The position numbers and the translations under genes are program-made. This document shows positions 1 through 64,000 of a DNA stretch of 64,000 nt, in pieces; position 1 is the stretch's first letter; every line of letters begins with the position of its first letter. The notes beneath the pieces were generated by a model that was not told where the DNA came from, made no database searches, and worked only from the letters and a program-made list of their open reading frames with translations. This stretch comes from Neophaeotheca triangularis (lineage: Eukaryota). The stretch spans positions 62,001-126,000 of the forward strand of contig BAAIJX010000020.1 in the NCBI GenBank assembly GCA_054600435.1, given 5' to 3'.

Positions 1-699
1 TGACTGCTCAGAGGAATTGTCGGCCGGTTGGGGTACATTGCACAGTGAGTCAATGGGTTTGTTCCTAGCCCCCTGAACACGAAAATTGCAATGTCTTGCA
101 AACTTCAACAAGTCATGAGTGATCTTTCTATCAGCTGCTGCAACATTTGCTTCCGGCCTCCTTGCCTCGCAAATTCTGTCTTGTAATGTCTGCTCTTCTC
201 GACAGTCCTGTCCCCTCTTTTCTTCCTTTCCCTACTTCCACTTGGCTCAGAGCAATCGCAGCTAGTGACGGTCCCTTGTAGGGGGCTTTACTATCGTGAC
301 TCTCCACCTCCTGTCACCTATATTGACGACGAACGGGCAAAGAAGTACACGCCAGGGGCACCACGCGTCTTCCTCGTCCCTTTCTTTGTGGATTCATACC
401 TCTCGACAAGTCACTATAACCAAACCTTCGCAGACCTATACCTTTGGACACCCTTTTCGCTTTCCCCTTAGACCTTTCCCCTTCCTCTCTTTTCCAACAA
501 ACTCTCTAACCCCCCTTGAATCTTACCACTTGTTTCATCTACCAACTACTACCAATTCAACGACTCTCCCGATTCCGGCCACTCTCCCATTTCCAACCTT
601 CTCTACCACTCAACCTTCCCGCTCCTCCCCACTCTCCTAACCAACACCCTCCTACTCCATCAACAAACCTTCCAAAACAACCCCAAACACCCGCCTGCC

Positions 700-1470
700 A
701 TGCACCCCTACGCACGCGCGAAATTGCAGCAACGAGCCATGCTCCGACAGCAAGCCATGCTCCAACAGCAAGCAATGCTCGAAGCGCAAATGCAGGGCGC
801 TGGCGCTATGGGCCAGATGGATCCGCGGCAGCAGATGATGCTTGCTCAGATGCAAGAGGGTGGCGGCAGGATCGGCAGTGAATTGGGCGGTGGAATGGGC
901 GGCTTTCGAGGTATTGACCCACGGCAGCAGATGATGGCTGCGGTGCTGGGCGGCGGTATGGGCGGCATGGGTGGCGGCATGGGCGGCGGCGGCGGCATCG
1001 GAGGTGGACAGATGAATCCGCAGCAGCAAATGATGATGATGGCTGCTTTGCAGCAGCAACAGCAAATGCAAAGCGGCGGTATGGAGCCTCAGCAGATGAT
1101 GGGAAGCGGTATGGATCCCGGCCAGCAGCAGATGCAGGGTGGTGGTGTGGATCCTCAGCAGATGATGGGAAGGGGTATAGATCCCGGCCAGCAGCAGATG
1201 CAGGGTGGTGGTATGGATCCTCGGTCGATGATAGGAGGGGGGATGGGAGGGACCATGGATCCACGCCAGCAGCAGATGATGGCGCAGATGATGGGGGCCG
1301 GCGGCGCAGGCGGTATGGGTGGAATGGGCGCGCAGGGGGGCCAAGGGGGTGAGGGTTTTTGGGGAGGCGTGGGTGGCATGGGCGGAATGAGCGGGATGGA
1401 TGGCATGGGTGGCTTTGGTGGTGGCCCGAAGGGAGGTATGGGCGGACGACGTCGTCGCAGGCGCTTTTGA
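700..1470 (+). CDS. Gly/Met/Gln-rich low-complexity tandem-repeat protein (256 aa), function unknown
   Basis: ATG-to-TGA ORF after a C/A-rich leader; repeated (G)GMDP(R/G/Q)QQ(Q)MM units; 66-nt DNA periodicity (gatcccggccagcagcagatgcagggtggtggt at 1114 and 1180); basic RRRRRRF C-terminus. Confidence 0.75.
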   Translation: MHPYARAKLQQRAMLRQQAMLQQQAMLEAQMQGAGAMGQMDPRQQMMLAQMQEGGGRIGSELGGGMGGFRGIDPRQQMMAAVLGGGMGGMGGGMGGGGGIGGGQMNPQQQMMMMAALQQQQQMQSGGMEPQQMMGSGMDPGQQQMQGGGVDPQQMMGRGIDPGQQQMQGGGMDPRSMIGGGMGGTMDPRQQQMMAQMMGAGGAGGMGGMGAQGGQGGEGFWGGVGGMGGMSGMDGMGGFGGGPKGGMGGRRRRRRF

Positions 1471-1924
1471 CGGGGTGGAGTTTGCGGAATTGCGGCCTGG
1501 AGGTTATTGGACTACCTGGAAGGGTCTACGGGACGGTTTTGACTAGGTTCGTGGAGTTAGGGTATAATTACTGGAAGAGGCGTTGATTTTGGTATCTACT
1601 ACTGTGACTACGTCTAATGGCCCTTGATTTTCGCACTCGCACCATAGCGCCGTACTCTTGTCTCTGGTTTAGACCGGTGAAAAAGGTACTAATTCACTTC
1701 CTTTACTCGCTTAATCTGCGCGTCGAGCATCGCATCCCCGACCGTCAGCAACGTTAATTGATGTGTCCGTTTCATCGAGCCATAGATGGATTTTGAAGGG
1801 TATGGATCTCAGATACTACCGAGACAACCACACACTCGCTACCACAACTACCTGAGGACGTCCCTCTCCAGCAGATTACTCTCCCAACCCCTCTCGCCAT
1901 CCCCAGATCCCTTACCCATTTACC

Positions 1925-3679
1925 TCACTTCATCTTCTTCCCCTCACCCCCTCTCTGACCACTAGCCCCTCCCCTTCCCCCAAATGCACTCCAAACAACC
2001 CATACAAACCCCGCAATCACCACCCCAAGCGTGCCCCACCTCACAGCCCCCTCCCCGAGCATCCCGTGCCGTGCTTCCAAAACCGGCACTTGTAGCGTCT
2101 CAACCAAAGGACCGGAAGCAGAGGCGGGAGTGAGATGATAGAAAACGGTGTTTGTACCGAAAAGGCCATCGTAACCCATGTTCGTGCGGTCGAAAGGGTT
2201 CGTGGAAGCGGTGCCGAAAGCTTCGGGCGCGGGGCAGGCGTGGAAGAGGATTGGGGCCGGGATGGAGAGGGTGGAATGGGGGTCGGAATTGGTCTGATTG
2301 GAGGGGGCGAGGTAGCGGAGGTGCAGGGGGATTGTGGCAGTCCATTCGGCTTGGGATAGAGGCGGTTGGGCTTGGATTTCGGGTGGTGAGGGGTTGGAAG
2401 GAGGCGTGGCGAGTTCGAAGAGCGCGGCGCTGCCCCAGCGCTGGATTGCCCATTCGGGGGCCTCGAGGTCTTGTTCGCCGCTTAGGGCTATGAGTTTTTT
2501 GAGGTTGTGGGCGGCGAGGAAGAGGGGGTCGGTGAATTGGTAGCGGTCGAGGAAGAGAGCGCTGGGGAGGGTGAGATAGGCGTGGAGGGAGCAGGATGAG
2601 GGGTTGCCAAGGGGTGGCTGGGGTGCTTGAGGGGGATGGGAAAAGCTAAGGGCTAGGGTGGGGTGCAGGCCTGTTGGGGTGAGAAAGTGGGAGGTGTAGG
2701 TTAGGGAGGATTGGGGTGGGTAAGGGTGGTGGCGAGAGGGGAAGGAGAAGACGGTTCGGCCTTTGTTGTGGATTGAGTTAGTTACGCTATGGTGGTAAGG
2801 ATGGGAAATGAGTGGTGGCATGCTCACTCGGTTTGGAATCTTCGCCAAGGACGGTGAGGTACCCGCCCAGGCCTAGTTCTTCCAGCTCATCGCCTTTTGT
2901 TGGTTGGAGCACACCAATCTCGACTCGGTCGCCGGGTGTCGGTTTCCTGATTGTCGTGCTTTGGCTATCTTTGGCGTCACCATTAGGACCCCAATACGCC
3001 GTCACGGCAACAGCGTGGCTGATGACATCGAAGTCGATATCGAGGTAGTCGGCCTGGCTTATTGCAGCCGCTTCCGATGTACATGCAGCGTGCACATGGC
3101 CCTTTTCCGCTGCGCAGAGTTGGTCGATGGCGTAGCTCTCCAGATGGCTCAAGCCTGGTAGAAGGCTGAAGTACTGGTACGAAGCGGACGACGAGAAGCG
3201 TTCAGACAGAACGGGCAGGCTACTGAATGCTTCGGCCGTTGAGGAGCATTTCAAGTCAGGCGAGAACAGGGCGTGAAGAAGACGGCAGATGTCTGGCGTC
3301 GTCTCGGGTTTCCTGGGTGTATAGGAGACATGGAGGCCAGGAGGTATGCGCGAAACGAAGGGCGTTCGTGCGTGGTATGGTGTAGGAGAGGCCCAGCGGA
3401 TGTGTAGTTCGTGTAATTCTCCCGCAAGGTTTCGAAGCTATTCCGTGTAAGTACAGTACAGTACACAATGACCATGGTGGCGAGGCACATGATATGGTAT
3501 GCTGGACATGGACATGGACATCTTACATTGTCTGGCAGTCTGCTCAGGGAGAAGGTGTAGTGGCTCTCTTTGGCAACATCACTGCCATGTGTGAGCTTGA
3601 GGTGGTCTTCCCCTATCTGAATCTGCTCAGGATCGATATGAGTCTTCTCGGACACAACAAAAGTCGTTCTCTGCCTCAT
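1925..3679 (-). CDS. PBN1: PIG-X/Pbn1 family GPI mannosyltransferase I subunit; exons 3679-3527, 3437-2828, 2760-1925
   Basis: MRQRTTF start, ELHIRW, LFSFPSRHH-like, YLTLPSALFLDRYQF, DLEAPEW, IPLHLRY and NPFDR..LGYDGLF-like motifs, C-terminal TM; GT-AG introns join the three ORF pieces in frame. Confidence 0.9.
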
Positions 3680-4059
3680 GTTTGTGAGCAACAATGTTGC
3701 AGAAGTGTTACGTTGCTTCTAGATACCTCATGGTATATATTGACCAAGACATTGACCAAGGACCTGCCCAAACCCTTACCCTGACCGAACAGCTTCGCCC
3801 GCCCGCTATGCATCTGCCTGATTTGATCGAGGTGGAGGGAGGCGACAAAGACACGCTGTCCTCCAGGCACGACCACAGTCGCCACTCATGTAGTCACAAC
3901 ACATTTCTCGTCCACTGTGGCGAGCTGAATACATAAATCACTCAGACCGCGAGGGAAACATTCACCAAGCAGTCCCACCCGGACCGGCCACCCAGGACAA
4001 CAAGACGACAAACTAGACCTACTACCTTACTCTCCACGCCGCAAAATCACACCTCCACT

Positions 4060-5140
4060 ATGGCCCGTATCCCAGCAATGAATCGCCTCCTCTTAACCCT
4101 CCTGCTCGCCCTCACCACCTCCACCCACGCCCTCCGCAGCAACGCCGGCAAACCCGCAAACGCAATCCTCCTCTCCGCCGTCAAGACCCTAACCCTCCAC
4201 AACAACAAACCCACAACCAACCGCCGCGTCCCCTCGATCCCGCAATTACAATGCACAGGCGGCAACGCCAAAGGCCTCTACGAAGTGGATGTGATGCGGT
4301 GCAAGAACGCCGGCAGCGGGTACGATGGCGAGGACATTGGGTGGACGTGCCAGGCAGCTTTGCCGGAGGAGTTTAAGCTCGGGAGCACGGAGGTGGTTTG
4401 CGAGGGCTATGAGTCGGCGGAGGATCCGTGGGTTTTGAAGGGGAGTTGTGGGGTTGAGTATAGGCTTGTTTTGACTGAGAAGGGGGAGGAGCGGTTTGCG
4501 GATCGTTTGGGTTCGGGGGCGTGGGGGAGGGCAGGTGGTGGGGAGGGCGGCATGGGAGGGCTGTTCACGGTGTTGTTTTGGGCGGCTTTTGTCGGTAGGT
4601 TTGCACTGTGGTTTGGGTGTGGTTTTGCGGGGGTGTTTGCTGACAGTGGGGTTAGGCATTATCGGTCTGATAGTCTACAGGTTCTTCTACCCGGACCCGG
4701 CGGCAAGGGGTTTGCCTAATCGGCGCAATGGCTATGGAGGTGGTCACGGCTGGGGAGGCGGCGGCGACGATAATGACGACCCGCCACCGCCGTACACACC
4801 ACGCTACACGGCGCCGCGCAAACAGCAATCTGCGAACCGGTCGCACGGCTCGAGCGCATACGGTGCAGGAGCTTTCCAGCCGGGCTTCTGGACGGGAACA
4901 GCAGCGGGCGCCGCAGCGGCCGCGGGCGCAAACTACATGATGGGCGGCGGCGGCGGCAACCGTGGACAGCAGAGAGCCCCAGCGGCAGCAGCACCACCAC
5001 CGCAAGCGGGGCCTTCGAATTGGTTCAGTAGCGCCACTGGGCAGCGGAGCGCGGGCACCGGCGCTGCGTCCTCGTCGAACGTCACGCCCGGGAGCGCGAG
5101 GTACGAGAGTACGGGTTTCGGTGGCACGAGGCGGAGGTAG
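4060..5140 (+). CDS. SARAF: SARAF/TMEM66 (DUF1183) family single-pass membrane protein; intron 4595-4655
   Basis: Signal peptide, T..RRV..IPQL.C.GG, W.C.A.LP..FKLG...V.CEGY....DP.VLKGSCGVEY, TM, PPPPY, PGFWTG and C-terminal STGFGGTRRR. Confidence 0.9.
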
Positions 5141-5941
5141 CACTGTAGTAGCGTGGCACCTTTGCGCTTCGGCTTTTGTCGACGCCATGTCATGCGTTGG
5201 ACAGGGTAATATAGCGGCAGTGCTTTCTGCGCACATTGCGACAGCGAGAGCCTATCAAATCAGACCAAGATATCATCCGTCCCTCTCCCATTCCCCTTGC
5301 GCGACTGTCGTGGTGTTTATTTACCCTGTAGTACCACGACCGCACTACCGGCTTGGAAAGAAGTGCAAAGCGATGGACGCATGCCTCGAATTCTCGTGCT
5401 AGTACCGCGCAACCCCAGGAAGCGCATGAACGACAAGGACAAGCTCCTCCGCCCAAAGCTGAAAGAGCGCTTCTCGATTAGTTTCTAATGAATGTCGTGC
5501 AAGAAAATAAATAAAAGCAAACGCTCTGCGCGGGTATTCGAAGCTTCTCCTACGTACATACCTACCGTGGTCTTGTGGCTTCTTTCTGTGAAACGGGCAG
5601 CACGTTTGCTACGGACGGAGAGGGCATGCTGTGCGAGTTTTGGACTTGGGGAGGGGGTGTCTGCGGCTGGCTGCTGCTGGGCCACGGGTGACAGGGGTTT
5701 TGTTTGTAGCATGACGTCTTGATTTTGAGAGGGGTGTTGGGGAAGGAAGAGAGCTCTGCCTTGGACAATTTTTTATTGTGCGGTAGGCTAAGGTATGGAG
5801 AAGAAGGGGGAAAAGCAGCGCAGAGGCTTTTCACTATGGAATGGATGCGCCGGACGCCTGGGTCGCTTAACGAGTGAATAGAGAACAAGGTCGCGCGGGA
5901 TAAAGGGTCCATGAACGCTGGCCTGGAGAAACTCAAAAGGC

Positions 5942-7916
5942 TCATGTAGAGGGTCGTTGATGGCACTGCGTATCCTCGTCGATCAGGATGTAGTCCTTGA
6001 AAATCGCCGTGCCGTTTCGCACCGAAGCAATCTGGTCTTCCGTGCACGTTGAGAACATGTTGTAAGCGTAGCATTGAGGTTTTGGCCGAGCGTTAGAGAC
6101 CTCGTTCTTGAGGTAGAAGACATCGCTCGGTCCTTGAGTACTATAGCTGGGCGTGTCCGTCAAGCACGTTTCCCCCGTCGCAACGTCGTTGCCGAGCATG
6201 GTCCGCATGAAGATTTCGTACGCCGTTTGAGGTTGATAATTAGTAGCTTGGTGTCCGGCGTTGAAGACACGGGAGAAGGAGAGGTTGCCGTGCTGTCTGA
6301 CCCGGCCGCCGACGTATGAAGAGTTGGTTTGGATGGCTTGGTAGCCTGCTCGAGCAAAGGCTTTTTGCCCCGAGTGCGGGATCGCGAGGCTTGCGGCTTC
6401 TCCGCCGAACCAGTTGCAGACTGCGTCGCTATCGCCGTACATCAGTGCCACTTTGACGCCGGAGTCCAGCAGGCGCGCTAGGTCTTCGAGCAGCCCGCCG
6501 CGGACGTAGTCGCCGGCGCTTTTGAAGCTGTCGTAGACGGCGTTGCCACCGTAGAAGGTGAAGTTGACGGGAACCCCTAGCGCTTGTTGTACTTCTGCCC
6601 GGTTGAGGTATGTGACAAACCATTGGCTGGGGAAAGGGTTGGTGTAAGGGGCAGTGATGTCGTAGTAATCACGTTCGTCGCCTTGGGTGTTGTTGTACAT
6701 GATGTTTCCAGCATCGAGCAGGGTGTTGAAGGCGCAATGACAGGCCTCGTTGACCGTCTCGTTCCTGCCGTCATTCTCGCTGTCGCCCACCGCGGCCAGA
6801 TTTCGACAATGTTCGACCTGCTTCAATCCGGTCTTATATCGTTCCATCGCTGAACGGGCAATCGACTCATTGACAGCTTCAATGCCGTATGTGTTGTTGG
6901 TAAGCATCTGGACCAAGCTAGTCTCTTGGACGTACGCGTCAATGCAGGCATTGACAAGGCCAAGAGTATCGATTCGTAAAGGATAGTCCAGCCCAGGCTT
7001 GTTCCAGGTGCCTTCTGCGATCTTCTTGTTCTGCTCTTCGAAGAACGTCAAGTATGCAGGGCCATACTTGCCGCCGTAAGATTGCGTCCATAGGCTAATC
7101 TTGCTATACTGTAAGTTGTGAGCTGGGAAAAGCGAAATCCAAGCTTGCATGAAGTGCCAGAAGGAAATCGCTGCTCCACGGGTAGTGCTGTCACTCTTTT
7201 CTGCGTCTTCTTGGACGAATGTGCCCTGCAATTTTCCGCCTTGTAATGCAGACGCGGTCTGTACATTCTCAGCAATCAACGTGATCTTCGCATCTCTGTC
7301 TGCATAATCCAGCGTGCCATTGATGAGTGTGTTGTACGAGAATCCAGCCTGAACAGGCTGATCAATGTAAAGCTAAGAAAAAGCTCAGCAATTTGCACTC
7401 GTATCTCGCTACAGCGGTCGGGACCTACCATGTTGACTTCTCTGTTCCAGCTAAAGGGATTAGGGCCTCCCAAATTCCCGTTGGGCTCTATCGTACATGG
7501 TCCAGAGGCGGCAAAAAGACCATTCATACTGCTGCTAGCTGGACCTCCATTGAGCCTGGTAGCGCATCAGTGAGCGTCTTGCGCTGTCTTGACCAGCGCC
7601 GTACCCACCAAATAACCAGCGGCGCGTTGGCGGGGTCCTTGCGGCTCTCGAAGAACCACCAGAAAGTGTGCGAGTTGTAATTCTGTGACAAGATCGGATC
7701 TGCGGAAGCGCGCTCAGGCAGATAAACGTAGCCGGCGTAGGACTTTACGCCTGACGTGTTGTCACATATTGTGTTCTCCTTCAAGGAGAGATAGACTCCC
7801 TTCTCGAGCTGCGAATGTATGGTTGTGACATTCGTCGGGACAGGAGGGAATTGGCACAAGACATGGCGAGGCAGAGCAAGCACGAGCAATGTCGAGAGGA
7901 AGTAATAGCTTAACAT
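5942..7916 (-). CDS. Secreted serine carboxypeptidase (peptidase S10), 2 introns near the 5' end
   Basis: Signal peptide MLSYYFLS..., KSYAGYV, FWWFFESRKDPANAPLVIW|LNGGP, SWN...NM|LYIDQPVQAGFSY, WTQSYGGKY (Ser), YGDSDAVCNW (Asp), NAGH (His). Confidence 0.9.
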
Positions 7917-8783
7917 GGTAGATTCTTGACATGGAGATGAGAGGCCCGGGTAAGAGGAGGAAGGAAAGAAATAGCAGTCAGACTTAGCCATGTCGTCGTT
8001 GGTGTCGATATAGATAGAAGGACTAACAGCACTTGTGCGATGTACGACAGCAACGGCGACTACGGCATGTTGCGCCCGTTGTCGTGCACCATGCCGTGCT
8101 CGGGACGGTACACCATCTCTTCACACTGGAAATGCGTGAGGTTGTGTAGGACAACTACCGTCGACTGTACCTACTACCTATAGCAGCGTGTAGTAGGTAA
8201 AAGATGTGCGGTCCCTTCTCGGATTCTCAGATTCTCGGGTGAAGCTGCTGAACAGTGCGACCATGCTGGATATGGCTACTGCCTTGGCGCGAAGTTCAAC
8301 TTCACCTCCTAAGTCCTCACCAGATGGCCCAGCGTGGTACTGCGTTGCAAGTCGAATATTCAATATGGTATCTTAGTCCGTTGTCGTGCCGCAGTTATGA
8401 AAGTGCCTTCCTTTTTCGTAAACTGCCGTAGCATGATTGCTGCTTGTAAGTTCGTCTTGGTGTCGAACAAGGTCATCTTCTAGGGGCGACACCATCCCAA
8501 CCGCTCTTCTGTTTGCTCCCCGCCGTCACTTTGCTATGCTTTACGATGCTGTGTCAGAAGAAGAAAAATGTGTTCATAGAGCGAGTACAGGAACCTTTGA
8601 AGGCCTACGTTCTGCAGGTTGAGGGCCATCAGTTCAGGCTCACAACACGCAAGTATACTACCGTGCTATGAGCATGTTCTGTCCGGGGTTAAGGTCAAAG
8701 CCACATGGTAGGGTAGTGTCCTAGGAAAGCCTGGGCTACCTTTCGCCGCCTACCTCTTATATCACGGCCTCTTTACTCTCACG

Positions 8784-9191
8784 ATGCCCTGCCACCGCCC
8801 GAAATCCCAGCTCTTCGCCACCATCCCAGATCGTACACATTCCACGGCCGTGACACGGACCTCCAATTCCTCGCGGCCTCGGAAGAGCGCAAGGATGCTT
8901 GCCAAACATATCCCAGAACGCTTCGAGAACGGGGCGAAGGCTCGAGACCGCACGCATTTCAGAGCCGGAGGCAGGAGGAAGCTTGCGATTGCCGCGTCTC
9001 GGGGGCAGAATTTGCATGGGTTGGCTGAGGCGAGGCAATGCGTGCTCGAGTTTGTGTTTGACCACAATGGTGGAGAGGTGGCGCGGCATTCTCTGCGTCT
9101 CGTTGCGGAATCTTGGGAGGGGACGGGGCATATGGCGAGGTTTATGGCTCTTTTGGAGGGGGTTTGGAGAGATGGGGGAGAGCAGTGGTAG
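8784..9191 (+). CDS. Hypothetical protein (135 aa)
   Basis: ATG ORF showing the C-rich 5' to G-rich 3' skew seen in real genes of this window; no recognisable motif. Confidence 0.3.
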   Translation: MPCHRPKSQLFATIPDRTHSTAVTRTSNSSRPRKSARMLAKHIPERFENGAKARDRTHFRAGGRRKLAIAASRGQNLHGLAEARQCVLEFVFDHNGGEVARHSLRLVAESWEGTGHMARFMALLEGVWRDGGEQW

Positions 9192-9598
9192 CCGATATGC
9201 GCGAGGGATGAGGGGAGTGGATTATTTGGGGGTGCAACAAAGCGCGAGGGCTATATGAATGCATGGGGTGAGGGGGGTGGGAACGGCACCTCTCGTGTGT
9301 TAAGATGGATATACCCCAAAGGTGCTGCATGCTGTGGATCGAACAGGGCAATGTCGTAATGGGACGGGAACCGCGAATCAGAGTGAATCTTTCAGCGTTG
9401 CGATCGGATATACCCCTGGGAAGTCATTTTCGAGGTTTCAGTCGCGGATGTGCAAAAGAGCGCATCAAGAGACCATGGTGGTCGGCTAGCAGCTGCTCGG
9501 TAGCCTGCATTTACATAGCACGCGACTATGCACAGAGTCTTTTCCCTTCTGAAAAACCCGACCAACCGTGCTTACCCATCCACCACCACACGTTTCCA

Positions 9599-12233
9599 CT
9601 ACAAAAACATGAATCCATCCCCATCAACAGTAACCCCATCCTTCCCGGTCCACACATTACTCATAGCCTCCACATGCTGCTTCCCATCCAACCCCCTCCT
9701 CACCCCCTGCTTCTTCACGACTTCTCTCCTCTCCACACCCTGCCCGTCCCCATCGCCACCAACGCAAAGCCCCTCGACCCCTCTAAAAGCTGCGTCCGCC
9801 ACCGTCCGCCACGCCGCAGACTGATCCACCGCCATCTCCGGCGTATAAAACAACCTACAATCCGCAGGCTCGTAATAAAACTGCAACGGCACCTGATCGT
9901 CATCGCCCTTCCTGATCCCATCACGGACATTGGTATTCGGCGTCGAAGCCGCGCGCCAGAGGGGTAGATCGGTGTAGTCGGCGAGAGCGGTGGTGTTGTA
10001 GTAGGCGGCGTCGTGGTAGTGAGCGATTTCAAAGGGTAGGCTGGCGGCTTGCAGGATGTAGGAGAAGGGGTAGTTGTTGGTGCCTTTGACGCCGCCGACG
10101 GCTTGGATCGGGGAGCGGGAGGGCCGGCCGCCGAGGGCGAGGGTGCGGATGCCGGCTTGTTGCCGCATGAGCTCGGAGAAGATTGTGCAGGTTGAGGCGC
10201 AGTAGCCGTCGGCTACTATGACAATGTTTTCGGGTTTGAACTGGGGGAAAGGATGGTTAGTTTTGATGGGAGACGTGGTGAGTTCCGAGGCGTGGGGTAT
10301 TTACCGGGGATTCGGTGATGTTGGTGCGGTTGGCAGTGCCGGAGATGACAATGCCTCCCGAGTTCAGAGGCGTCAGGACTGGAGGGGGATGAATGTTAGT
10401 GTATCCCTCGCGAGCAGTATGAAACTCGAGAAAGCCTTACCATCGCTGATGTTCCATCTAATGATACTGGTGTAGTCTTCCGGCCGAGGTCCGTATTCAA
10501 ATGGCCCAAACTTATCGTCCCAGGACTCGAAGTTCTCGTAATCGATATCAACGTCAGTGCGGTAGTTGAAAGCCGTAGAAATAGTTCCCGCGAGAGTGTC
10601 GTTCTCCAAGGCGGCTTCACGGGGAAATTGTCCAGCAAACCACGACACCTCTTGGCCAATGAGATCTAAAGCCTCGTGGGCTCGGAAGCGAGTGTAGCCG
10701 TCGGGTAGGATCTGAGGGAAGAGCTGTCTGAAGAGATCGTAGCCTTGCAAGATGGTGCCACCGCCGTTGGCACTGACGTCGATGATGAGTTTGGACTTGT
10801 TCTGGGCTACGGCCTGATTGATCAAGTAGGTGTTGACGGCTTGGAAGGGGACGGAGTCTTCTGCGGAGCCGACAAAATTGGGAACTGCTAGAACTGCGAC
10901 GTCGTCGTAGTCTTCGCCCTCGAGGAAGTAGCCAGAGTTGAGATTATTCATCTGGCGTACCAGTGGTGTCGGATAGCCGGGAGCTGGGATAGAGGTTGAG
11001 CTTGTCATTGATGAGGTCGTGGAAGCCATTGTCGACGAAGACATCGTCGAAGTGGCGATCTCTTCAGCATCTTGCTGCTCCTCAACCGGAGGGATGAAGT
11101 ATTCACGGTAAATGTCGGCTCCTGTCGTGATGTTGTCGAAAGGTGCAAGAACTCTGGCAAAGTTGTCAATGACCACCTCGGTACCATTGGCAAACGTCAG
11201 CGTTGTGGTAGGGCCTGGATAGACCCAACGGCCCCTTCCACCTCCAACGAATGTCCCAGCTCCAGTTCCGGCGGGACCCAACTGCACTTGAGCGAGGAGA
11301 TAGAACATGTTGTTCCACAGGGCATCTGGGTCTTGAAGACTTCCGTATTGAGAGTAACTCAGCAGCCACTCTGTGCTATCCTCGCCGTCGATCATGCTCA
11401 AGGGGCTGGGTGTGAAGGATATGTTGCCAAAAGAGGATCCCAGGACATCATCGTATGCGTAGACCTCTGGGATACTGGAGCCGTCCGAGCTAACAGATAC
11501 CAAAGGCACCGTGCGACCAAATGTGAAGATCCCGCCAACGGAATCTGGGAGGAAAACAAAGTGTCCATCGTGAGTCTTTTGGAATGAACGGTAGAGGTCG
11601 AAGCCGAACTCGTATTCGTTTGCGTATGAATCGCTCTTGGCAGCGTTGTAAATGCGTTCGTAGTCTGCTTCGAAATCGAACGGCGCTTGGACATTCTCGG
11701 CGTATTCCTGGGGTGGCTCTTTGACGTATTGAATTGTGGTTTGCCAGTTTATGTAAGGCCTGATCGAATCCATGAGTGCAACGGCGGCGGAGCTGTTGAA
11801 GGGGATACTAATCAGACAGTCGTAGGCTAATCCTGCTGGAACCGTAGGCGTAGCGCTTGGGCTAGCACTGGTGAGGCTGGCGGCTAGCTTCGAGACACTC
11901 GCGCACGCTGGCCTTGTTTCGCCACTGGAGTATGTCGTGGTTGGAGTTGGGGTCGCATAGGCCGGGGGCTCTCCATGATATCCTGTCTTGGTGTTCCAAT
12001 ATTCCGGGTGCGGCCAGGTCTGCTTTGGCTGAGACGGGGTGTACGGATGAGGTTGGTGCCTTTTGAATCAGTTCTGTACAACGTGGGCACAAATCAAATC
12101 ACCACATCCCAGTGGTGAGTACCTACCAGTTAGGAGGGGGCCCTTCGTTGAACCGCCATGTCTTCCATCTATCTAGTGGAGATGCGACTGATCCAGTTGC
12201 CAGGAGGGCGGATACAAAGAATGTCCCTAGCAT
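9599..12233 (-). CDS. Secreted fungal peptidase S41-family protein, multi-exon
   Basis: Signal peptide MLGTFFVSALLATGSVA; AYDCLISIPF, PYINWQTT, QDPDALWN, KLIIDVSANGGG, F.PENIVIVADGYCASTCTIFSELM, QAVGGVKG, PLQFYYEPADCRLFYT; internal intron boundaries approximate. Confidence 0.85.
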
Positions 12234-13608
12234 ACTTGCAATGACCGATGGATAATGAAGAAGGCAGACGGGAGGGAGGAGAAGGAAAGTGGAAGAGAGG
12301 GTGGTGGCTTCGAAGCTCAAGTGAGGATCAGGATCTCGCACAAATATACTTACACGGCAGTCGAGCCTGTCAATTCTACCAAAGTGCCAGCACTTGGTTG
12401 ATTAGCAACGGCGTTCCATTGACCGGATAGACGCATGGTAGATTGACTTTCGGCCTTGTCAATTAAAAGACAAACATTCCTCCAATCCATGCCAGCGAAG
12501 AGACCAGTCCTGCCCATCCTTTGCCCAGTTGAGAAGGTGGTAGGTTGGTAGAGCGTTGGTGGAATATGCCCGTATCCTCAGCCCCAACATGACCAACATG
12601 CATGCAACGGTCTGGTGGAGGTTTGCTGGGGAGCCGTCTGCGCAGGATGCCGCATACTTATCGTACGCTAAGTCGAGGTAGGAAGGCCGTTATGCAGCTC
12701 TTCTGCGGGTGTGAGATGTCTGTCGTCGAGTCCACTGCTGGCACCAGAGGGGTTAATTACCGTTTTCTGTTTGACAGGCGCCCACGCTCTGGTGACAAGC
12801 AGTCAATTGCATCGCCAACACTACATACCTTACGAAGGAAGTAATGCTTCGCCAGTATATGTGTTCTGCCAGAAGGACGCCTATCTCTCTCTCTCACTCT
12901 CTCTGGCTCAGGCGGGCGGTGAGAAGAGTACATAGTTCCCGGCGGATAAACTCGTAGCCGCTCGGGACTTGAAGAAGAGACTACATAGTACACGACCACG
13001 CGAACGACGTCTCTTCTTCATGGAAGTGGACTCATGGAATGCCGCGGTACGCAACTCAACTTCTTATCCTGAATGATAACTAGCGACGTGAAGAGCCAGT
13101 CTGGCAGTAGTGCTGGATGCTCAGGACACCGGCGCCTCCACTAGCCAATCGCGAGCCGGAAGAAATGACCAGCACTGGAAAGATACGATAGAAGAGCGAC
13201 AACCGTCCATATTCCTCAAAGGCATCTCGGAACATCAATCCGGCTTTGTCTGGAAAGAGGTACATACGTCGTTCACGCACTTTGGTGGAATCGAATGCTA
13301 CGCTGGAATATTGGTTCCTCTGCGTGAGCGTTTCAGAGCACCTAGGTAGGCATGGCAAAGGACCAGCAATATCACAGGCAGACACAGTACTCATAAAAGT
13401 ATAGTAGAAATCTCGCTTTGCAGACATGAGTGACTACACGAATCTGAATGCAAAGCGTTGACCATAAACTCGAGCCCATGAACTCGACCTTGAGGTACGA
13501 CAGGTGCCATGAGAAGGCACCTGTCGTACGAATTCCGACTGCGCGGGAATTCAACTACGCATCTACAAATTCTGCCTAGACAACCTCTTCCCCTTCACAC
13601 TCCTCCAC

Positions 13609-13860
13609 TTATCCTCCTCCACAGCCCCCACCACCCCCACCACCACCGCCGCCGCCGCCGCCGCCGCCACCACCATCTCCGCAAACCCCAACTGGCCCTC
13701 CGCCTCCAATGAATACTGGCTGATGCCTGCGTGTAGGTTCCACGGGATCACCAGAACGGTAGTAGACTTTGTCCCTGTGGCTGGAAGTTGAGCTAGTCAT
13801 GGCCGAGGAGGGTGGCTTTTGGTACTGATCGGAGTCGGTTCGGGAAGCGCAGAGGCCCAT
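13609..13860 (-). CDS. Small protein A (83 aa): MGLCAS N-terminus, poly-Gly/Cys C-terminus
   Basis: ATG at 13860 (atgggcctctgcgcttcccg); MGLCASRTDSDQYQKP...VCGDGGGG...CGGG*; TATAA on the minus strand about 220 nt upstream; same N-terminus in two other ORFs. Confidence 0.7.
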   Translation of the reverse strand: MGLCASRTDSDQYQKPPSSAMTSSTSSHRDKVYYRSGDPVEPTRRHQPVFIGGGGPVGVCGDGGGGGGGGGGGGGGGGGCGGG

Positions 13861-15003
13861 GATTGCGATACGATTGGGCTGGACTTGGAAGTTGTGTTGT
13901 GTTGGTGCTTGCGAGTAAGGTTGAGATGGATGGGGTGGTTCTAGAAGACTGCTTGGATTGAGAGTCGGTCTGCTGGATTCGAAAGCTGTGCGGTCTTGGT
14001 TTTGTGTCGAGTCGGTGGTGGTTTTCTCTTCCACTGGAGACTTGATGTTGTGAGTACTTCACCTCTTTTTAGGCCCTTATATGTTTATGAGCTGTGACTT
14101 GAAGGATTCTGTGAGCCAGGCTCAGCTAAAGAGGCTGTGCTTAGCTGTGACGCAAACATTAATAGTACGGCTTGTAATAGGTTGTATAGAAATTTGCAAC
14201 CAAACCGGTGAATCAAAGAAGGGCACGGGTCGTCAAAAGGTCTGCATCCTACGTTGTTGGTTGTATTGGTACCAGTCGTCCTAGCCAACGATGCGATTCG
14301 ATCACGAGCACCGAAATGGAAGCGTTACAGATCATACGTACACTGCCTCGTGCGGGACATGAAAACTGAACGAGAGCAGCTGGGAAAGGTGGCAGTTATC
14401 TTCCTAGCTATCTGCGGACACGGTGCCAGTGCCGTTGTTCAACTTCATCCAGGACTGCAGACTCGTATGATTGACGTTACGAGCTGCTGCAGCATGCATG
14501 GTAGGTAGACAGGACACTAAACGAACATTTCTTAGCAATCGTAAGTACTATGTATGTACTCTGTCATCCGTACCCTACCTTATCTTACGTTCTCAGTTCT
14601 GTGACAGTCCACGGAAGCGGTAGCCATGGAATGTATCTATCTAGAGGTCGTTTTGGAGCCTTCTCATGCAAGCCACATTGAAGCACAAGACGATGTACCT
14701 ATTAGATAAAAGGACTTGTGACGGATTATACTTATATTGTCGTAAACGTGATTTATTAAATTGGTTATAGATAACACAAGAGGATATTGTCTACGGTAAT
14801 TACCCAAGGATCAGAGGGTTTCCATTCAGACAACCTGTGCTGTTGCAATGTGTGCATTCGTAGGATTCAAACATGCCCTTAGTTACCTTATATAGTAGAG
14901 GCAACCTTCAGCATCCGGCTTTCGGCCGTAACGTCACCATTTCTTAACAAGGCAAATACCTTACATTTTGCATAAGGCATCTCCTCCATCTCACATGGTA
15001 ACT

Positions 15004-16251
15004 ATGAAACTTCCAAGGTTGGCAACTCGTTCTTACACCACTTTTAGAGCCATGTCTCCAAGTATCAAGATCAAGCAATTGCCATCTCCCAACCCGGATC
15101 TTCAGACTGCCAAAGCCCACCATGTCGGAAGTCCTCCCACTACTTTCACTAACCCCTGGCCGTCCTTCCAGACCTTGACAAAGACTACCCTCTTCTCAGC
15201 ACGCTTCGGCAGCAATGCGGAAAAGAATTTCGTGCCTGTGCCCGAAAGCACCGACGGACAACGATCAAAAGAATTGGTTCAGGTCCACAAACCGGACTGG
15301 CAATCAATCACAAGCAACAACGAATCCTCTCTAAAGGTTACGTGGCTAGGCCACGCATCTTTCCTGGTAGAGGCTCCAGCTTCTCCAGGCGCATCTCGAG
15401 GCATCCGTATTCTCTTCGACCCGGTCTTTAGCGAACGCACGAGTCCCGTAGGCTTCATGGGACCGAAGCGATACACCCCTACCCCTTGCACCGCAGATGA
15501 GTTGCCCGAAGTCGACATCGTCTGCATTTCCCACAACCATTACGATCACCTAGATTACAGTTTCGTGCACGACCTTTACAAGCGGCGCAAAGGTAACGTC
15601 CACTTCTTCGCAGCTTTAAACAACAAGCCCTGGTTCACGCAGCACATTTGCAAACCCGAAGACGTCACCGATGCGGATTGGTGGGACAGCTTCTCCGTGC
15701 AAGTCGAAGGCGTGGGCACCGTCAATCTCACATGCACCCCGAGTCAACACGGCTCAGGCCGTACGCCTTTCGACCAAAACAACACGCTCTGGTGTTCCTG
15801 GGCGCTCTCCACACCTGCGGGAGAAGACTCCCGCCCCAAAGCCCTCTACTTCGCCGGAGATGCCGCATACCAGCACCCAGACGCGCCATCATCGTGTCCA
15901 GTCTTCAAAGAAATAGGCACGACTCTCGGACCTTTCGATATAGCTCTCTTGCCCATCGGTCTCATGACTCCGACTAAAGTTATGGGTTCTGTGCACGCTA
16001 CTCCCGAGCAGTCTTCGGAAATCCACAAGGAGGTGAAGGCGAAAGTTAGTGTGGGTATGCATTATGGAACTGTGAGGGGAGGTATCAGTGCGCAGTATGA
16101 GGATGTCAGGGATCCGCCTAGGAGGTGGAGGGAGGTGGGGGAGAAGGAGGGTTTGTGGGCTGGTGGAGGGGTCGAGGGGAGCGGTGGGCATGTTGATGTG
16201 GGTAAAGGGGGCCTGGGGCTTGTGCATGTTGGGGAGACCATTGTGGTTTGA
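15004..16251 (+). CDS. FMP30: N-acyl-phosphatidylethanolamine phospholipase D (metallo-beta-lactamase fold)
   Basis: F.NPWPS, TWLGHA, ILFDPVFSER.SP, GPKRY, ISHNHYDHLD, LYFAGD, LLPIG, HATPE, GMHYGT; presequence-like MKLPRLATRSY (alternative ATG at 14995). Confidence 0.88.
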   Translation: MKLPRLATRSYTTFRAMSPSIKIKQLPSPNPDLQTAKAHHVGSPPTTFTNPWPSFQTLTKTTLFSARFGSNAEKNFVPVPESTDGQRSKELVQVHKPDWQSITSNNESSLKVTWLGHASFLVEAPASPGASRGIRILFDPVFSERTSPVGFMGPKRYTPTPCTADELPEVDIVCISHNHYDHLDYSFVHDLYKRRKGNVHFFAALNNKPWFTQHICKPEDVTDADWWDSFSVQVEGVGTVNLTCTPSQHGSGRTPFDQNNTLWCSWALSTPAGEDSRPKALYFAGDAAYQHPDAPSSCPVFKEIGTTLGPFDIALLPIGLMTPTKVMGSVHATPEQSSEIHKEVKAKVSVGMHYGTVRGGISAQYEDVRDPPRRWREVGEKEGLWAGGGVEGSGGHVDVGKGGLGLVHVGETIVV

Positions 16252-17061
16252 GAGAGTTGTCTTTGCTTGTGGCCATTTTGGATTTATGGACGCTTTCTTC
16301 GAGTTTTGACGACTTTGAGAACGAGCGGAGCAGCAAAGACGATGCATAGGTCTGTCAAACACGAGGACACACCGCCAGGTGATCCAGGAGACGTGAGGCG
16401 GAGATGCTTTCCTCAACCATGGTCCAAGGACAAGACCTGCAGATCATACGATGGAATCATCCATAGCTCCATGCTGCTTGGTATATTGGACCGGAAGGCG
16501 AGCAGCTGTAGAAGAAGACCCCTTTTCATCTACCAGCCGAGAGCAAAGGACGACGCTGTAAAGGACCTGAGTTGTTGTGCGAGTTGGGTTGAGGGAAGAG
16601 ACCCGGGCTGAGTGAAGTGAAGACGTAGGCCGGGTGGGTTTCCGGGGAGGCGGAAATGGGTGATGAACGGAGCGCAGCAGAGGCGCCGATGCGAGGCCCC
16701 AGACACTGAGCCCCGCCGAGAGAGCGCGATCACGCCGTGGTCGCAGCGATTACAATCAGGTGTCATTCACTTGGAAATAGCCCAAAATCATCCTGAGAAG
16801 ACACGGTGGTAGCATTGGAAACGGTCAGCTCCCCACTGTCTACTTACCAAGTCGAACCGCCTTAGACCACATTGCGACAGTCAGTCCAAACCTTCGACGT
16901 CCCGCATGGATTCACAGATCAGATCAGATCACCAAAGACCGAGATCACCAGCTCAGCATCTCAAATGCATACAGGAAACGACGGATATTTTACAGCGCCA
17001 ACCAACTTCAATACAAAGCCTTCTGGCTGTCAGAATACGGGCGATACCGACCCCTGAACTC

Positions 17062-17259
17062 CTAACCCATCGCATAACCCCCGCCAAATCGCCTCCACCT
17101 CCACTCCTCCTTCTTCATCTGAGCGTCCACCTCCTCCTGCTTGGACTTTTTCTGTTCCTCTGAAGTCAAGGCTTGCCCGTCTTTGGTAGTGGTGTGCGAC
17201 TGCCGCGCAGCCGCGGTTGGCCGGGTTTTGGAATCGGGTTGAGAAGCGCAGAGGCCCAT
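17062..17259 (-). CDS. Small protein B (65 aa): MGLCAS N-terminus, FGGGYAMG C-terminus
   Basis: ATG in acaacaATG context; first 17 nt identical to small proteins A and D. Confidence 0.7.
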   Translation of the reverse strand: MGLCASQPDSKTRPTAAARQSHTTTKDGQALTSEEQKKSKQEEVDAQMKKEEWRWRRFGGGYAMG

Positions 17260-17741
17260 TGTTGTATTTGTTCTTTGCTCTTAAGGTGTCAGGGAATCTG
17301 CTCGGCTGGCTGGTGTTTTGCACAGACCCTTGCGGATTTTTGATTTCGTAGCTGGCCAATTTGTGTTGACGTTGAAGGTGACTTTCTTGCTGTACACGGA
17401 CAGCTATACTCGGACCTAACGCTATGGAAGCTCTAGTGGCGTTCATGTCCCTATTTGAATGCCACACCTCCATGGTCTGAAGGATTCGCTCTGCTGATCA
17501 GCAGGCTAGGCTGACACCATCGCCAAGGTCATGATGGCTGTGTTTCGTGTACCTCGATACCTTACTCCACCCGTCCACACGAGCACATCGACTCCGGCGT
17601 AACGCAAACGGAACGGCAGGCACAAGCGAAAAGGATGCAAAAGACAGAACAATCCGTGCCGGCAACTATCAAGAAATAGGCTCCGAATCCTCCAACACCT
17701 ACAACGCCAGCCTCATCGAAGCAGGTCTGTACCTAACTCCC

Positions 17742-18107
17742 CTAAGCAACACCCCCAGCCAGAACCCCGCCGCCATAAACATTGTCCCCCAAGTTCTTCA
17801 GACTAGGTTGCGTTTTCCTCCTCTCCCTGCCAAACAAGTCAGCGCTGCCCGACAAACCTCTAGCCCAGACAAGCTCTACAGCAGAAACCGCGACAGAAAA
17901 AGGGGGGTACTTCCAACCCCCCTTTTACTAGCAGCATTAGAGGCTCGCGACTTACTCCATCTGCTCGCGCTGCTCGGCGGTCATACGGACTCCCGTGCGC
18001 TCGCTGCTGCGGACGGGGAATTGGGGTTTCTTGGGTTCGGGCTTGGAGGGCGCTTTGGTGGGATCGGGGGTGGGCTCGGTGTCGGTTTTGGAATTGCACG
18101 TTCCCAT
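17742..18107 (-). CDS. Small protein C (78 aa, spliced): MGTCNS N-terminus; exons 18107-17956 and 17826-17742
   Basis: GTAAGT donor at 17955, gctgac branch and cag acceptor at 17827; spliced product MGTCNSKTDTEPTP...EQMEERRKTQPSLKNLGDNVYGGGVLAGGVA*; unspliced form stops at 51 aa. Confidence 0.65.
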
Positions 18108-20607
18108 TATTCTTCGGCGTGTTTTTGGACTGGTGACTGTGGTGGAGTTGTTGCTCCGCTTTGGGGTGAGGTTGCCCTTTTGGTCTGAGGGTTTCGATGG
18201 CGAGGACTTGGAAGGGAGGAGCTCAGAGTTGGTCAGGTGGGCAGTGGGTTTGTTTGAGAGTTTACAGCTGACTGTTCGAGCGTCGAGACTATGGTAACTG
18301 TGGCCTTGCGGAGTGGTTTTGACGTTTCCAAGGCCACTGAACGGTGCCTTGTTGCTACTTAAAAAGAGAAAACCCCCTCGCGCAAGACACTAGTAGCACG
18401 ACAAGGCAGTGTTCAGAACGGCAAGCTCGGCGTCGATTACAGCTAGCGCATCTTGCAGCCAGCCTCAGTACAGGAAACTGGAGAGAACAAGACAACTATG
18501 TCATCCAAGACCGAATTGCTGGTAGTTCGCTGTCGTCGACGTCTGTCTGGCTGGAAACGAAACCCCCGCATCGAGGTCGCAAAGTCGGCATCGGGCCGTG
18601 TTGGCGCTTTCTTGGACGGTCTTAGAAGTTGGAGGTGGCCTTTTGTTGTTCGCATACCTACTACATACCTACCTACTTACCTTACCTTATCCTAGGTATC
18701 CAAAACAACCACACAAGGGCTAGAATGCGACCCATCAATGTACTCAATATTTAGGGAGGGCAACCGCAAGCCCGATTATGACACGGGTGTCGTAGTGCTG
18801 AGCCTCCCCAAACTCTTCACCGGCCTGTATTTCAGCTCCTATCAAGCTCGTTATTGCGAGCGACCTTTTCGGTATAGACACCTTACTCGGGAGAACGAAG
18901 AGCGGGAACAGATGCGACGGATAGAGGAACTCGAGGACGAAATCAGAGGAGTTGAGCGAGGATTCCCCCTCATTGGCCACTGAGCAGTACAGAAGGCCGA
19001 CGCGACCCTGAACAAGTCGCAATCAACGCCTTCCATCCTATTCTCTCCTGCCAATGCCAACCATGGCCTACGGGCGCTCCTCAACTCGATCAGACACGGC
19101 GATCATGCCCCGGTCCTGTCACGACAACCAGATCGAATCGGGCAAAGCCACCGAGCCAATAGCGGACGCAAGTACATACTTCTTCCGGAACGAGAAATCC
19201 TAGACGATTGCAATGAGATAAAGGGTTACCAACCCGACGTACAGAAGGCAGTAGGGAGCGGGACGCAGGGCTTCCAACTTTCGGTTGTCAATCTCACCTC
19301 GTTTGTGCAGGAGGTTAAAGTTCAGGCGTCTGACGTGGTCGTAGACAAAGCCTTCCAGTATGCAGAGCTCCGGGCGAGTAGAGACGTCGCTTTCAATAGT
19401 ATCTCCCATCTCCCATACCAGGAATTACACTTTCAAGTGGCCGAGCGCAAACCCCGAGTCACTAACGTTGCATTGACGTTGGTTGCACTGCAACGCGGTT
19501 GACGTCTACACTTCGTTGCTCAGGGGTTAGAGGATTCTCAGTCTCACAGCCTCGACTGTGTTTTTGTCCTGCGGGTGGTCGATTCGCTTGCGCTGGGTCG
19601 CCGCCTTCGACGCCCCTTTTTCTTCCAGCCTCGTAGCGTTCCCAGACCTCCAAAACTCGACAGAAAAAGACTCACAGCACTCCGAAACCACGAAACCCCC
19701 GCAAAAAAAAAAAAAAAAAATCCCCCACAAAAGCCGACAGTCAAATCGATAGAGCTCTATACCCGCATTCTACGCACACGGCCGCAAGCCAGCCGACCTG
19801 AACAAATCTCTCTCCGACCCAACCCAGCCCAGCCCAGCCCAGCCCGAAACCGAAACCGCTCACCCTCTCGCGTCGAAAGCGGCAACCGCGCACGACACAG
19901 CCAAGACGCACGAAGCTCCCAAGGAGCCAAAAACCGCACTCGAACCTGTCCGTCCCCTGCCAAACCCGTCATGAGCAAAAGGAACCAAGACCACGCGCCC
20001 TCATCGCGTTGCGTTCCGTACCCATTGCTCTCGCACGCAGCGGGATGCAGAAAACCCCCCCTTTCCTCTTTTACCCTTGGCCAGTCTCCCACTCCAGCTA
20101 ACCGACCCACCTCCTCCACCCACCGAGACCTAGCTTGATCGACCAAAAAAACAAAATCAGCGAAACGGCAATGGCACAGCACAGCGAAACCCACAACGCC
20201 ACAGCATGCAAGCCAGCCAGCCAGGCCGGCAACAACCGCAAACCTGGCGGAAAGAACCCCGGCCAGGAAGCTGTGCAGCATGCCTCTTGTCCCAAGAGAA
20301 AGTCGAAAAAGCAAGCCAGGTAGGTAGGTAGGCAGGCCTACTGTATCGGCACTCCCCATTCCTAGCGGGCAAAGCGAAAGCAAAAGGAAACAAAAGTAGT
20401 AAAAAGTGAATTTTTAAAAAAATGAAAGGGGGTATGCCCACGCCGCACGCACGCTCGTTAAAATTCCGCTCGCTGCTCGCATCCCGTCGCATCCAATCCC
20501 GTCCCGCTTCGTTGTGGGGTTTCATTGGGAGGACGGCTTTGATTAGTCTGTCTGTCTGTCTGTCCGTCTCTCTGCGCACGTTCTTTTGACAGTGGCAGGG
20601 CTTCCTG

Positions 20608-22257
20608 TTACAGCCCCTCCTCGCCAGCTTTGCACACTTTAATACCCTTGCCCCATTCCGAGTTCAAGACTTGGTGGGCGCTGATACGGCGGTTGGCGTT
20701 GGGGTCGAGGATGCTGTAGATGACGTTGCGGCAGCGGGCCTGGGAAGATTGAAACGTGTTAGCTCGGAATTGCAATTTTCTTCTTCCTTGCTCTTTCCAG
20801 GAGATGAAAGGGGTTGGTACATAGCATACCCTGTGCAGCGTCTCGATCGGCGCATAGCCCTCCTCGCTCTTGCGCCCGCTGATGTAATTGGCGTAAAACT
20901 CATCCTCGTCCTTCTTAGCCGTGCGCCACAAGTGGCGGCCCGTGCGCATGGCCATGTAAATGACACCGCAAGCCCAGACGTCCACGGCGCGGGGGTCGAA
21001 CTCGCGCTCGACGTACTCCTCGGGAGCAATGTAAGGCGCGCTGCCGCAGAGGCCGGCCGTCATGTGCGGCTCCGTTTCCCAGGCCATGCGGAAGCACTCG
21101 CCGTTTCCGAAATCGGTAATTTTGAGCGCGCCGTGGTTGGTCAGGAGCAAGTTTTCGGGTTTTAAATCGCGGTGCGCCACGCCCATTTCGTGGATGTATT
21201 CGACGCCGCGCATGAGTTGAAGGAAGAAGCAGTCGGCCTCGGCGACTTCGAGTTTGCCGGCTGCCAGGACGAGGGAGTAGAGGTCGCCGCCGGCGCAGAA
21301 TTCCATGACTTCGCAGTAGTCGCCTTTGGCGTCGGCGAGGAGGTCGAGCGTGTGGATGACGTTTGGGTGGCGTAGGGAGGAGGAGATGCAGAATTCGGAA
21401 TTGAGGCGTTTACTGTACTTTTTCAGGTCCTCCTGGGGCCGTTTCCGGAACTCCTTGACAGCGTAGAGCTGCTCGTGTTTGGAGTCGGCCGGGTCCTGCT
21501 TGTGGGCTATACGCACGATACCGAAGGCGCCGCGGCCCACAATCTCCTGGCACTTGCCGTACTTTTGAACCAGAGTGGCTGTCGCGTTCGGCCCGTTCTT
21601 CTGATCCGAGGCGACCTTGTTCCGTTCGTTCTTGAGCTGATCAACCCAACTAGACATGAGTGACAGCTCCTGATCACCGTGATGTTCCCTCTTCTTTCCG
21701 CCCAGAAGATCGCGCATCATGTCCGTCAACTTTTCCTGTCGCTTCGCGCTCTTAAGTGTATGCTGATGCGAGCCATCCTCCTCCATGGTAAAGCGTTTGG
21801 GCTGGCTGTTGGCGGCATCATCCTTCTTGGTGCGACCATCGCTGTTTGTACGGTGCATGCTTCCGTTGACCTTGGTTTGTGAGGATTGTCTCGAGGTCCC
21901 GGGACGCTTCTTACTGCCATGTTCTTCATCCTCTGCCGGCGCATCCGGCACTTTCTCGGAGACGGGTGTACGACTTGAGTCTCGACTCGAATCGTTGCTA
22001 TCCTTGTGCGAAAACATGCGACTCAGACGCGAAGTGAATGTCGGCTTTCTGGGTGGAATTGTAGGTCGCGGTTCACCATTAGAGGTGGCGGCGGGTTCGG
22101 CAGGGACACTTGCAGGTGGAAGAGTCGCATCGCTTTTGGTCGACGAGTCTACCGAGGCGGTTGAGGCTGTAGATGCGGTAGGAGCCGGTGAGGCCTGTGG
22201 AGGGAGAGGGCGCTTTTGTTCAGCGTCGCTTGACGTGTTTTTAGAAGCCGCGGCCAT
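20608..22257 (-). CDS. SAT4: HAL-family Ser/Thr protein kinase; 90-nt intron 20829-20740; an upstream exon is possible
   Basis: KYGKCQEIVGRGAFG, YAVKEF, SEFCISSSLRHPNVI, HRDLKPEN, DFG, CGSAPYIAPEE, AMRTGRHLW. Confidence 0.9.
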   Translation of the reverse strand: MAAASKNTSSDAEQKRPLPPQASPAPTASTASTASVDSSTKSDATLPPASVPAEPAATSNGEPRPTIPPRKPTFTSRLSRMFSHKDSNDSSRDSSRTPVSEKVPDAPAEDEEHGSKKRPGTSRQSSQTKVNGSMHRTNSDGRTKKDDAANSQPKRFTMEEDGSHQHTLKSAKRQEKLTDMMRDLLGGKKREHHGDQELSLMSSWVDQLKNERNKVASDQKNGPNATATLVQKYGKCQEIVGRGAFGIVRIAHKQDPADSKHEQLYAVKEFRKRPQEDLKKYSKRLNSEFCISSSLRHPNVIHTLDLLADAKGDYCEVMEFCAGGDLYSLVLAAGKLEVAEADCFFLQLMRGVEYIHEMGVAHRDLKPENLLLTNHGALKITDFGNGECFRMAWETEPHMTAGLCGSAPYIAPEEYVEREFDPRAVDVWACGVIYMAMRTGRHLWRTAKKDEDEFYANYISGRKSEEGYAPIETLHRVCYVPTPFISWKEQGRRKLQFRANTFQSSQARCRNVIYSILDPNANRRISAHQVLNSEWGKGIKVCKAGEEGL

Positions 22258-24659
22258 TTCGGACGTTTCTGCGCTGGTTGGTGCTGGTGCTTGGGTTGGT
22301 GCTAGGTATACAAGGATGGCGCGGGCAGTAAGTGGGCACAAACGCCCGTGGGTATCGTGCTCGACGACAAAATAGCAGGCTCGGTGAAGTTGTAGACTGT
22401 CGTGTTGGGGAGGAGGAGGAGAGGAGGAGGGTGTTAATCGGACGACGACGGTGAATGTGGCTAGTTATTTAGTGAGGTCACTGGATAGATAGCCAAGAGT
22501 CAAGGCCAGGTGAAGCTTCTCTAGATAGGCACTGCACGGCGCGTGTAGTACCTAGGTAGCTCGTAGAGAGGAGCTTGGCGGATTTGCGCAGCTTGGGTGC
22601 TCTATCTGTTCTCTGTTGCGGATGACAAAGGCGGGCGAGAGAGAGAGACGGGAGTGCAGGTGGACGGGGCGGACGTGACGGGTGATTCTTTTTGCTTGCG
22701 CTCGGAGTTTGGCGTAACTAGTCGGTCAAACAGACTTCGAGGGGCTGGATGGCTCCGGGTGTGTTGTGGTAATAAGCCAGGGCAACTTCTCGTTGGACTC
22801 TGACGATGTGAGAGAATTTCAAGGTGGACGTGCAAAATATTCCAGTCGTGTGTTTTCAGTGCGAATCACTTTAGACCGGGGTGAAGATGAAGGCGTGGCG
22901 GCTGATGGGGGTTCGGGTTGTAACTTGTACCTCCAATTCGCTTCACACTGCAACTGGTGAATTGAAAGGATAGCCACGGCACGCGCGCAAGCCGAGGGTT
23001 CGACAATTCCGCCCGTCTAGCAGTCGTCTCGTCTGCTGTGATTGTCGTCGCGTCCTTTTTTGGGGGAGCAGCAGCGGCGGTGCGGCAGTGAGGACGACAG
23101 CTTGTGTAATGATAAGTCTTGAATGTAAGTTTTATTAGACAGTAGTCGTCGGGTCGAAAATAAAGGCCCGAAAAGAGGTCCACGGGGTCATAATAATAAT
23201 GATATTTCTTGAAGCTGCCACCTAAGTTACCTAGATACTAGTAGTCCAACAGTACAAAAAAGGCGAAAGTACTGCGCGATTTCTAGACACCCGACAGCTG
23301 GAGGCGGGTATGGCTAACTAAGGTATTACTAAAGGTCAATCAATCATGAGGTGAATGTGATGCTTCTTATCACCAAGTATGCAGCCCGCAGCAAGCATAA
23401 GACGTTCTTTATACTACCTAGAGTATGCATTCATCTCTGATTACCTCTACCTTATGCCGCTCCGTCGCGACTCGACTGGCCGCCAAGGCATTTCATCACC
23501 AGCTCATCACCAGCTCATCACACCCTTCACACGTGCAGCAAAGACTGGCTCTCTTAGACTCTCCTCCCTCACCGACTGCCCTGATAATATCAACACCACC
23601 ACTCCGTGTTAAAAAGACACATCGAACGAACCCGACAACCACTCAACTTCACCACATCCTTCCCGTCCTTCACAATCACCATCCGCACCATCCTCACCAC
23701 CCCTCCTCCCCGAAAGCCACACTACTGTATCCACCTACTGTACCTACCCTCCCATCCCACTCCCTGCAGCCCTCCCCTTAGCGCTACCCACTCACCGCGG
23801 TCATCGGACTACCTAACCTGCACCTATCGTTAAATAGTAATGTATGATGTACGACGTTAGCAGCAAACAAACGGCATCTTTATCGAAAAGGGAAAAACAA
23901 CGGTGACAGCTACGACGGCACAAGACCCACATCCACATCACCTTTCCGCGCTGGCTGGCAACGTGCATCCTCGTCGTCGCCGCTCCCCCAAAGGTCTGGG
24001 CGAGCTTTTTCGTTCCAGCGTTAAGACGCTCTTGCGTGACCGCGCAGGCATTGGCGGGTCGTCGATGCTCGAGCAAAGGTCTGGTCTTGTGTGCACAAGA
24101 CGGGGGTTTGGGAAGCGGAGCTCGAAACCCAAGCCGGTATTGATTGTGGCCATGACGTTTGGTTCGGTTGGTAGGTAAGAAGCTACCCGTAAGGCTACAG
24201 TCACCTCCTAGTATCTATCTGTGTATGATGTATCTAGTCGCGGTTACCGAGCCAAGGCTGGGCACAGCTCGCAAGTTGCTGCAGCGCAGAGCATCCGTCT
24301 GCAGCGGCGAGGCTTAGGTGCAGGAGCTTGCGCTGTGCTGTGCATGCGGATTGGTAACCTCGGCGCGAAGGACCTTGGCCTAGGTATGCAGTCGCCGTGG
24401 CTTTTCAGGTCCGTCTGTCGTAGTAGCCAAGCCAGAGGGAGGGAGAGACTGGGAATGGGGGGTGTTGATTACAGTGTAGAAGAGAAGCTGGAGATCTGGC
24501 TCGCACCAGCTTCTCTCGTCGACCATGTACATACGAAACAATTCCCCAGCCTGCTGACCAACTCCCGGCTGCGCGCAAACCACTGTAAGGCCATCGTATA
24601 ATACAGCATCGCTCTACAAAATAATACACAGCTCCGTCATGAACCCGATTCCCCAACTC

Positions 24660-25380
24660 TTACGAAGCACCAATGCCGCTCAAGGGCTCCTCACCGGGGT
24701 TCGTGTTCGATTCAGCCCCAGTCGTACCCTGCGAAGCCGAAGTTTCTTGATTGCGCGGTCGCGAGAGAGCTTCGAAATTGCCTATAAGCTGCAGTGTTAA
24801 CGCCGGGCGTCCTTCTCGTCTTCTTTGGCCTTGCCGTCGTCTTCGTCCTTCGCGACGAGCTCGGCGCGGAAGATGTAGCACCTACGCTGCAAGAGGTTGA
24901 GCTGGGTGACGCTCTTGCCCTCGGAATTCTGGAACGTGTCCATTTTCGCGTCGGCTTCGAGGTACATGAGAGTTCTGAGGGGGAGTGAGTATAGGTTGTC
25001 AGCAAAAAGTGGTCTCGCTCCTTCCCAATCCTCCCCTTTTCTGTTCTGCAGGCGATAGGTCTAAAAACTCACCCCTTGGGCAAACTCAAAAGCACTTCCC
25101 TCTGCGGCCCCTCCTGAAAGCTTGCGACTTTGAACCAGCTCGTTGCGCGGTTGCCCTGCTCGTCACGCGGGCCGGTGGAAACGCCCAGCGCGTATCGCAC
25201 CAGCTCCCTCCCGGTGGATGTGGGTGTGGCCTCCGGGGTGTCCGCGAGACGGCCAATGATCTGCATTTTGGCGAGAGCGTTGGCCCGAGTGGTGCTGAAG
25301 GCGGCGCGCTGGGCTGCGAGGCCCGTGGTGGGGGTGGAGAGTGCAGCGCGCGGGAGGCTGCGGAGGAGAATGCTGGACAT
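24660..25380 (-). CDS. RIM1: Mitochondrial single-stranded DNA-binding protein; exons 25380-25073, 24974-24886, 24781-24660
   Basis: Presequence ..AFSTTRAN, AKMQIIGRLADTPE, TSWFKVASF, LPKG|TLMYLEADA (SSB OB fold). Confidence 0.9.
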
Positions 25381-25742
25381 TGTTGCGGTTTTTGAACGGG
25401 AGGTTGGTGCGTGTAGGAAGAGAGCGACGACTAGTTGGTGTGGTTGTGATTACAAGACGTTTGCGAAGTGAAGAGAGAGATACGTATTGAGGTCTGATGA
25501 GATACGGAGCTACCTAGGTGTAGATGTCGGAACGCGTTTCGCGGAGCTCTGGGGGTGTTGTTCTTGGCACTGCAGCTCTTCATGAACTCTATCTAACAGA
25601 CACCTGCAATTGCCATTGCGCATTGCTTAAATGTAATAGGCAATTAAACAACGCGTTCCGTTAAAGGTATTGCAACCGAAGAAAACATACATAAATGTAT
25701 AAAGACGTCAAAGGCATATCACTTCGTCACGACGATCACGCT

Positions 25743-26937
25743 CTAATCACCTCCGAGCCTCCTTCCCGCTCCTCTGTTGTTCCATCCGTTGCCACCAAAT
25801 CCACTCGACCACCCGCCACCACTACCGGTCTGAGCCTGTTGAACATTCTGCGCAGGACGAGCGGTAAACGCTGTCCCTGCTCCACGTTGCACACCGCCAG
25901 GCCTTGCGAACCATCTCTGCACAGTCTCGGGCGTCTTCAGCAGACGAGTCCCACCCCCATACTCGGGCCAGTACTTCGTTAAAAAGTCGTATGCATGAGC
26001 TGCGATGACACCAGTGGCTTGGTTCATCGCATCTTGCGGAGAGCTCATGACGAAAGTCATGGCGAGCATTGCGTATGGGAGGTATTTCGCGGAGAATGTG
26101 ATGATGAAATAGGTGAGCTGCCTCGTGGGGTTCTCTTGGGCGTATGTGTACGCGAGGGCGAGAGTCAAGGGGCTTAGGAACATAACGCCTCCTAGAAAGT
26201 AGCCGCAAGATATCTGATCAAGGCGTTAGCCCTTGAGATCCAACGTGAGACGACAAGAAAAGGATCGCTTCGTCATTGAGAGTATGTAGGGCCCAGTAAC
26301 CCCCCGACTCCACAAAGTCAATAGTCGGGGTTCTCATACTGGATTCCCACCGTGCCCACACTCCACAAACCACCCTAAAGAATTTTGCGAATGACGGGTG
26401 GATGCACAGTGCAGGGGTAATCTTCCTCAGTTCCAGGAACCGTTATAGCTAGAAAAGGGCTATACGGGCAGATATAAGAGGTGGTGATGTGCAATAAGGT
26501 GGTATAGGAGAGTAAAAGTCGAATAGATCCAACGATATATGCGGCATGCTTACCATTATGACTATGCCGACAAAGATCAGATAGACGAAGAAGTCACCGG
26601 GTTGACTGAACCTCGACGCTTGGGTCTCGAGTTGGCTGCCATAAGTGTACAAGAAGTACGGATCGAGCAGCAGGCCAAGCTTGGGTCCCGTGAGAATGAA
26701 TGGCGTTACGAAGCGCCATATCTCAGGCAGCTTCCGCCAGCTGAAAATTTTGTAGGTGAGGAAGACGACATAGTACGGATCAAGAATGCCCATCCAGACT
26801 GTGACGGACAGCAGTACGGTTGCTGCTGTGATGGTTCTGTAATCAGTATCAGAGGTTGTTGTTGCCTCAAGTTTTCAAGCTGTTGAAGCGTACCTCGAGA
26901 CGGGTGGAGCAGCCCAGAACATGTCCATGGCCGACAT
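25743..26937 (-). CDS. DFM1: Derlin (Der1-like rhomboid pseudoprotease); exons 26937-26894, 26836-26554, 26213-25743
   Basis: FWAAPPVSR|T, PEIWR..TPF, DPYFLYTYGSQLE, AKYLPY, GVIAAHAYDFL, C-terminal SHP-box-like GAGRRLGG. Confidence 0.85.
26282..26450 (-). ncRNA. Candidate intronic H/ACA-like snoRNA in derlin intron 2
   Basis: 340-nt intron; hairpin ccagta..ccccgact/agtcgggg..tactgg followed by ACA; 5' boundary and H box not defined. Confidence 0.4.
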
Positions 26938-27308
26938 GTTAGAGTGAAGGCGGCTTTGTAGCCTTTGCAAAGCTTAATGCTCTGGAAAGCAAGATGCCTG
27001 CCTAATTGAAGACTGCCTTGATGTTGGTGATGTAGAGTGAAAGATGGGAAGAAGCTGTTGCGTGTTATTTCTGCCTAAAGTAGTAGGTGGTTTGCCAAGG
27101 CTTGAGGCTCTGCGGTTGGTCCCTGGCTACCGCCGATGACGGAAGGAAAGAGGGACGCGGAGGGGCATGAGAAAAGTCGTTTGGATGCAGGTGGCAGTTC
27201 ACTGACTGCAAACCAGTGCTTTTCAGCGGACTTCATACTCTTTATTATTTGATCTAATCAAGTTCAAACCGGTAATAAGCTCACTCGACCAGCAATACGA
27301 ACGCAATC

Positions 27309-28685
27309 ATGGACTCAATGCTTCCTTCTTCTGGCAGCTCGAACAAGGTCCTCCTCCTTGGAGCGGGCTTCGTCACAAGGCCAACCATTGTCGAACTTGA
27401 CAAGGTCGGCATCCAGGTCACAGTCGCATGTAGAACGCTCGACAGCGCGAAGAACCTGTGCGATGGCATGAAGCACGCCAACGCCATCTCCCTCAACGTC
27501 TCGGACAAGGATGCTCTCGAGCACGAGATCAGCAAAGTCGGCCTGGTCATCAGCTTGATTCCCTACACCTTCCATGCCCAGGTCATCCAGGCTGCTATCA
27601 ACCAGAAGACCAATGTCGTCACCACCTCCTACGTCTCCCCGGCGATGATGGAGCTTGACCAGGCTGCGAAAGATGCTGGCATCACTGTCTTCAACGAGAT
27701 TGGTTTGGACCCCGGCATTGACCACTTGTACGCCGTCAAGACCATCACCGATGTCCACAGGGAAGGCGGTAAGGTTACAGGCTTCCTGTCATACTGCGGT
27801 GGTCTCCCTGCCCCTGAGAGCTCCGATAACCCTCTCGGTTACAAGTTCTCTTGGTCCCCACGTGGTGTCCTGCTCGCCGCCCGCAACACTGCCAAGTTCT
27901 ACAAGGACGGCAAGGCTGAGACTATCCCTGGCCCTGAGTTGATGAGCACGGCAAAGCCTTACCTCATCTACCCTGGCTACGCTACTCTTGCCTACCCCAA
28001 CCGTGACAGCACGCCCTTCCGCGAGCGCTACAGCATCCCCGAGGCCCAGACTGTCATTCGCGGTACCCTCCGCTACCAAGGCAACCCATCTTTCATCCAA
28101 ACCCTGACCGACCTGGGCTTCCTCAGCGAAGAGCCGCAAGAGTTTCTCAAGGGCAAGATCAGCTGGAAGGAGGCCACAGCCAAGATCATCGGCAGCACAA
28201 GCCGCGCCGATGAGGACTTGGTCTGGGCCATCAGCTCCAAGGCCAAGTTTGCCAACACGGACGAGAAGAACCGCATCATGGCAGGTCTTCGTTGGGTTGG
28301 TCTGTTCTCTGACGAGGACATTGACCCCCGCGGCACTCCGCTCGACTGCCTGTGCGCAAGCTTGGAGAAGAAGATGCAATACACCGAAGGTGAGCGCGAC
28401 ATGGTCCTGCTGCAACACAAGTTTGAGATCGAGTGGGCGGACGGCAAGAAGGAGACCAGGACATCGACGCTGTGCGAGTACGGTGCGCCCGAAGGCAGCG
28501 GCGGCTACAGTGCCATGGCGAAGTTGGTCGGTGTGCCAGCAGCAGTTGCTGTTCAGATGGTTTTGAGCGGCGAGATCAAAGACAAGGGTATCCTTGCGCC
28601 TGTCACGCACGAGCTGGCTGAGCCCATCAGGCTGAAGCTCAAGGAGCAATATGGCATTGAGTTGACGGAAAAGACATTGGCTTAG
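27309..28685 (+). CDS. LYS9: Saccharopine dehydrogenase (NADP+, L-glutamate forming)
   Basis: VLLLGAGFV, VVTTSYVS, NEIGLDPGIDH, SYCGGLPAPE, NPLGYKFSWS, YPNRDS, RGTLRY, SAMAKLVG. Confidence 0.97.
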   Translation: MDSMLPSSGSSNKVLLLGAGFVTRPTIVELDKVGIQVTVACRTLDSAKNLCDGMKHANAISLNVSDKDALEHEISKVGLVISLIPYTFHAQVIQAAINQKTNVVTTSYVSPAMMELDQAAKDAGITVFNEIGLDPGIDHLYAVKTITDVHREGGKVTGFLSYCGGLPAPESSDNPLGYKFSWSPRGVLLAARNTAKFYKDGKAETIPGPELMSTAKPYLIYPGYATLAYPNRDSTPFRERYSIPEAQTVIRGTLRYQGNPSFIQTLTDLGFLSEEPQEFLKGKISWKEATAKIIGSTSRADEDLVWAISSKAKFANTDEKNRIMAGLRWVGLFSDEDIDPRGTPLDCLCASLEKKMQYTEGERDMVLLQHKFEIEWADGKKETRTSTLCEYGAPEGSGGYSAMAKLVGVPAAVAVQMVLSGEIKDKGILAPVTHELAEPIRLKLKEQYGIELTEKTLA

Positions 28686-29083
28686 ATGGGGAACCGATAC
28701 TTCCCAGCGAGATCAAAAGTTATTTTAGATTGACGAGTTTATGAAGCAAGGCTCGTATGCTGGATTCGTGAATGTACCCTCACGTTTTGTGTATGTCCCG
28801 TTCTCTTGGTCGAGTCATCTTTGTTGCACAATTGGATACCTGTTGCCCCGGAATTCAGGCAGAAACGATAAAGAAAGTCTTGGCATATGTCATCTCATAT
28901 CTGGTGGGGCGGCTACGGTGCAGGCGTGAACGAAAGATTTCAACCTTGCGAATTCTCCACGACTTCACCCCCACTACCTCCGACTCCTCTTCTCCCTTCT
29001 CTATTTATCTAACTGGTGAGAGGACCCTCACTACCACATAATACCCTACCTACCAACAAACACACCTACACACCCACTTCACC

Positions 29084-31108
29084 ATGGTTTCCGCATCCAA
29101 GGCAGCCCGTGACGCCAAGCGCGCAGAGGCCGGCAAGGACAAGCCCAAGAAGACGGCAACCTCCAGGGTCGCGTCCAAGAACGCCTCCAAGGCTAGCAGC
29201 GTCAACGGTGATGAGCCTCTCCTTGACGCTGACGGCAACCCCCTCCCAGAGTCGGAACAGCCTGCACTCACCGACAAGGTCGCCAAACTCGCCCTGCAAG
29301 AGGATGACAAGGGCATTTCAGACCGAGTGACGACCGGTGTGCTGGCCTCGCTCGAAGCCAGCAGAGACGTCAAGATCAACTCCGCCTCGCTTGTGTTCCA
29401 CGGCAAGGTTCTCTTCAACGACACCACACTCGAAGTAAGCTATGGTCGTCGCTATGGCTTGCTCGGTGAGAACGGTTGTGGTAAATCCACACTACTCCGG
29501 TCGATCGCTAGTCGAGAGTTCCCCTTCCCAGACCACATCGACATTTACCTGTTGAACGAGGGTGCTGAGCCTTCAGACTTTGGTGCTCTAGAGTGGGTTG
29601 TGAAGCAAGCAGAGGCGGAGCTGGCCAGACTGGAGAAGAAGGCTGAAGAGATTTTGGAGGATGATGGCCCGGACAGCCCTAAGCTCGAGGAGCTGTACGA
29701 GCGCATCGATGGCATGGACCCCTCTACCTTCCACACACGTGCCTCCCTCATCTTGACTGGTCTCGGCTTCAACAAGAAGACGATTGAGAAGAAGACCAAG
29801 GACATGTCTGGTGGCTGGCGTATGCGTGTGGCCCTTGCCAAGGCCCTTTTCGTCAAGCCTTCGCTTTTGCTCCTCGACGACCCTACCGCACATTTGGATC
29901 TTGAAGCCTGCGTGTGGCTCGAAGAGTACATGAAGAAGTGGGACCGCACTCTCATCATTGTCTCTCACTCCATGGATTTCATCAACGGTGTCTGCACCAA
30001 CATGGTCGACATGCGTGAAAAGCAGCTGCTTTATTACGGAGGCAACTACGACTCGTACTGGAAGACTCGCTCCGAGCAGGAGGTCAACCAAATGAAGGCC
30101 TACGAGAAGCAACAAGAAGAGATCAAGCACATCAAGAAGTTCATTGCCAGCGCCGGTACCTATGCCAACTTGGTGCGTCAAGCCAAGTCCCGCCAGAAGA
30201 TTCTCGACAAGATGGAGGCCGACGGCTTCATCCAGCCCGTCCACCAAGACCGTGTTTTCACATTCCGTTTCGCCGATGTCGAAAAGCTGCCCCCGCCTGT
30301 GCTTTCTCTCGACGACGTCACCTTCTCCTACTCGGGCAAGAAAGAAGACACCCTTTACGAGAACCTTGACTTCGGTGTCGACATGGACTCCCGTACAGCC
30401 TTGGTCGGACCCAACGGTGTCGGCAAGTCCACTCTCCTGCGCATTTTCACTGGCAAGCTCTCGCCCACCTCTGGCGCCGTGTCCAGGCACACCCATCTCA
30501 AGCTCGGCATGTACAGCCAGCACTCGGCCGAGCAGCTCGATCTCACCAAGAGCGCTCTCGACTTCGTTCGCGACAAGTACTCCTCGCAATCGCAGGACTA
30601 CCAGTACTGGCGCCAGCAACTGGGCCGCTACGGTCTTTCCGGTGAATCGCAGACTGCGCTCATGGGCACGCTTTCAGAAGGCCAGAAGGCCAGAATCGTC
30701 TTTGCCCTGCTGGCCATTGAAGGACCAAACATGCTGCTCCTTGACGAGCCGACCAACGGTCTGGATATCCCCACCATCGACTCTTTGGCCGATGCCATCA
30801 ACGCCTTCTCGGGTGGTGTTGTTGTCGTCTCCCACGACTTCAGGTAAGACTGCACTCGTTCTCCTCCACTAACCCCTTTCCACGTTTTCTCTTCACTCCC
30901 CCCGTGAAACTCCGAACCCATCATCCTTGTCACGATCAACTCGAAGTAAAGTACCAAACCACTCACACTTCTTCAAAACAGACTCCTCGACAAGATTGCC
31001 AAGGACATCATGGTTTGTGAGAACAAGACCGTGACCCGCTGGGACGGCAGCATCGGCCAGTACAAGAACCACTTGCGCAAGAAGATGATCAACGCCAACG
31101 CCGTCTAA
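29084..31108 (+). CDS. ARB1: ABC-F family ATPase (ABCF2/Arb1); intron 30844-30981
   Basis: Two ABC domains without [56 protein letters not shown]. Confidence 0.95.
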
Positions 31109-32143
31109 GGGAGGAGCACAAGACAAGTACCCTTTCCAAAAGTGCGCGTGTGAAGGGGGACGAAGAAATGAGACTGCGGTATCAGGCTCATCGGGGAGAA
31201 ATGGTTATGACTCGCGAAATGACACAAGAAGCAAGAACCCCTACGATTATTTTCATTCCATGCGATGCATCTCTGAGCCAACGAACGGTCGGGGCGGGAT
31301 GCGTTCCCAACTGAAGAAAGACCGGGGATGCTGGAACCTCATGATACACACATTCGTGATTTGCATGGGCGAAGGAGGGTTTCTTTTGCCAGCATGAAAG
31401 CTTGGTTGGGGGGAAATGGAATAGACCGCGATGAGACCAAAAATGGCGTTTTTTTTTTTTTTTGGTTCCTTTTCTTTGGTATTGCTTAGGTGGTAGTCGA
31501 ATGAACATGGCTATCACAACTATCCACGACTCTTGTCTCTGCCCACTAAGCGAGGCTCTCGCTTTTGCTGATGAGTCTTGCTCGCTCGCTCGCTGCGCCC
31601 GGGCTATTGCGTCTTGTTTTGCTCTCGTGTACTACAGAATCCTGCTCGATAGGTAATGACTTTTCCCCCTCCACCCTCGGACTGGCTTACTCTTCGACTG
31701 CACGCGCAGGCATGACGGGGCTAAAGCCAGACGAAGAATCATCACCGTGCGAGCTCCACACTGCTTTCCCTTTCTCCCTTTCCAAGGGTTTAGGAGTATG
31801 CTGACACGGCTACTTGACTTGCTCACACGACTTGCTGTTGTTACCGTTACCACTACAGCCTTTCTAATGACTACCTAGCTACCGCGTCCGTCCGCTCATT
31901 CATTAGCCATATTGTTACAACCGGCCCCTTAGCAGGCGCTGAAAACCCCCTCCGACAATCAAACCCAACCTGAGGCGAGGTTGGAAGAAGTCGGGTGAAG
32001 GGAGAGAGAGAGAGAGAGAGGACTAGAACCCAGCACATTGTGCCCCGCCGTACCGAGATCCCGCATCGCGATCCCAACCGTTGCAATCATCCGCTCTATG
32101 TGACCCTCTCTCTCGCCATTCCACCCTCGGCAGCAACACAACC

Positions 32144-33946
32144 CTATATCTTCACCTCTTTCAACCCCTCCACAGCCCCGGCAACAGCCGCATCCTCCTC
32201 CTTCTCCAAATCCCCAGCCCTCTCCCCGTCAGCACCCTCCTCTACCTTCCCTCCCTCACCACCACTAGAATCTACCTCCCTCAACCGACTCTTCGGAAAA
32301 CTCCCCCTACGCCCCACCTCGCCCTCCTTATTCTCCACATCCACAATCGGCGAGTGCAAACCCATCAAGTTCTCCGTGCTTCCTGTCTCCACAATTGGAG
32401 CGGCGGGGCGGTTGGCATTCCTGGCAGCGAAATCCATGCTCGAGACGGCGGGGAGTTGGGGTTGTTCTTCCGCAACGCGCGCGAGGGGGCTGGAGAGGTG
32501 CGCGCGGGGCGAGGAGGTGTTGTTGTGGTGGGCGGGCGCTTTGCCGTTGTTAAGGCGGTGCGGGCTGCGGCCGCGTTCCTCGGGGCCTGCCGAGGGGCTG
32601 GCGTAGGGCGAGTAGCCATTTGCGTTTGGCGAGACGTTGCTGTTGATGCGGAGGCCGCTTTTGCCGTTGCCATTGCCGCCGCTTCGGCGGGGTGCCATTT
32701 TGCGGCCGTGCTTTTGGTCGCAGCGCCAGCGCAGGATGTCCAGGTATGCGGGCTCGACGCCAGGTTGTTTGAATTCGCGCAGTTTGAGCTCGTTGCTTTC
32801 CTCTTCTATCCATGCCTTGTCTGTGTTCATGTCGTCGGCGAGGGTGGCGAGGAAGGCAGCCCAGCTGCGGGCGACGACGTATTTGCAATCGTAGTCACGT
32901 CCCATGATGATGACTTGACCCCATTGGCCTGTTGGGCCGGGTGCGAGGTCCAGGGCGATGTTGTTGCCTCCCCAGTCGCGGGCGAGAGGGATCCAGGACG
33001 GGTGGGCGTAGGCTTTTTGTATGGCGTTGGGAGGCTGGCTGTCTTGCTTGTCTAGAAGTTCTTGACGCCAGTGCGGGTTGCCGACGTTTTGGGGCTGGGC
33101 AACTGGCACAGCCGATGAAGAGGAAGCAGTTCCAAAGGCTTTGAGCGGAGCGGTGGGGATAGAGTAGCTTTGTTGATCGCTTTGGCTGTCGGCGCCCAAA
33201 TAAGCTTCGTTTACTGTGCGCCATTGCTGCCACTCCTGCATGATTTCCTCGCAGTCGAGCAGCATGCAGCCAAAAACGACACCCGTAGGAAGACCGCCCC
33301 GCTCTTGTCCATCGTGCACCATGAGGGACTCGCGCACTTCCTGAGGCAGCGTGCAGTCCAATTCATGCTCGAGCTCGTTGACATCGTTCATTGTCGCGCC
33401 CATGCAGATGTTCTCGAACAGCTCCTCGTAATTGTCTTCCAGCCAGCGATCAATGCGCTTCCAGCTGTGCGAGACGGGAGGTGGAGGGGGCAGACCCTGT
33501 GAGAAGTTCTGCATTTGAATCTCACCCGGCGCGACATCGTCGAGCTTGTTGCCCGCCATGTCGGTTTCGCTCTGTTGACGCTGCAATTGCGTCCGCATGC
33601 CAGGCGAGTATGGAACGCCAGGTGACATGGGCGCACCATTGCTATTGACGAAGCCATTCTGTGATTCCGAGTCGGCGCCGTAAGCAGGGTTGAGTTCGGT
33701 GCGGGACTCTAGAGCGCTTGTCGCGACGGAGGTGAGCGGGGTGTGACGGCTTTGAGGGAGGGGAACATGTTGCCCGGTGCGGTAGGGAGAGTCGTGTGAA
33801 GCGTGTCGGTCGTTGGAGGTCATGGTGTGCCAGAAGGCGCGCCATTGTGAAGCTATGCTGTTGGCCCCGGAGTTAGCATGGGATTGTAGACAAGAGCGTG
33901 AGGGCTTCGTCTTCTTGCTGGTGAAGAAGACGTACTTGGATGCCAT
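32144..33946 (-). CDS. SMI1: Smi1/Knr4 glucan synthesis regulator; 78-nt intron 33935-33858
   Basis: WHTMTSNDRH, SWKRID.W, HDGQE, LLDCEEI, AYAHP.WIPL..DWGGNNI..DL.PGP.G.WGQVI..GRD. Confidence 0.93.
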   Translation of the reverse strand: MASKYVFFTSKKTKPSRSCLQSHANSGANSIASQWRAFWHTMTSNDRHASHDSPYRTGQHVPLPQSRHTPLTSVATSALESRTELNPAYGADSESQNGFVNSNGAPMSPGVPYSPGMRTQLQRQQSETDMAGNKLDDVAPGEIQMQNFSQGLPPPPPVSHSWKRIDRWLEDNYEELFENICMGATMNDVNELEHELDCTLPQEVRESLMVHDGQERGGLPTGVVFGCMLLDCEEIMQEWQQWRTVNEAYLGADSQSDQQSYSIPTAPLKAFGTASSSSAVPVAQPQNVGNPHWRQELLDKQDSQPPNAIQKAYAHPSWIPLARDWGGNNIALDLAPGPTGQWGQVIIMGRDYDCKYVVARSWAAFLATLADDMNTDKAWIEEESNELKLREFKQPGVEPAYLDILRWRCDQKHGRKMAPRRSGGNGNGKSGLRINSNVSPNANGYSPYASPSAGPEERGRSPHRLNNGKAPAHHNNTSSPRAHLSSPLARVAEEQPQLPAVSSMDFAARNANRPAAPIVETGSTENLMGLHSPIVDVENKEGEVGRRGSFPKSRLREVDSSGGEGGKVEEGADGERAGDLEKEEDAAVAGAVEGLKEVKI

Positions 33947-36406
33947 TCTGTTTGGCGAAGGCGACGGGCGCGCACAATCGCGTGCCTACGGTAGCGACAG
34001 TCAAGCGGTGTCGGTGTCGGTGTCGGTGGTGGTGTTGGCTGAAGAGAGAGTGGTGTGCGTTGTTGTTGACGTCGCGGCGCCGGCGATTCGTGTTCGGCGT
34101 CCCCCTACCTCTTACCACCCGACAGCGTTAGGTTGTGGGAGTGGAAGATGAAGGGAAAATGGTGTTGAGGCGGCGTGGTGGGAGTGGGAGTGGGAGTGTG
34201 AGTAGGAGTGGTAGGGTCAGGCACGTCAGGTAGGATTTGGGTTGGTAAGATTAGGTAGGTAGCGAGTGTCAGTGCAGGTGGTGAAGAAGGTAAAAGTCGG
34301 CAGAACGTCACTGTCGTCTTGCCGCTGCCTGCCCTGCCCCTGGATGCAAAGTGTCTGTGCTTTGCTGCCTGTCACGTGTAAGGGATGCTAGTACCTTACC
34401 TAAGGTATGATGGATACAGTATGGATATAACAAACCTGCAGAGTTTGTACTAGATACTTAGGCACAGTAAGGTAGTACTAAGTACAGCCACCATGTCCTA
34501 CAGGTAAGGTACTTTGTTAGTACGAGTAGCACAGAAAGTGTATGGAATATGTACTAGTCTGCACCGTTGCTGGACCCTTATCGCCGCCGCATGTGGCTGC
34601 TATAGAGAGGTGCTCATTATTATTACCTAGGTATGGTAACGTCGGGTATATATACCAATCATCATTCACAACTAACGATCAACATTATATCAGACCAGAT
34701 CATCAACACCGGACCCATTAGACCGACCAACCAGCACTTCTTCGGCTCTCCATGGGAACTGCTGTTACGTCCTGCTTGCTGCCGATGATGACAACATCCT
34801 CCCTCCTACCGACGTCTTCCCTTTCTCTCTACTTCGACTACTACTACCTAGCTAAAGCACCTCCTGCAGACGCCTTACTCCGAGCCGCCTTTAGCAGACC
34901 AGATAGGTCACGTGGTGATGATAATGTGGGGATTTTCTCGACCTCCCTTACCCCTACGCGACAACATTCCCCAACCCTGAGGCTTGCGGCAAACGACAGC
35001 AAAACAGGACAGTGACAGACCATTATTCACCTTTCCACATAACAGCGAGTCCTGAACGATCAAACGTAGAGTGGAAGTCTCGATATGCAAAGCGACCATG
35101 TCCGGACCGTCTACGTCGCTGTCTCGGGCTTAGGCTTTGCTGTTGCCACGCGTTCTGGAAGTCTATCCGTGCATAACGTTAACGACGCCGACTTCTTCAA
35201 GTGTACGGGCTACAGGACAGTAGTAAAGTAGAAGGCATGAATATCTGCTTCCACTCCAGCAAAAGGTATTGAGAAGACAGACAACTTCCAAAATTAGTAA
35301 CTTCCCTCTTGAAGGAACTCTTCAACCTCTCTACTCTGGACCCCAAATCCGCCCTCGCTCACACCACAAGTCATCCAACCAGCCATCGGTATCGAGTTAG
35401 GTCTATCAAAGAAAAGCAACAAACACCAACCACCCCGACATCAACACCGAGACCTTCCCCCATCCGCAACCGTCCAAGTCCTCGCATACCTACCTCACCT
35501 TTCACGCGACGGCACCCCTCTCCACGAATCTGAGCAGAGGTCTCCACATCCACTCGCCCACCCGCACCGCCTCGAGGGCTCCAGGCCGTGATGATCCAAT
35601 TTTCCAAGAACACGGCCATCGGTAGGTCCTGCGCAATAGCTCAGTCTTCTACTACTGGAGTGGAAGGCGGGAGTGCAATAGGCGAGGCCAGCATGAACGG
35701 CGCCAAGCGATCACGTGAGAGCGACGCCTGAGGAGTGCGAAGCGCTGCCGCGAGCTGAAGGGTACCTTCCACTACTTTGCGTGGTAGGGTTGCGCTTCTA
35801 ACAGCTAGGGATGTGGTGCTTCTTATCGAAACGCGGCTGTGGAGAGCGGTGAGTAGACTCGGCGGGCTTAGTCGAATCCCCTAGGACGAAAGCACGCGTG
35901 GCTATAAAGGTCAACAGTGTCCTGAGTCGAAGGGATGGGACGTAATCCCTTCTTTTCAAAAGCTGAAATCACAAATCATCTCAACGTCTCTGTAGGACTG
36001 TTCGTATCATAACCCCCATATATATATCTTCGTCGTCGTCGGAGCAATTCCATCTCTTCTTCACGCTTGCCATTTTATTAGGCGGAGCAATAACGATTTT
36101 TTGAAACCCATGCAGTTGATGTGACTGTTTACTGTCGTCGGGTCGTCTCAACGATGCCATTCTCGCGGTGTTGGAAGTAAGTACTAAGAGCCTACACAAC
36201 GCACAACCCACTGCGCGAGATCGGTTGTACCGTAAGGTAGCTCAGCTTAGCGATTCTACGTCTCTAGGTATAGACGTCCGGGGAGAGTAGGTATCCAACC
36301 AAGCGGATAGCTGGCCACTAACACATAAGTAGCCATGTACTGTCAAGGCACAGTATTCGTGGGTGCTACAGACGGGCCAATCAGTTTACTGGTAGCTGTA
36401 CCAAAC

Positions 36407-36436
36407 GCTCAGCTCAGCTCAGCTCAGCTCAGCTCA
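36407..36436 (+). repeat. (GCTCA)6 microsatellite
   Basis: Six direct copies visible. Confidence 0.9.
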
Positions 36437-36729
36437 TCATAGCGCCGTCAGCCGACCTGGGAGCTTCCATCCAGATGAGATCCTTCGGGGAGGCATTTAA
36501 AAAAGCCGAGGGAAGCTGTCATGGACTCAGCCCAAACCACTCGAACCAAAGGATAAAGCCTATCTTCTCTGTTGCCAACTCTCGCAGACTTCACTCGAGA
36601 ACCCAAACTCTAACCCTCGTCCTCGAAACCACCAAGACCGACACCAAGTCCAGAACCAGGACGACAAAAACACTAGCACAAAGGCTCCCCTGAAACAAAA
36701 ACCCCCGTAAGAAACGGGAAAATCGAAAA

Positions 36730-37026
36730 ATGGGCCTCTGCGCTTCCCGCCACGACACTTCAGACCCCACCCAACAAGCCTACACCCAACAAGCCCAGTC
36801 TCACCCCCGTTCCTGCTCTCGCTCCAGCTCCTCAGACTTGCCCGGCAAGGGACCAGACTCGCACGATTTCGCCAACAACCATCCGTCGAGGCAGGGCGGG
36901 ACGGGGGCGTTCGTTCCGGTGACTTTTGGCATGGGGGGTGCTTATGGAGGCGGGCATACGGGGGCAGGGGGCGGGCATACCGGGGTGGGAGATTGTGGTG
37001 GTGGCGGCGGTGGAGGGGGATTTTGA
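36730..37026 (+). CDS. Small protein D (98 aa): MGLCAS N-terminus, Gly-rich C-terminus
   Basis: aaaaATG context after a C/A-rich leader; first 20 nt identical to small protein A; tail GGGHTGAGGGHTGVGDCGGGGGGGGF. Confidence 0.72.
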   Translation: MGLCASRHDTSDPTQQAYTQQAQSHPRSCSRSSSSDLPGKGPDSHDFANNHPSRQGGTGAFVPVTFGMGGAYGGGHTGAGGGHTGVGDCGGGGGGGGF

Positions 37027-37542
37027 GTAGGGGGTATTGGGGAAGTGGAGTGTTGGAGTGGGAGGTTGGGGGGATGCGAAAGGGGAAATGAGATGTGCGG
37101 TTGTTGACGCGATTTGGGGGTTGGGAAAGGGAGAGGAGATAGGACTGCGTGGAGAGAACTTGGCTTGCTCGGGCTTTTGGTATGGGTCTGCTTCTGGACC
37201 GTACTTACTGTGACTGGGTTTGGAAAAGGCGGCGATAAGGGGCGAGCGCTTTCTTGCTCATTCGTTTCCTGCGCATTACGTGTAGATGCCTCTCGTAAAC
37301 TGATGGTATTTCTCTCGTCCAGTCATGAGCTCGTTTGTTGCCGTATCCATTCTTGTATCCTCTTCGCCCACCAGCGCTTAATCGATGCCGTGTATGTGTT
37401 CAGGAAAAGGGTATCGTCCCACTTCGCTCGTCGCACCCAAGAAAAAATAAATTCAAACACCATCCAACCACTCAATCCCCGACCTGGAAGAAAAGGAGAG
37501 AAAACGCCCTCTACCAGGAGACCAAGTTCGATTCCATCATCC

Positions 37543-38856
37543 TCACTTCCTCACCCCCGTAAACATATCAATAATCTGCACCGCAATCCTACCCACCAAC
37601 GTCACAGCAGCAACAGGCATGAAAACCTGCAAAAACTCCAAAACCCCCCTCGGCCTCACCTCGGTATTAATATAAGCAGTCTTGAATTCATCCTCCGGTC
37701 CTCCCTCAATACTAACAGCACTCTTATCACTCGGGAACCTCCCCGTCCGCATAAAAGCTTCCATAAGCGCATCCTTCTCACGCCACCTCGCCAGCAGCCA
37801 ATCATTCATCTCCGTGGGATTGTCCAACGGGATGGTGGAAATGTGGAAACGGCGAAAATGCAAATTCACAGACTTGGGGGGCCTGCCTTGGAAGTACACG
37901 CTGCGGAGGGTGAAAACGTCCTGCCCATATTGGTGTTCCGGGATGCCTTCGTAGGCCATGGTGATGTCGTAGACCCATTCGACCGTGTTACGCAATTCAC
38001 GGAGGCAGAAGGCCAGACCCGTGCTGCGGGGGAGCAGCATATGCGAGGTGTCTGGGATTTGCTGCTTTTGCGCCCAGGAGGCTGAGGACTTCCGGGTGTT
38101 AGCGGAGAGGTTACTGCCTTCGGGGAAGATGAGGAGCCACATTGGGTCGAGCTGGGAGCCGCCTCCGGAGCCGGAGAGTGGGCCACTGTGTTGAGTGTTT
38201 AGTTTTTGTAGGCGGTGGTGAAGGCGGGCTTGGTCTTTGCTCCATCTACGCGCCATAAAGATGAAGTTGTAGAAGACCATTGCGGGACCGATAACAGGGA
38301 CATATTTGAGAGACTCTTTCAGGATGATGTAGATGTGGCCGTGGGTTGGGACTGGGTCGTTGGTGTAGGCAATCCACCATAGGTAGAGCCAGTCGGTGTA
38401 GATTTGGTGATTGGCCATTAGGACCAGTCGTTCGGGGAAATGGACGCGCAGACTGCCGTCGGCGGCTTGGTGGAGTTGTGAGGGTACGCTGCCGTCGCCA
38501 GAGATACGGATGGTGGTGGGGGAGAAGCGCTGGGTCATAGTTGTCGCGAGCAGACCAAAATATTGCTTGCATAGTGCTTGGTATGCGTAGTACCAGTTGC
38601 GGGCGAAAGGGTATAGTACAAGACCGAGCAGCTGGGCAAAGTGGATGAAGAGGCAGGATATGGTGAAGTACAGGGCAAAGGCTAGGATTCGCAGGAGTTG
38701 CATGGCTGGGTTGTGTCGCGGGGCGCCCATAGGGTGTTCATTGTGTTGGTCGTCGGTGGTATTGCTCTCCTTCAACGCGCCGTTTGGGATACCATTTGCA
38801 GTCTCTTTCTTGCCAGCCGTGTTGCGCTGCCTTGGGCCGGAGGACGTGGAAGCCAT
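37543..38856 (-). CDS. Lysophospholipid acyltransferase (PlsC + acyltransferase_C), Cst26-like
   Basis: NHQIYTDW, YIILKESLK, FIFM.R.W, IFPEG, LLPRSTG, VYD.T.AY; first ATG at 38856 (track start is TTG). Confidence 0.9.
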   Translation of the reverse strand: MASTSSGPRQRNTAGKKETANGIPNGALKESNTTDDQHNEHPMGAPRHNPAMQLLRILAFALYFTISCLFIHFAQLLGLVLYPFARNWYYAYQALCKQYFGLLATTMTQRFSPTTIRISGDGSVPSQLHQAADGSLRVHFPERLVLMANHQIYTDWLYLWWIAYTNDPVPTHGHIYIILKESLKYVPVIGPAMVFYNFIFMARRWSKDQARLHHRLQKLNTQHSGPLSGSGGGSQLDPMWLLIFPEGSNLSANTRKSSASWAQKQQIPDTSHMLLPRSTGLAFCLRELRNTVEWVYDITMAYEGIPEHQYGQDVFTLRSVYFQGRPPKSVNLHFRRFHISTIPLDNPTEMNDWLLARWREKDALMEAFMRTGRFPSDKSAVSIEGGPEDEFKTAYINTEVRPRGVLEFLQVFMPVAAVTLVGRIAVQIIDMFTGVRK

Positions 38857-39267
38857 GCTGGAGGTTGTCTCTCTCGGCGGGTCGAGTCGATAGGGTAGAT
38901 GTAGGTGTATCTTCTGGCCAAAAGCCTCTTTTTGTTTCGAATCCAAGGCTGAAGGAGCTCTAGAACCGAACCTCCATACCTAGAGTATGTGTAGGGCAGG
39001 GCCAGGGTCAGGTGGTGTGTGAGAGTGTTTTGCTGACTTGAGTGATTCAGATTAGAAAGGAACGGCCGATGCCAGAATGCGCGTCATTCTGATGGGAAAA
39101 ACACAAACGGCCTTCAGGTCCCATGCACCAAATGCCCCGCCGGTCTTAACTCCGTCCCCGGCCGTGATCGTTAAACACGCTTACCCGCGTATTGATGGAA
39201 CTTTGATTAAGACCAGACATGTCCTCCCTCGCTGACTGACCGACCTACACCCTTTGAACATGGGACG

Positions 39268-40694
39268 ATGATGCGAACATGGCGGTGCGTACAGAGCACA
39301 AGCCGCGCAAAGAGATGCTTCACCACAACCGCTTCAAGGCGCCTCGTCAAGGACCTTGCTAAGCTACCTGATCGCGTCCATCCAAGCTTCGAGGGTAAAA
39401 CAGCACTTCCAACCAGGCACAGCATCACACGACATCAGTAGCTAACGACAACATCCCAGAAACAAGCAGTCATGACCTCCTCGCCCTCCGCTGGCCCTCC
39501 CCACCACGCAATGTACTCCTTGTATGCAAGGAAGACGACTCTACCGTCACCGATGCCCTGATAGAATATGCCCAGCACATCCAGTCCAGCTATCCAGACG
39601 TCTCCCTTATCTTCGAACCCGATGTCGCCCAGAAAGTCCACACTGCCTTTTCTTGCCCCGTCTACGCCCCTGATAGTGTGAGCAAAATCTGCTATGATGA
39701 GAAGGTAGACATAACATCCACACTCGGCGGCGATGGTACAATCCTGCATGCCGCCTCGCTCTTCGCAACAGCCAAGAGCGTTCCCCCCGTCCTATCCTTC
39801 AGCATGGGCACTCTAGGTTTCCTCGGCGAGTGGAAATTCCACGAATATAAGCGCGCCTTCAGAGAAGCCTACATGTCCGGCGCGCCCTCCCCCTTGCCCG
39901 CGGAAACAACCACCACCATCACCGACGGCGGCAGCGGTCCCCGCCAAACAACCACCACCACCACCACCACCACGACACCCTCCGCCTCCGGCTGGGCTCA
40001 CTCCCACCTCCGCGGCAAATCCCTCGGCCACTCACGCTCCAGCCGCATCCTCCTCCGCAACCGCCTACGAATCGGCCTCTACAACACCTCCAATCAACGC
40101 CTGCCCACCGCCTCGCCCTTCACGAACCAATCCTCAACCACCAACCCCCACGACATCTTCGCACTAAACGAAGTCCTCCTGCACCGCGGCGCGCTCCCCC
40201 ACCTCTCCCACATCACCATCCTAATAGGCTCTCCGCCGCACCAACGCACCCTGACAACCGCCATCGCCGACGGCTTCCTCATCTCCACGCCCACGGGCAG
40301 CACCGCTTACTCCCTCTCCTCCGGTGGCAGCATCGTCCACCCCCTCGTGCCAGCGATCCTGCTTACCCCGATTTGCCCCCGTAGTCTCTCGTTCCGGCCG
40401 CTAGTACTCCCCGCCAATACGCCCGTGACTCTTCGCATCGATCAAGCGAACAGGGGTAAGGAGATTGAGGTCAGTGTGGATGGGGTGAGGAGAGATGAAG
40501 GTTTGAAAGCGGGTATGGAGGTCAGAGTGGCAGGAGAGGATTTAAGGCATCAGGGGGGTTGGGGTGGTGGTGGGGTTCCGAGTATTGTGAGGGGTGCGGG
40601 GAGGGAGGCGGAGGGGAGAGGGGAGGAGGACCATTGGGTCGGTGGGTTGAACGGGTTGTTGAAGTTTAATTATCCTTTTGGGGAGGATGGGTAA
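39268..40694 (+). CDS. POS5: Mitochondrial NADH kinase; intron 39395-39459
   Basis: Presequence MMRTWRC..RCFTTTASRR, LRWP.PPRNV, TLGGDGT, SFSMGTLGFL, ALNE, ADG...STPTGSTAYSLSSGG, TPICPRSLSFRP, LNGLLKFN. Confidence 0.92.
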
Positions 40695-41435
40695 AAGGGG
40701 GAATCCGTTTTACAATCGTTGGATCTGGGGGCTGGAGAAGATGATTGTGGGGTCTAGTGAAGCCTTGCAGGTGCTGCTGTACCGTCGCCAGTCTTTATGG
40801 CGATGATGCAGCACATGTTCCAATGGCTCGCGCATGGTTTCAGTGTTCTCATGAGGAAATGCCGGGGGGAGATGTGCTCTCAGTAGCAGTCTACAGGTTC
40901 CCGTTCAGCGCAGCGACGACTGTAGATGAATATGTACACCGGTGCCCTGATGCTGCCAGAGAATGAAGGCGCATAACCACGCGATCAAAAGCACCGACGA
41001 CGAGATGCTGGCCGAGCCTTGATCTCGACGAAGCTTAAGCGTCGGAAGGGGAGGGCGGAGGGAAGGGGGAAGGGAAGAAAGCGAGCAGCCAGGGGTAATA
41101 CGTGGACACGCCTAAAGCTGAAATTGATGCACTCTATAATCAAACTCCCAGCCACAACGTCCACAACCGCGTTCTCTCTCTCCTCCCTTTCTTGCCCGCC
41201 GCAGGTATTTCCAAAATCTCGTCTCATAATCAAGATCTCTGAATTCCAAGAAGGAAAGCGTCTTAATCAGTGATTGTAACCTGCAGAAATTTGGCAGGCT
41301 AAGCAGGACAGGCTGAGGTATTCTACAGCGCCGCCTAACTCGTTTGTGCGCTAGAATAGTTATAGAATATCAAAGAAACGAAAGATCCAGTCAAAAACTC
41401 CATGGTATACTACGATTCAATGCGCTTCTGACGGC

Positions 41436-41445
41436 AAAAAAAAAA
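41436..41445 (-). terminator. Pol III T10 terminator of tRNA-His
   Basis: Run of 10 T on the minus strand about 65 nt after the tRNA 3' end. Confidence 0.6.
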
Positions 41446-41510
41446 GGTGTTCAGATGGCCTGGAGTTCAAAAGAATTGAACTCCGATGGACTTTAACCCA
41501 TCGATCTCGG

Positions 41511-41613
41511 TGCGGTTGCCAGGAATCGAACCTGGGCCTCCTCGGACGATCGTCTAGGTAGTAATACCATTGACGGCCACAACGAGACGTATTAACCACT
41601 TTACTACAACCGC
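41511..41613 (-). tRNA. tRNA-His(GUG) with an intron of about 31 nt
   Basis: GCGGTTG/CAACCGC acceptor stem, D arm TAGTAAAGTGGTTAATA, anticodon arm TCTCG-TTGTGG, T arm CCAGGTTCGATTCCTGG. Confidence 0.93.
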
Positions 41614-42067
41614 TTGTTGTTGAATATATGACTTGCATGCTGTATATAATTACTCAATTACTGACGATGAAGAGCCACGGCTTTTTGCTTCGCGTCATGG
41701 CGATTGAAATCCATTGCATGGTGAATTCACGGCGAAGCAAAATAATCACTGTGGAAAGAACTAACGCGACGGGATTTTCTCCCGAATATACGGAAAGAGA
41801 TGCAAAGTGCAGCGGGCGGAAAGCTCGCTAAATAGACCTGTCGGGAGCTGACATTTCCGTGCGATGCGAGCGTCCAGCCGAGCTTGCATTACCTTCCATC
41901 TTGATGAAGTTGACCTTGTTAGCGATACCTCCGTACCTACAGCTGCTGAGGTACTGGGACAAATGGCAAGTAGAAACGCGTTTCATTCCAATGCTTGAGA
42001 GGAGGAAGCGTACTTTTCAATCTTCCCAAGAAAAATCCTGAAAAAACTGGTCAAGACCTCTCTAGTC

Positions 42068-43810
42068 ATGGACGACATCGCGGGCTTCAATGTTTCCTCA
42101 GTGCAGCCGGAACAGGAAAGGGGCCAGACACCGTTCTTTACGCCCAGAGTGATCACGGCCTTACTGGTCTGCTTCATTGCGCTCTTGACACGCTTCTTGA
42201 CGAATGACAACTCCAAGTCCAAATCCGTCGACAATGGCAAAGCTCAAACGGTGCCAGCGGTCCCATACTGGGCACCCATCATCGGCCACCTCCCAAACAT
42301 GGCGCTCAATGCGGACAGCTTCGTCAAGGGACTTCGCAACCGTTTCTCTGCAGGCCTTTTCGCGTTGAATTTCGGCGGCTACACTCACAACATCATCTTC
42401 TCGCCCGGCCATGTCACAGCACTCCTCAACTCGAAGGATTCCAATGTCTCATTTTACGGTGTCGCACGCAAAATCATGTGCGATGTCTTTGGTTTCCCGA
42501 GGAGCGAGTTGGACAAGTACGATGCAGCATACGAAGAGATTGCGGCCTGCTATCGCCACCTCCAGGGCGAACCGGGTCTGGGCAACATGGTAAAAATCAC
42601 TGCTGCCCAAATCAAGACAAACGTTCAGAACTTTGTCAGCTTCTCCCCTAGTTTGGTCGACCAAACTTACTGGGAGCGTGTCAGCAACATCAACGTCACC
42701 AAGAACAACGCTGGTCAAGATGTCGTCGAAGCCAGCTTCCTTCCCCTCGTCCGCGACTTCTGCTCTCACTCCGCCAACCCTTCCCTCGTTGGCACCAACT
42801 TCCTCACCAACTACCCCGACTTCTTCGACGACATCTGGACCTTCGACCGCGGCTTCCTCCTCCTAGCCGCCGGCCTCCCACGCTGGCTACCCATCCCAAT
42901 CCTCACCCGCGCCCACATCGCCCGAAAACGCCTCCTGGACAGACTAACCACCTTCCACTCAGCCCTGGAGGCCCAAGCCAACGGCTCAGACCCAGGCCCG
43001 GACTGGCGCGACCTCGACGACATCGGCGACCTAGTGCGCGCCCGCATACCCATCTACCGCAAACACAACTGGAGCCTGCGCGCACGAGCCTCAACCGAAC
43101 TCGCGCTCCTCTGGGCCACCAACGCCAACTCCAACTCGCTCATCTTCTGGATGCTCAACCACATCTACGCCGACGGCGACCTCTTGACCGCAATCCGCGC
43201 CGAAACAGCGCCGTACGCCACGCCACACCAACCGGCGCAAGAATTCCCCATCCCAGAACCGCCCCGCCTCTCGAACCTCGACATCGACGCCCTCTGCGCC
43301 CACTGCCCCCTCCTCAAAGCCGTCTACATCGAGTGCTTACGCCTGGACACGGCATCGTGGAGTCTACGACACGTCCAAAACGACTTCCACCTGACCCCAC
43401 GCGATTCCAAACCCCCAAACACAACCCGCCCGTACCTCCTCCCCGCCAACTCCTACGCCCACGCCGCTCACGACTTGCACAACACGGACCCCAAGGCCTT
43501 TCCCGACCCGCTGGAATTCCGCCCGGAGCGCCACATACGCTACGACGCCGGCACTGGCGCGATGAAATCTGCCGAATTGGGGACGTTGCGTCCGTATGGC
43601 GGGGGTGCGAGTATGTGCAAGGGCAGGGCTTTTGCTCTCAAGGAGTGCATGGGGTTTGTGGCGGCTGTGGTTGCCATGTGGGAAGTTGAGAGGAAGGGTG
43701 GGGGTGGGGAGTGGGTTTTGCCGGGGCATAGGAAGGCGACGGGGGTTTATGGGACGGGGGAGGATGTGAGAGTTTGGGTTAGGAGGAGGGATTTGGGTGG
43801 TGGGGAGTAG
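42068..43810 (+). CDS. Cytochrome P450, CYP7/CYP8-like
   Basis: N-terminal TM then PYW.P..GH, I-helix LWATNANS, ECLR, FPDP.EFRPER, heme motif YGGGASMCKGR. Confidence 0.92.
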   Translation: MDDIAGFNVSSVQPEQERGQTPFFTPRVITALLVCFIALLTRFLTNDNSKSKSVDNGKAQTVPAVPYWAPIIGHLPNMALNADSFVKGLRNRFSAGLFALNFGGYTHNIIFSPGHVTALLNSKDSNVSFYGVARKIMCDVFGFPRSELDKYDAAYEEIAACYRHLQGEPGLGNMVKITAAQIKTNVQNFVSFSPSLVDQTYWERVSNINVTKNNAGQDVVEASFLPLVRDFCSHSANPSLVGTNFLTNYPDFFDDIWTFDRGFLLLAAGLPRWLPIPILTRAHIARKRLLDRLTTFHSALEAQANGSDPGPDWRDLDDIGDLVRARIPIYRKHNWSLRARASTELALLWATNANSNSLIFWMLNHIYADGDLLTAIRAETAPYATPHQPAQEFPIPEPPRLSNLDIDALCAHCPLLKAVYIECLRLDTASWSLRHVQNDFHLTPRDSKPPNTTRPYLLPANSYAHAAHDLHNTDPKAFPDPLEFRPERHIRYDAGTGAMKSAELGTLRPYGGGASMCKGRAFALKECMGFVAAVVAMWEVERKGGGGEWVLPGHRKATGVYGTGEDVRVWVRRRDLGGGE

Positions 43811-44426
43811 GGGAGGGGGTGAGGGAGGGAGGGTTTGGCGTTGGTGGTGTTGAGGGAGAGTAATGGGAGTCGGGGTTGTGACCTCTCATTTGCTTATCAT
43901 GATCTATATCTTCCGCTACAGTAGCGGGCTTCTCTGCCCCGAAGTCGTTGCTCCACACAATCTCCCATCCCTGTTGACCTGCTCACGTGAACCGCGGCGA
44001 CCTTCACGCACCGCACCGGCCCCAAACCTCCCTTTCCCTGCCTTTCCAGCCTGAAGTAAGACACAGCGCACGCATTGTGCCCGAGTCAGATCAGGCCCCA
44101 GCACGCTGGGACAGGCCGGTATGCTCTCAGGCTACCATGCTAGAACTTCCCAGCGCTTCCAAACTCGACAAATGCCGGTCTTTCCATCAACGACGTGGCA
44201 ATCAAAGTCAGCGTCACGTCCAGACCAACCGCACCAAAGGTTTGCACGACCGGGCTTTCGCACCGTGCGTGCCTCCCCCGAACCGAGTCGAAAGCGCAAA
44301 CGACGTCGTAAATCCCACCCAAAGGGCTTTAGGGACCGTCGACCGAACAGACTCAAAAACATCGCCCTCCCCCTCCCCTCCTTCGCCAAAAAAAAAAAAA
44401 AAAAAAATCCCCTTCCGCTAAAGCCT

Positions 44427-44768
44427 TCACGTCCTGACACCCTCGCGCTCAACGGCAGCCCTCAATTGATCGAAATCGGGAAAGCTGATGTAGCCATCGC
44501 GCTTGTGGGAGCAGGAGTCCCAGCTGGATCGTCTGTGGTGGGCGGGGAGTTCGGAGGAGGGGGAGGCCAAAGGCGTGCTGGCGGGAGTTTGGCGAGGGGA
44601 GTTGGGGCGCGAAGCGACTTTGGCGAGAGCGCTGGTTGCGTCTATGGGTGAGGGCTTGTTGTTGGGGCTTTTGCGGGAGTTGTAGGAGTGTTGGCGGTCC
44701 AGGGAGGGGGGGGTTATTGTTGAGGGGGTTAGGGGGGAGCGCTTTTTGGGGGCATTTGGAGTGGCCAT
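44427..44768 (-). CDS. Small Ser/Pro-rich protein (113 aa) with C-terminal YISFPDF motif
   Basis: accATG context after a C/A-rich leader; RRSSWDS..KRDGYISFPDFDQLR. Confidence 0.6.
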   Translation of the reverse strand: MATPNAPKKRSPLTPSTITPPSLDRQHSYNSRKSPNNKPSPIDATSALAKVASRPNSPRQTPASTPLASPSSELPAHHRRSSWDSCSHKRDGYISFPDFDQLRAAVEREGVRT

Positions 44769-45235
44769 GGTTTGGGTGGTGGGATTGTTGGGGTTGGGGT
44801 TGGGGTTGATTCGACTGTGGTGGGGAGATGGGGTGGATTTGGGATTGCTTGGATGTTGGTTGAGAGAGGGTGGAAGGGGAGAGAAAGTTGAATGTGCGTC
44901 GATGGGTATAGATAGATAAAGGCTCATGCCGTCTTGCTTACCTGCACCCGTGTGCCTTGATACTTGCGCGGCATCTGAAAAGATGAGTAACATACATAGT
45001 AAACATGAGGGCAACAACGAATGGGACGAGTGCCTACCTAGGTACCTACAGTAGTAGGTAGTCAGTAGTACCTCAAGCTCTCTACGGTCGGGCATCGGGC
45101 ATCGGGCAGGGATGTGTGTGCTGTCAAGGCTCCCGTCTTCTGGACCAACGGCCCGCGGGCTAAAACGTAAACTTGGCGTGCCTTGAGTTGTTTGACAGGT
45201 AAAGCTTTGTACCTACCTAAGCTAGAGCGATAGGT

Positions 45236-45264
45236 ATGCTATGCTATGCTATGCTATGCTATGC
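45236..45264 (+). repeat. (ATGCT)5-6 microsatellite
   Basis: Direct copies visible. Confidence 0.9.
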
Positions 45265-46213
45265 CGTATGACTACTACTGCCTACCTTATACCTAATACC
45301 TAATGTTAATATTGGCTCAAGCTGCCCGAGTGTCTCCTAGTGGCGCTTTTAAAGTATTGACCCAGCATGACTCCATTCTCCAAGGCGCTTCCCACCAGTG
45401 GCGCACGGCAAGACATGTGCTGGTTGCCAGTACAGCACGCCACGAGTCCAACGGTGCAGCTGGGAGTTGTAACTTGTGTGGTAGGTATCAGGTATTAGCT
45501 AGCTATCTATGCCGGTGTGGAGTAGAAACGGATTCCCTGACCGTTCTAGGTAGAGTAGATACACAGTAACATACCCAGGCAATCTCGCCAGGTACAGCGG
45601 GCTAATGTCGCTCCAAGACAGCCCCGTCTACCGTCTGCGAGAGCAAGCGGATAACAACGGGCGGGGTCAGCCATCTATCTTACTAGTACCTACCCAACGT
45701 ATACACCGACTTGATCCGGCGGAACGATGGAGGTCGAGCACAGCTGCCCAACATTATCATTGTCATTGCCCCGCCCCGCTGGCCGTGGGCTTCGCAGAGA
45801 GGAGAAATAGTCAAGTCAAGCTACCTTACGCTGCCTTACCTACCCAAATCTGGGCTGGGGAGGATGCATTCACGGGTAGGATCTTTCCTACAAAGCAAAC
45901 CGGAGCAGCGATCGTATTATCATTTGGTAATTGTTCGGTGACGTTGCATTCAAACCTCTACTACAGAAAAGATATGGCCGCCAAATGCGGTGTTGAACGT
46001 AGGTGACGACTTGACGACCTTGCGAGGGTATTATTAGAAGGCCCTATTGGTCAAAAAGCGCTGATGTACCAACAACGGGACGCCAAGTCTCGCATCCGCG
46101 AAAAAGAACCTCAAAAGTCTCCCGAATCTTAAACAGCGACAAAATCCGACCCGACCTCACTTTTCATCTTCCTAATAACCACCCCCCTTTGCCCCATCTC
46201 GCCCTCACCCACA

Positions 46214-47746
46214 ATGTCCCCCACCCCTCTACAAGAATCCTCCATCCTCTTCCCCTCGCACGATCCCAACACCAACACCAACATCCACCAAATCACAAAA
46301 CAACTCACTCGCCAAAACCTCGGCATCCACAACCGGCTAGCCTCGATCTCCTCAGACGCGAGCTTTGTCCAAAAAGTCTCGCAGCACTACGCCGACCTCC
46401 CAGTCTTGGCCAACGAGCGCTGCGGCAGCTGGTACATCCCGCCCGAGCTCAAGCAAGGGAGCGCCTACTTCAAGTCTACAGACGGGCATGCGGGACAGTG
46501 GGGGTTCAGTTTGCGGAGACTGAATGTGCAGGTTTTGGAACGGGTGAGGGCCGCTGGAGGGTGAGGATTTTCTCCTTCCCTAGAAAGCTTTTGTTTTTTT
46601 TTGGGTTTGTTTCTTTTTGCTGCTTGGGTTTGTAGGCTGATCTATGGCTTGGCTTTTGTGGTTTTATGTAGGTGTGTCATTGTCGATAGTACGCGAAGGG
46701 GCAAGTCCATGCCCGACGCCCTTTCCAAGACCGTGCCGATTTGGATCAGTGTTCTGAACGCTGCTTTTGGCCTGGAGCCGCGCCACTCGAAAGACAACGA
46801 CCTTGGTGGCGATGTGGCAGACCGAACCAACGTCTTGCGCACTCCCGCCTCTATAGTATCGCCCTCGGAACATGCGCAGATAGCCGCTCGTCTCCCGGAA
46901 TTCGTGCGAGATTTTGCTTCGACGAGTCTGGCGAGCATTAAAGATGTTGTTTCTCTTGAGAAGCCGATGGAACCGCTTTGGGTCACCCCGGATACTGTCG
47001 AATTCCCTCCGCTGCCGGAGAACAAGCATGCCGTTATTCTCGTAACGGCTTCTGGGCGTACTTCATCGTCGATCGGCAACGAAGCTTACGTTCAGGGTGC
47101 AGCGGATGATGCGGAGAGCTGGGCGCGTGGCCTTACTGCGGGATTGTTCTGGAGGCATAGAGAAGACTTGCTTGCGGCTTCAGAGGAGGAACTTCCCACT
47201 ATGATTGAAGCGCTGCTGCTGGCTGAGAAAATTCTTGACGCTTCTTCTGGAAGGGTCCCGACGCTGGTAAAACCAACGAATACCATCTGGATCGCGGATA
47301 ATGCTGCCGCAGAGCACGTCGGGAGCGAGTACGATGTCGTCGTTTGCTGTGGTCCTGAGCCGAGTGAGAATCTCGAAGCAAAGCTGAAGAGCCGGTATCT
47401 GCACCTAAAGTGCGGTAAGACGCCAAAGATAGGTAGTCGTGACTTGCGCACACAGTTACCCGGACTTATCGCTAGCTCTTCACTGCGTGGCGTGAGTGCT
47501 GAGTCCAAGATTCTGGTTACTTGTCCAACGGGTAAGGACCTCGCCGTGGGTGTAGCGCTTGCTGTAATCTGCCTTTGCATTGACGGGCAAGGAGCGGTGG
47601 CGCCCGACTCTTTGGCCACAGGAGACCGCGCCGTCACCAACAAGTCGGAGATCAAACAGCGACTGAGCTGGATCATGGTTTCCATGCCCGACGCTTCCCC
47701 CAGTCGAGCCACTTTGCAAAGCATCAACGACTTTATTCTTCGATAA
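46214..47746 (+). CDS. RIT1: tRNA A64-2'-O-ribosylphosphate transferase; intron 46561-46671
   Basis: NRL.SI..DA.FV, ANERCGSWY, SAYFKSTDGH.GQW.FS.RRLN, IVDSTRRGKSMPDALSKTVPIW, YVQGAADD.E.W, PSRATLQS. Confidence 0.95.
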
Positions 47747-47759
47747 GCCTGCCAGAAGA

Positions 47760-49505
47760 TCATTCCTCGTCACTCTCATCAGCGTCTCCCTCAAGCGTCT
47801 TACTCATGTAAGGCCCATCCAGCCAATATCCCAGCCGGCGGTAATACCCTCGAACGCCAACACCAGAGATGACCGCAATCTTCCCACTGCCATGCTCGTC
47901 CCTGGCAATTCTCTCCGCCTCCTCCATCAAAAGCGTACCGTACCCCTGATGCTGGCTCTTACCCTTTACACGCTCGTGAATCGGCACCGCTGAGCCATAA
48001 ACATGCAGCTCTCGCACCAGACTCGTCTGGCAGCCAGTCAACTCGGGTCGGTACGTGTACTTCTCACTACACTTGCGCAATCTCACCAGCGCAATCAAGA
48101 TGTCCTGTTTCGGATCTTCGTACGCAAGGAACGTTTCCCAGCCACCGTTGGCAACGTAGTCTCTCCGCACGAGCTCGACCTGGTTCGGTCGGATTTTGTG
48201 CTTGACTTCGTTCACGCCGACTTCTCTGGTACGAACGTCGCGGCAGGTGGTGCCGAAGTCTTTCATGCGAGCCAAGGCCAGCTCTCGCAAGTTGCCGTTT
48301 TCGACGCCGGAAGTGACAAGGGGCATAGGAATGTCGCGCTGCACTCTGTAGATGCGTGTCCAGGGAGGGATGAGGGCGAGGATTCGAGCGACAATGTCGA
48401 TGAGGACGTTAGGGGTGTAGTTCTTGTACCGCCCAGTCCGCCAGAGCTCGTACAGACCCGTGCCGCGGATCACCAGGGTCGGGTAGATCTTGAGACCGTC
48501 GGTGCGGAAAGCTGGGTTCTCAAAGTACTCCTGAAATTGAAAAAGGTCGCGCTCTAGTCCAACATTAGGCAAATCTGGCATCATGTGTGATACCACCTTG
48601 AACCCTGCATCCTTGGCCATGCTGAATGTCTCCGCCACAGCCTTGACAGTGTGGCCTCTGTTCGTATCTCTAGCGACATCTTCATATAGCGACTGCACGC
48701 CAATTTCCAACCGGGTACATCCATACCGCAACATGTCCGTCAAATGCGGCGGCAAACAGTAGTCCGGCCTTGTCTCGATTGTGATTCCAACACATTTCCT
48801 CGTGCTCATCTCTCCCGCGATGACCGCTTCATCCACGTCGTTCGTCCCATACCCACTCAAAGCATTGTGCAACTGGCTGATGAACTCCTCGCGATACTTG
48901 GGTGCCAGACTCATGAACGTCCCGCCCATGATAATGTACTCCACCTTATCCACCGAATGCCCTAGATTGCGGATCTGATCCACACGTCCTCGCGCTTGCT
49001 CAAAGGGATCGTACCGCGCTCGTATAGCGCGCATGCTTGTCGGTTCGTAGCCCGTGTACGACTGTGTAGAGTACTCGAAATCCGAATCCGGGCCACCGGG
49101 GCAGTATACACAGATGTTGCCGGTGTAGGCTATGTGCGGGCAGCGATGGGGTTTGCACATGACCGCAACGACGGCAATACCACTGGCGCTTCTGATTGGC
49201 TTCGCGATAAGTTTTGGTAGAATGTACTTTTTGTGAGTTTCTGGGACGGCGGCGATGATAGCTGTGAGCGGCGGTTGGCTGGAGAGGTAGTGCTTTTTGG
49301 CGAATTGCGAGCGGAGGCTGTTGAGGTTGAGGTCTTTGCGGACGCCGGTCTCGAGGGATTTCTCGTGGTCTTCGACAAGGTAGTTGGCTATGTCTGCGCA
49401 TGCTCGCATGTATCGTTCCGGCTCTGGCGCGAGTTTCTTCAGTTCGGAGGCGCCTAGCTTCTTCTTTTTCATCATGTCGGTCTGGGTGGCGGTCATGGTC
49501 GCCAT
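47760..49505 (-). CDS. ELP3: Elongator subunit 3 (radical SAM + GNAT)
   Basis: [61 protein letters not shown]. Confidence 0.97.
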
Positions 49506-49915
49506 GGTGGCGGAAATGTAGGCTCCTGAACCTTGCAGTCAATGCTTGGAGGATTTGAGGTGCTTGTAGAAAAGGCCAAGTGAAGTGAAGCTCTTTACGA
49601 GAGTTGGTAGTTGTACCTCCGGTAGTGGGATGTGTTTTAATCAAAATATTGATGGACGAGGGGTAATGAATGTTCAATCAAATGGCTTCATTGGTTCGGA
49701 GAAGCTCCGGTGCATTTTTCAAGCTAGTCGGCCAGCCAAGATCTGCGCCGGCGACAGAGCTCTGCTGCAAGCTTGCAGGCTCTCCTCCTGACCACAAGCC
49801 AGACGAAACATCACCTCACCTCCCCTCCCCTTCCACACCTCCCACCACACCACCACCAATACCCCTCTTACGCCTTGGACTGATACGAGTAGGGCGGTGG
49901 TAACAGTCGCCCAAC

Positions 49916-51144
<1,229 letters not shown>

Positions 51145-52127
51145 GGGTATCTTTGTTGTTGAGAGGGAGGAGTTGGGTCGATAGGAGTGTGTTTGTATGT
51201 CTGAACCCGGCGAGCGTTGCAAGACATGATTATTATTACTATTTCTCGGCGCGCTTGCTAGCTAGTGGTGATCTCTGTATACACACCCTTATTCTCACGG
51301 ACAGTCCTCTACGGATCTGACGCACAGAGCGCGTGAAAAGTCTTATCTAGTGGTCTCTACCCAGATGGCACCGGAACAGAACCCAAAACGGCCTCACGAT
51401 GCGCTCCATTGGACCTCGTAGTACCATCGGGGAAGAGTGATTTTGTAAAACTGTTCTCGCCACCTACACCTTCCCGGTCGAACATTCACCATACTGAAGC
51501 GCGAGTTCAACCAGCGAGGCATTGCCCACGAAACACTCTATAAGCAAAGGCGAACTATGCACCTCTATAGAACTATGGACGAGAGTTGCTGGCCCTTTTA
51601 CAGGCCTCCAAGACCGGCCCCACGATCTCCCCTACCGTGCAAGGCGCTCCGGAGCTGCTTTCTCCATTCGCCCGTCTGCATTCCTGTGATGAACAAGCTC
51701 CTAAAGCCGTATATGGGAGAGTGGTGGCTTGGCCCAGAGGGCAGAGACTGAGAGTTTGGCGCGCTTGCTACATGGTTGGAAAAGCACTGGAATGGCTTAG
51801 TCGCTTTGGTTTTCATGTTGTGTCCGTCGTGAGCTAACATTGAAGTTTGTACTTGGTTTGATCAGAAAGCGAGGCGTTGGCGGTCTTTTGCACTGGCCTA
51901 TGGCGCGAAGTCTCGTCGTTTCATATGTCGGTTGGTTGTCGCGTAGCATGCATTTCAATGCTCTTTGCAAGTCTTAGCAGTCGATGGCCATAAGTCTGGG
52001 GTGCTCCCTCGAAGTCATCGTGCGCCCCGACGTGTTGGTCAAACTTTTGAGCACTTTTCACCTCGACAGATGTTTGTCGAGATGTATACATAACAGCAGC
52101 GGGTAATCATGCTGCCGAGCCGCGCCT

Positions 52128-53546
52128 TCAGACATCGATACCCGCCCTCCACTCCTCTTTGCCAAGATCCTTCACGTGCCGGAATTCCACCCCTTCGCCC
52201 TTGTTGAACTGTCCAGACTTCTGCCAAGCCTCGATTTCAGAAATCTTGAACGGCCCATGCTCCTTCCCAGAGCCACCCTTCCATCTAAACTGCCAAATGG
52301 GCCCGTCGCGCAGACCGTTATCAATCGCCTCGCCCTTCCACGCTTCACCCGAGTCCCGCTGGTACTGGCGAAGGAAGACTTCGCGTTCCTGGTCGTAGGG
52401 GTCATAGTTGGTGCGTTGATTGAGGGCGTCCGCGGCGCCGGTAATGGCGTCGATTGTCTCTTCGCGCGCCCTTTCGGCCTTGGCATTGTACTCCTTTTGT
52501 GCGGCAGCGGCAGGGTTCTCTTCGGTGTCGACGTCCATGTCCGTGTTGCGCTGCTGCATTTTTTTGAGCTTCCACGCTGGGACCTTCTTGGCCTTTGGTG
52601 GCGCGTCCTTTTCCAAGCGCTGCAGGGCCTCGAGCGGCGTCTCGCCAGTTTGGAGGTGCTGGCAGAGTGGAGCGAGCAGGTCTGTGATGAGAACGGCCTC
52701 CCTTTCCATGGCTTTGCGGCGGCCCTCCTTCTCACGCGCTTCTTGCGCCTCACGTGCACGTTTGATGTCCTTGTTCGTAAGACCCTCGAGCCAGTTGTCA
52801 TTGACAGCCTCCGGGTCAACAGCCTTGCGGACATAATTCCCAGCCTCGTCGAATTTGCCCTCCTGGTTCTCCTCTTGAAGATGGAAAGCGTCCAAACGCG
52901 GCGCGTGCTTCCGCTTCCCCCCGGCCCCAATCTCAGCCGCATCATCATCATCCAAATCGTTCCTCACTGTGTCTCTCGCCTCGTCATCCCCCGAGCTCGA
53001 TTCCGACTCCACCGACTGCGCCCTCCCCTGCACATGCGCAACCAAATCCGCAGCAACATGCCCACCACTCTTGCTCTCAGCAACCTGCCCCTCCATCCCA
53101 GCATCATTCATGAACCGCACTCTCTTCCGATCCTTTCCCTCCTTGGCCACCTCCTCGTCGTCGTCCCCATCCGCCGTCCCCTGCATATCCTCCTCTAAAT
53201 CAGCAAACATATCATCTTGCTCCTCATCCTTACTCTTCCCCGCATCCTCCCCTTCACCCGCCTCAGCGCGCCTCTGGTCAGCCCTCTCCCGCGCTCTCTC
53301 GGCGAAATTGTCGTCGTCCGAATCGCTCTCGTAGCCATCAATGTTGACGGCATTGCGCTTGATCTCACGGCCAGATTTGCCTACCGTGTCGGCGTCGAGG
53401 ACCGAGTCTTCGAACTCCTCTTCATCCGGCGCGTCTGCTGCTAGGGTGGAGGGGTTGCGGTAGTCGAAGCGCGGTTTCTTGGTTGTGTTTTCATAAAGGC
53501 GGGCGAAGTCGTCGCCGATGCGCTTGGGTCGCACTGGGTCTGCCAT
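52128..53546 (-). CDS. LIN1: Lin1/CD2BP2 (U5-52K) family protein with C-terminal GYF-like domain
   Basis: KRNAVNIDGYESDS, DDMFAD, LDAF.L.EE..EG.FD..GNYVR, D.WL, GETPLEALQRL, I..IT.AAD, W.FRW...HGPF....I..W. Confidence 0.85.
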   Translation of the reverse strand: MADPVRPKRIGDDFARLYENTTKKPRFDYRNPSTLAADAPDEEEFEDSVLDADTVGKSGREIKRNAVNIDGYESDSDDDNFAERARERADQRRAEAGEGEDAGKSKDEEQDDMFADLEEDMQGTADGDDDEEVAKEGKDRKRVRFMNDAGMEGQVAESKSGGHVAADLVAHVQGRAQSVESESSSGDDEARDTVRNDLDDDDAAEIGAGGKRKHAPRLDAFHLQEENQEGKFDEAGNYVRKAVDPEAVNDNWLEGLTNKDIKRAREAQEAREKEGRRKAMEREAVLITDLLAPLCQHLQTGETPLEALQRLEKDAPPKAKKVPAWKLKKMQQRNTDMDVDTEENPAAAAQKEYNAKAERAREETIDAITGAADALNQRTNYDPYDQEREVFLRQYQRDSGEAWKGEAIDNGLRDGPIWQFRWKGGSGKEHGPFKISEIEAWQKSGQFNKGEGVEFRHVKDLGKEEWRAGIDV

Positions 53547-53883
53547 TCTGTTGATCTATTCGCGGGCTTTTGTGAAGGGTGGAGGTCAAGTGCGAGGATA
53601 TAAAAAAGCTACAGCTTTACAGGTACTGGATCTACCTAGACTAGCGTACCTAGCTACCTAGGTACCTACCTTAAGGAAGAAGCTGAGGTGGGAACTATTG
53701 AGCGTCATTCTCGGCAGACCTGCCACGTCGACATGGGTGCGATAAGGATCCTACCTTATCTCATGATGATTGTGCGCCTTTGCATAGACCCAGACATATC
53801 GAGATCAAGTTACTTATGTAGCGACGTTGAGAGCTTCCAATAACAACAAAAGGGCTAAAGCTTCACACACCGGCTGCCCACAT

Positions 53884-54842
53884 CTAGACAACGAACTGAC
53901 TATCACGACAGATCCATTCCTCACTTCCCTCATCCACATCCCCCTCCACAGTCCCCATCCTCATACAATTCATCTTGCCCCTATTCCCCATGGCCCAAAG
54001 CGTCCACTTCCCGATCTCAACCTCCGTGTCCTTAGGAATAGTCCTCACAAACTCCAGCCCCAGTGTCTCGGGCTCACATACCAGCCCTCCACCCACACTC
54101 CCCTTGCAACGCACCAGCTTCGCCCTTGCAAGCTCGAGCCTCCATATCGCTTTGAGAAGGTAGGCATCGTAGCAACCGATAATCACAATGGCTATCACAC
54201 TAAGCACGGTGATCACGAGTGCCCCCAAGGTGAAACGCAACATCCCCCTGGCGCGCTTCGGCGCGGCAGGCGTGGGTGGTGGCAGCTCTAGAGTATCGTT
54301 GCTGGCAAAGGTCCGCGCGGCTCTACGGCGCTCGCGGCGGGTTGTCGGTCTGATCGCCCTGTGGAAGAAGGTGGGGATGGGGCGGCTGATACTCTGGCTG
54401 CTGCGTGGGTGGTTGAAGGGGTTGCTTGCTGTAGCCGGAGCATGGGAATCTTCCGTTGCCATGATGGTGTAAGGAGGCGGGGGTTGGGCGTTCTGCGCTG
54501 AGTCTTGGGCGCCTTGGGGTTCGAAGACGTAGTCCTAGTTAATTTTAGTTGTGCATTTTGGCAAAGCAGATTTTGGTAGCGTACCCAATAGGCAGGGTGG
54601 ATCTGGGCTGGAGACGTCACGGGCATCTTGTATGTCTTAGAGAGGACTGTTGTGTTCGATGCCAAGGGCACTGCGGACGACTCTCCCCGAGAGAAACTGG
54701 GTCTGCCACTTGAACAACTTGAAGAAGCACTACAGGTCGACGATGCTCGGCGAAGAGAGCGGCTTCGACTGGAATCGTGGTCGAAATAGATCGGTGCGTT
54801 GTTGAGGGGGTACCAAGCCAGATATCGTATTACAGCATCCAT
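53884..54842 (-). CDS. Hypothetical single-pass membrane protein (about 302 aa) with PPPPY motif; intron 54584-54535
   Basis: GTACGC donor, ctaa/ttaac branch region and tag acceptor join two track ORFs in frame; hydrophobic FTLGALVITVLSVIAIVIIGC segment. Confidence 0.55.
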
Positions 54843-55027
54843 AACTGGCCGTGTCAACAGAGACCAAACATCAAGCGGGGCCAGCACCAGTCATAACCCA
54901 TCGGAAGGCGAGCAATTGGAAGTCACCACAGGTATTTTATTGGTGGTCAACTTCAAATTGCTCTCGTAGATGATCGGTGGTGTATTTACAGAGCCATCCC
55001 TGCCAACAGCGAAATGTAAGTCGGTAG

Positions 55028-56585
55028 CTAGCACTTCTTCTCCACGTTGAAGACCTTCAGCCCTCTCCGCCCTATGACGCGTTGCAGCGTAGGCACAACA
55101 CCATCGTCGCCAAAATCGAGATCGTCTAGACCGATGTGAGCTCGAGTGGCCCAAAGCTCACTGAGGCGGATGCCATCCAAGAATTCTTCACTGCCAACCC
55201 AGGGGTCGAGGAACGGAGCGCTCGAAGGTGCGACGAGCAAAGTACTCCCACTCTCTTCACACGAAATAACTCCGTAGAGGTAGCCAACCATACCCCAAGC
55301 TTTCATGCCCATGAGGTCGGTCGTCCTGGTCTCGACATTCTTGCCATCGAGTAGCCAGCGCGGGGGGCTGTAGGTTTTCCACCAGAAGACGTGCGAGATG
55401 TTGTCTTGTTGGGCAATCCACGACTGGGCGGGCACTACTCCGGCTTGATGATAAGTGCCAAAGAGAACGCCCGCTAGAATGTTGAAGATGACCCAAGATC
55501 CGATCCAAATACTAGTGTGTTTTACAGGCATTTTGATGGACGCCAACAGTAGCGGTACTGCGGGTAGCAAGAATCGAGCCTCCTGATGGCGGAAGCAAGA
55601 GAGAATTGAAGTCCCCGTAAGTGCCGACCACGTCAGGATGTTCTTTCTGGAAGAAAGGAAGAGTAACACAAGTGCCGGTCCAAGAAGCTGCACCAGATTT
55701 GGGCCAGAGTGCTGCCAGTAAGGGTGCAGGCCGTGTTTGGCCAGATTGGACGGGTCTAGATTATACCTGAAGTTGTTGTAAGGGGTCACCACCGCAGTCT
55801 CATACAGATTGAATGGATTAATTGTCCCTTTAGTGTAGAAGTCAGTGTCTAGCGCTAGAGCGTAGACCAATGCCACGAAACCGGCGAGCAGCATGATGGA
55901 CATCCTGAACGGCTTCGAGAGCAGATGGGGTATGAGGTCAAGAACCGGCAACACCAAATATACGGGGAAAGTGATTCGATTGAACACCCCAAGAACCATT
56001 AAGAAGGCCAGCACTATGCAGGCGGTGACCTGGGTATGCTGCTCGTCATCTCGCAATCGAGCGATCAGCACCAATGCCCAAAGAACAATCAGCGTCTCGA
56101 TGCTGTTGGAGAACGTGTGCGTCTGGAAAGTCCATGTTACGTAGGAGGATGAAACGAGGAGTGCAGCCTGCCTCCACTCGCGCCGGTCAGGGATGAGCTC
56201 GTGAAGGGCCCAGTCCTCGAGTACGAAGCTCAGCACGAACATGTAGAAACGAAGGACGTAGAAGGCTACGATTGGTGGCACGGTTCCTTCATAGCCCAAT
56301 CCTTCCCAAATCCACTTCAATACGGTGATGGGCGGAGCGTAGACGAGCCATAGTGGGAAGACGCTGCGGATAGGCTGATCTGAAGTGAACTCCCAGGTTT
56401 TGAACGTTGGAGAGCCGAAGATTTCACCTATTTCAGCGTCAGTGAAGGTTCGTTGTGTCTGTCGTGTCAATCCTACCAGCTATAATCTCAGGCCCCTGGA
56501 AGTGCTCATCAGGGTGGATGTAGCTCGGGGAGAGGGCGAAGTACAAGCGCACGAGCGCTAAGGCCAGATAGAGTCGACGCCACAT
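55028..56585 (-). CDS. SMP3: GPI mannosyltransferase 4 (PIG-Z); intron 56476-56428
   Basis: MWRRLY...[20 protein letters not shown]...[54 protein letters not shown]. Confidence 0.94.
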
Positions 56586-57253
56586 TGTAGCTGTAGAACG
56601 TACTTGGCCTTAGCGATGGCGGAATTTCCTAAAAGTGATGAAGGAGGGATACGGAGAAGTCTTCTCGACCGGTTTTGGCTCGCATCACGCACTGCTCACT
56701 TGCATACCACTGCCTGAGTGGTCCACGGGTATCTCGTCAAATGACGTGACACGTGACAAAGATACCTTATGCTCCCGTCACACTCACTCGTGCCACGGAT
56801 GCAGTGCAATGCTGTCTGTCTGAGCGTTCACTGGCACCGACTTCAGCCAGCTACAGCCCAAACAACAACAAGGCGTGATCGAAGTGAAGTTGTTGCAAAG
56901 AATGGTGAATGGAAAATCTGCCTTCTACGAGCTACTGTACATAGGCAGAAGCACCAATAGGACGCGGGCTTGGCACCGACTTCGCGCTTCTAGTTGCCTT
57001 GAGCAAGCACGACGCCTTCACTCACCACCCTCTTCCCTTCAAACCTCACCTGGGCGACTACTACCTAGGTACCTTACTTAACAGAGTTGCCCTCTTCTGC
57101 AAACCTACAACTCTACAACAACCTCTCGCCAGCTTTCATCCATCGGAACAACCCTCACCACACCATCCACATCCACTTCCATCTCCACAACCACCAGCCC
57201 ACCGGCGCAACTACCTCTCTACAAAACCAAACCAACTCCAAACCTCATCCACC

Positions 57254-57882
57254 ATGTCTACCGAAACCGAGCAAGTCAAGCTCATCAGCTCCGATAATGT
57301 CGAGATGGCTTGCGGTATGCGCTGAACATGATGCTGCTTCTTCACTGGAAGCAAATGCTAATAGCCCACCTTTACAGACCGCAAGGTTGCTGAGCGCTCC
57401 ATGCTTATCAAGAACATGATCGAGGACCTCGGCGCGCCTGGCGAAGAGCCCATTCCCATCATGAACGTAAGTGGAGCAGACTTTGCCGCCTTCACTCCGC
57501 TGAGGCCGCCATCTAACCATGTCCACATCCATAGGTCTCCGAGCCAGTCCTCCGCAAAGTTCTCGACTGGTGCGCGCACCACAAGAACGACCCCGCGCCC
57601 ACCCAGGACGACGACTCGGACGCTCGCAAGAAGACCACGGACATCGACGAGTGGGACCAGAAGTTCATGCAGGTGGACCAGGAGATGCTGTTCGAGATCA
57701 TCCTCGCTGCCAACTACATGGACATCAAAGCTCTGCTTGATGTCGGCTGCAAGACGGTCGCCAACATGATCAAGGGCAAGACCCCCGAGGAGATCCGCAA
57801 GACGTTCAACATCCAGAACGACTTCACTCCGGAGGAGGAGGACCAGATCAGGAGGGAGAACGAGTGGGCCGAGGACCGTTAG
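57254..57882 (+). CDS. SKP1: SCF scaffold Skp1 (SconC); exons 57254-57314, 57378-57466, 57535-57882
   Basis: [65 protein letters not shown]. Confidence 0.97.
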
Positions 57883-59378
57883 AGCTCTCATGATACGGAT
57901 GGTTCGGGTATAGTGCGCATTTCCTGTCGGCGGCTGCTTCTCAGTGCAGCTTGAGGGTTTGCGTCACTGGCGTTCAAGGCGAAAACCATGAGGGTTAACG
58001 GCGGAATGACAACACGATTACTATTTGCTCACATCTGTGCTTGCCCGTACTTGCGACTCTACAACATGCAGCAGCGTCACCCCAGCAGCTGAGTATGGAT
58101 GTTCGCCAAGGTACAAAGTGCACGAGCAGCTTCCAATGGGGAGGCTTCGGTTAGATCACTGCTTAGCGGCTAGCCAAACAATGCGATTGCTTCGAAAAAT
58201 TGCCACGATGACCACCTTTTTCCTTTACCGTGCCGTACATTCATCAAGTCGTGCACTTGCAAACCGAATGCCCGCAGCGCATCGCCTTCGTAGAGCGAAG
58301 GTTAGAAATTTTCAGCCTGTCATGTATGGCAGAGTCTACCATAGCCATCATCTCGATACCCGATAGCACGCACGTCACATAACGGCCGATGACCGTGAAG
58401 ACCTCGAAGCGCATAGCAAAAGCGTCTTCCCCAGCCAGAAACCACAATGCAAAGCCGTAAAGGTACAAGATCACTATCTCACATTGCGAACACAAGCAAA
58501 GAAGACCCCACCGTTTTCCGACCATTACGGAGACTTCAAACATGCCCAAGTACCTACCCCTCGAAACAACACTCCGAGACACGCTGCAGGCCGCCGCCTC
58601 GGAGCCTTTTCTCTGGTGGCCGGGGTCATCTGAGCATGCAACATGCTATTGCTAGTCGCGGTTGGTTCGTCATCTGACTTCTTTGATGGATGGGAAGCCC
58701 TGGGTGGCGGCGCGACTGATAGAGGGTGCGAGATGCGGTCTCAGCGGCGGCCAATCGTGGGTTGAATGCGACGCTGATGGGGAATCTCAAATGTATGGTG
58801 GTGGAGACGGGCGGGTTTCGTTGTTTGGGGTTTGGAAGTTGGAGAGCAAAGAGGTATTGGGAACTGCAGTTGCGTCGTCGTGTTGTATGGGATAGATGGA
58901 TGATACATGGGACGATTGGTAACTACCTAACGTTAAGTTACGTACTCAATGCTTACATAAATACTATGTACAGGCTTTTACAGTATACCTTATACTGCTG
59001 CGGTAGTATCGTAGTATTATTATTAGTGTGTGATAGGAGAGGATGAAGACTTCTTCTAGACGTCTTCTAGCCTACTGTCGCAACCGTAGCTACGGAAGCG
59101 ACGAAGAAGCGTCTGCCCTGTCCGATGTCGTAGCTCCCGTCCGTCGTTGGGTTATTAAATTGACTTTTCGCCGGGGCCTCGCAACTCGTTTGTCGGCTCG
59201 GGGATGGTAAAGGGGGAAGAGGGAAAAGACACGTGATGATAGGCCGTGTTTAGTAGTCGTCGTTGGTGTATTTACTATTTCCTTCCCGGTATCGACGGCG
59301 ACTAGGTTGTGTGGGTGTGTTTAGTTACAAGGGGGAGGGGGGGCGACTTCTCCTGAGCTTGTTGTTAGGAGGTGCGGG

Positions 59379-59408
59379 TAATAATAATTATTATTATTAT
59401 TATTATTA
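59379..59408. repeat. (TAA)n/(TTA)n AT microsatellite
   Basis: taataataattattattattattattatta. Confidence 0.85.
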
Positions 59409-60308
59409 GGAGGTACGCTCCTGTTACAGTACTACCTACCTTGGACTCTAGTAACTACTCGAGACATATTATTACGACCTTGGAAACTACATACATACCC
59501 ACTCCTACTCATCTTTTCAATAACCCGAGCCGACCTCGAGCATCACAACCGCGTGCAGCGTTGATTGCCGGCAGATAATTATATTGGCATATTGTCATCT
59601 GCACGCAAAGCCTGCCGTGCACCTAGCGTGCTGCAGCAAGCAAAGCAACTGCCCGTGGGCAAGTTCTGTCTCAGCTTAGCACTCTCTCTCCTCCGTCCGC
59701 CTTTGGACCCGCTGAGTCGAATTTGCAGCGACCTCCTATCGACAGACAAGCCGGCCGCATCCTCACCTCCGCCTCTCTTCACTCTTCCTTCGACTACTAC
59801 CTTACTCTTCCTCTCCTCCCCTTTACTACTACTATCACCACCTCACTCATAGCTACCACCACCACACCACTACTCTACCCTCACCCTCGTCCCCGCCATC
59901 CTTCACGCCCTCTCGCTTGCTTTCCTGCTTGCTTCCCTGCTTGCTTCCCTGCTTGCCTGCCTGCTGATTACTCGCTTGCTTTGATGCTTGCTGTCGCGCA
60001 AGCCCTGGTGGTACACGGCGTCGCATAGTGTGTCGTTCTTTGTTCTCGCAGCCTTACGAGTCACGATTTCCTCACGGCAACTCACCCATACGTCCACCTC
60101 GACAAGCCACGACTACCAGTGCACCACTGCTCTCGCACCTTCACCCTCCCCCTACCAATCCTTCGGCCAGCATATCTAGCTATCCAAGTTGTCAAGCTAC
60201 TCCGCATCCGCCATTGCTACGCCTGCACGCAGCAGCAGCGATCGGCAACAAAGCAAGCCGAGTGAGCTTCTTTCGCACCCTCACCTCACCTCGTCTTCAC
60301 CTTACGAA

Positions 60309-62208
60309 ATGAACCCCGGAAACTTTGACAACATGGCGTACTATAACAACCCCAATCGCTCGCCAAGTGCGCAGCGACAGGATACCTCGCTCAATCGACA
60401 AGCCTCCAGGCAGCAATATGAGCCGGCGTACGGCCATCTTCCTTCAGGTCTGTACACCGCCGAAGACCACGCAGGTTATGGCGGAAATGCGTTTGGTGGT
60501 ATGCGCAACGCCACGATTGGCGGATACGGAGGTGGTTATGATATGGGCGGTGGGCAGCAGTCATGGAACGCTGGAGCATTTGGTCAGAATCACACCTTGA
60601 ACGGTCTCGGTGGCACTGGTCTTCGCAAGCCACCATCAAGAGCAGGTAGATCTGGTTTGCCATCTGTAAGTGCAGATTTCCAGGCCACAATAGTGCATGG
60701 ATGCCCATACTAACACCTCTCAGGCCTGGATGGATCAGCCCCACCCCATGCCAAATGTCAACCCCTACATGGGCATTGGAGGCCTCGGTCCCATGCGTCA
60801 AGATCACATGAACGAAACTGACGAGGAGCTCATCCCGACTGCTATTGTCATCAAGAACATTCCATTCGCAATCAAGAAAGAGCAGCTCGTAGGCATCATG
60901 ACCGATATGGGCTTGCCGCTACCCTACGCATTCAACTACCATTTCGACAACGGCGTCTTCCGCGGACTGGCTTTTGCGAACTTCACGAACCCGGAGGAGA
61001 CAGCGGCCGTTATCGACGCCATGAACCACTTCGAGCTAAATGGGCGCAAGCTGCGTGTGGAATACAAGAAGATGCTGCCGGCTGCGGAAAGAGAGAGGAT
61101 CGAGCGCGAGAAGCGTGAGCGAAGAGGCCAGCTCGAGGAGCAGCACCGTCCAATTCCGACTCTTCAAAACCAACCCTCGGTGTCATCGCTCTCCTCTCGC
61201 ATCCCAGCTAACTCGCCTTCCCCCGTCTCAGCGCGCAATCAGAGGCAGCCATCCGCTATGTACCCCGGCTCTTACAATGAGCAACCGATGGAGACGGACG
61301 TCGATCTCAACGACCCGCAGGTTCTGCAGTATTACTCGAAGCTGCTTCTCTTCAAGGAAGACCAGCAACGCGATCTCCTCGTTTTTCCGCCGTCCCTGGC
61401 GCCGCCCGAACGTCGCATTGTACATACTCTCGCACACCACATGGGACTCGGACACGTTTCCAAGGGGCAGTCGGATCAGCGTGCTGTTCACGTCTTCAAG
61501 GAGGGCTCGCGGGCAAGGGTCAGCCCACCAATGGTATCTGCTCTGCGTGACGAAAGCAGACGTGCACTGAACAGGTCCGCGACCACTGACTTCAGCGATG
61601 TTCGCGGCAACGAGAATGTGTACGGAGGTCTACGCCACCAACAATCTGGCTTCCTAGGCGGTTACCACGACCAGTCGGGCGGCCTTTCGGCAGGCAGCAA
61701 CCTCCGCAGCGCCAAGTCTTTTGCAGACTTGCGTTCGTATACCCCATCGCCGGTCCCATCCACCGCTAGCTTCCCGGCATCGCTAAGCAATAACGCAGCT
61801 CGCTTCCAAGAATACGGCAGGGACATCTCCCAGTCTGGCACGCCGACTCTGATGACGCCCAACCCCGGCATGGGTGATCGCAGCGAGAACCAGCTCATCA
61901 ACGGTTTAGGCAACATGAACCTCAACGCAGGCGGCTTCAACGGCAGCCCACGTGGCCTACGCGGCTTCCCGTCGTGGGATCGTGAGAATCCTGGCCCCAT
62001 TGGAAGCCACCGTAGCATCAGCACAAACTACGACGAGCGTAGCCAGACCCGCAACCAGCAAGGCGGAGGGAATGGCGGACCCGATCGCCAGCCTCGCGGC
62101 CCTCTCCCCGAGCGCGGCGCAGGCTTCCCCCGCAACGGCCACCACTCTCGTAACAGTGACGAAATCTCGCAGCAAAGTAGTGCCCCTGAGATCACCGTCG
62201 AACACTAG
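60309..62208 (+). CDS. PIN4: RRM + R3H RNA-binding protein (Pin4/Cip2-like); intron 60666-60723
   Basis: IPTAIVIKNIPFA, PYAFNYHFDNGVFRGLAFANF, GRKLRVEYKKMLP, R3H motif ERRIVH.LAH..GL.H.S. Confidence 0.88.
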
Positions 62209-63758
62209 AGGCGTAGACGGAGGAGTTCAATGTATTAACGCGATCCTGATCCAGCGCTCTCCTACATGCGGAGACCGGCCGCAGCGCGCCGCGCGGCAGC
62301 TCTTCGTGGCACTATGCGTCGTACCCTTCTTCGCACCCACACACGCTTGAACGAAACATTTAGCATTTACGACAACGACAACAATGACCCGTCTGTTAGC
62401 ACCACCACGACAACGGCCTTGGAGAGAACTAGGAAAGATACTTGACGGTGGGAAAGAGTAGGAACTTATTAATGACTAGCATCAACACACTACCCCGGCC
62501 AACTTTACCTACCCGCCCAGCTCTTGTGGACGGAGCCCACGGCTACGTGTGAGGGCTCGACGAAGTCAACGAACACGATTATCACGAGAATGACAAACGC
62601 TAGAGGCAAGAGAGAGAAGAGAAAGCATTCACACATCAATCAACCGCAATATCATATCCACTCGCACACGTCAAGTCACGTCACCGCCCCACGACTCGAC
62701 ACCAGAGAGGGATCGCCCACGCCTTCCCTCCCACTCCTGCATGCAAAGCACCGCAAGAGACACTGCTGTCTCGCGAACTCCCCCGTATCATATCACATCA
62801 CCACCTTGCTTGCCGCGATGTTTACAAATTTGTCTGCTTCGATCTGCATTCGGGATGGCGCTCAGACGGTGCACGACACGAAACGAAGAGCCTCGTTGTC
62901 CGGAGGAGAGGGGAAGGGAAGTCAGCAAAACTGTTCGCGGCTCTCAATCACCCGCCTTGATCGGGGCACTTCGGGGAGAAATGGGTACATAATAATCGGG
63001 GTCACCGATGGGGCGTTTTGTTACCTGCCTGCCTCGGCAAAGGCCGTGGAGGATGGGCGGTTGCGGGTTGCTTGCTTTGTCTGTTTCTGCTTACTCCCTG
63101 TTTGCTTGTTTGCTTTCTTGCGTGCTGCCGTGGGGGTTGTTGCTCTGCTAGCTGCCATTTTTACTTTATTTTGGGTTACCGAGGAGAAGGTCTGAGGCTT
63201 GCTTTTGACCTCGACTCGGTACCGTGTATTATTTACCCATCTACCCATCCACCTCTCACCATCCTAGTCTCGGTCTTGAGAATGATGTCTAGTGAACTGT
63301 TGTGAATTCTTTGCGCTTTGCCTGCCTTTTCTGGCTGTTTGAAAAGAGCGTCGCTTGGCCTCGAAATCTTACTGTTGACATGTCTGTCTCTTGCTTGGAG
63401 ATGGGTGGTCTTGTTTCTCTTGGTCTTGGAGAGCTCTCGGCTTGGATATCGCGGACCATATACTTGCAGGTTTTTTACTGTGGTTTGCAAATGCAGAGGA
63501 CTCGCTCGGCCTGCCCGTTTCTTCTCTCGTTCTTTACCTCAACCACGTCTTGTTGCTGGATCTTTGCCGAATTTCTAGGTCTCGGAGTCTGTACTTTGCG
63601 CTGCGCAGAAGCTGCAATTTGAGGCTTGCTTTTTCGCGAGCACACATCACTGGCCTATGCCTCTCGTCCATATAGCGCCTCATGTCCACTTCCGTGTCGT
63701 AGCCACACAGATCTCATGCCCTATCGAGACAATGGCAATTCTCTCGGATACCCTAATC

Positions 63759-64000
63759 TCAAGCACCCTTCAACACAATACAAAAGTTATTCCTCTCCCT
63801 GCCCGACCTGATCTCTTTCTTCCCAAACTCCACGTCCTCCCCCTCCGCAGCAGGAACCCCCTTAAACCGCCACAAATAATAAACCAACTTCGCACTTACT
63901 TTCCTCCTAACCCTCTCATACCCTAAAACCGCCATAATCTCCTCCAACCTCTCCTCGTCCAAATACCTCGAATTGTCCACACAAGGCCTCGGCAAGACCA
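63759..64000 (-). CDS. BMT2: 3' end of 25S rRNA adenine-N1 methyltransferase (partial; continues beyond the window)
   Basis: VLP.PCV.NSRY, LGY, KLVYYLW, KKEIR.G..RNNFCIVL C-terminal pattern. Confidence 0.75.
   Translation of the reverse strand, partial: VLPRPCVDNSRYLDEERLEEIMAVLGYERVRRKVSAKLVYYLWRFKGVPAAEGEDVEFGKKEIRSGRERNNFCIVLKGA

Follow-up and report, generated by a model that had tools for sequence, protein, structure and literature searches.

Four short open reading frames (ORFs), here called A, B, C and D, lie within 23.4 kb of the genome of the black yeast Neophaeotheca triangularis (a Dothideomycete), and all four begin with MGxCxS and end in Gly-rich sequence. We favor, with a probability of a little under 0.6, the reading that these are real genes, forming an orphan family of N-myristoylated, S-palmitoylated, disordered and membrane-anchored microproteins; as far as can be seen, the family would be limited to this black-yeast lineage. 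Four genes within 23 kb that carry the same dual-fatty-acid signal and a Gly-rich tail probably represent a new membrane-tethered family, so far found only in this species. The region analyzed, on both strands, is the 64-kb stretch of DNA called the window below, whose coordinates are used throughout. The four ORFs are where an earlier note on this DNA had placed them, with the strands, lengths and Gly-rich ends that it quoted and with 78 aa for C once spliced. Their features are as follows.

13609..13860, minus strand: gene A (one exon, 83 aa), beginning MGLCASRTDS..., with FIGGGG at residue 50, a run of Gly and CGGG at its end
13619..13675, minus strand: poly-Gly tail of A, in-frame (GGN) trinucleotide repeat (Tandem Repeats Finder, period 3, 16 copies)
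13861..14081, minus strand: upstream of A, putative promoter edge and 5′ leader with 73% A+C in −100..−1, A at −3 and TATAAG at 14081-14076
17062..17259, minus strand: gene B (one exon, 65 aa), beginning MGLCASQPDS..., with a helix predicted at 33-58 and WRWRRFGGGYAMG at its end
17956..18107, minus strand: gene C exon 1, MGTCNSKTDT...
17827..17955, minus strand: intron of gene C (129 nt), with GTAAGT as donor, GCTGAC as a branch-like sequence and CAG as acceptor
17742..17826, minus strand: gene C exon 2 including the stop, ...ERRKTQPSLKNLGDNVYGGGVLAGGVA
36730..37026, plus strand: gene D (one exon, 98 aa), beginning MGLCASRHDT..., with YGGG at residue 72 and GGGGGGGGF at its end
36497..36729, plus strand: putative promoter edge and A+C-rich leader of D, TTTAAAAAA at 36497-36505, 77% A+C in −100..−1, A at −3

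Recurrence of the N-terminal motif

The pattern that the earlier note had proposed to scan for, ATG-GGN-NNN-TGY-NNN-(TCN/AGY), occurs at exactly four sites on the two strands of the window, all heading small ORFs (51-98 codons, none below 51 aa). Over 200 first-order Markov simulations of a 64-kb window, such sites averaged 0.43 (maximum 3), and sites heading an ORF of at least 50 aa averaged 0.10 (maximum 2). Against this last figure the four observed are beyond chance, and the motif is real; rare coincidences can surface when very many windows are scanned. There are six MGxC starts in the window, and the two without the Ser6 pattern head ORFs of just 32 and 23 aa. The likeness among A–D extends to a ten-residue cassette, M-G-[LT]-C-[AN]-S-[RQK]-x-D-[ST], of which no further copies were seen elsewhere in the window.

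Coding evidence

Among the 1085 ATGs outside Pfam-supported genes, the fractions opening at least 51, 65, 83 and 98 codons are 0.22, 0.155, 0.099 and 0.074, respectively, with a product of 2.5 × 10−4. The start contexts are gene-like. A stands at −3 in all four genes, vs 0.276 of all ATGs, and the A+C content of the leader (−100..−1) is 0.73 for A, 0.67 for B, 0.75 for C and 0.77 for D, vs a mean of 0.50 (sd 0.10) for the leaders of 180 small control ORFs; the values of A, C and D are reached by none of these controls, and that of B by 7%. The trailers are G+T-rich. No 8-, 9- or 10-mer was common to the four upstream regions; the TATAAG upstream of A and the corresponding element upstream of D may mark promoters, judging from their letters and position.

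The proposed frame is the best of six by codon-usage log-odds in all four genes, with values of 0.34 for C exon 1, 0.16 for B and 0.03 for both A and D (average for window genes 0.25, for control ORFs −0.06). This signal is weak for A and D, whose scores are matched by 26% and 24%, respectively, of the control ORFs. The Gly-rich tails of these two genes were also examined as DNA. That of A is the (GGN)16 microsatellite listed above, which we counted against the gene reading. The final eight-Gly run of D uses all four codons GGT, GGC, GGA and GGG, and Tandem Repeats Finder called no repeat under it, which fits selection at the amino-acid level and not repeat slippage. Neither the six overlapping or adjacent ORFs nor four other unassigned ORFs had a Pfam match above threshold.

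The 78-aa product of C, spliced across a canonical, in-frame intron, matches an annotated N. triangularis hypothetical protein (P0001) letter for letter. The earlier note's expectation that genes of this size are missed by gene callers thus fails for C, and holds for A, B and D, which were not found among annotated proteins of 28-172 aa and of 173-2000 aa. A search for hidden introns found no GTRNGT donor in or after the A ORF and none in D, and the nearest for B is 215 nt past the stop. No longer annotated forms (173-2000 aa) of the genes were found, which is weak evidence.

Protein features

The four N-termini were tested for G-{EDRKHPFYW}-x(2)-[STAGCN]-{P}, the PROSITE myristoylation pattern, together with Ser at residue 6. 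All four genes fit, vs 2/182 control ORFs of 50-120 aa, and in all four Cys4 lies near Gly2, within the first ~6 residues. This agrees with the N-myristoyltransferase consensus and palmitoylatable Cys described in the earlier note. A second common motif, [FY]x0-1GGG, occurs near the C-terminus at residues 50 (A), 58 (B), 68 (C) and 72 (D); it was picked out post hoc, and is found in 4/4 genes vs 1/182 of the window's remaining ATG ORFs of 50-120 aa.

Gly content and GRAVY (mean hydropathy, falling as a protein gets more hydrophilic) are 34% and −0.67 for A, 9% and −1.34 for B, 10% and −1.18 for C, and 27% and −0.73 for D. B and C are predicted to be mostly coil, with one charged helix each. 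No Pfam family scored above the gathering threshold for A, C exon 1 or D, and B had two sub-threshold matches (E 0.21 and 0.48). The proteins are small, hydrophilic and, as far as Pfam shows, domain-less, as first proposed.

Searches for relatives

A phmmer search with C against 1.84 billion representative proteins returned only C itself and one unrelated repeat protein. The HMM search suggested in the earlier note was run with a four-sequence profile, and matched one of 575 candidates, again C itself. D alone had no match, and longer proteins yielded none either. A metagenome search gave 25 pattern matches, none confirmed. The DNA pattern for MGLCASxxD occurred at no fewer than 118 metagenome loci, and 19 of the matches listed head ORFs of 50-120 aa; among these, A+C in the leader reaches 0.67 or more in 0/19 and A stands at −3 in 1/19, and the architecture of a small ORF with an A+C-rich leader and a Gly tail was seen in none of the matches listed. 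MGLCAS as a string was not found in the literature searched, nor was work combining N-myristoylation, microproteins, palmitoylation and fungi. The view that this is not a described family stands with respect to the Pfam, protein-database and literature searches.

Genomic arrangement and relatedness of the four genes

Each gene lies in an intergenic gap of its own, flanked by conserved housekeeping genes (NAPE-PLD-like, kinase, saccharopine dehydrogenase and ABC-F genes among them), and each of the four gaps is otherwise empty. The exception to this scattered layout is the B-C spacing of 483 nt. The set had been called locally expanded, and this is apt for its confinement to 23.4 kb but not in the sense of a tandem array, B and C excepted.

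The middles of the proteins had been described as unrelated, and we detected no homology there beyond composition. BLASTP found none for D vs A and gave E 70 for B vs C, and shuffle tests on the middles were not significant (fractions 0.30-0.79). With the tails included, only A-D (0.003, driven by the Gly run) and B-C (0.035) were significant. At the DNA level the genes resemble one another only in the Gly run and over ~35-73 nt about the ATG. The word family draws on a common architecture, on the first ten or so residues and on a short [FY]GGG motif near the C-terminus, but not on the middles.

Alternative explanations

The codons for Gly2, Leu3, Cys4 and Ala5 are identical in A, B and D, with a chance of ~3 × 10−4 (as a product under window codon usage), although three of these four are the most-used codons for their residues. 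The identity could mean that what is conserved is a DNA element and not a peptide. A, B and D would then be untranslated, a 17-20-nt element (ATGGGCCTCTGCGCTTC...) with some other role, or a coincidence, happening to open ORFs through stop-poor Gly-repeat DNA, and C would be the sole gene, if indeed it is one. We consider this unlikely. It would account for near-identity of the first five codons at synonymous sites amid unalignable surroundings, for the missing annotation of A, B and D, for the weak codon scores of A and D and the microsatellite tail of A, and for the lack of homologues found. It sits poorly with an element whose ATG is always in frame with an ORF of 65-98 codons and has A at −3, with an A+C-rich leader matched by just 0 to 7% of the 180 control ORFs, with the proposed frame being the best by codon usage in every case, and with a [FY]x0-1GGG motif at far ends that a 20-nt start element does not reach. 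Furthermore, C encodes the same peptide pattern with other codons (GGA ACG TGC AAT TCC), so conservation there is at the protein level.

Less probable again is that all four genes are real without forming one homologous family, being young or de novo genes that each gained the same N-terminal acylation signal, for instance by capturing a short cassette or by local gene conversion, with Gly-rich ends as by-products of GGN-repeat-rich intergenic DNA. The undetectable homology of the middles, the restriction of DNA similarity to the start and the Gly run, the orphan status and the shared codons 2-5 of A, B and D are all compatible with this. The common order of parts and the second motif in 4/4 genes favor shared descent with a fast-diverging disordered linker instead; the Leishmania hydrophilic acylated surface proteins (HASPs) show the same pattern of conserved termini and divergent center (PMC2946902), and the cassette is seen nowhere else in the window. 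Precursors of secreted or lipidated peptides, such as pheromone-like CaaX lipopeptides or ribosomally made natural products, are very improbable and were rejected as candidates: small size and the Cys-Gly-Gly-Gly end of A, with Cys at −4, speak for them, but the ‘aa’ residues of that end are Gly, B, C and D lack Cys at −4, no signal peptide, repeated core peptides or Kex2-type dibasic repeats were found, and typical biosynthetic enzymes are absent among the 39 long ORFs scanned. A relic of a G-alpha 5′ exon was likewise rejected, no G-alpha domain being present among the same 39 ORFs.

Proposed mechanism and significance

For an orphan family of lipid-anchored microproteins, we infer expression, both lipidations, localization and role from the sequences themselves. 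Each product would consist of the N-terminal cassette, a hydrophilic, fast-evolving and mostly disordered middle of 40-60 residues (with one charged helix in B and C), and a C-terminal aromatic-GGG motif with a tail of Gly and small residues. The initiator Met would be removed and N-myristoyltransferase would place myristate on Gly2 during translation; the weakly membrane-bound protein would then be S-palmitoylated on Cys4 by a DHHC acyltransferase, which would trap it on the cytosolic side of a membrane (the plasma membrane being the likeliest), where the disordered chain and the Gly/aromatic tail may act at the surface. As to role, we suggest, tentatively and at well below even odds, a lipid-tethered, hydrophilin-like protectant or organizer of membranes in this salt-tolerant fungus.

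If expressed and acylated, these would be a clean natural case of membrane-tethered, domain-less microproteins in a fungus, with nothing but a lipidation cassette of 10 residues and a short motif in the tail to hold them together as a family. Three of the four genes are invisible to the gene caller of the source, which raises the matter of how many lipid-anchored microproteins fungal annotations miss. The case bears on the growth of orphan gene families and on membrane protection by anchored disordered proteins in extremotolerant black yeasts. What such a case adds is gene discovery and physiology and no new mechanism, the lipidation chemistry being textbook.

Comparison with known systems

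The N-terminus of yeast Gpa2 is itself MGLCAS. MGXXXS is the myristoylation consensus of fungal G-alpha subunits (PMC5340391), and MGCXXS/T is a dual-lipid motif of plant CBL calcium sensors that is both required and enough for plasma-membrane targeting (PMC4030171). Gpa2 is both myristoylated and S-acylated, and is an example of the pre-myristoylated substrates preferred by the yeast enzymes Erf2 and Pfa5 (PMC5364179). A–D share with these SH4-type signals the Met-Gly start, a Cys soon after it and a Ser as residue 6. In G-alpha subunits and CBLs, however, the signal heads a folded domain (GTPase, EF hands), whereas nothing folded appears to follow it in A–D, with no Pfam domain and with B and C predicted to be coil.

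Yeast Ygl108c is a protein of ~140 aa that is N-myristoylated. It has been listed, as an “unknown protein” among pre-lipidated substrates, as S-acylated by Erf2 and Pfa4 (PMC5364179), and so offers a precedent in fungi for small acylated proteins to which no role has been assigned. No homology to A–D surfaced in the profile and phmmer searches.

To count as a hydrophilin, a protein needs more than 6% Gly and a hydrophilicity index greater than 1; among these LEA-like small, disordered stress proteins is Hsp12, which binds the plasma membrane and protects it when cells desiccate (PMC11277543). A–D resemble these proteins in being small, Gly-rich, very hydrophilic and, by prediction, disordered; by the numbers B and C qualify for both Gly and hydrophilicity, A and D for Gly only (GRAVY −0.67 and −0.73). 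Hydrophilins are not known to be lipid-anchored, unlike A–D as proposed, and in the literature searched, papers that mention both hydrophilins and myristoylation have neither term in title or abstract.

The nearest analogues are the Leishmania HASPs, whose Gly2 is myristoylated and a nearby Cys palmitoylated, modifications needed for plasma-membrane targeting (PMC2946902; PMC3491706). HASPA and HASPB (LmcDNA16 locus) are likewise small, hydrophilic and genus-restricted, the last holding for A–D as far as can be seen. Several HASP genes sit in one chromosomal region, and A–D, four genes within 23.4 kb with conserved genes between them, may be a comparable case. Conserved N- and C-termini (in A–D the 10-mer and [FY]x0-1GGG, 4/4) flank a divergent hydrophilic center in both (PMC2946902). 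The differences are that Cys is at position 4 here and 5 in HASPs, the tail here is Gly/aromatic, the host is fungal and not kinetoplastid, and A–D are interspersed with housekeeping genes; their middles have no tandem 10-residue repeats as in HASPB, the sole tandem repeat being the (GGN)16 in the tail of A. In an indirect test, neither phmmer of C nor the four-gene profile showed similarity to HASPs. It is possible, though we rate it rather doubtful, that A–D are a fungal counterpart of HASPs, in which the dual-acyl cassette and aromatic-GGG tail define rapidly evolving, locally duplicated “anchored hydrophilins” that coat or organize the plasma membrane under osmotic or desiccation stress, or undergo acylation-dependent non-classical export; constraint would then fall on the two ends only, leaving the linker free to evolve.

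Four ORFs with a common N-terminus

We found exactly four ATG-GGN-NNN-TGY-NNN-Ser sites on the two strands of the window. These are the starts of A, B, C and D, small ORFs proposed to encode dually acylated microproteins, and all four were confirmed where the earlier note had placed them:

13609-13860, minus strand, gene A (83 aa)
17062-17259, minus strand, gene B (65 aa)
18107-17956, minus strand, gene C exon 1
17955-17827, minus strand, gene C intron (129 nt; donor GTAAGT, branch-like GCTGAC, acceptor CAG)
17826-17742, minus strand, gene C exon 2
36730-37026, plus strand, gene D (98 aa)

Spliced C encodes 78 aa, identical to P0001, an annotated hypothetical protein of Neophaeotheca triangularis. 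In the window itself, the ORF opening at each motif site runs for 51 codons or more. First-order Markov simulation of the window (200 runs) gave on average 0.43 motif sites (maximum 3), of which 0.10 (maximum 2) opened an ORF of 50 aa or more; the recurrence of MGxCxS in the window is not due to chance. The common N-terminus exceeds the tested pattern, reading M-G-[LT]-C-[AN]-S-[RQK]-x-D-[ST], and the myristoylation pattern fits all four N-termini versus 2 of 182 control ORFs (other ATG ORFs of 50–120 aa in the window).

Evidence that A–D are genes

Several features independent of the motif favour A–D as genes. All four have A at -3 (versus 0.276 of all window ATGs), and the 100 nt 5′ of the ATG are A+C-rich (A 73%, B 67%, C 75%, D 77%, versus a mean of 50%, sd 10, for 180 control ORFs); 7% of these controls are as A+C-rich as B, and none is as rich as A, C or D. 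The 100 nt past the stop codons are G+T-rich. Taking the 1085 ATGs that lie outside Pfam-supported genes, one obtains 2.5e-4 as the product of the fractions with at least 51, 65, 83 and 98 open codons. Codon log-odds, for which 17 Pfam-supported ORFs in the window served as training set, place the proposed frame at the top of the six in every case, with a clear signal for B (0.16) and C exon 1 (0.34) and a weak one for A (0.03; best other frame -0.002) and D (0.03). All four Gly codons occur among the last eight glycines of D, an end in which Tandem Repeats Finder called no tandem repeat, unlike the poly-Gly of A, which is a (GGN)16 microsatellite. Two TATA-like elements, each at the upstream edge of an A+C-rich leader, may lend anecdotal support:

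14081-14076, TATAAG, leader of A
36497-36505, TTTAAAAAA, leader of D

A perfect (GCTCA)6 pentanucleotide repeat is found at 36407-36436 (plus strand), about 300 nt 5′ of D's start codon.

No ORF overlapping or antisense to A–D has a Pfam match. Stop-free frames of 155–217 codons, likewise devoid of Pfam matches, run antisense to C (17535-18188, plus strand) and D (36560-37204, minus strand) and overlap B in another frame (17030-17497, minus strand); these are probably by-products of coding-strand composition.

The MGLCASxxD DNA pattern has at least 118 matches in metagenomes, and 19 of those listed head ORFs of 50–120 aa. Among these 19, none has an A+C-rich leader and one has A at -3, an imperfect control because this is mostly prokaryotic DNA. 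One eukaryote-looking ORF, starting MGLCASSPDAHADK, recurs in four metagenome contigs (L005, L021, L079, L096); it is longer than A–D, the remainder of its sequence is unrelated to the fungal microproteins, and it may be another dually acylated protein.

Conserved ends, divergent middles

The earlier note described the middles of A–D as unrelated, and no homology between them was found. BLASTP gave no match of D to A and an E of 70 for B versus C, and the middles could not be aligned, their local-alignment scores being equalled by 30–79% of shuffles. At the DNA level the four are similar only in the Gly run and over 35–73 nt around the ATG, and no 8- to 10-mer is common to their upstream regions. 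All four do contain a second motif, [FY]x0-1GGG (A FIGGG at residue 50, B FGGG at 58, C YGGG at 68, D YGGG at 72), which was noticed post hoc and occurs in the last 45 residues of 1 of 182 control ORFs. All four are built in one order, from the acylation cassette through a hydrophilic linker and the aromatic-GGG to a small-residue tail. In AlphaFold2 models from single sequences, B was coil (1–32), one charged helix (33–58) and again coil (mean pLDDT 68), and C was coil (1–43) with helices at 44–54 and 61–67 (mean pLDDT 64). The codons for residues 2–5 are identical in A, B and D (chance about 3e-4 under window codon usage), three of the four being the most-used for their residue. In C other codons spell the same N-terminal pattern, an argument that the peptide is under constraint. 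We read A–D as one family, its ends constrained and its disordered centre evolving freely.

Genomic setting

Neophaeotheca triangularis, a Dothideomycete, is a black yeast and the subject of a salinity-response study (PMC13000284). By the Pfam matches of its long ORFs the window is housekeeping DNA of an ordinary kind (PIG-X, SARAF, serine carboxypeptidase, protein kinase, Der1, saccharopine dehydrogenase, ABC-F ATPase, KNR4/SMI1, acyltransferase, NAD kinase, Rit1, Elp3, succinyl-CoA ligase, Alg9 and others), and A–D occupy four separate gaps among these genes. Divergent from A and convergent with B is a NAPE-PLD-like gene; C, encoded on the same strand as B, is 483 nt upstream of it, and D is flanked by a KNR4-like gene and an acyltransferase gene:

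14995-16251, plus strand, NAPE-PLD homologue next to A and B (E 1.6e-55 to PDB 4QN9)
37543-38856, minus strand, acyltransferase next to D (Pfam Acyltransferase and Acyltransf_C)

The conserved neighbors of A/B and of D are both lipid enzymes, which may be coincidence. Divergent from C, two consecutive open frames of 172 and 211 codons (18984-20138, plus strand), with no Pfam match, are probably a single intron-containing gene. Elsewhere, a Met/Gln/Gly-rich low-complexity ORF at 697-1470 (plus strand; inside open frame 520-1470), also with no Pfam match, has repeated units of type G-M-D-P-x-Q-Q-Q-M and a Gly-rich tail ending GGMGGRRRRRRF, with a Gly run and Phe at the end as in D.

Search for relatives

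A profile of A–D had one match among 575 candidates, P0001, which is C. D alone drew two word-sharing candidates, neither scoring, and no relative was found among proteins of 173–2000 aa (a weak test) or among the metagenome matches listed. Against 1.84 billion representatives, C matched, apart from itself, a single 506-aa repeat protein unrelated to it (E 4.4e-4). Because these searches found no relatives, the family appears, as far as these data go, restricted to a single species. The suspicion that gene callers miss such small genes held for A, B and D, which were not found among annotated proteins, but not for C. Nor did a described family emerge, and the earlier note had recognised none: A–D have no Pfam match, and literature searches found neither MGLCAS nor N-myristoylation, microprotein, palmitoylation and fung* combined.

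Predicted lipidation and possible role

Yeast Gpa2 begins MGLCAS. For fungal G-alpha proteins the myristoylation consensus is given as MGXXXS (PMC5340391); in plant CBL proteins MGCXXS/T directs Gly N-myristoylation and Cys S-acylation and suffices for plasma-membrane targeting (PMC4030171), and yeast Erf2 and Pfa5 are reported to favour substrates that are already myristoylated, Gpa2 among them (PMC5364179). Taken with the motif fit in 4 of 4, this literature makes dual acylation likely if the ORFs are translated: myristate on Gly2 and palmitate on Cys4 would give A–D stable membrane anchoring. The lipid-anchor proposal is to this extent plausible and partly supported. Judging from sequence, we put at about 0.58 the probability that A–D are an orphan family of N-myristoylated, S-palmitoylated, disordered membrane-anchored microproteins.

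Hydrophilins are defined by Gly above 6% and a hydrophilicity index above 1, and one of them, yeast Hsp12, protects the plasma membrane in desiccation (PMC11277543). B and C fall within the numerical definition; A and D fall short of the hydrophilicity cut-off. The role that we prefer, drawn by analogy and still rather unlikely, would be that of a lipid-tethered hydrophilin-like membrane protectant in this salt-tolerant black yeast.

The closest parallel in design is a family from Leishmania, the hydrophilic acylated surface proteins (HASPs), described as genus-specific, hydrophilic and encoded at one locus, their N- and C-termini conserved and their centres divergent, with plasma-membrane targeting that requires N-terminal myristoylation and palmitoylation (PMC2946902). 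No search run supported A–D as HASP homologues. Unlike HASPs, A–D lack repeats in their centres, and housekeeping genes lie between them. The lipidation chemistry invoked here is textbook, and small dually acylated hydrophilic proteins are a known class; the orphan variant would be new.
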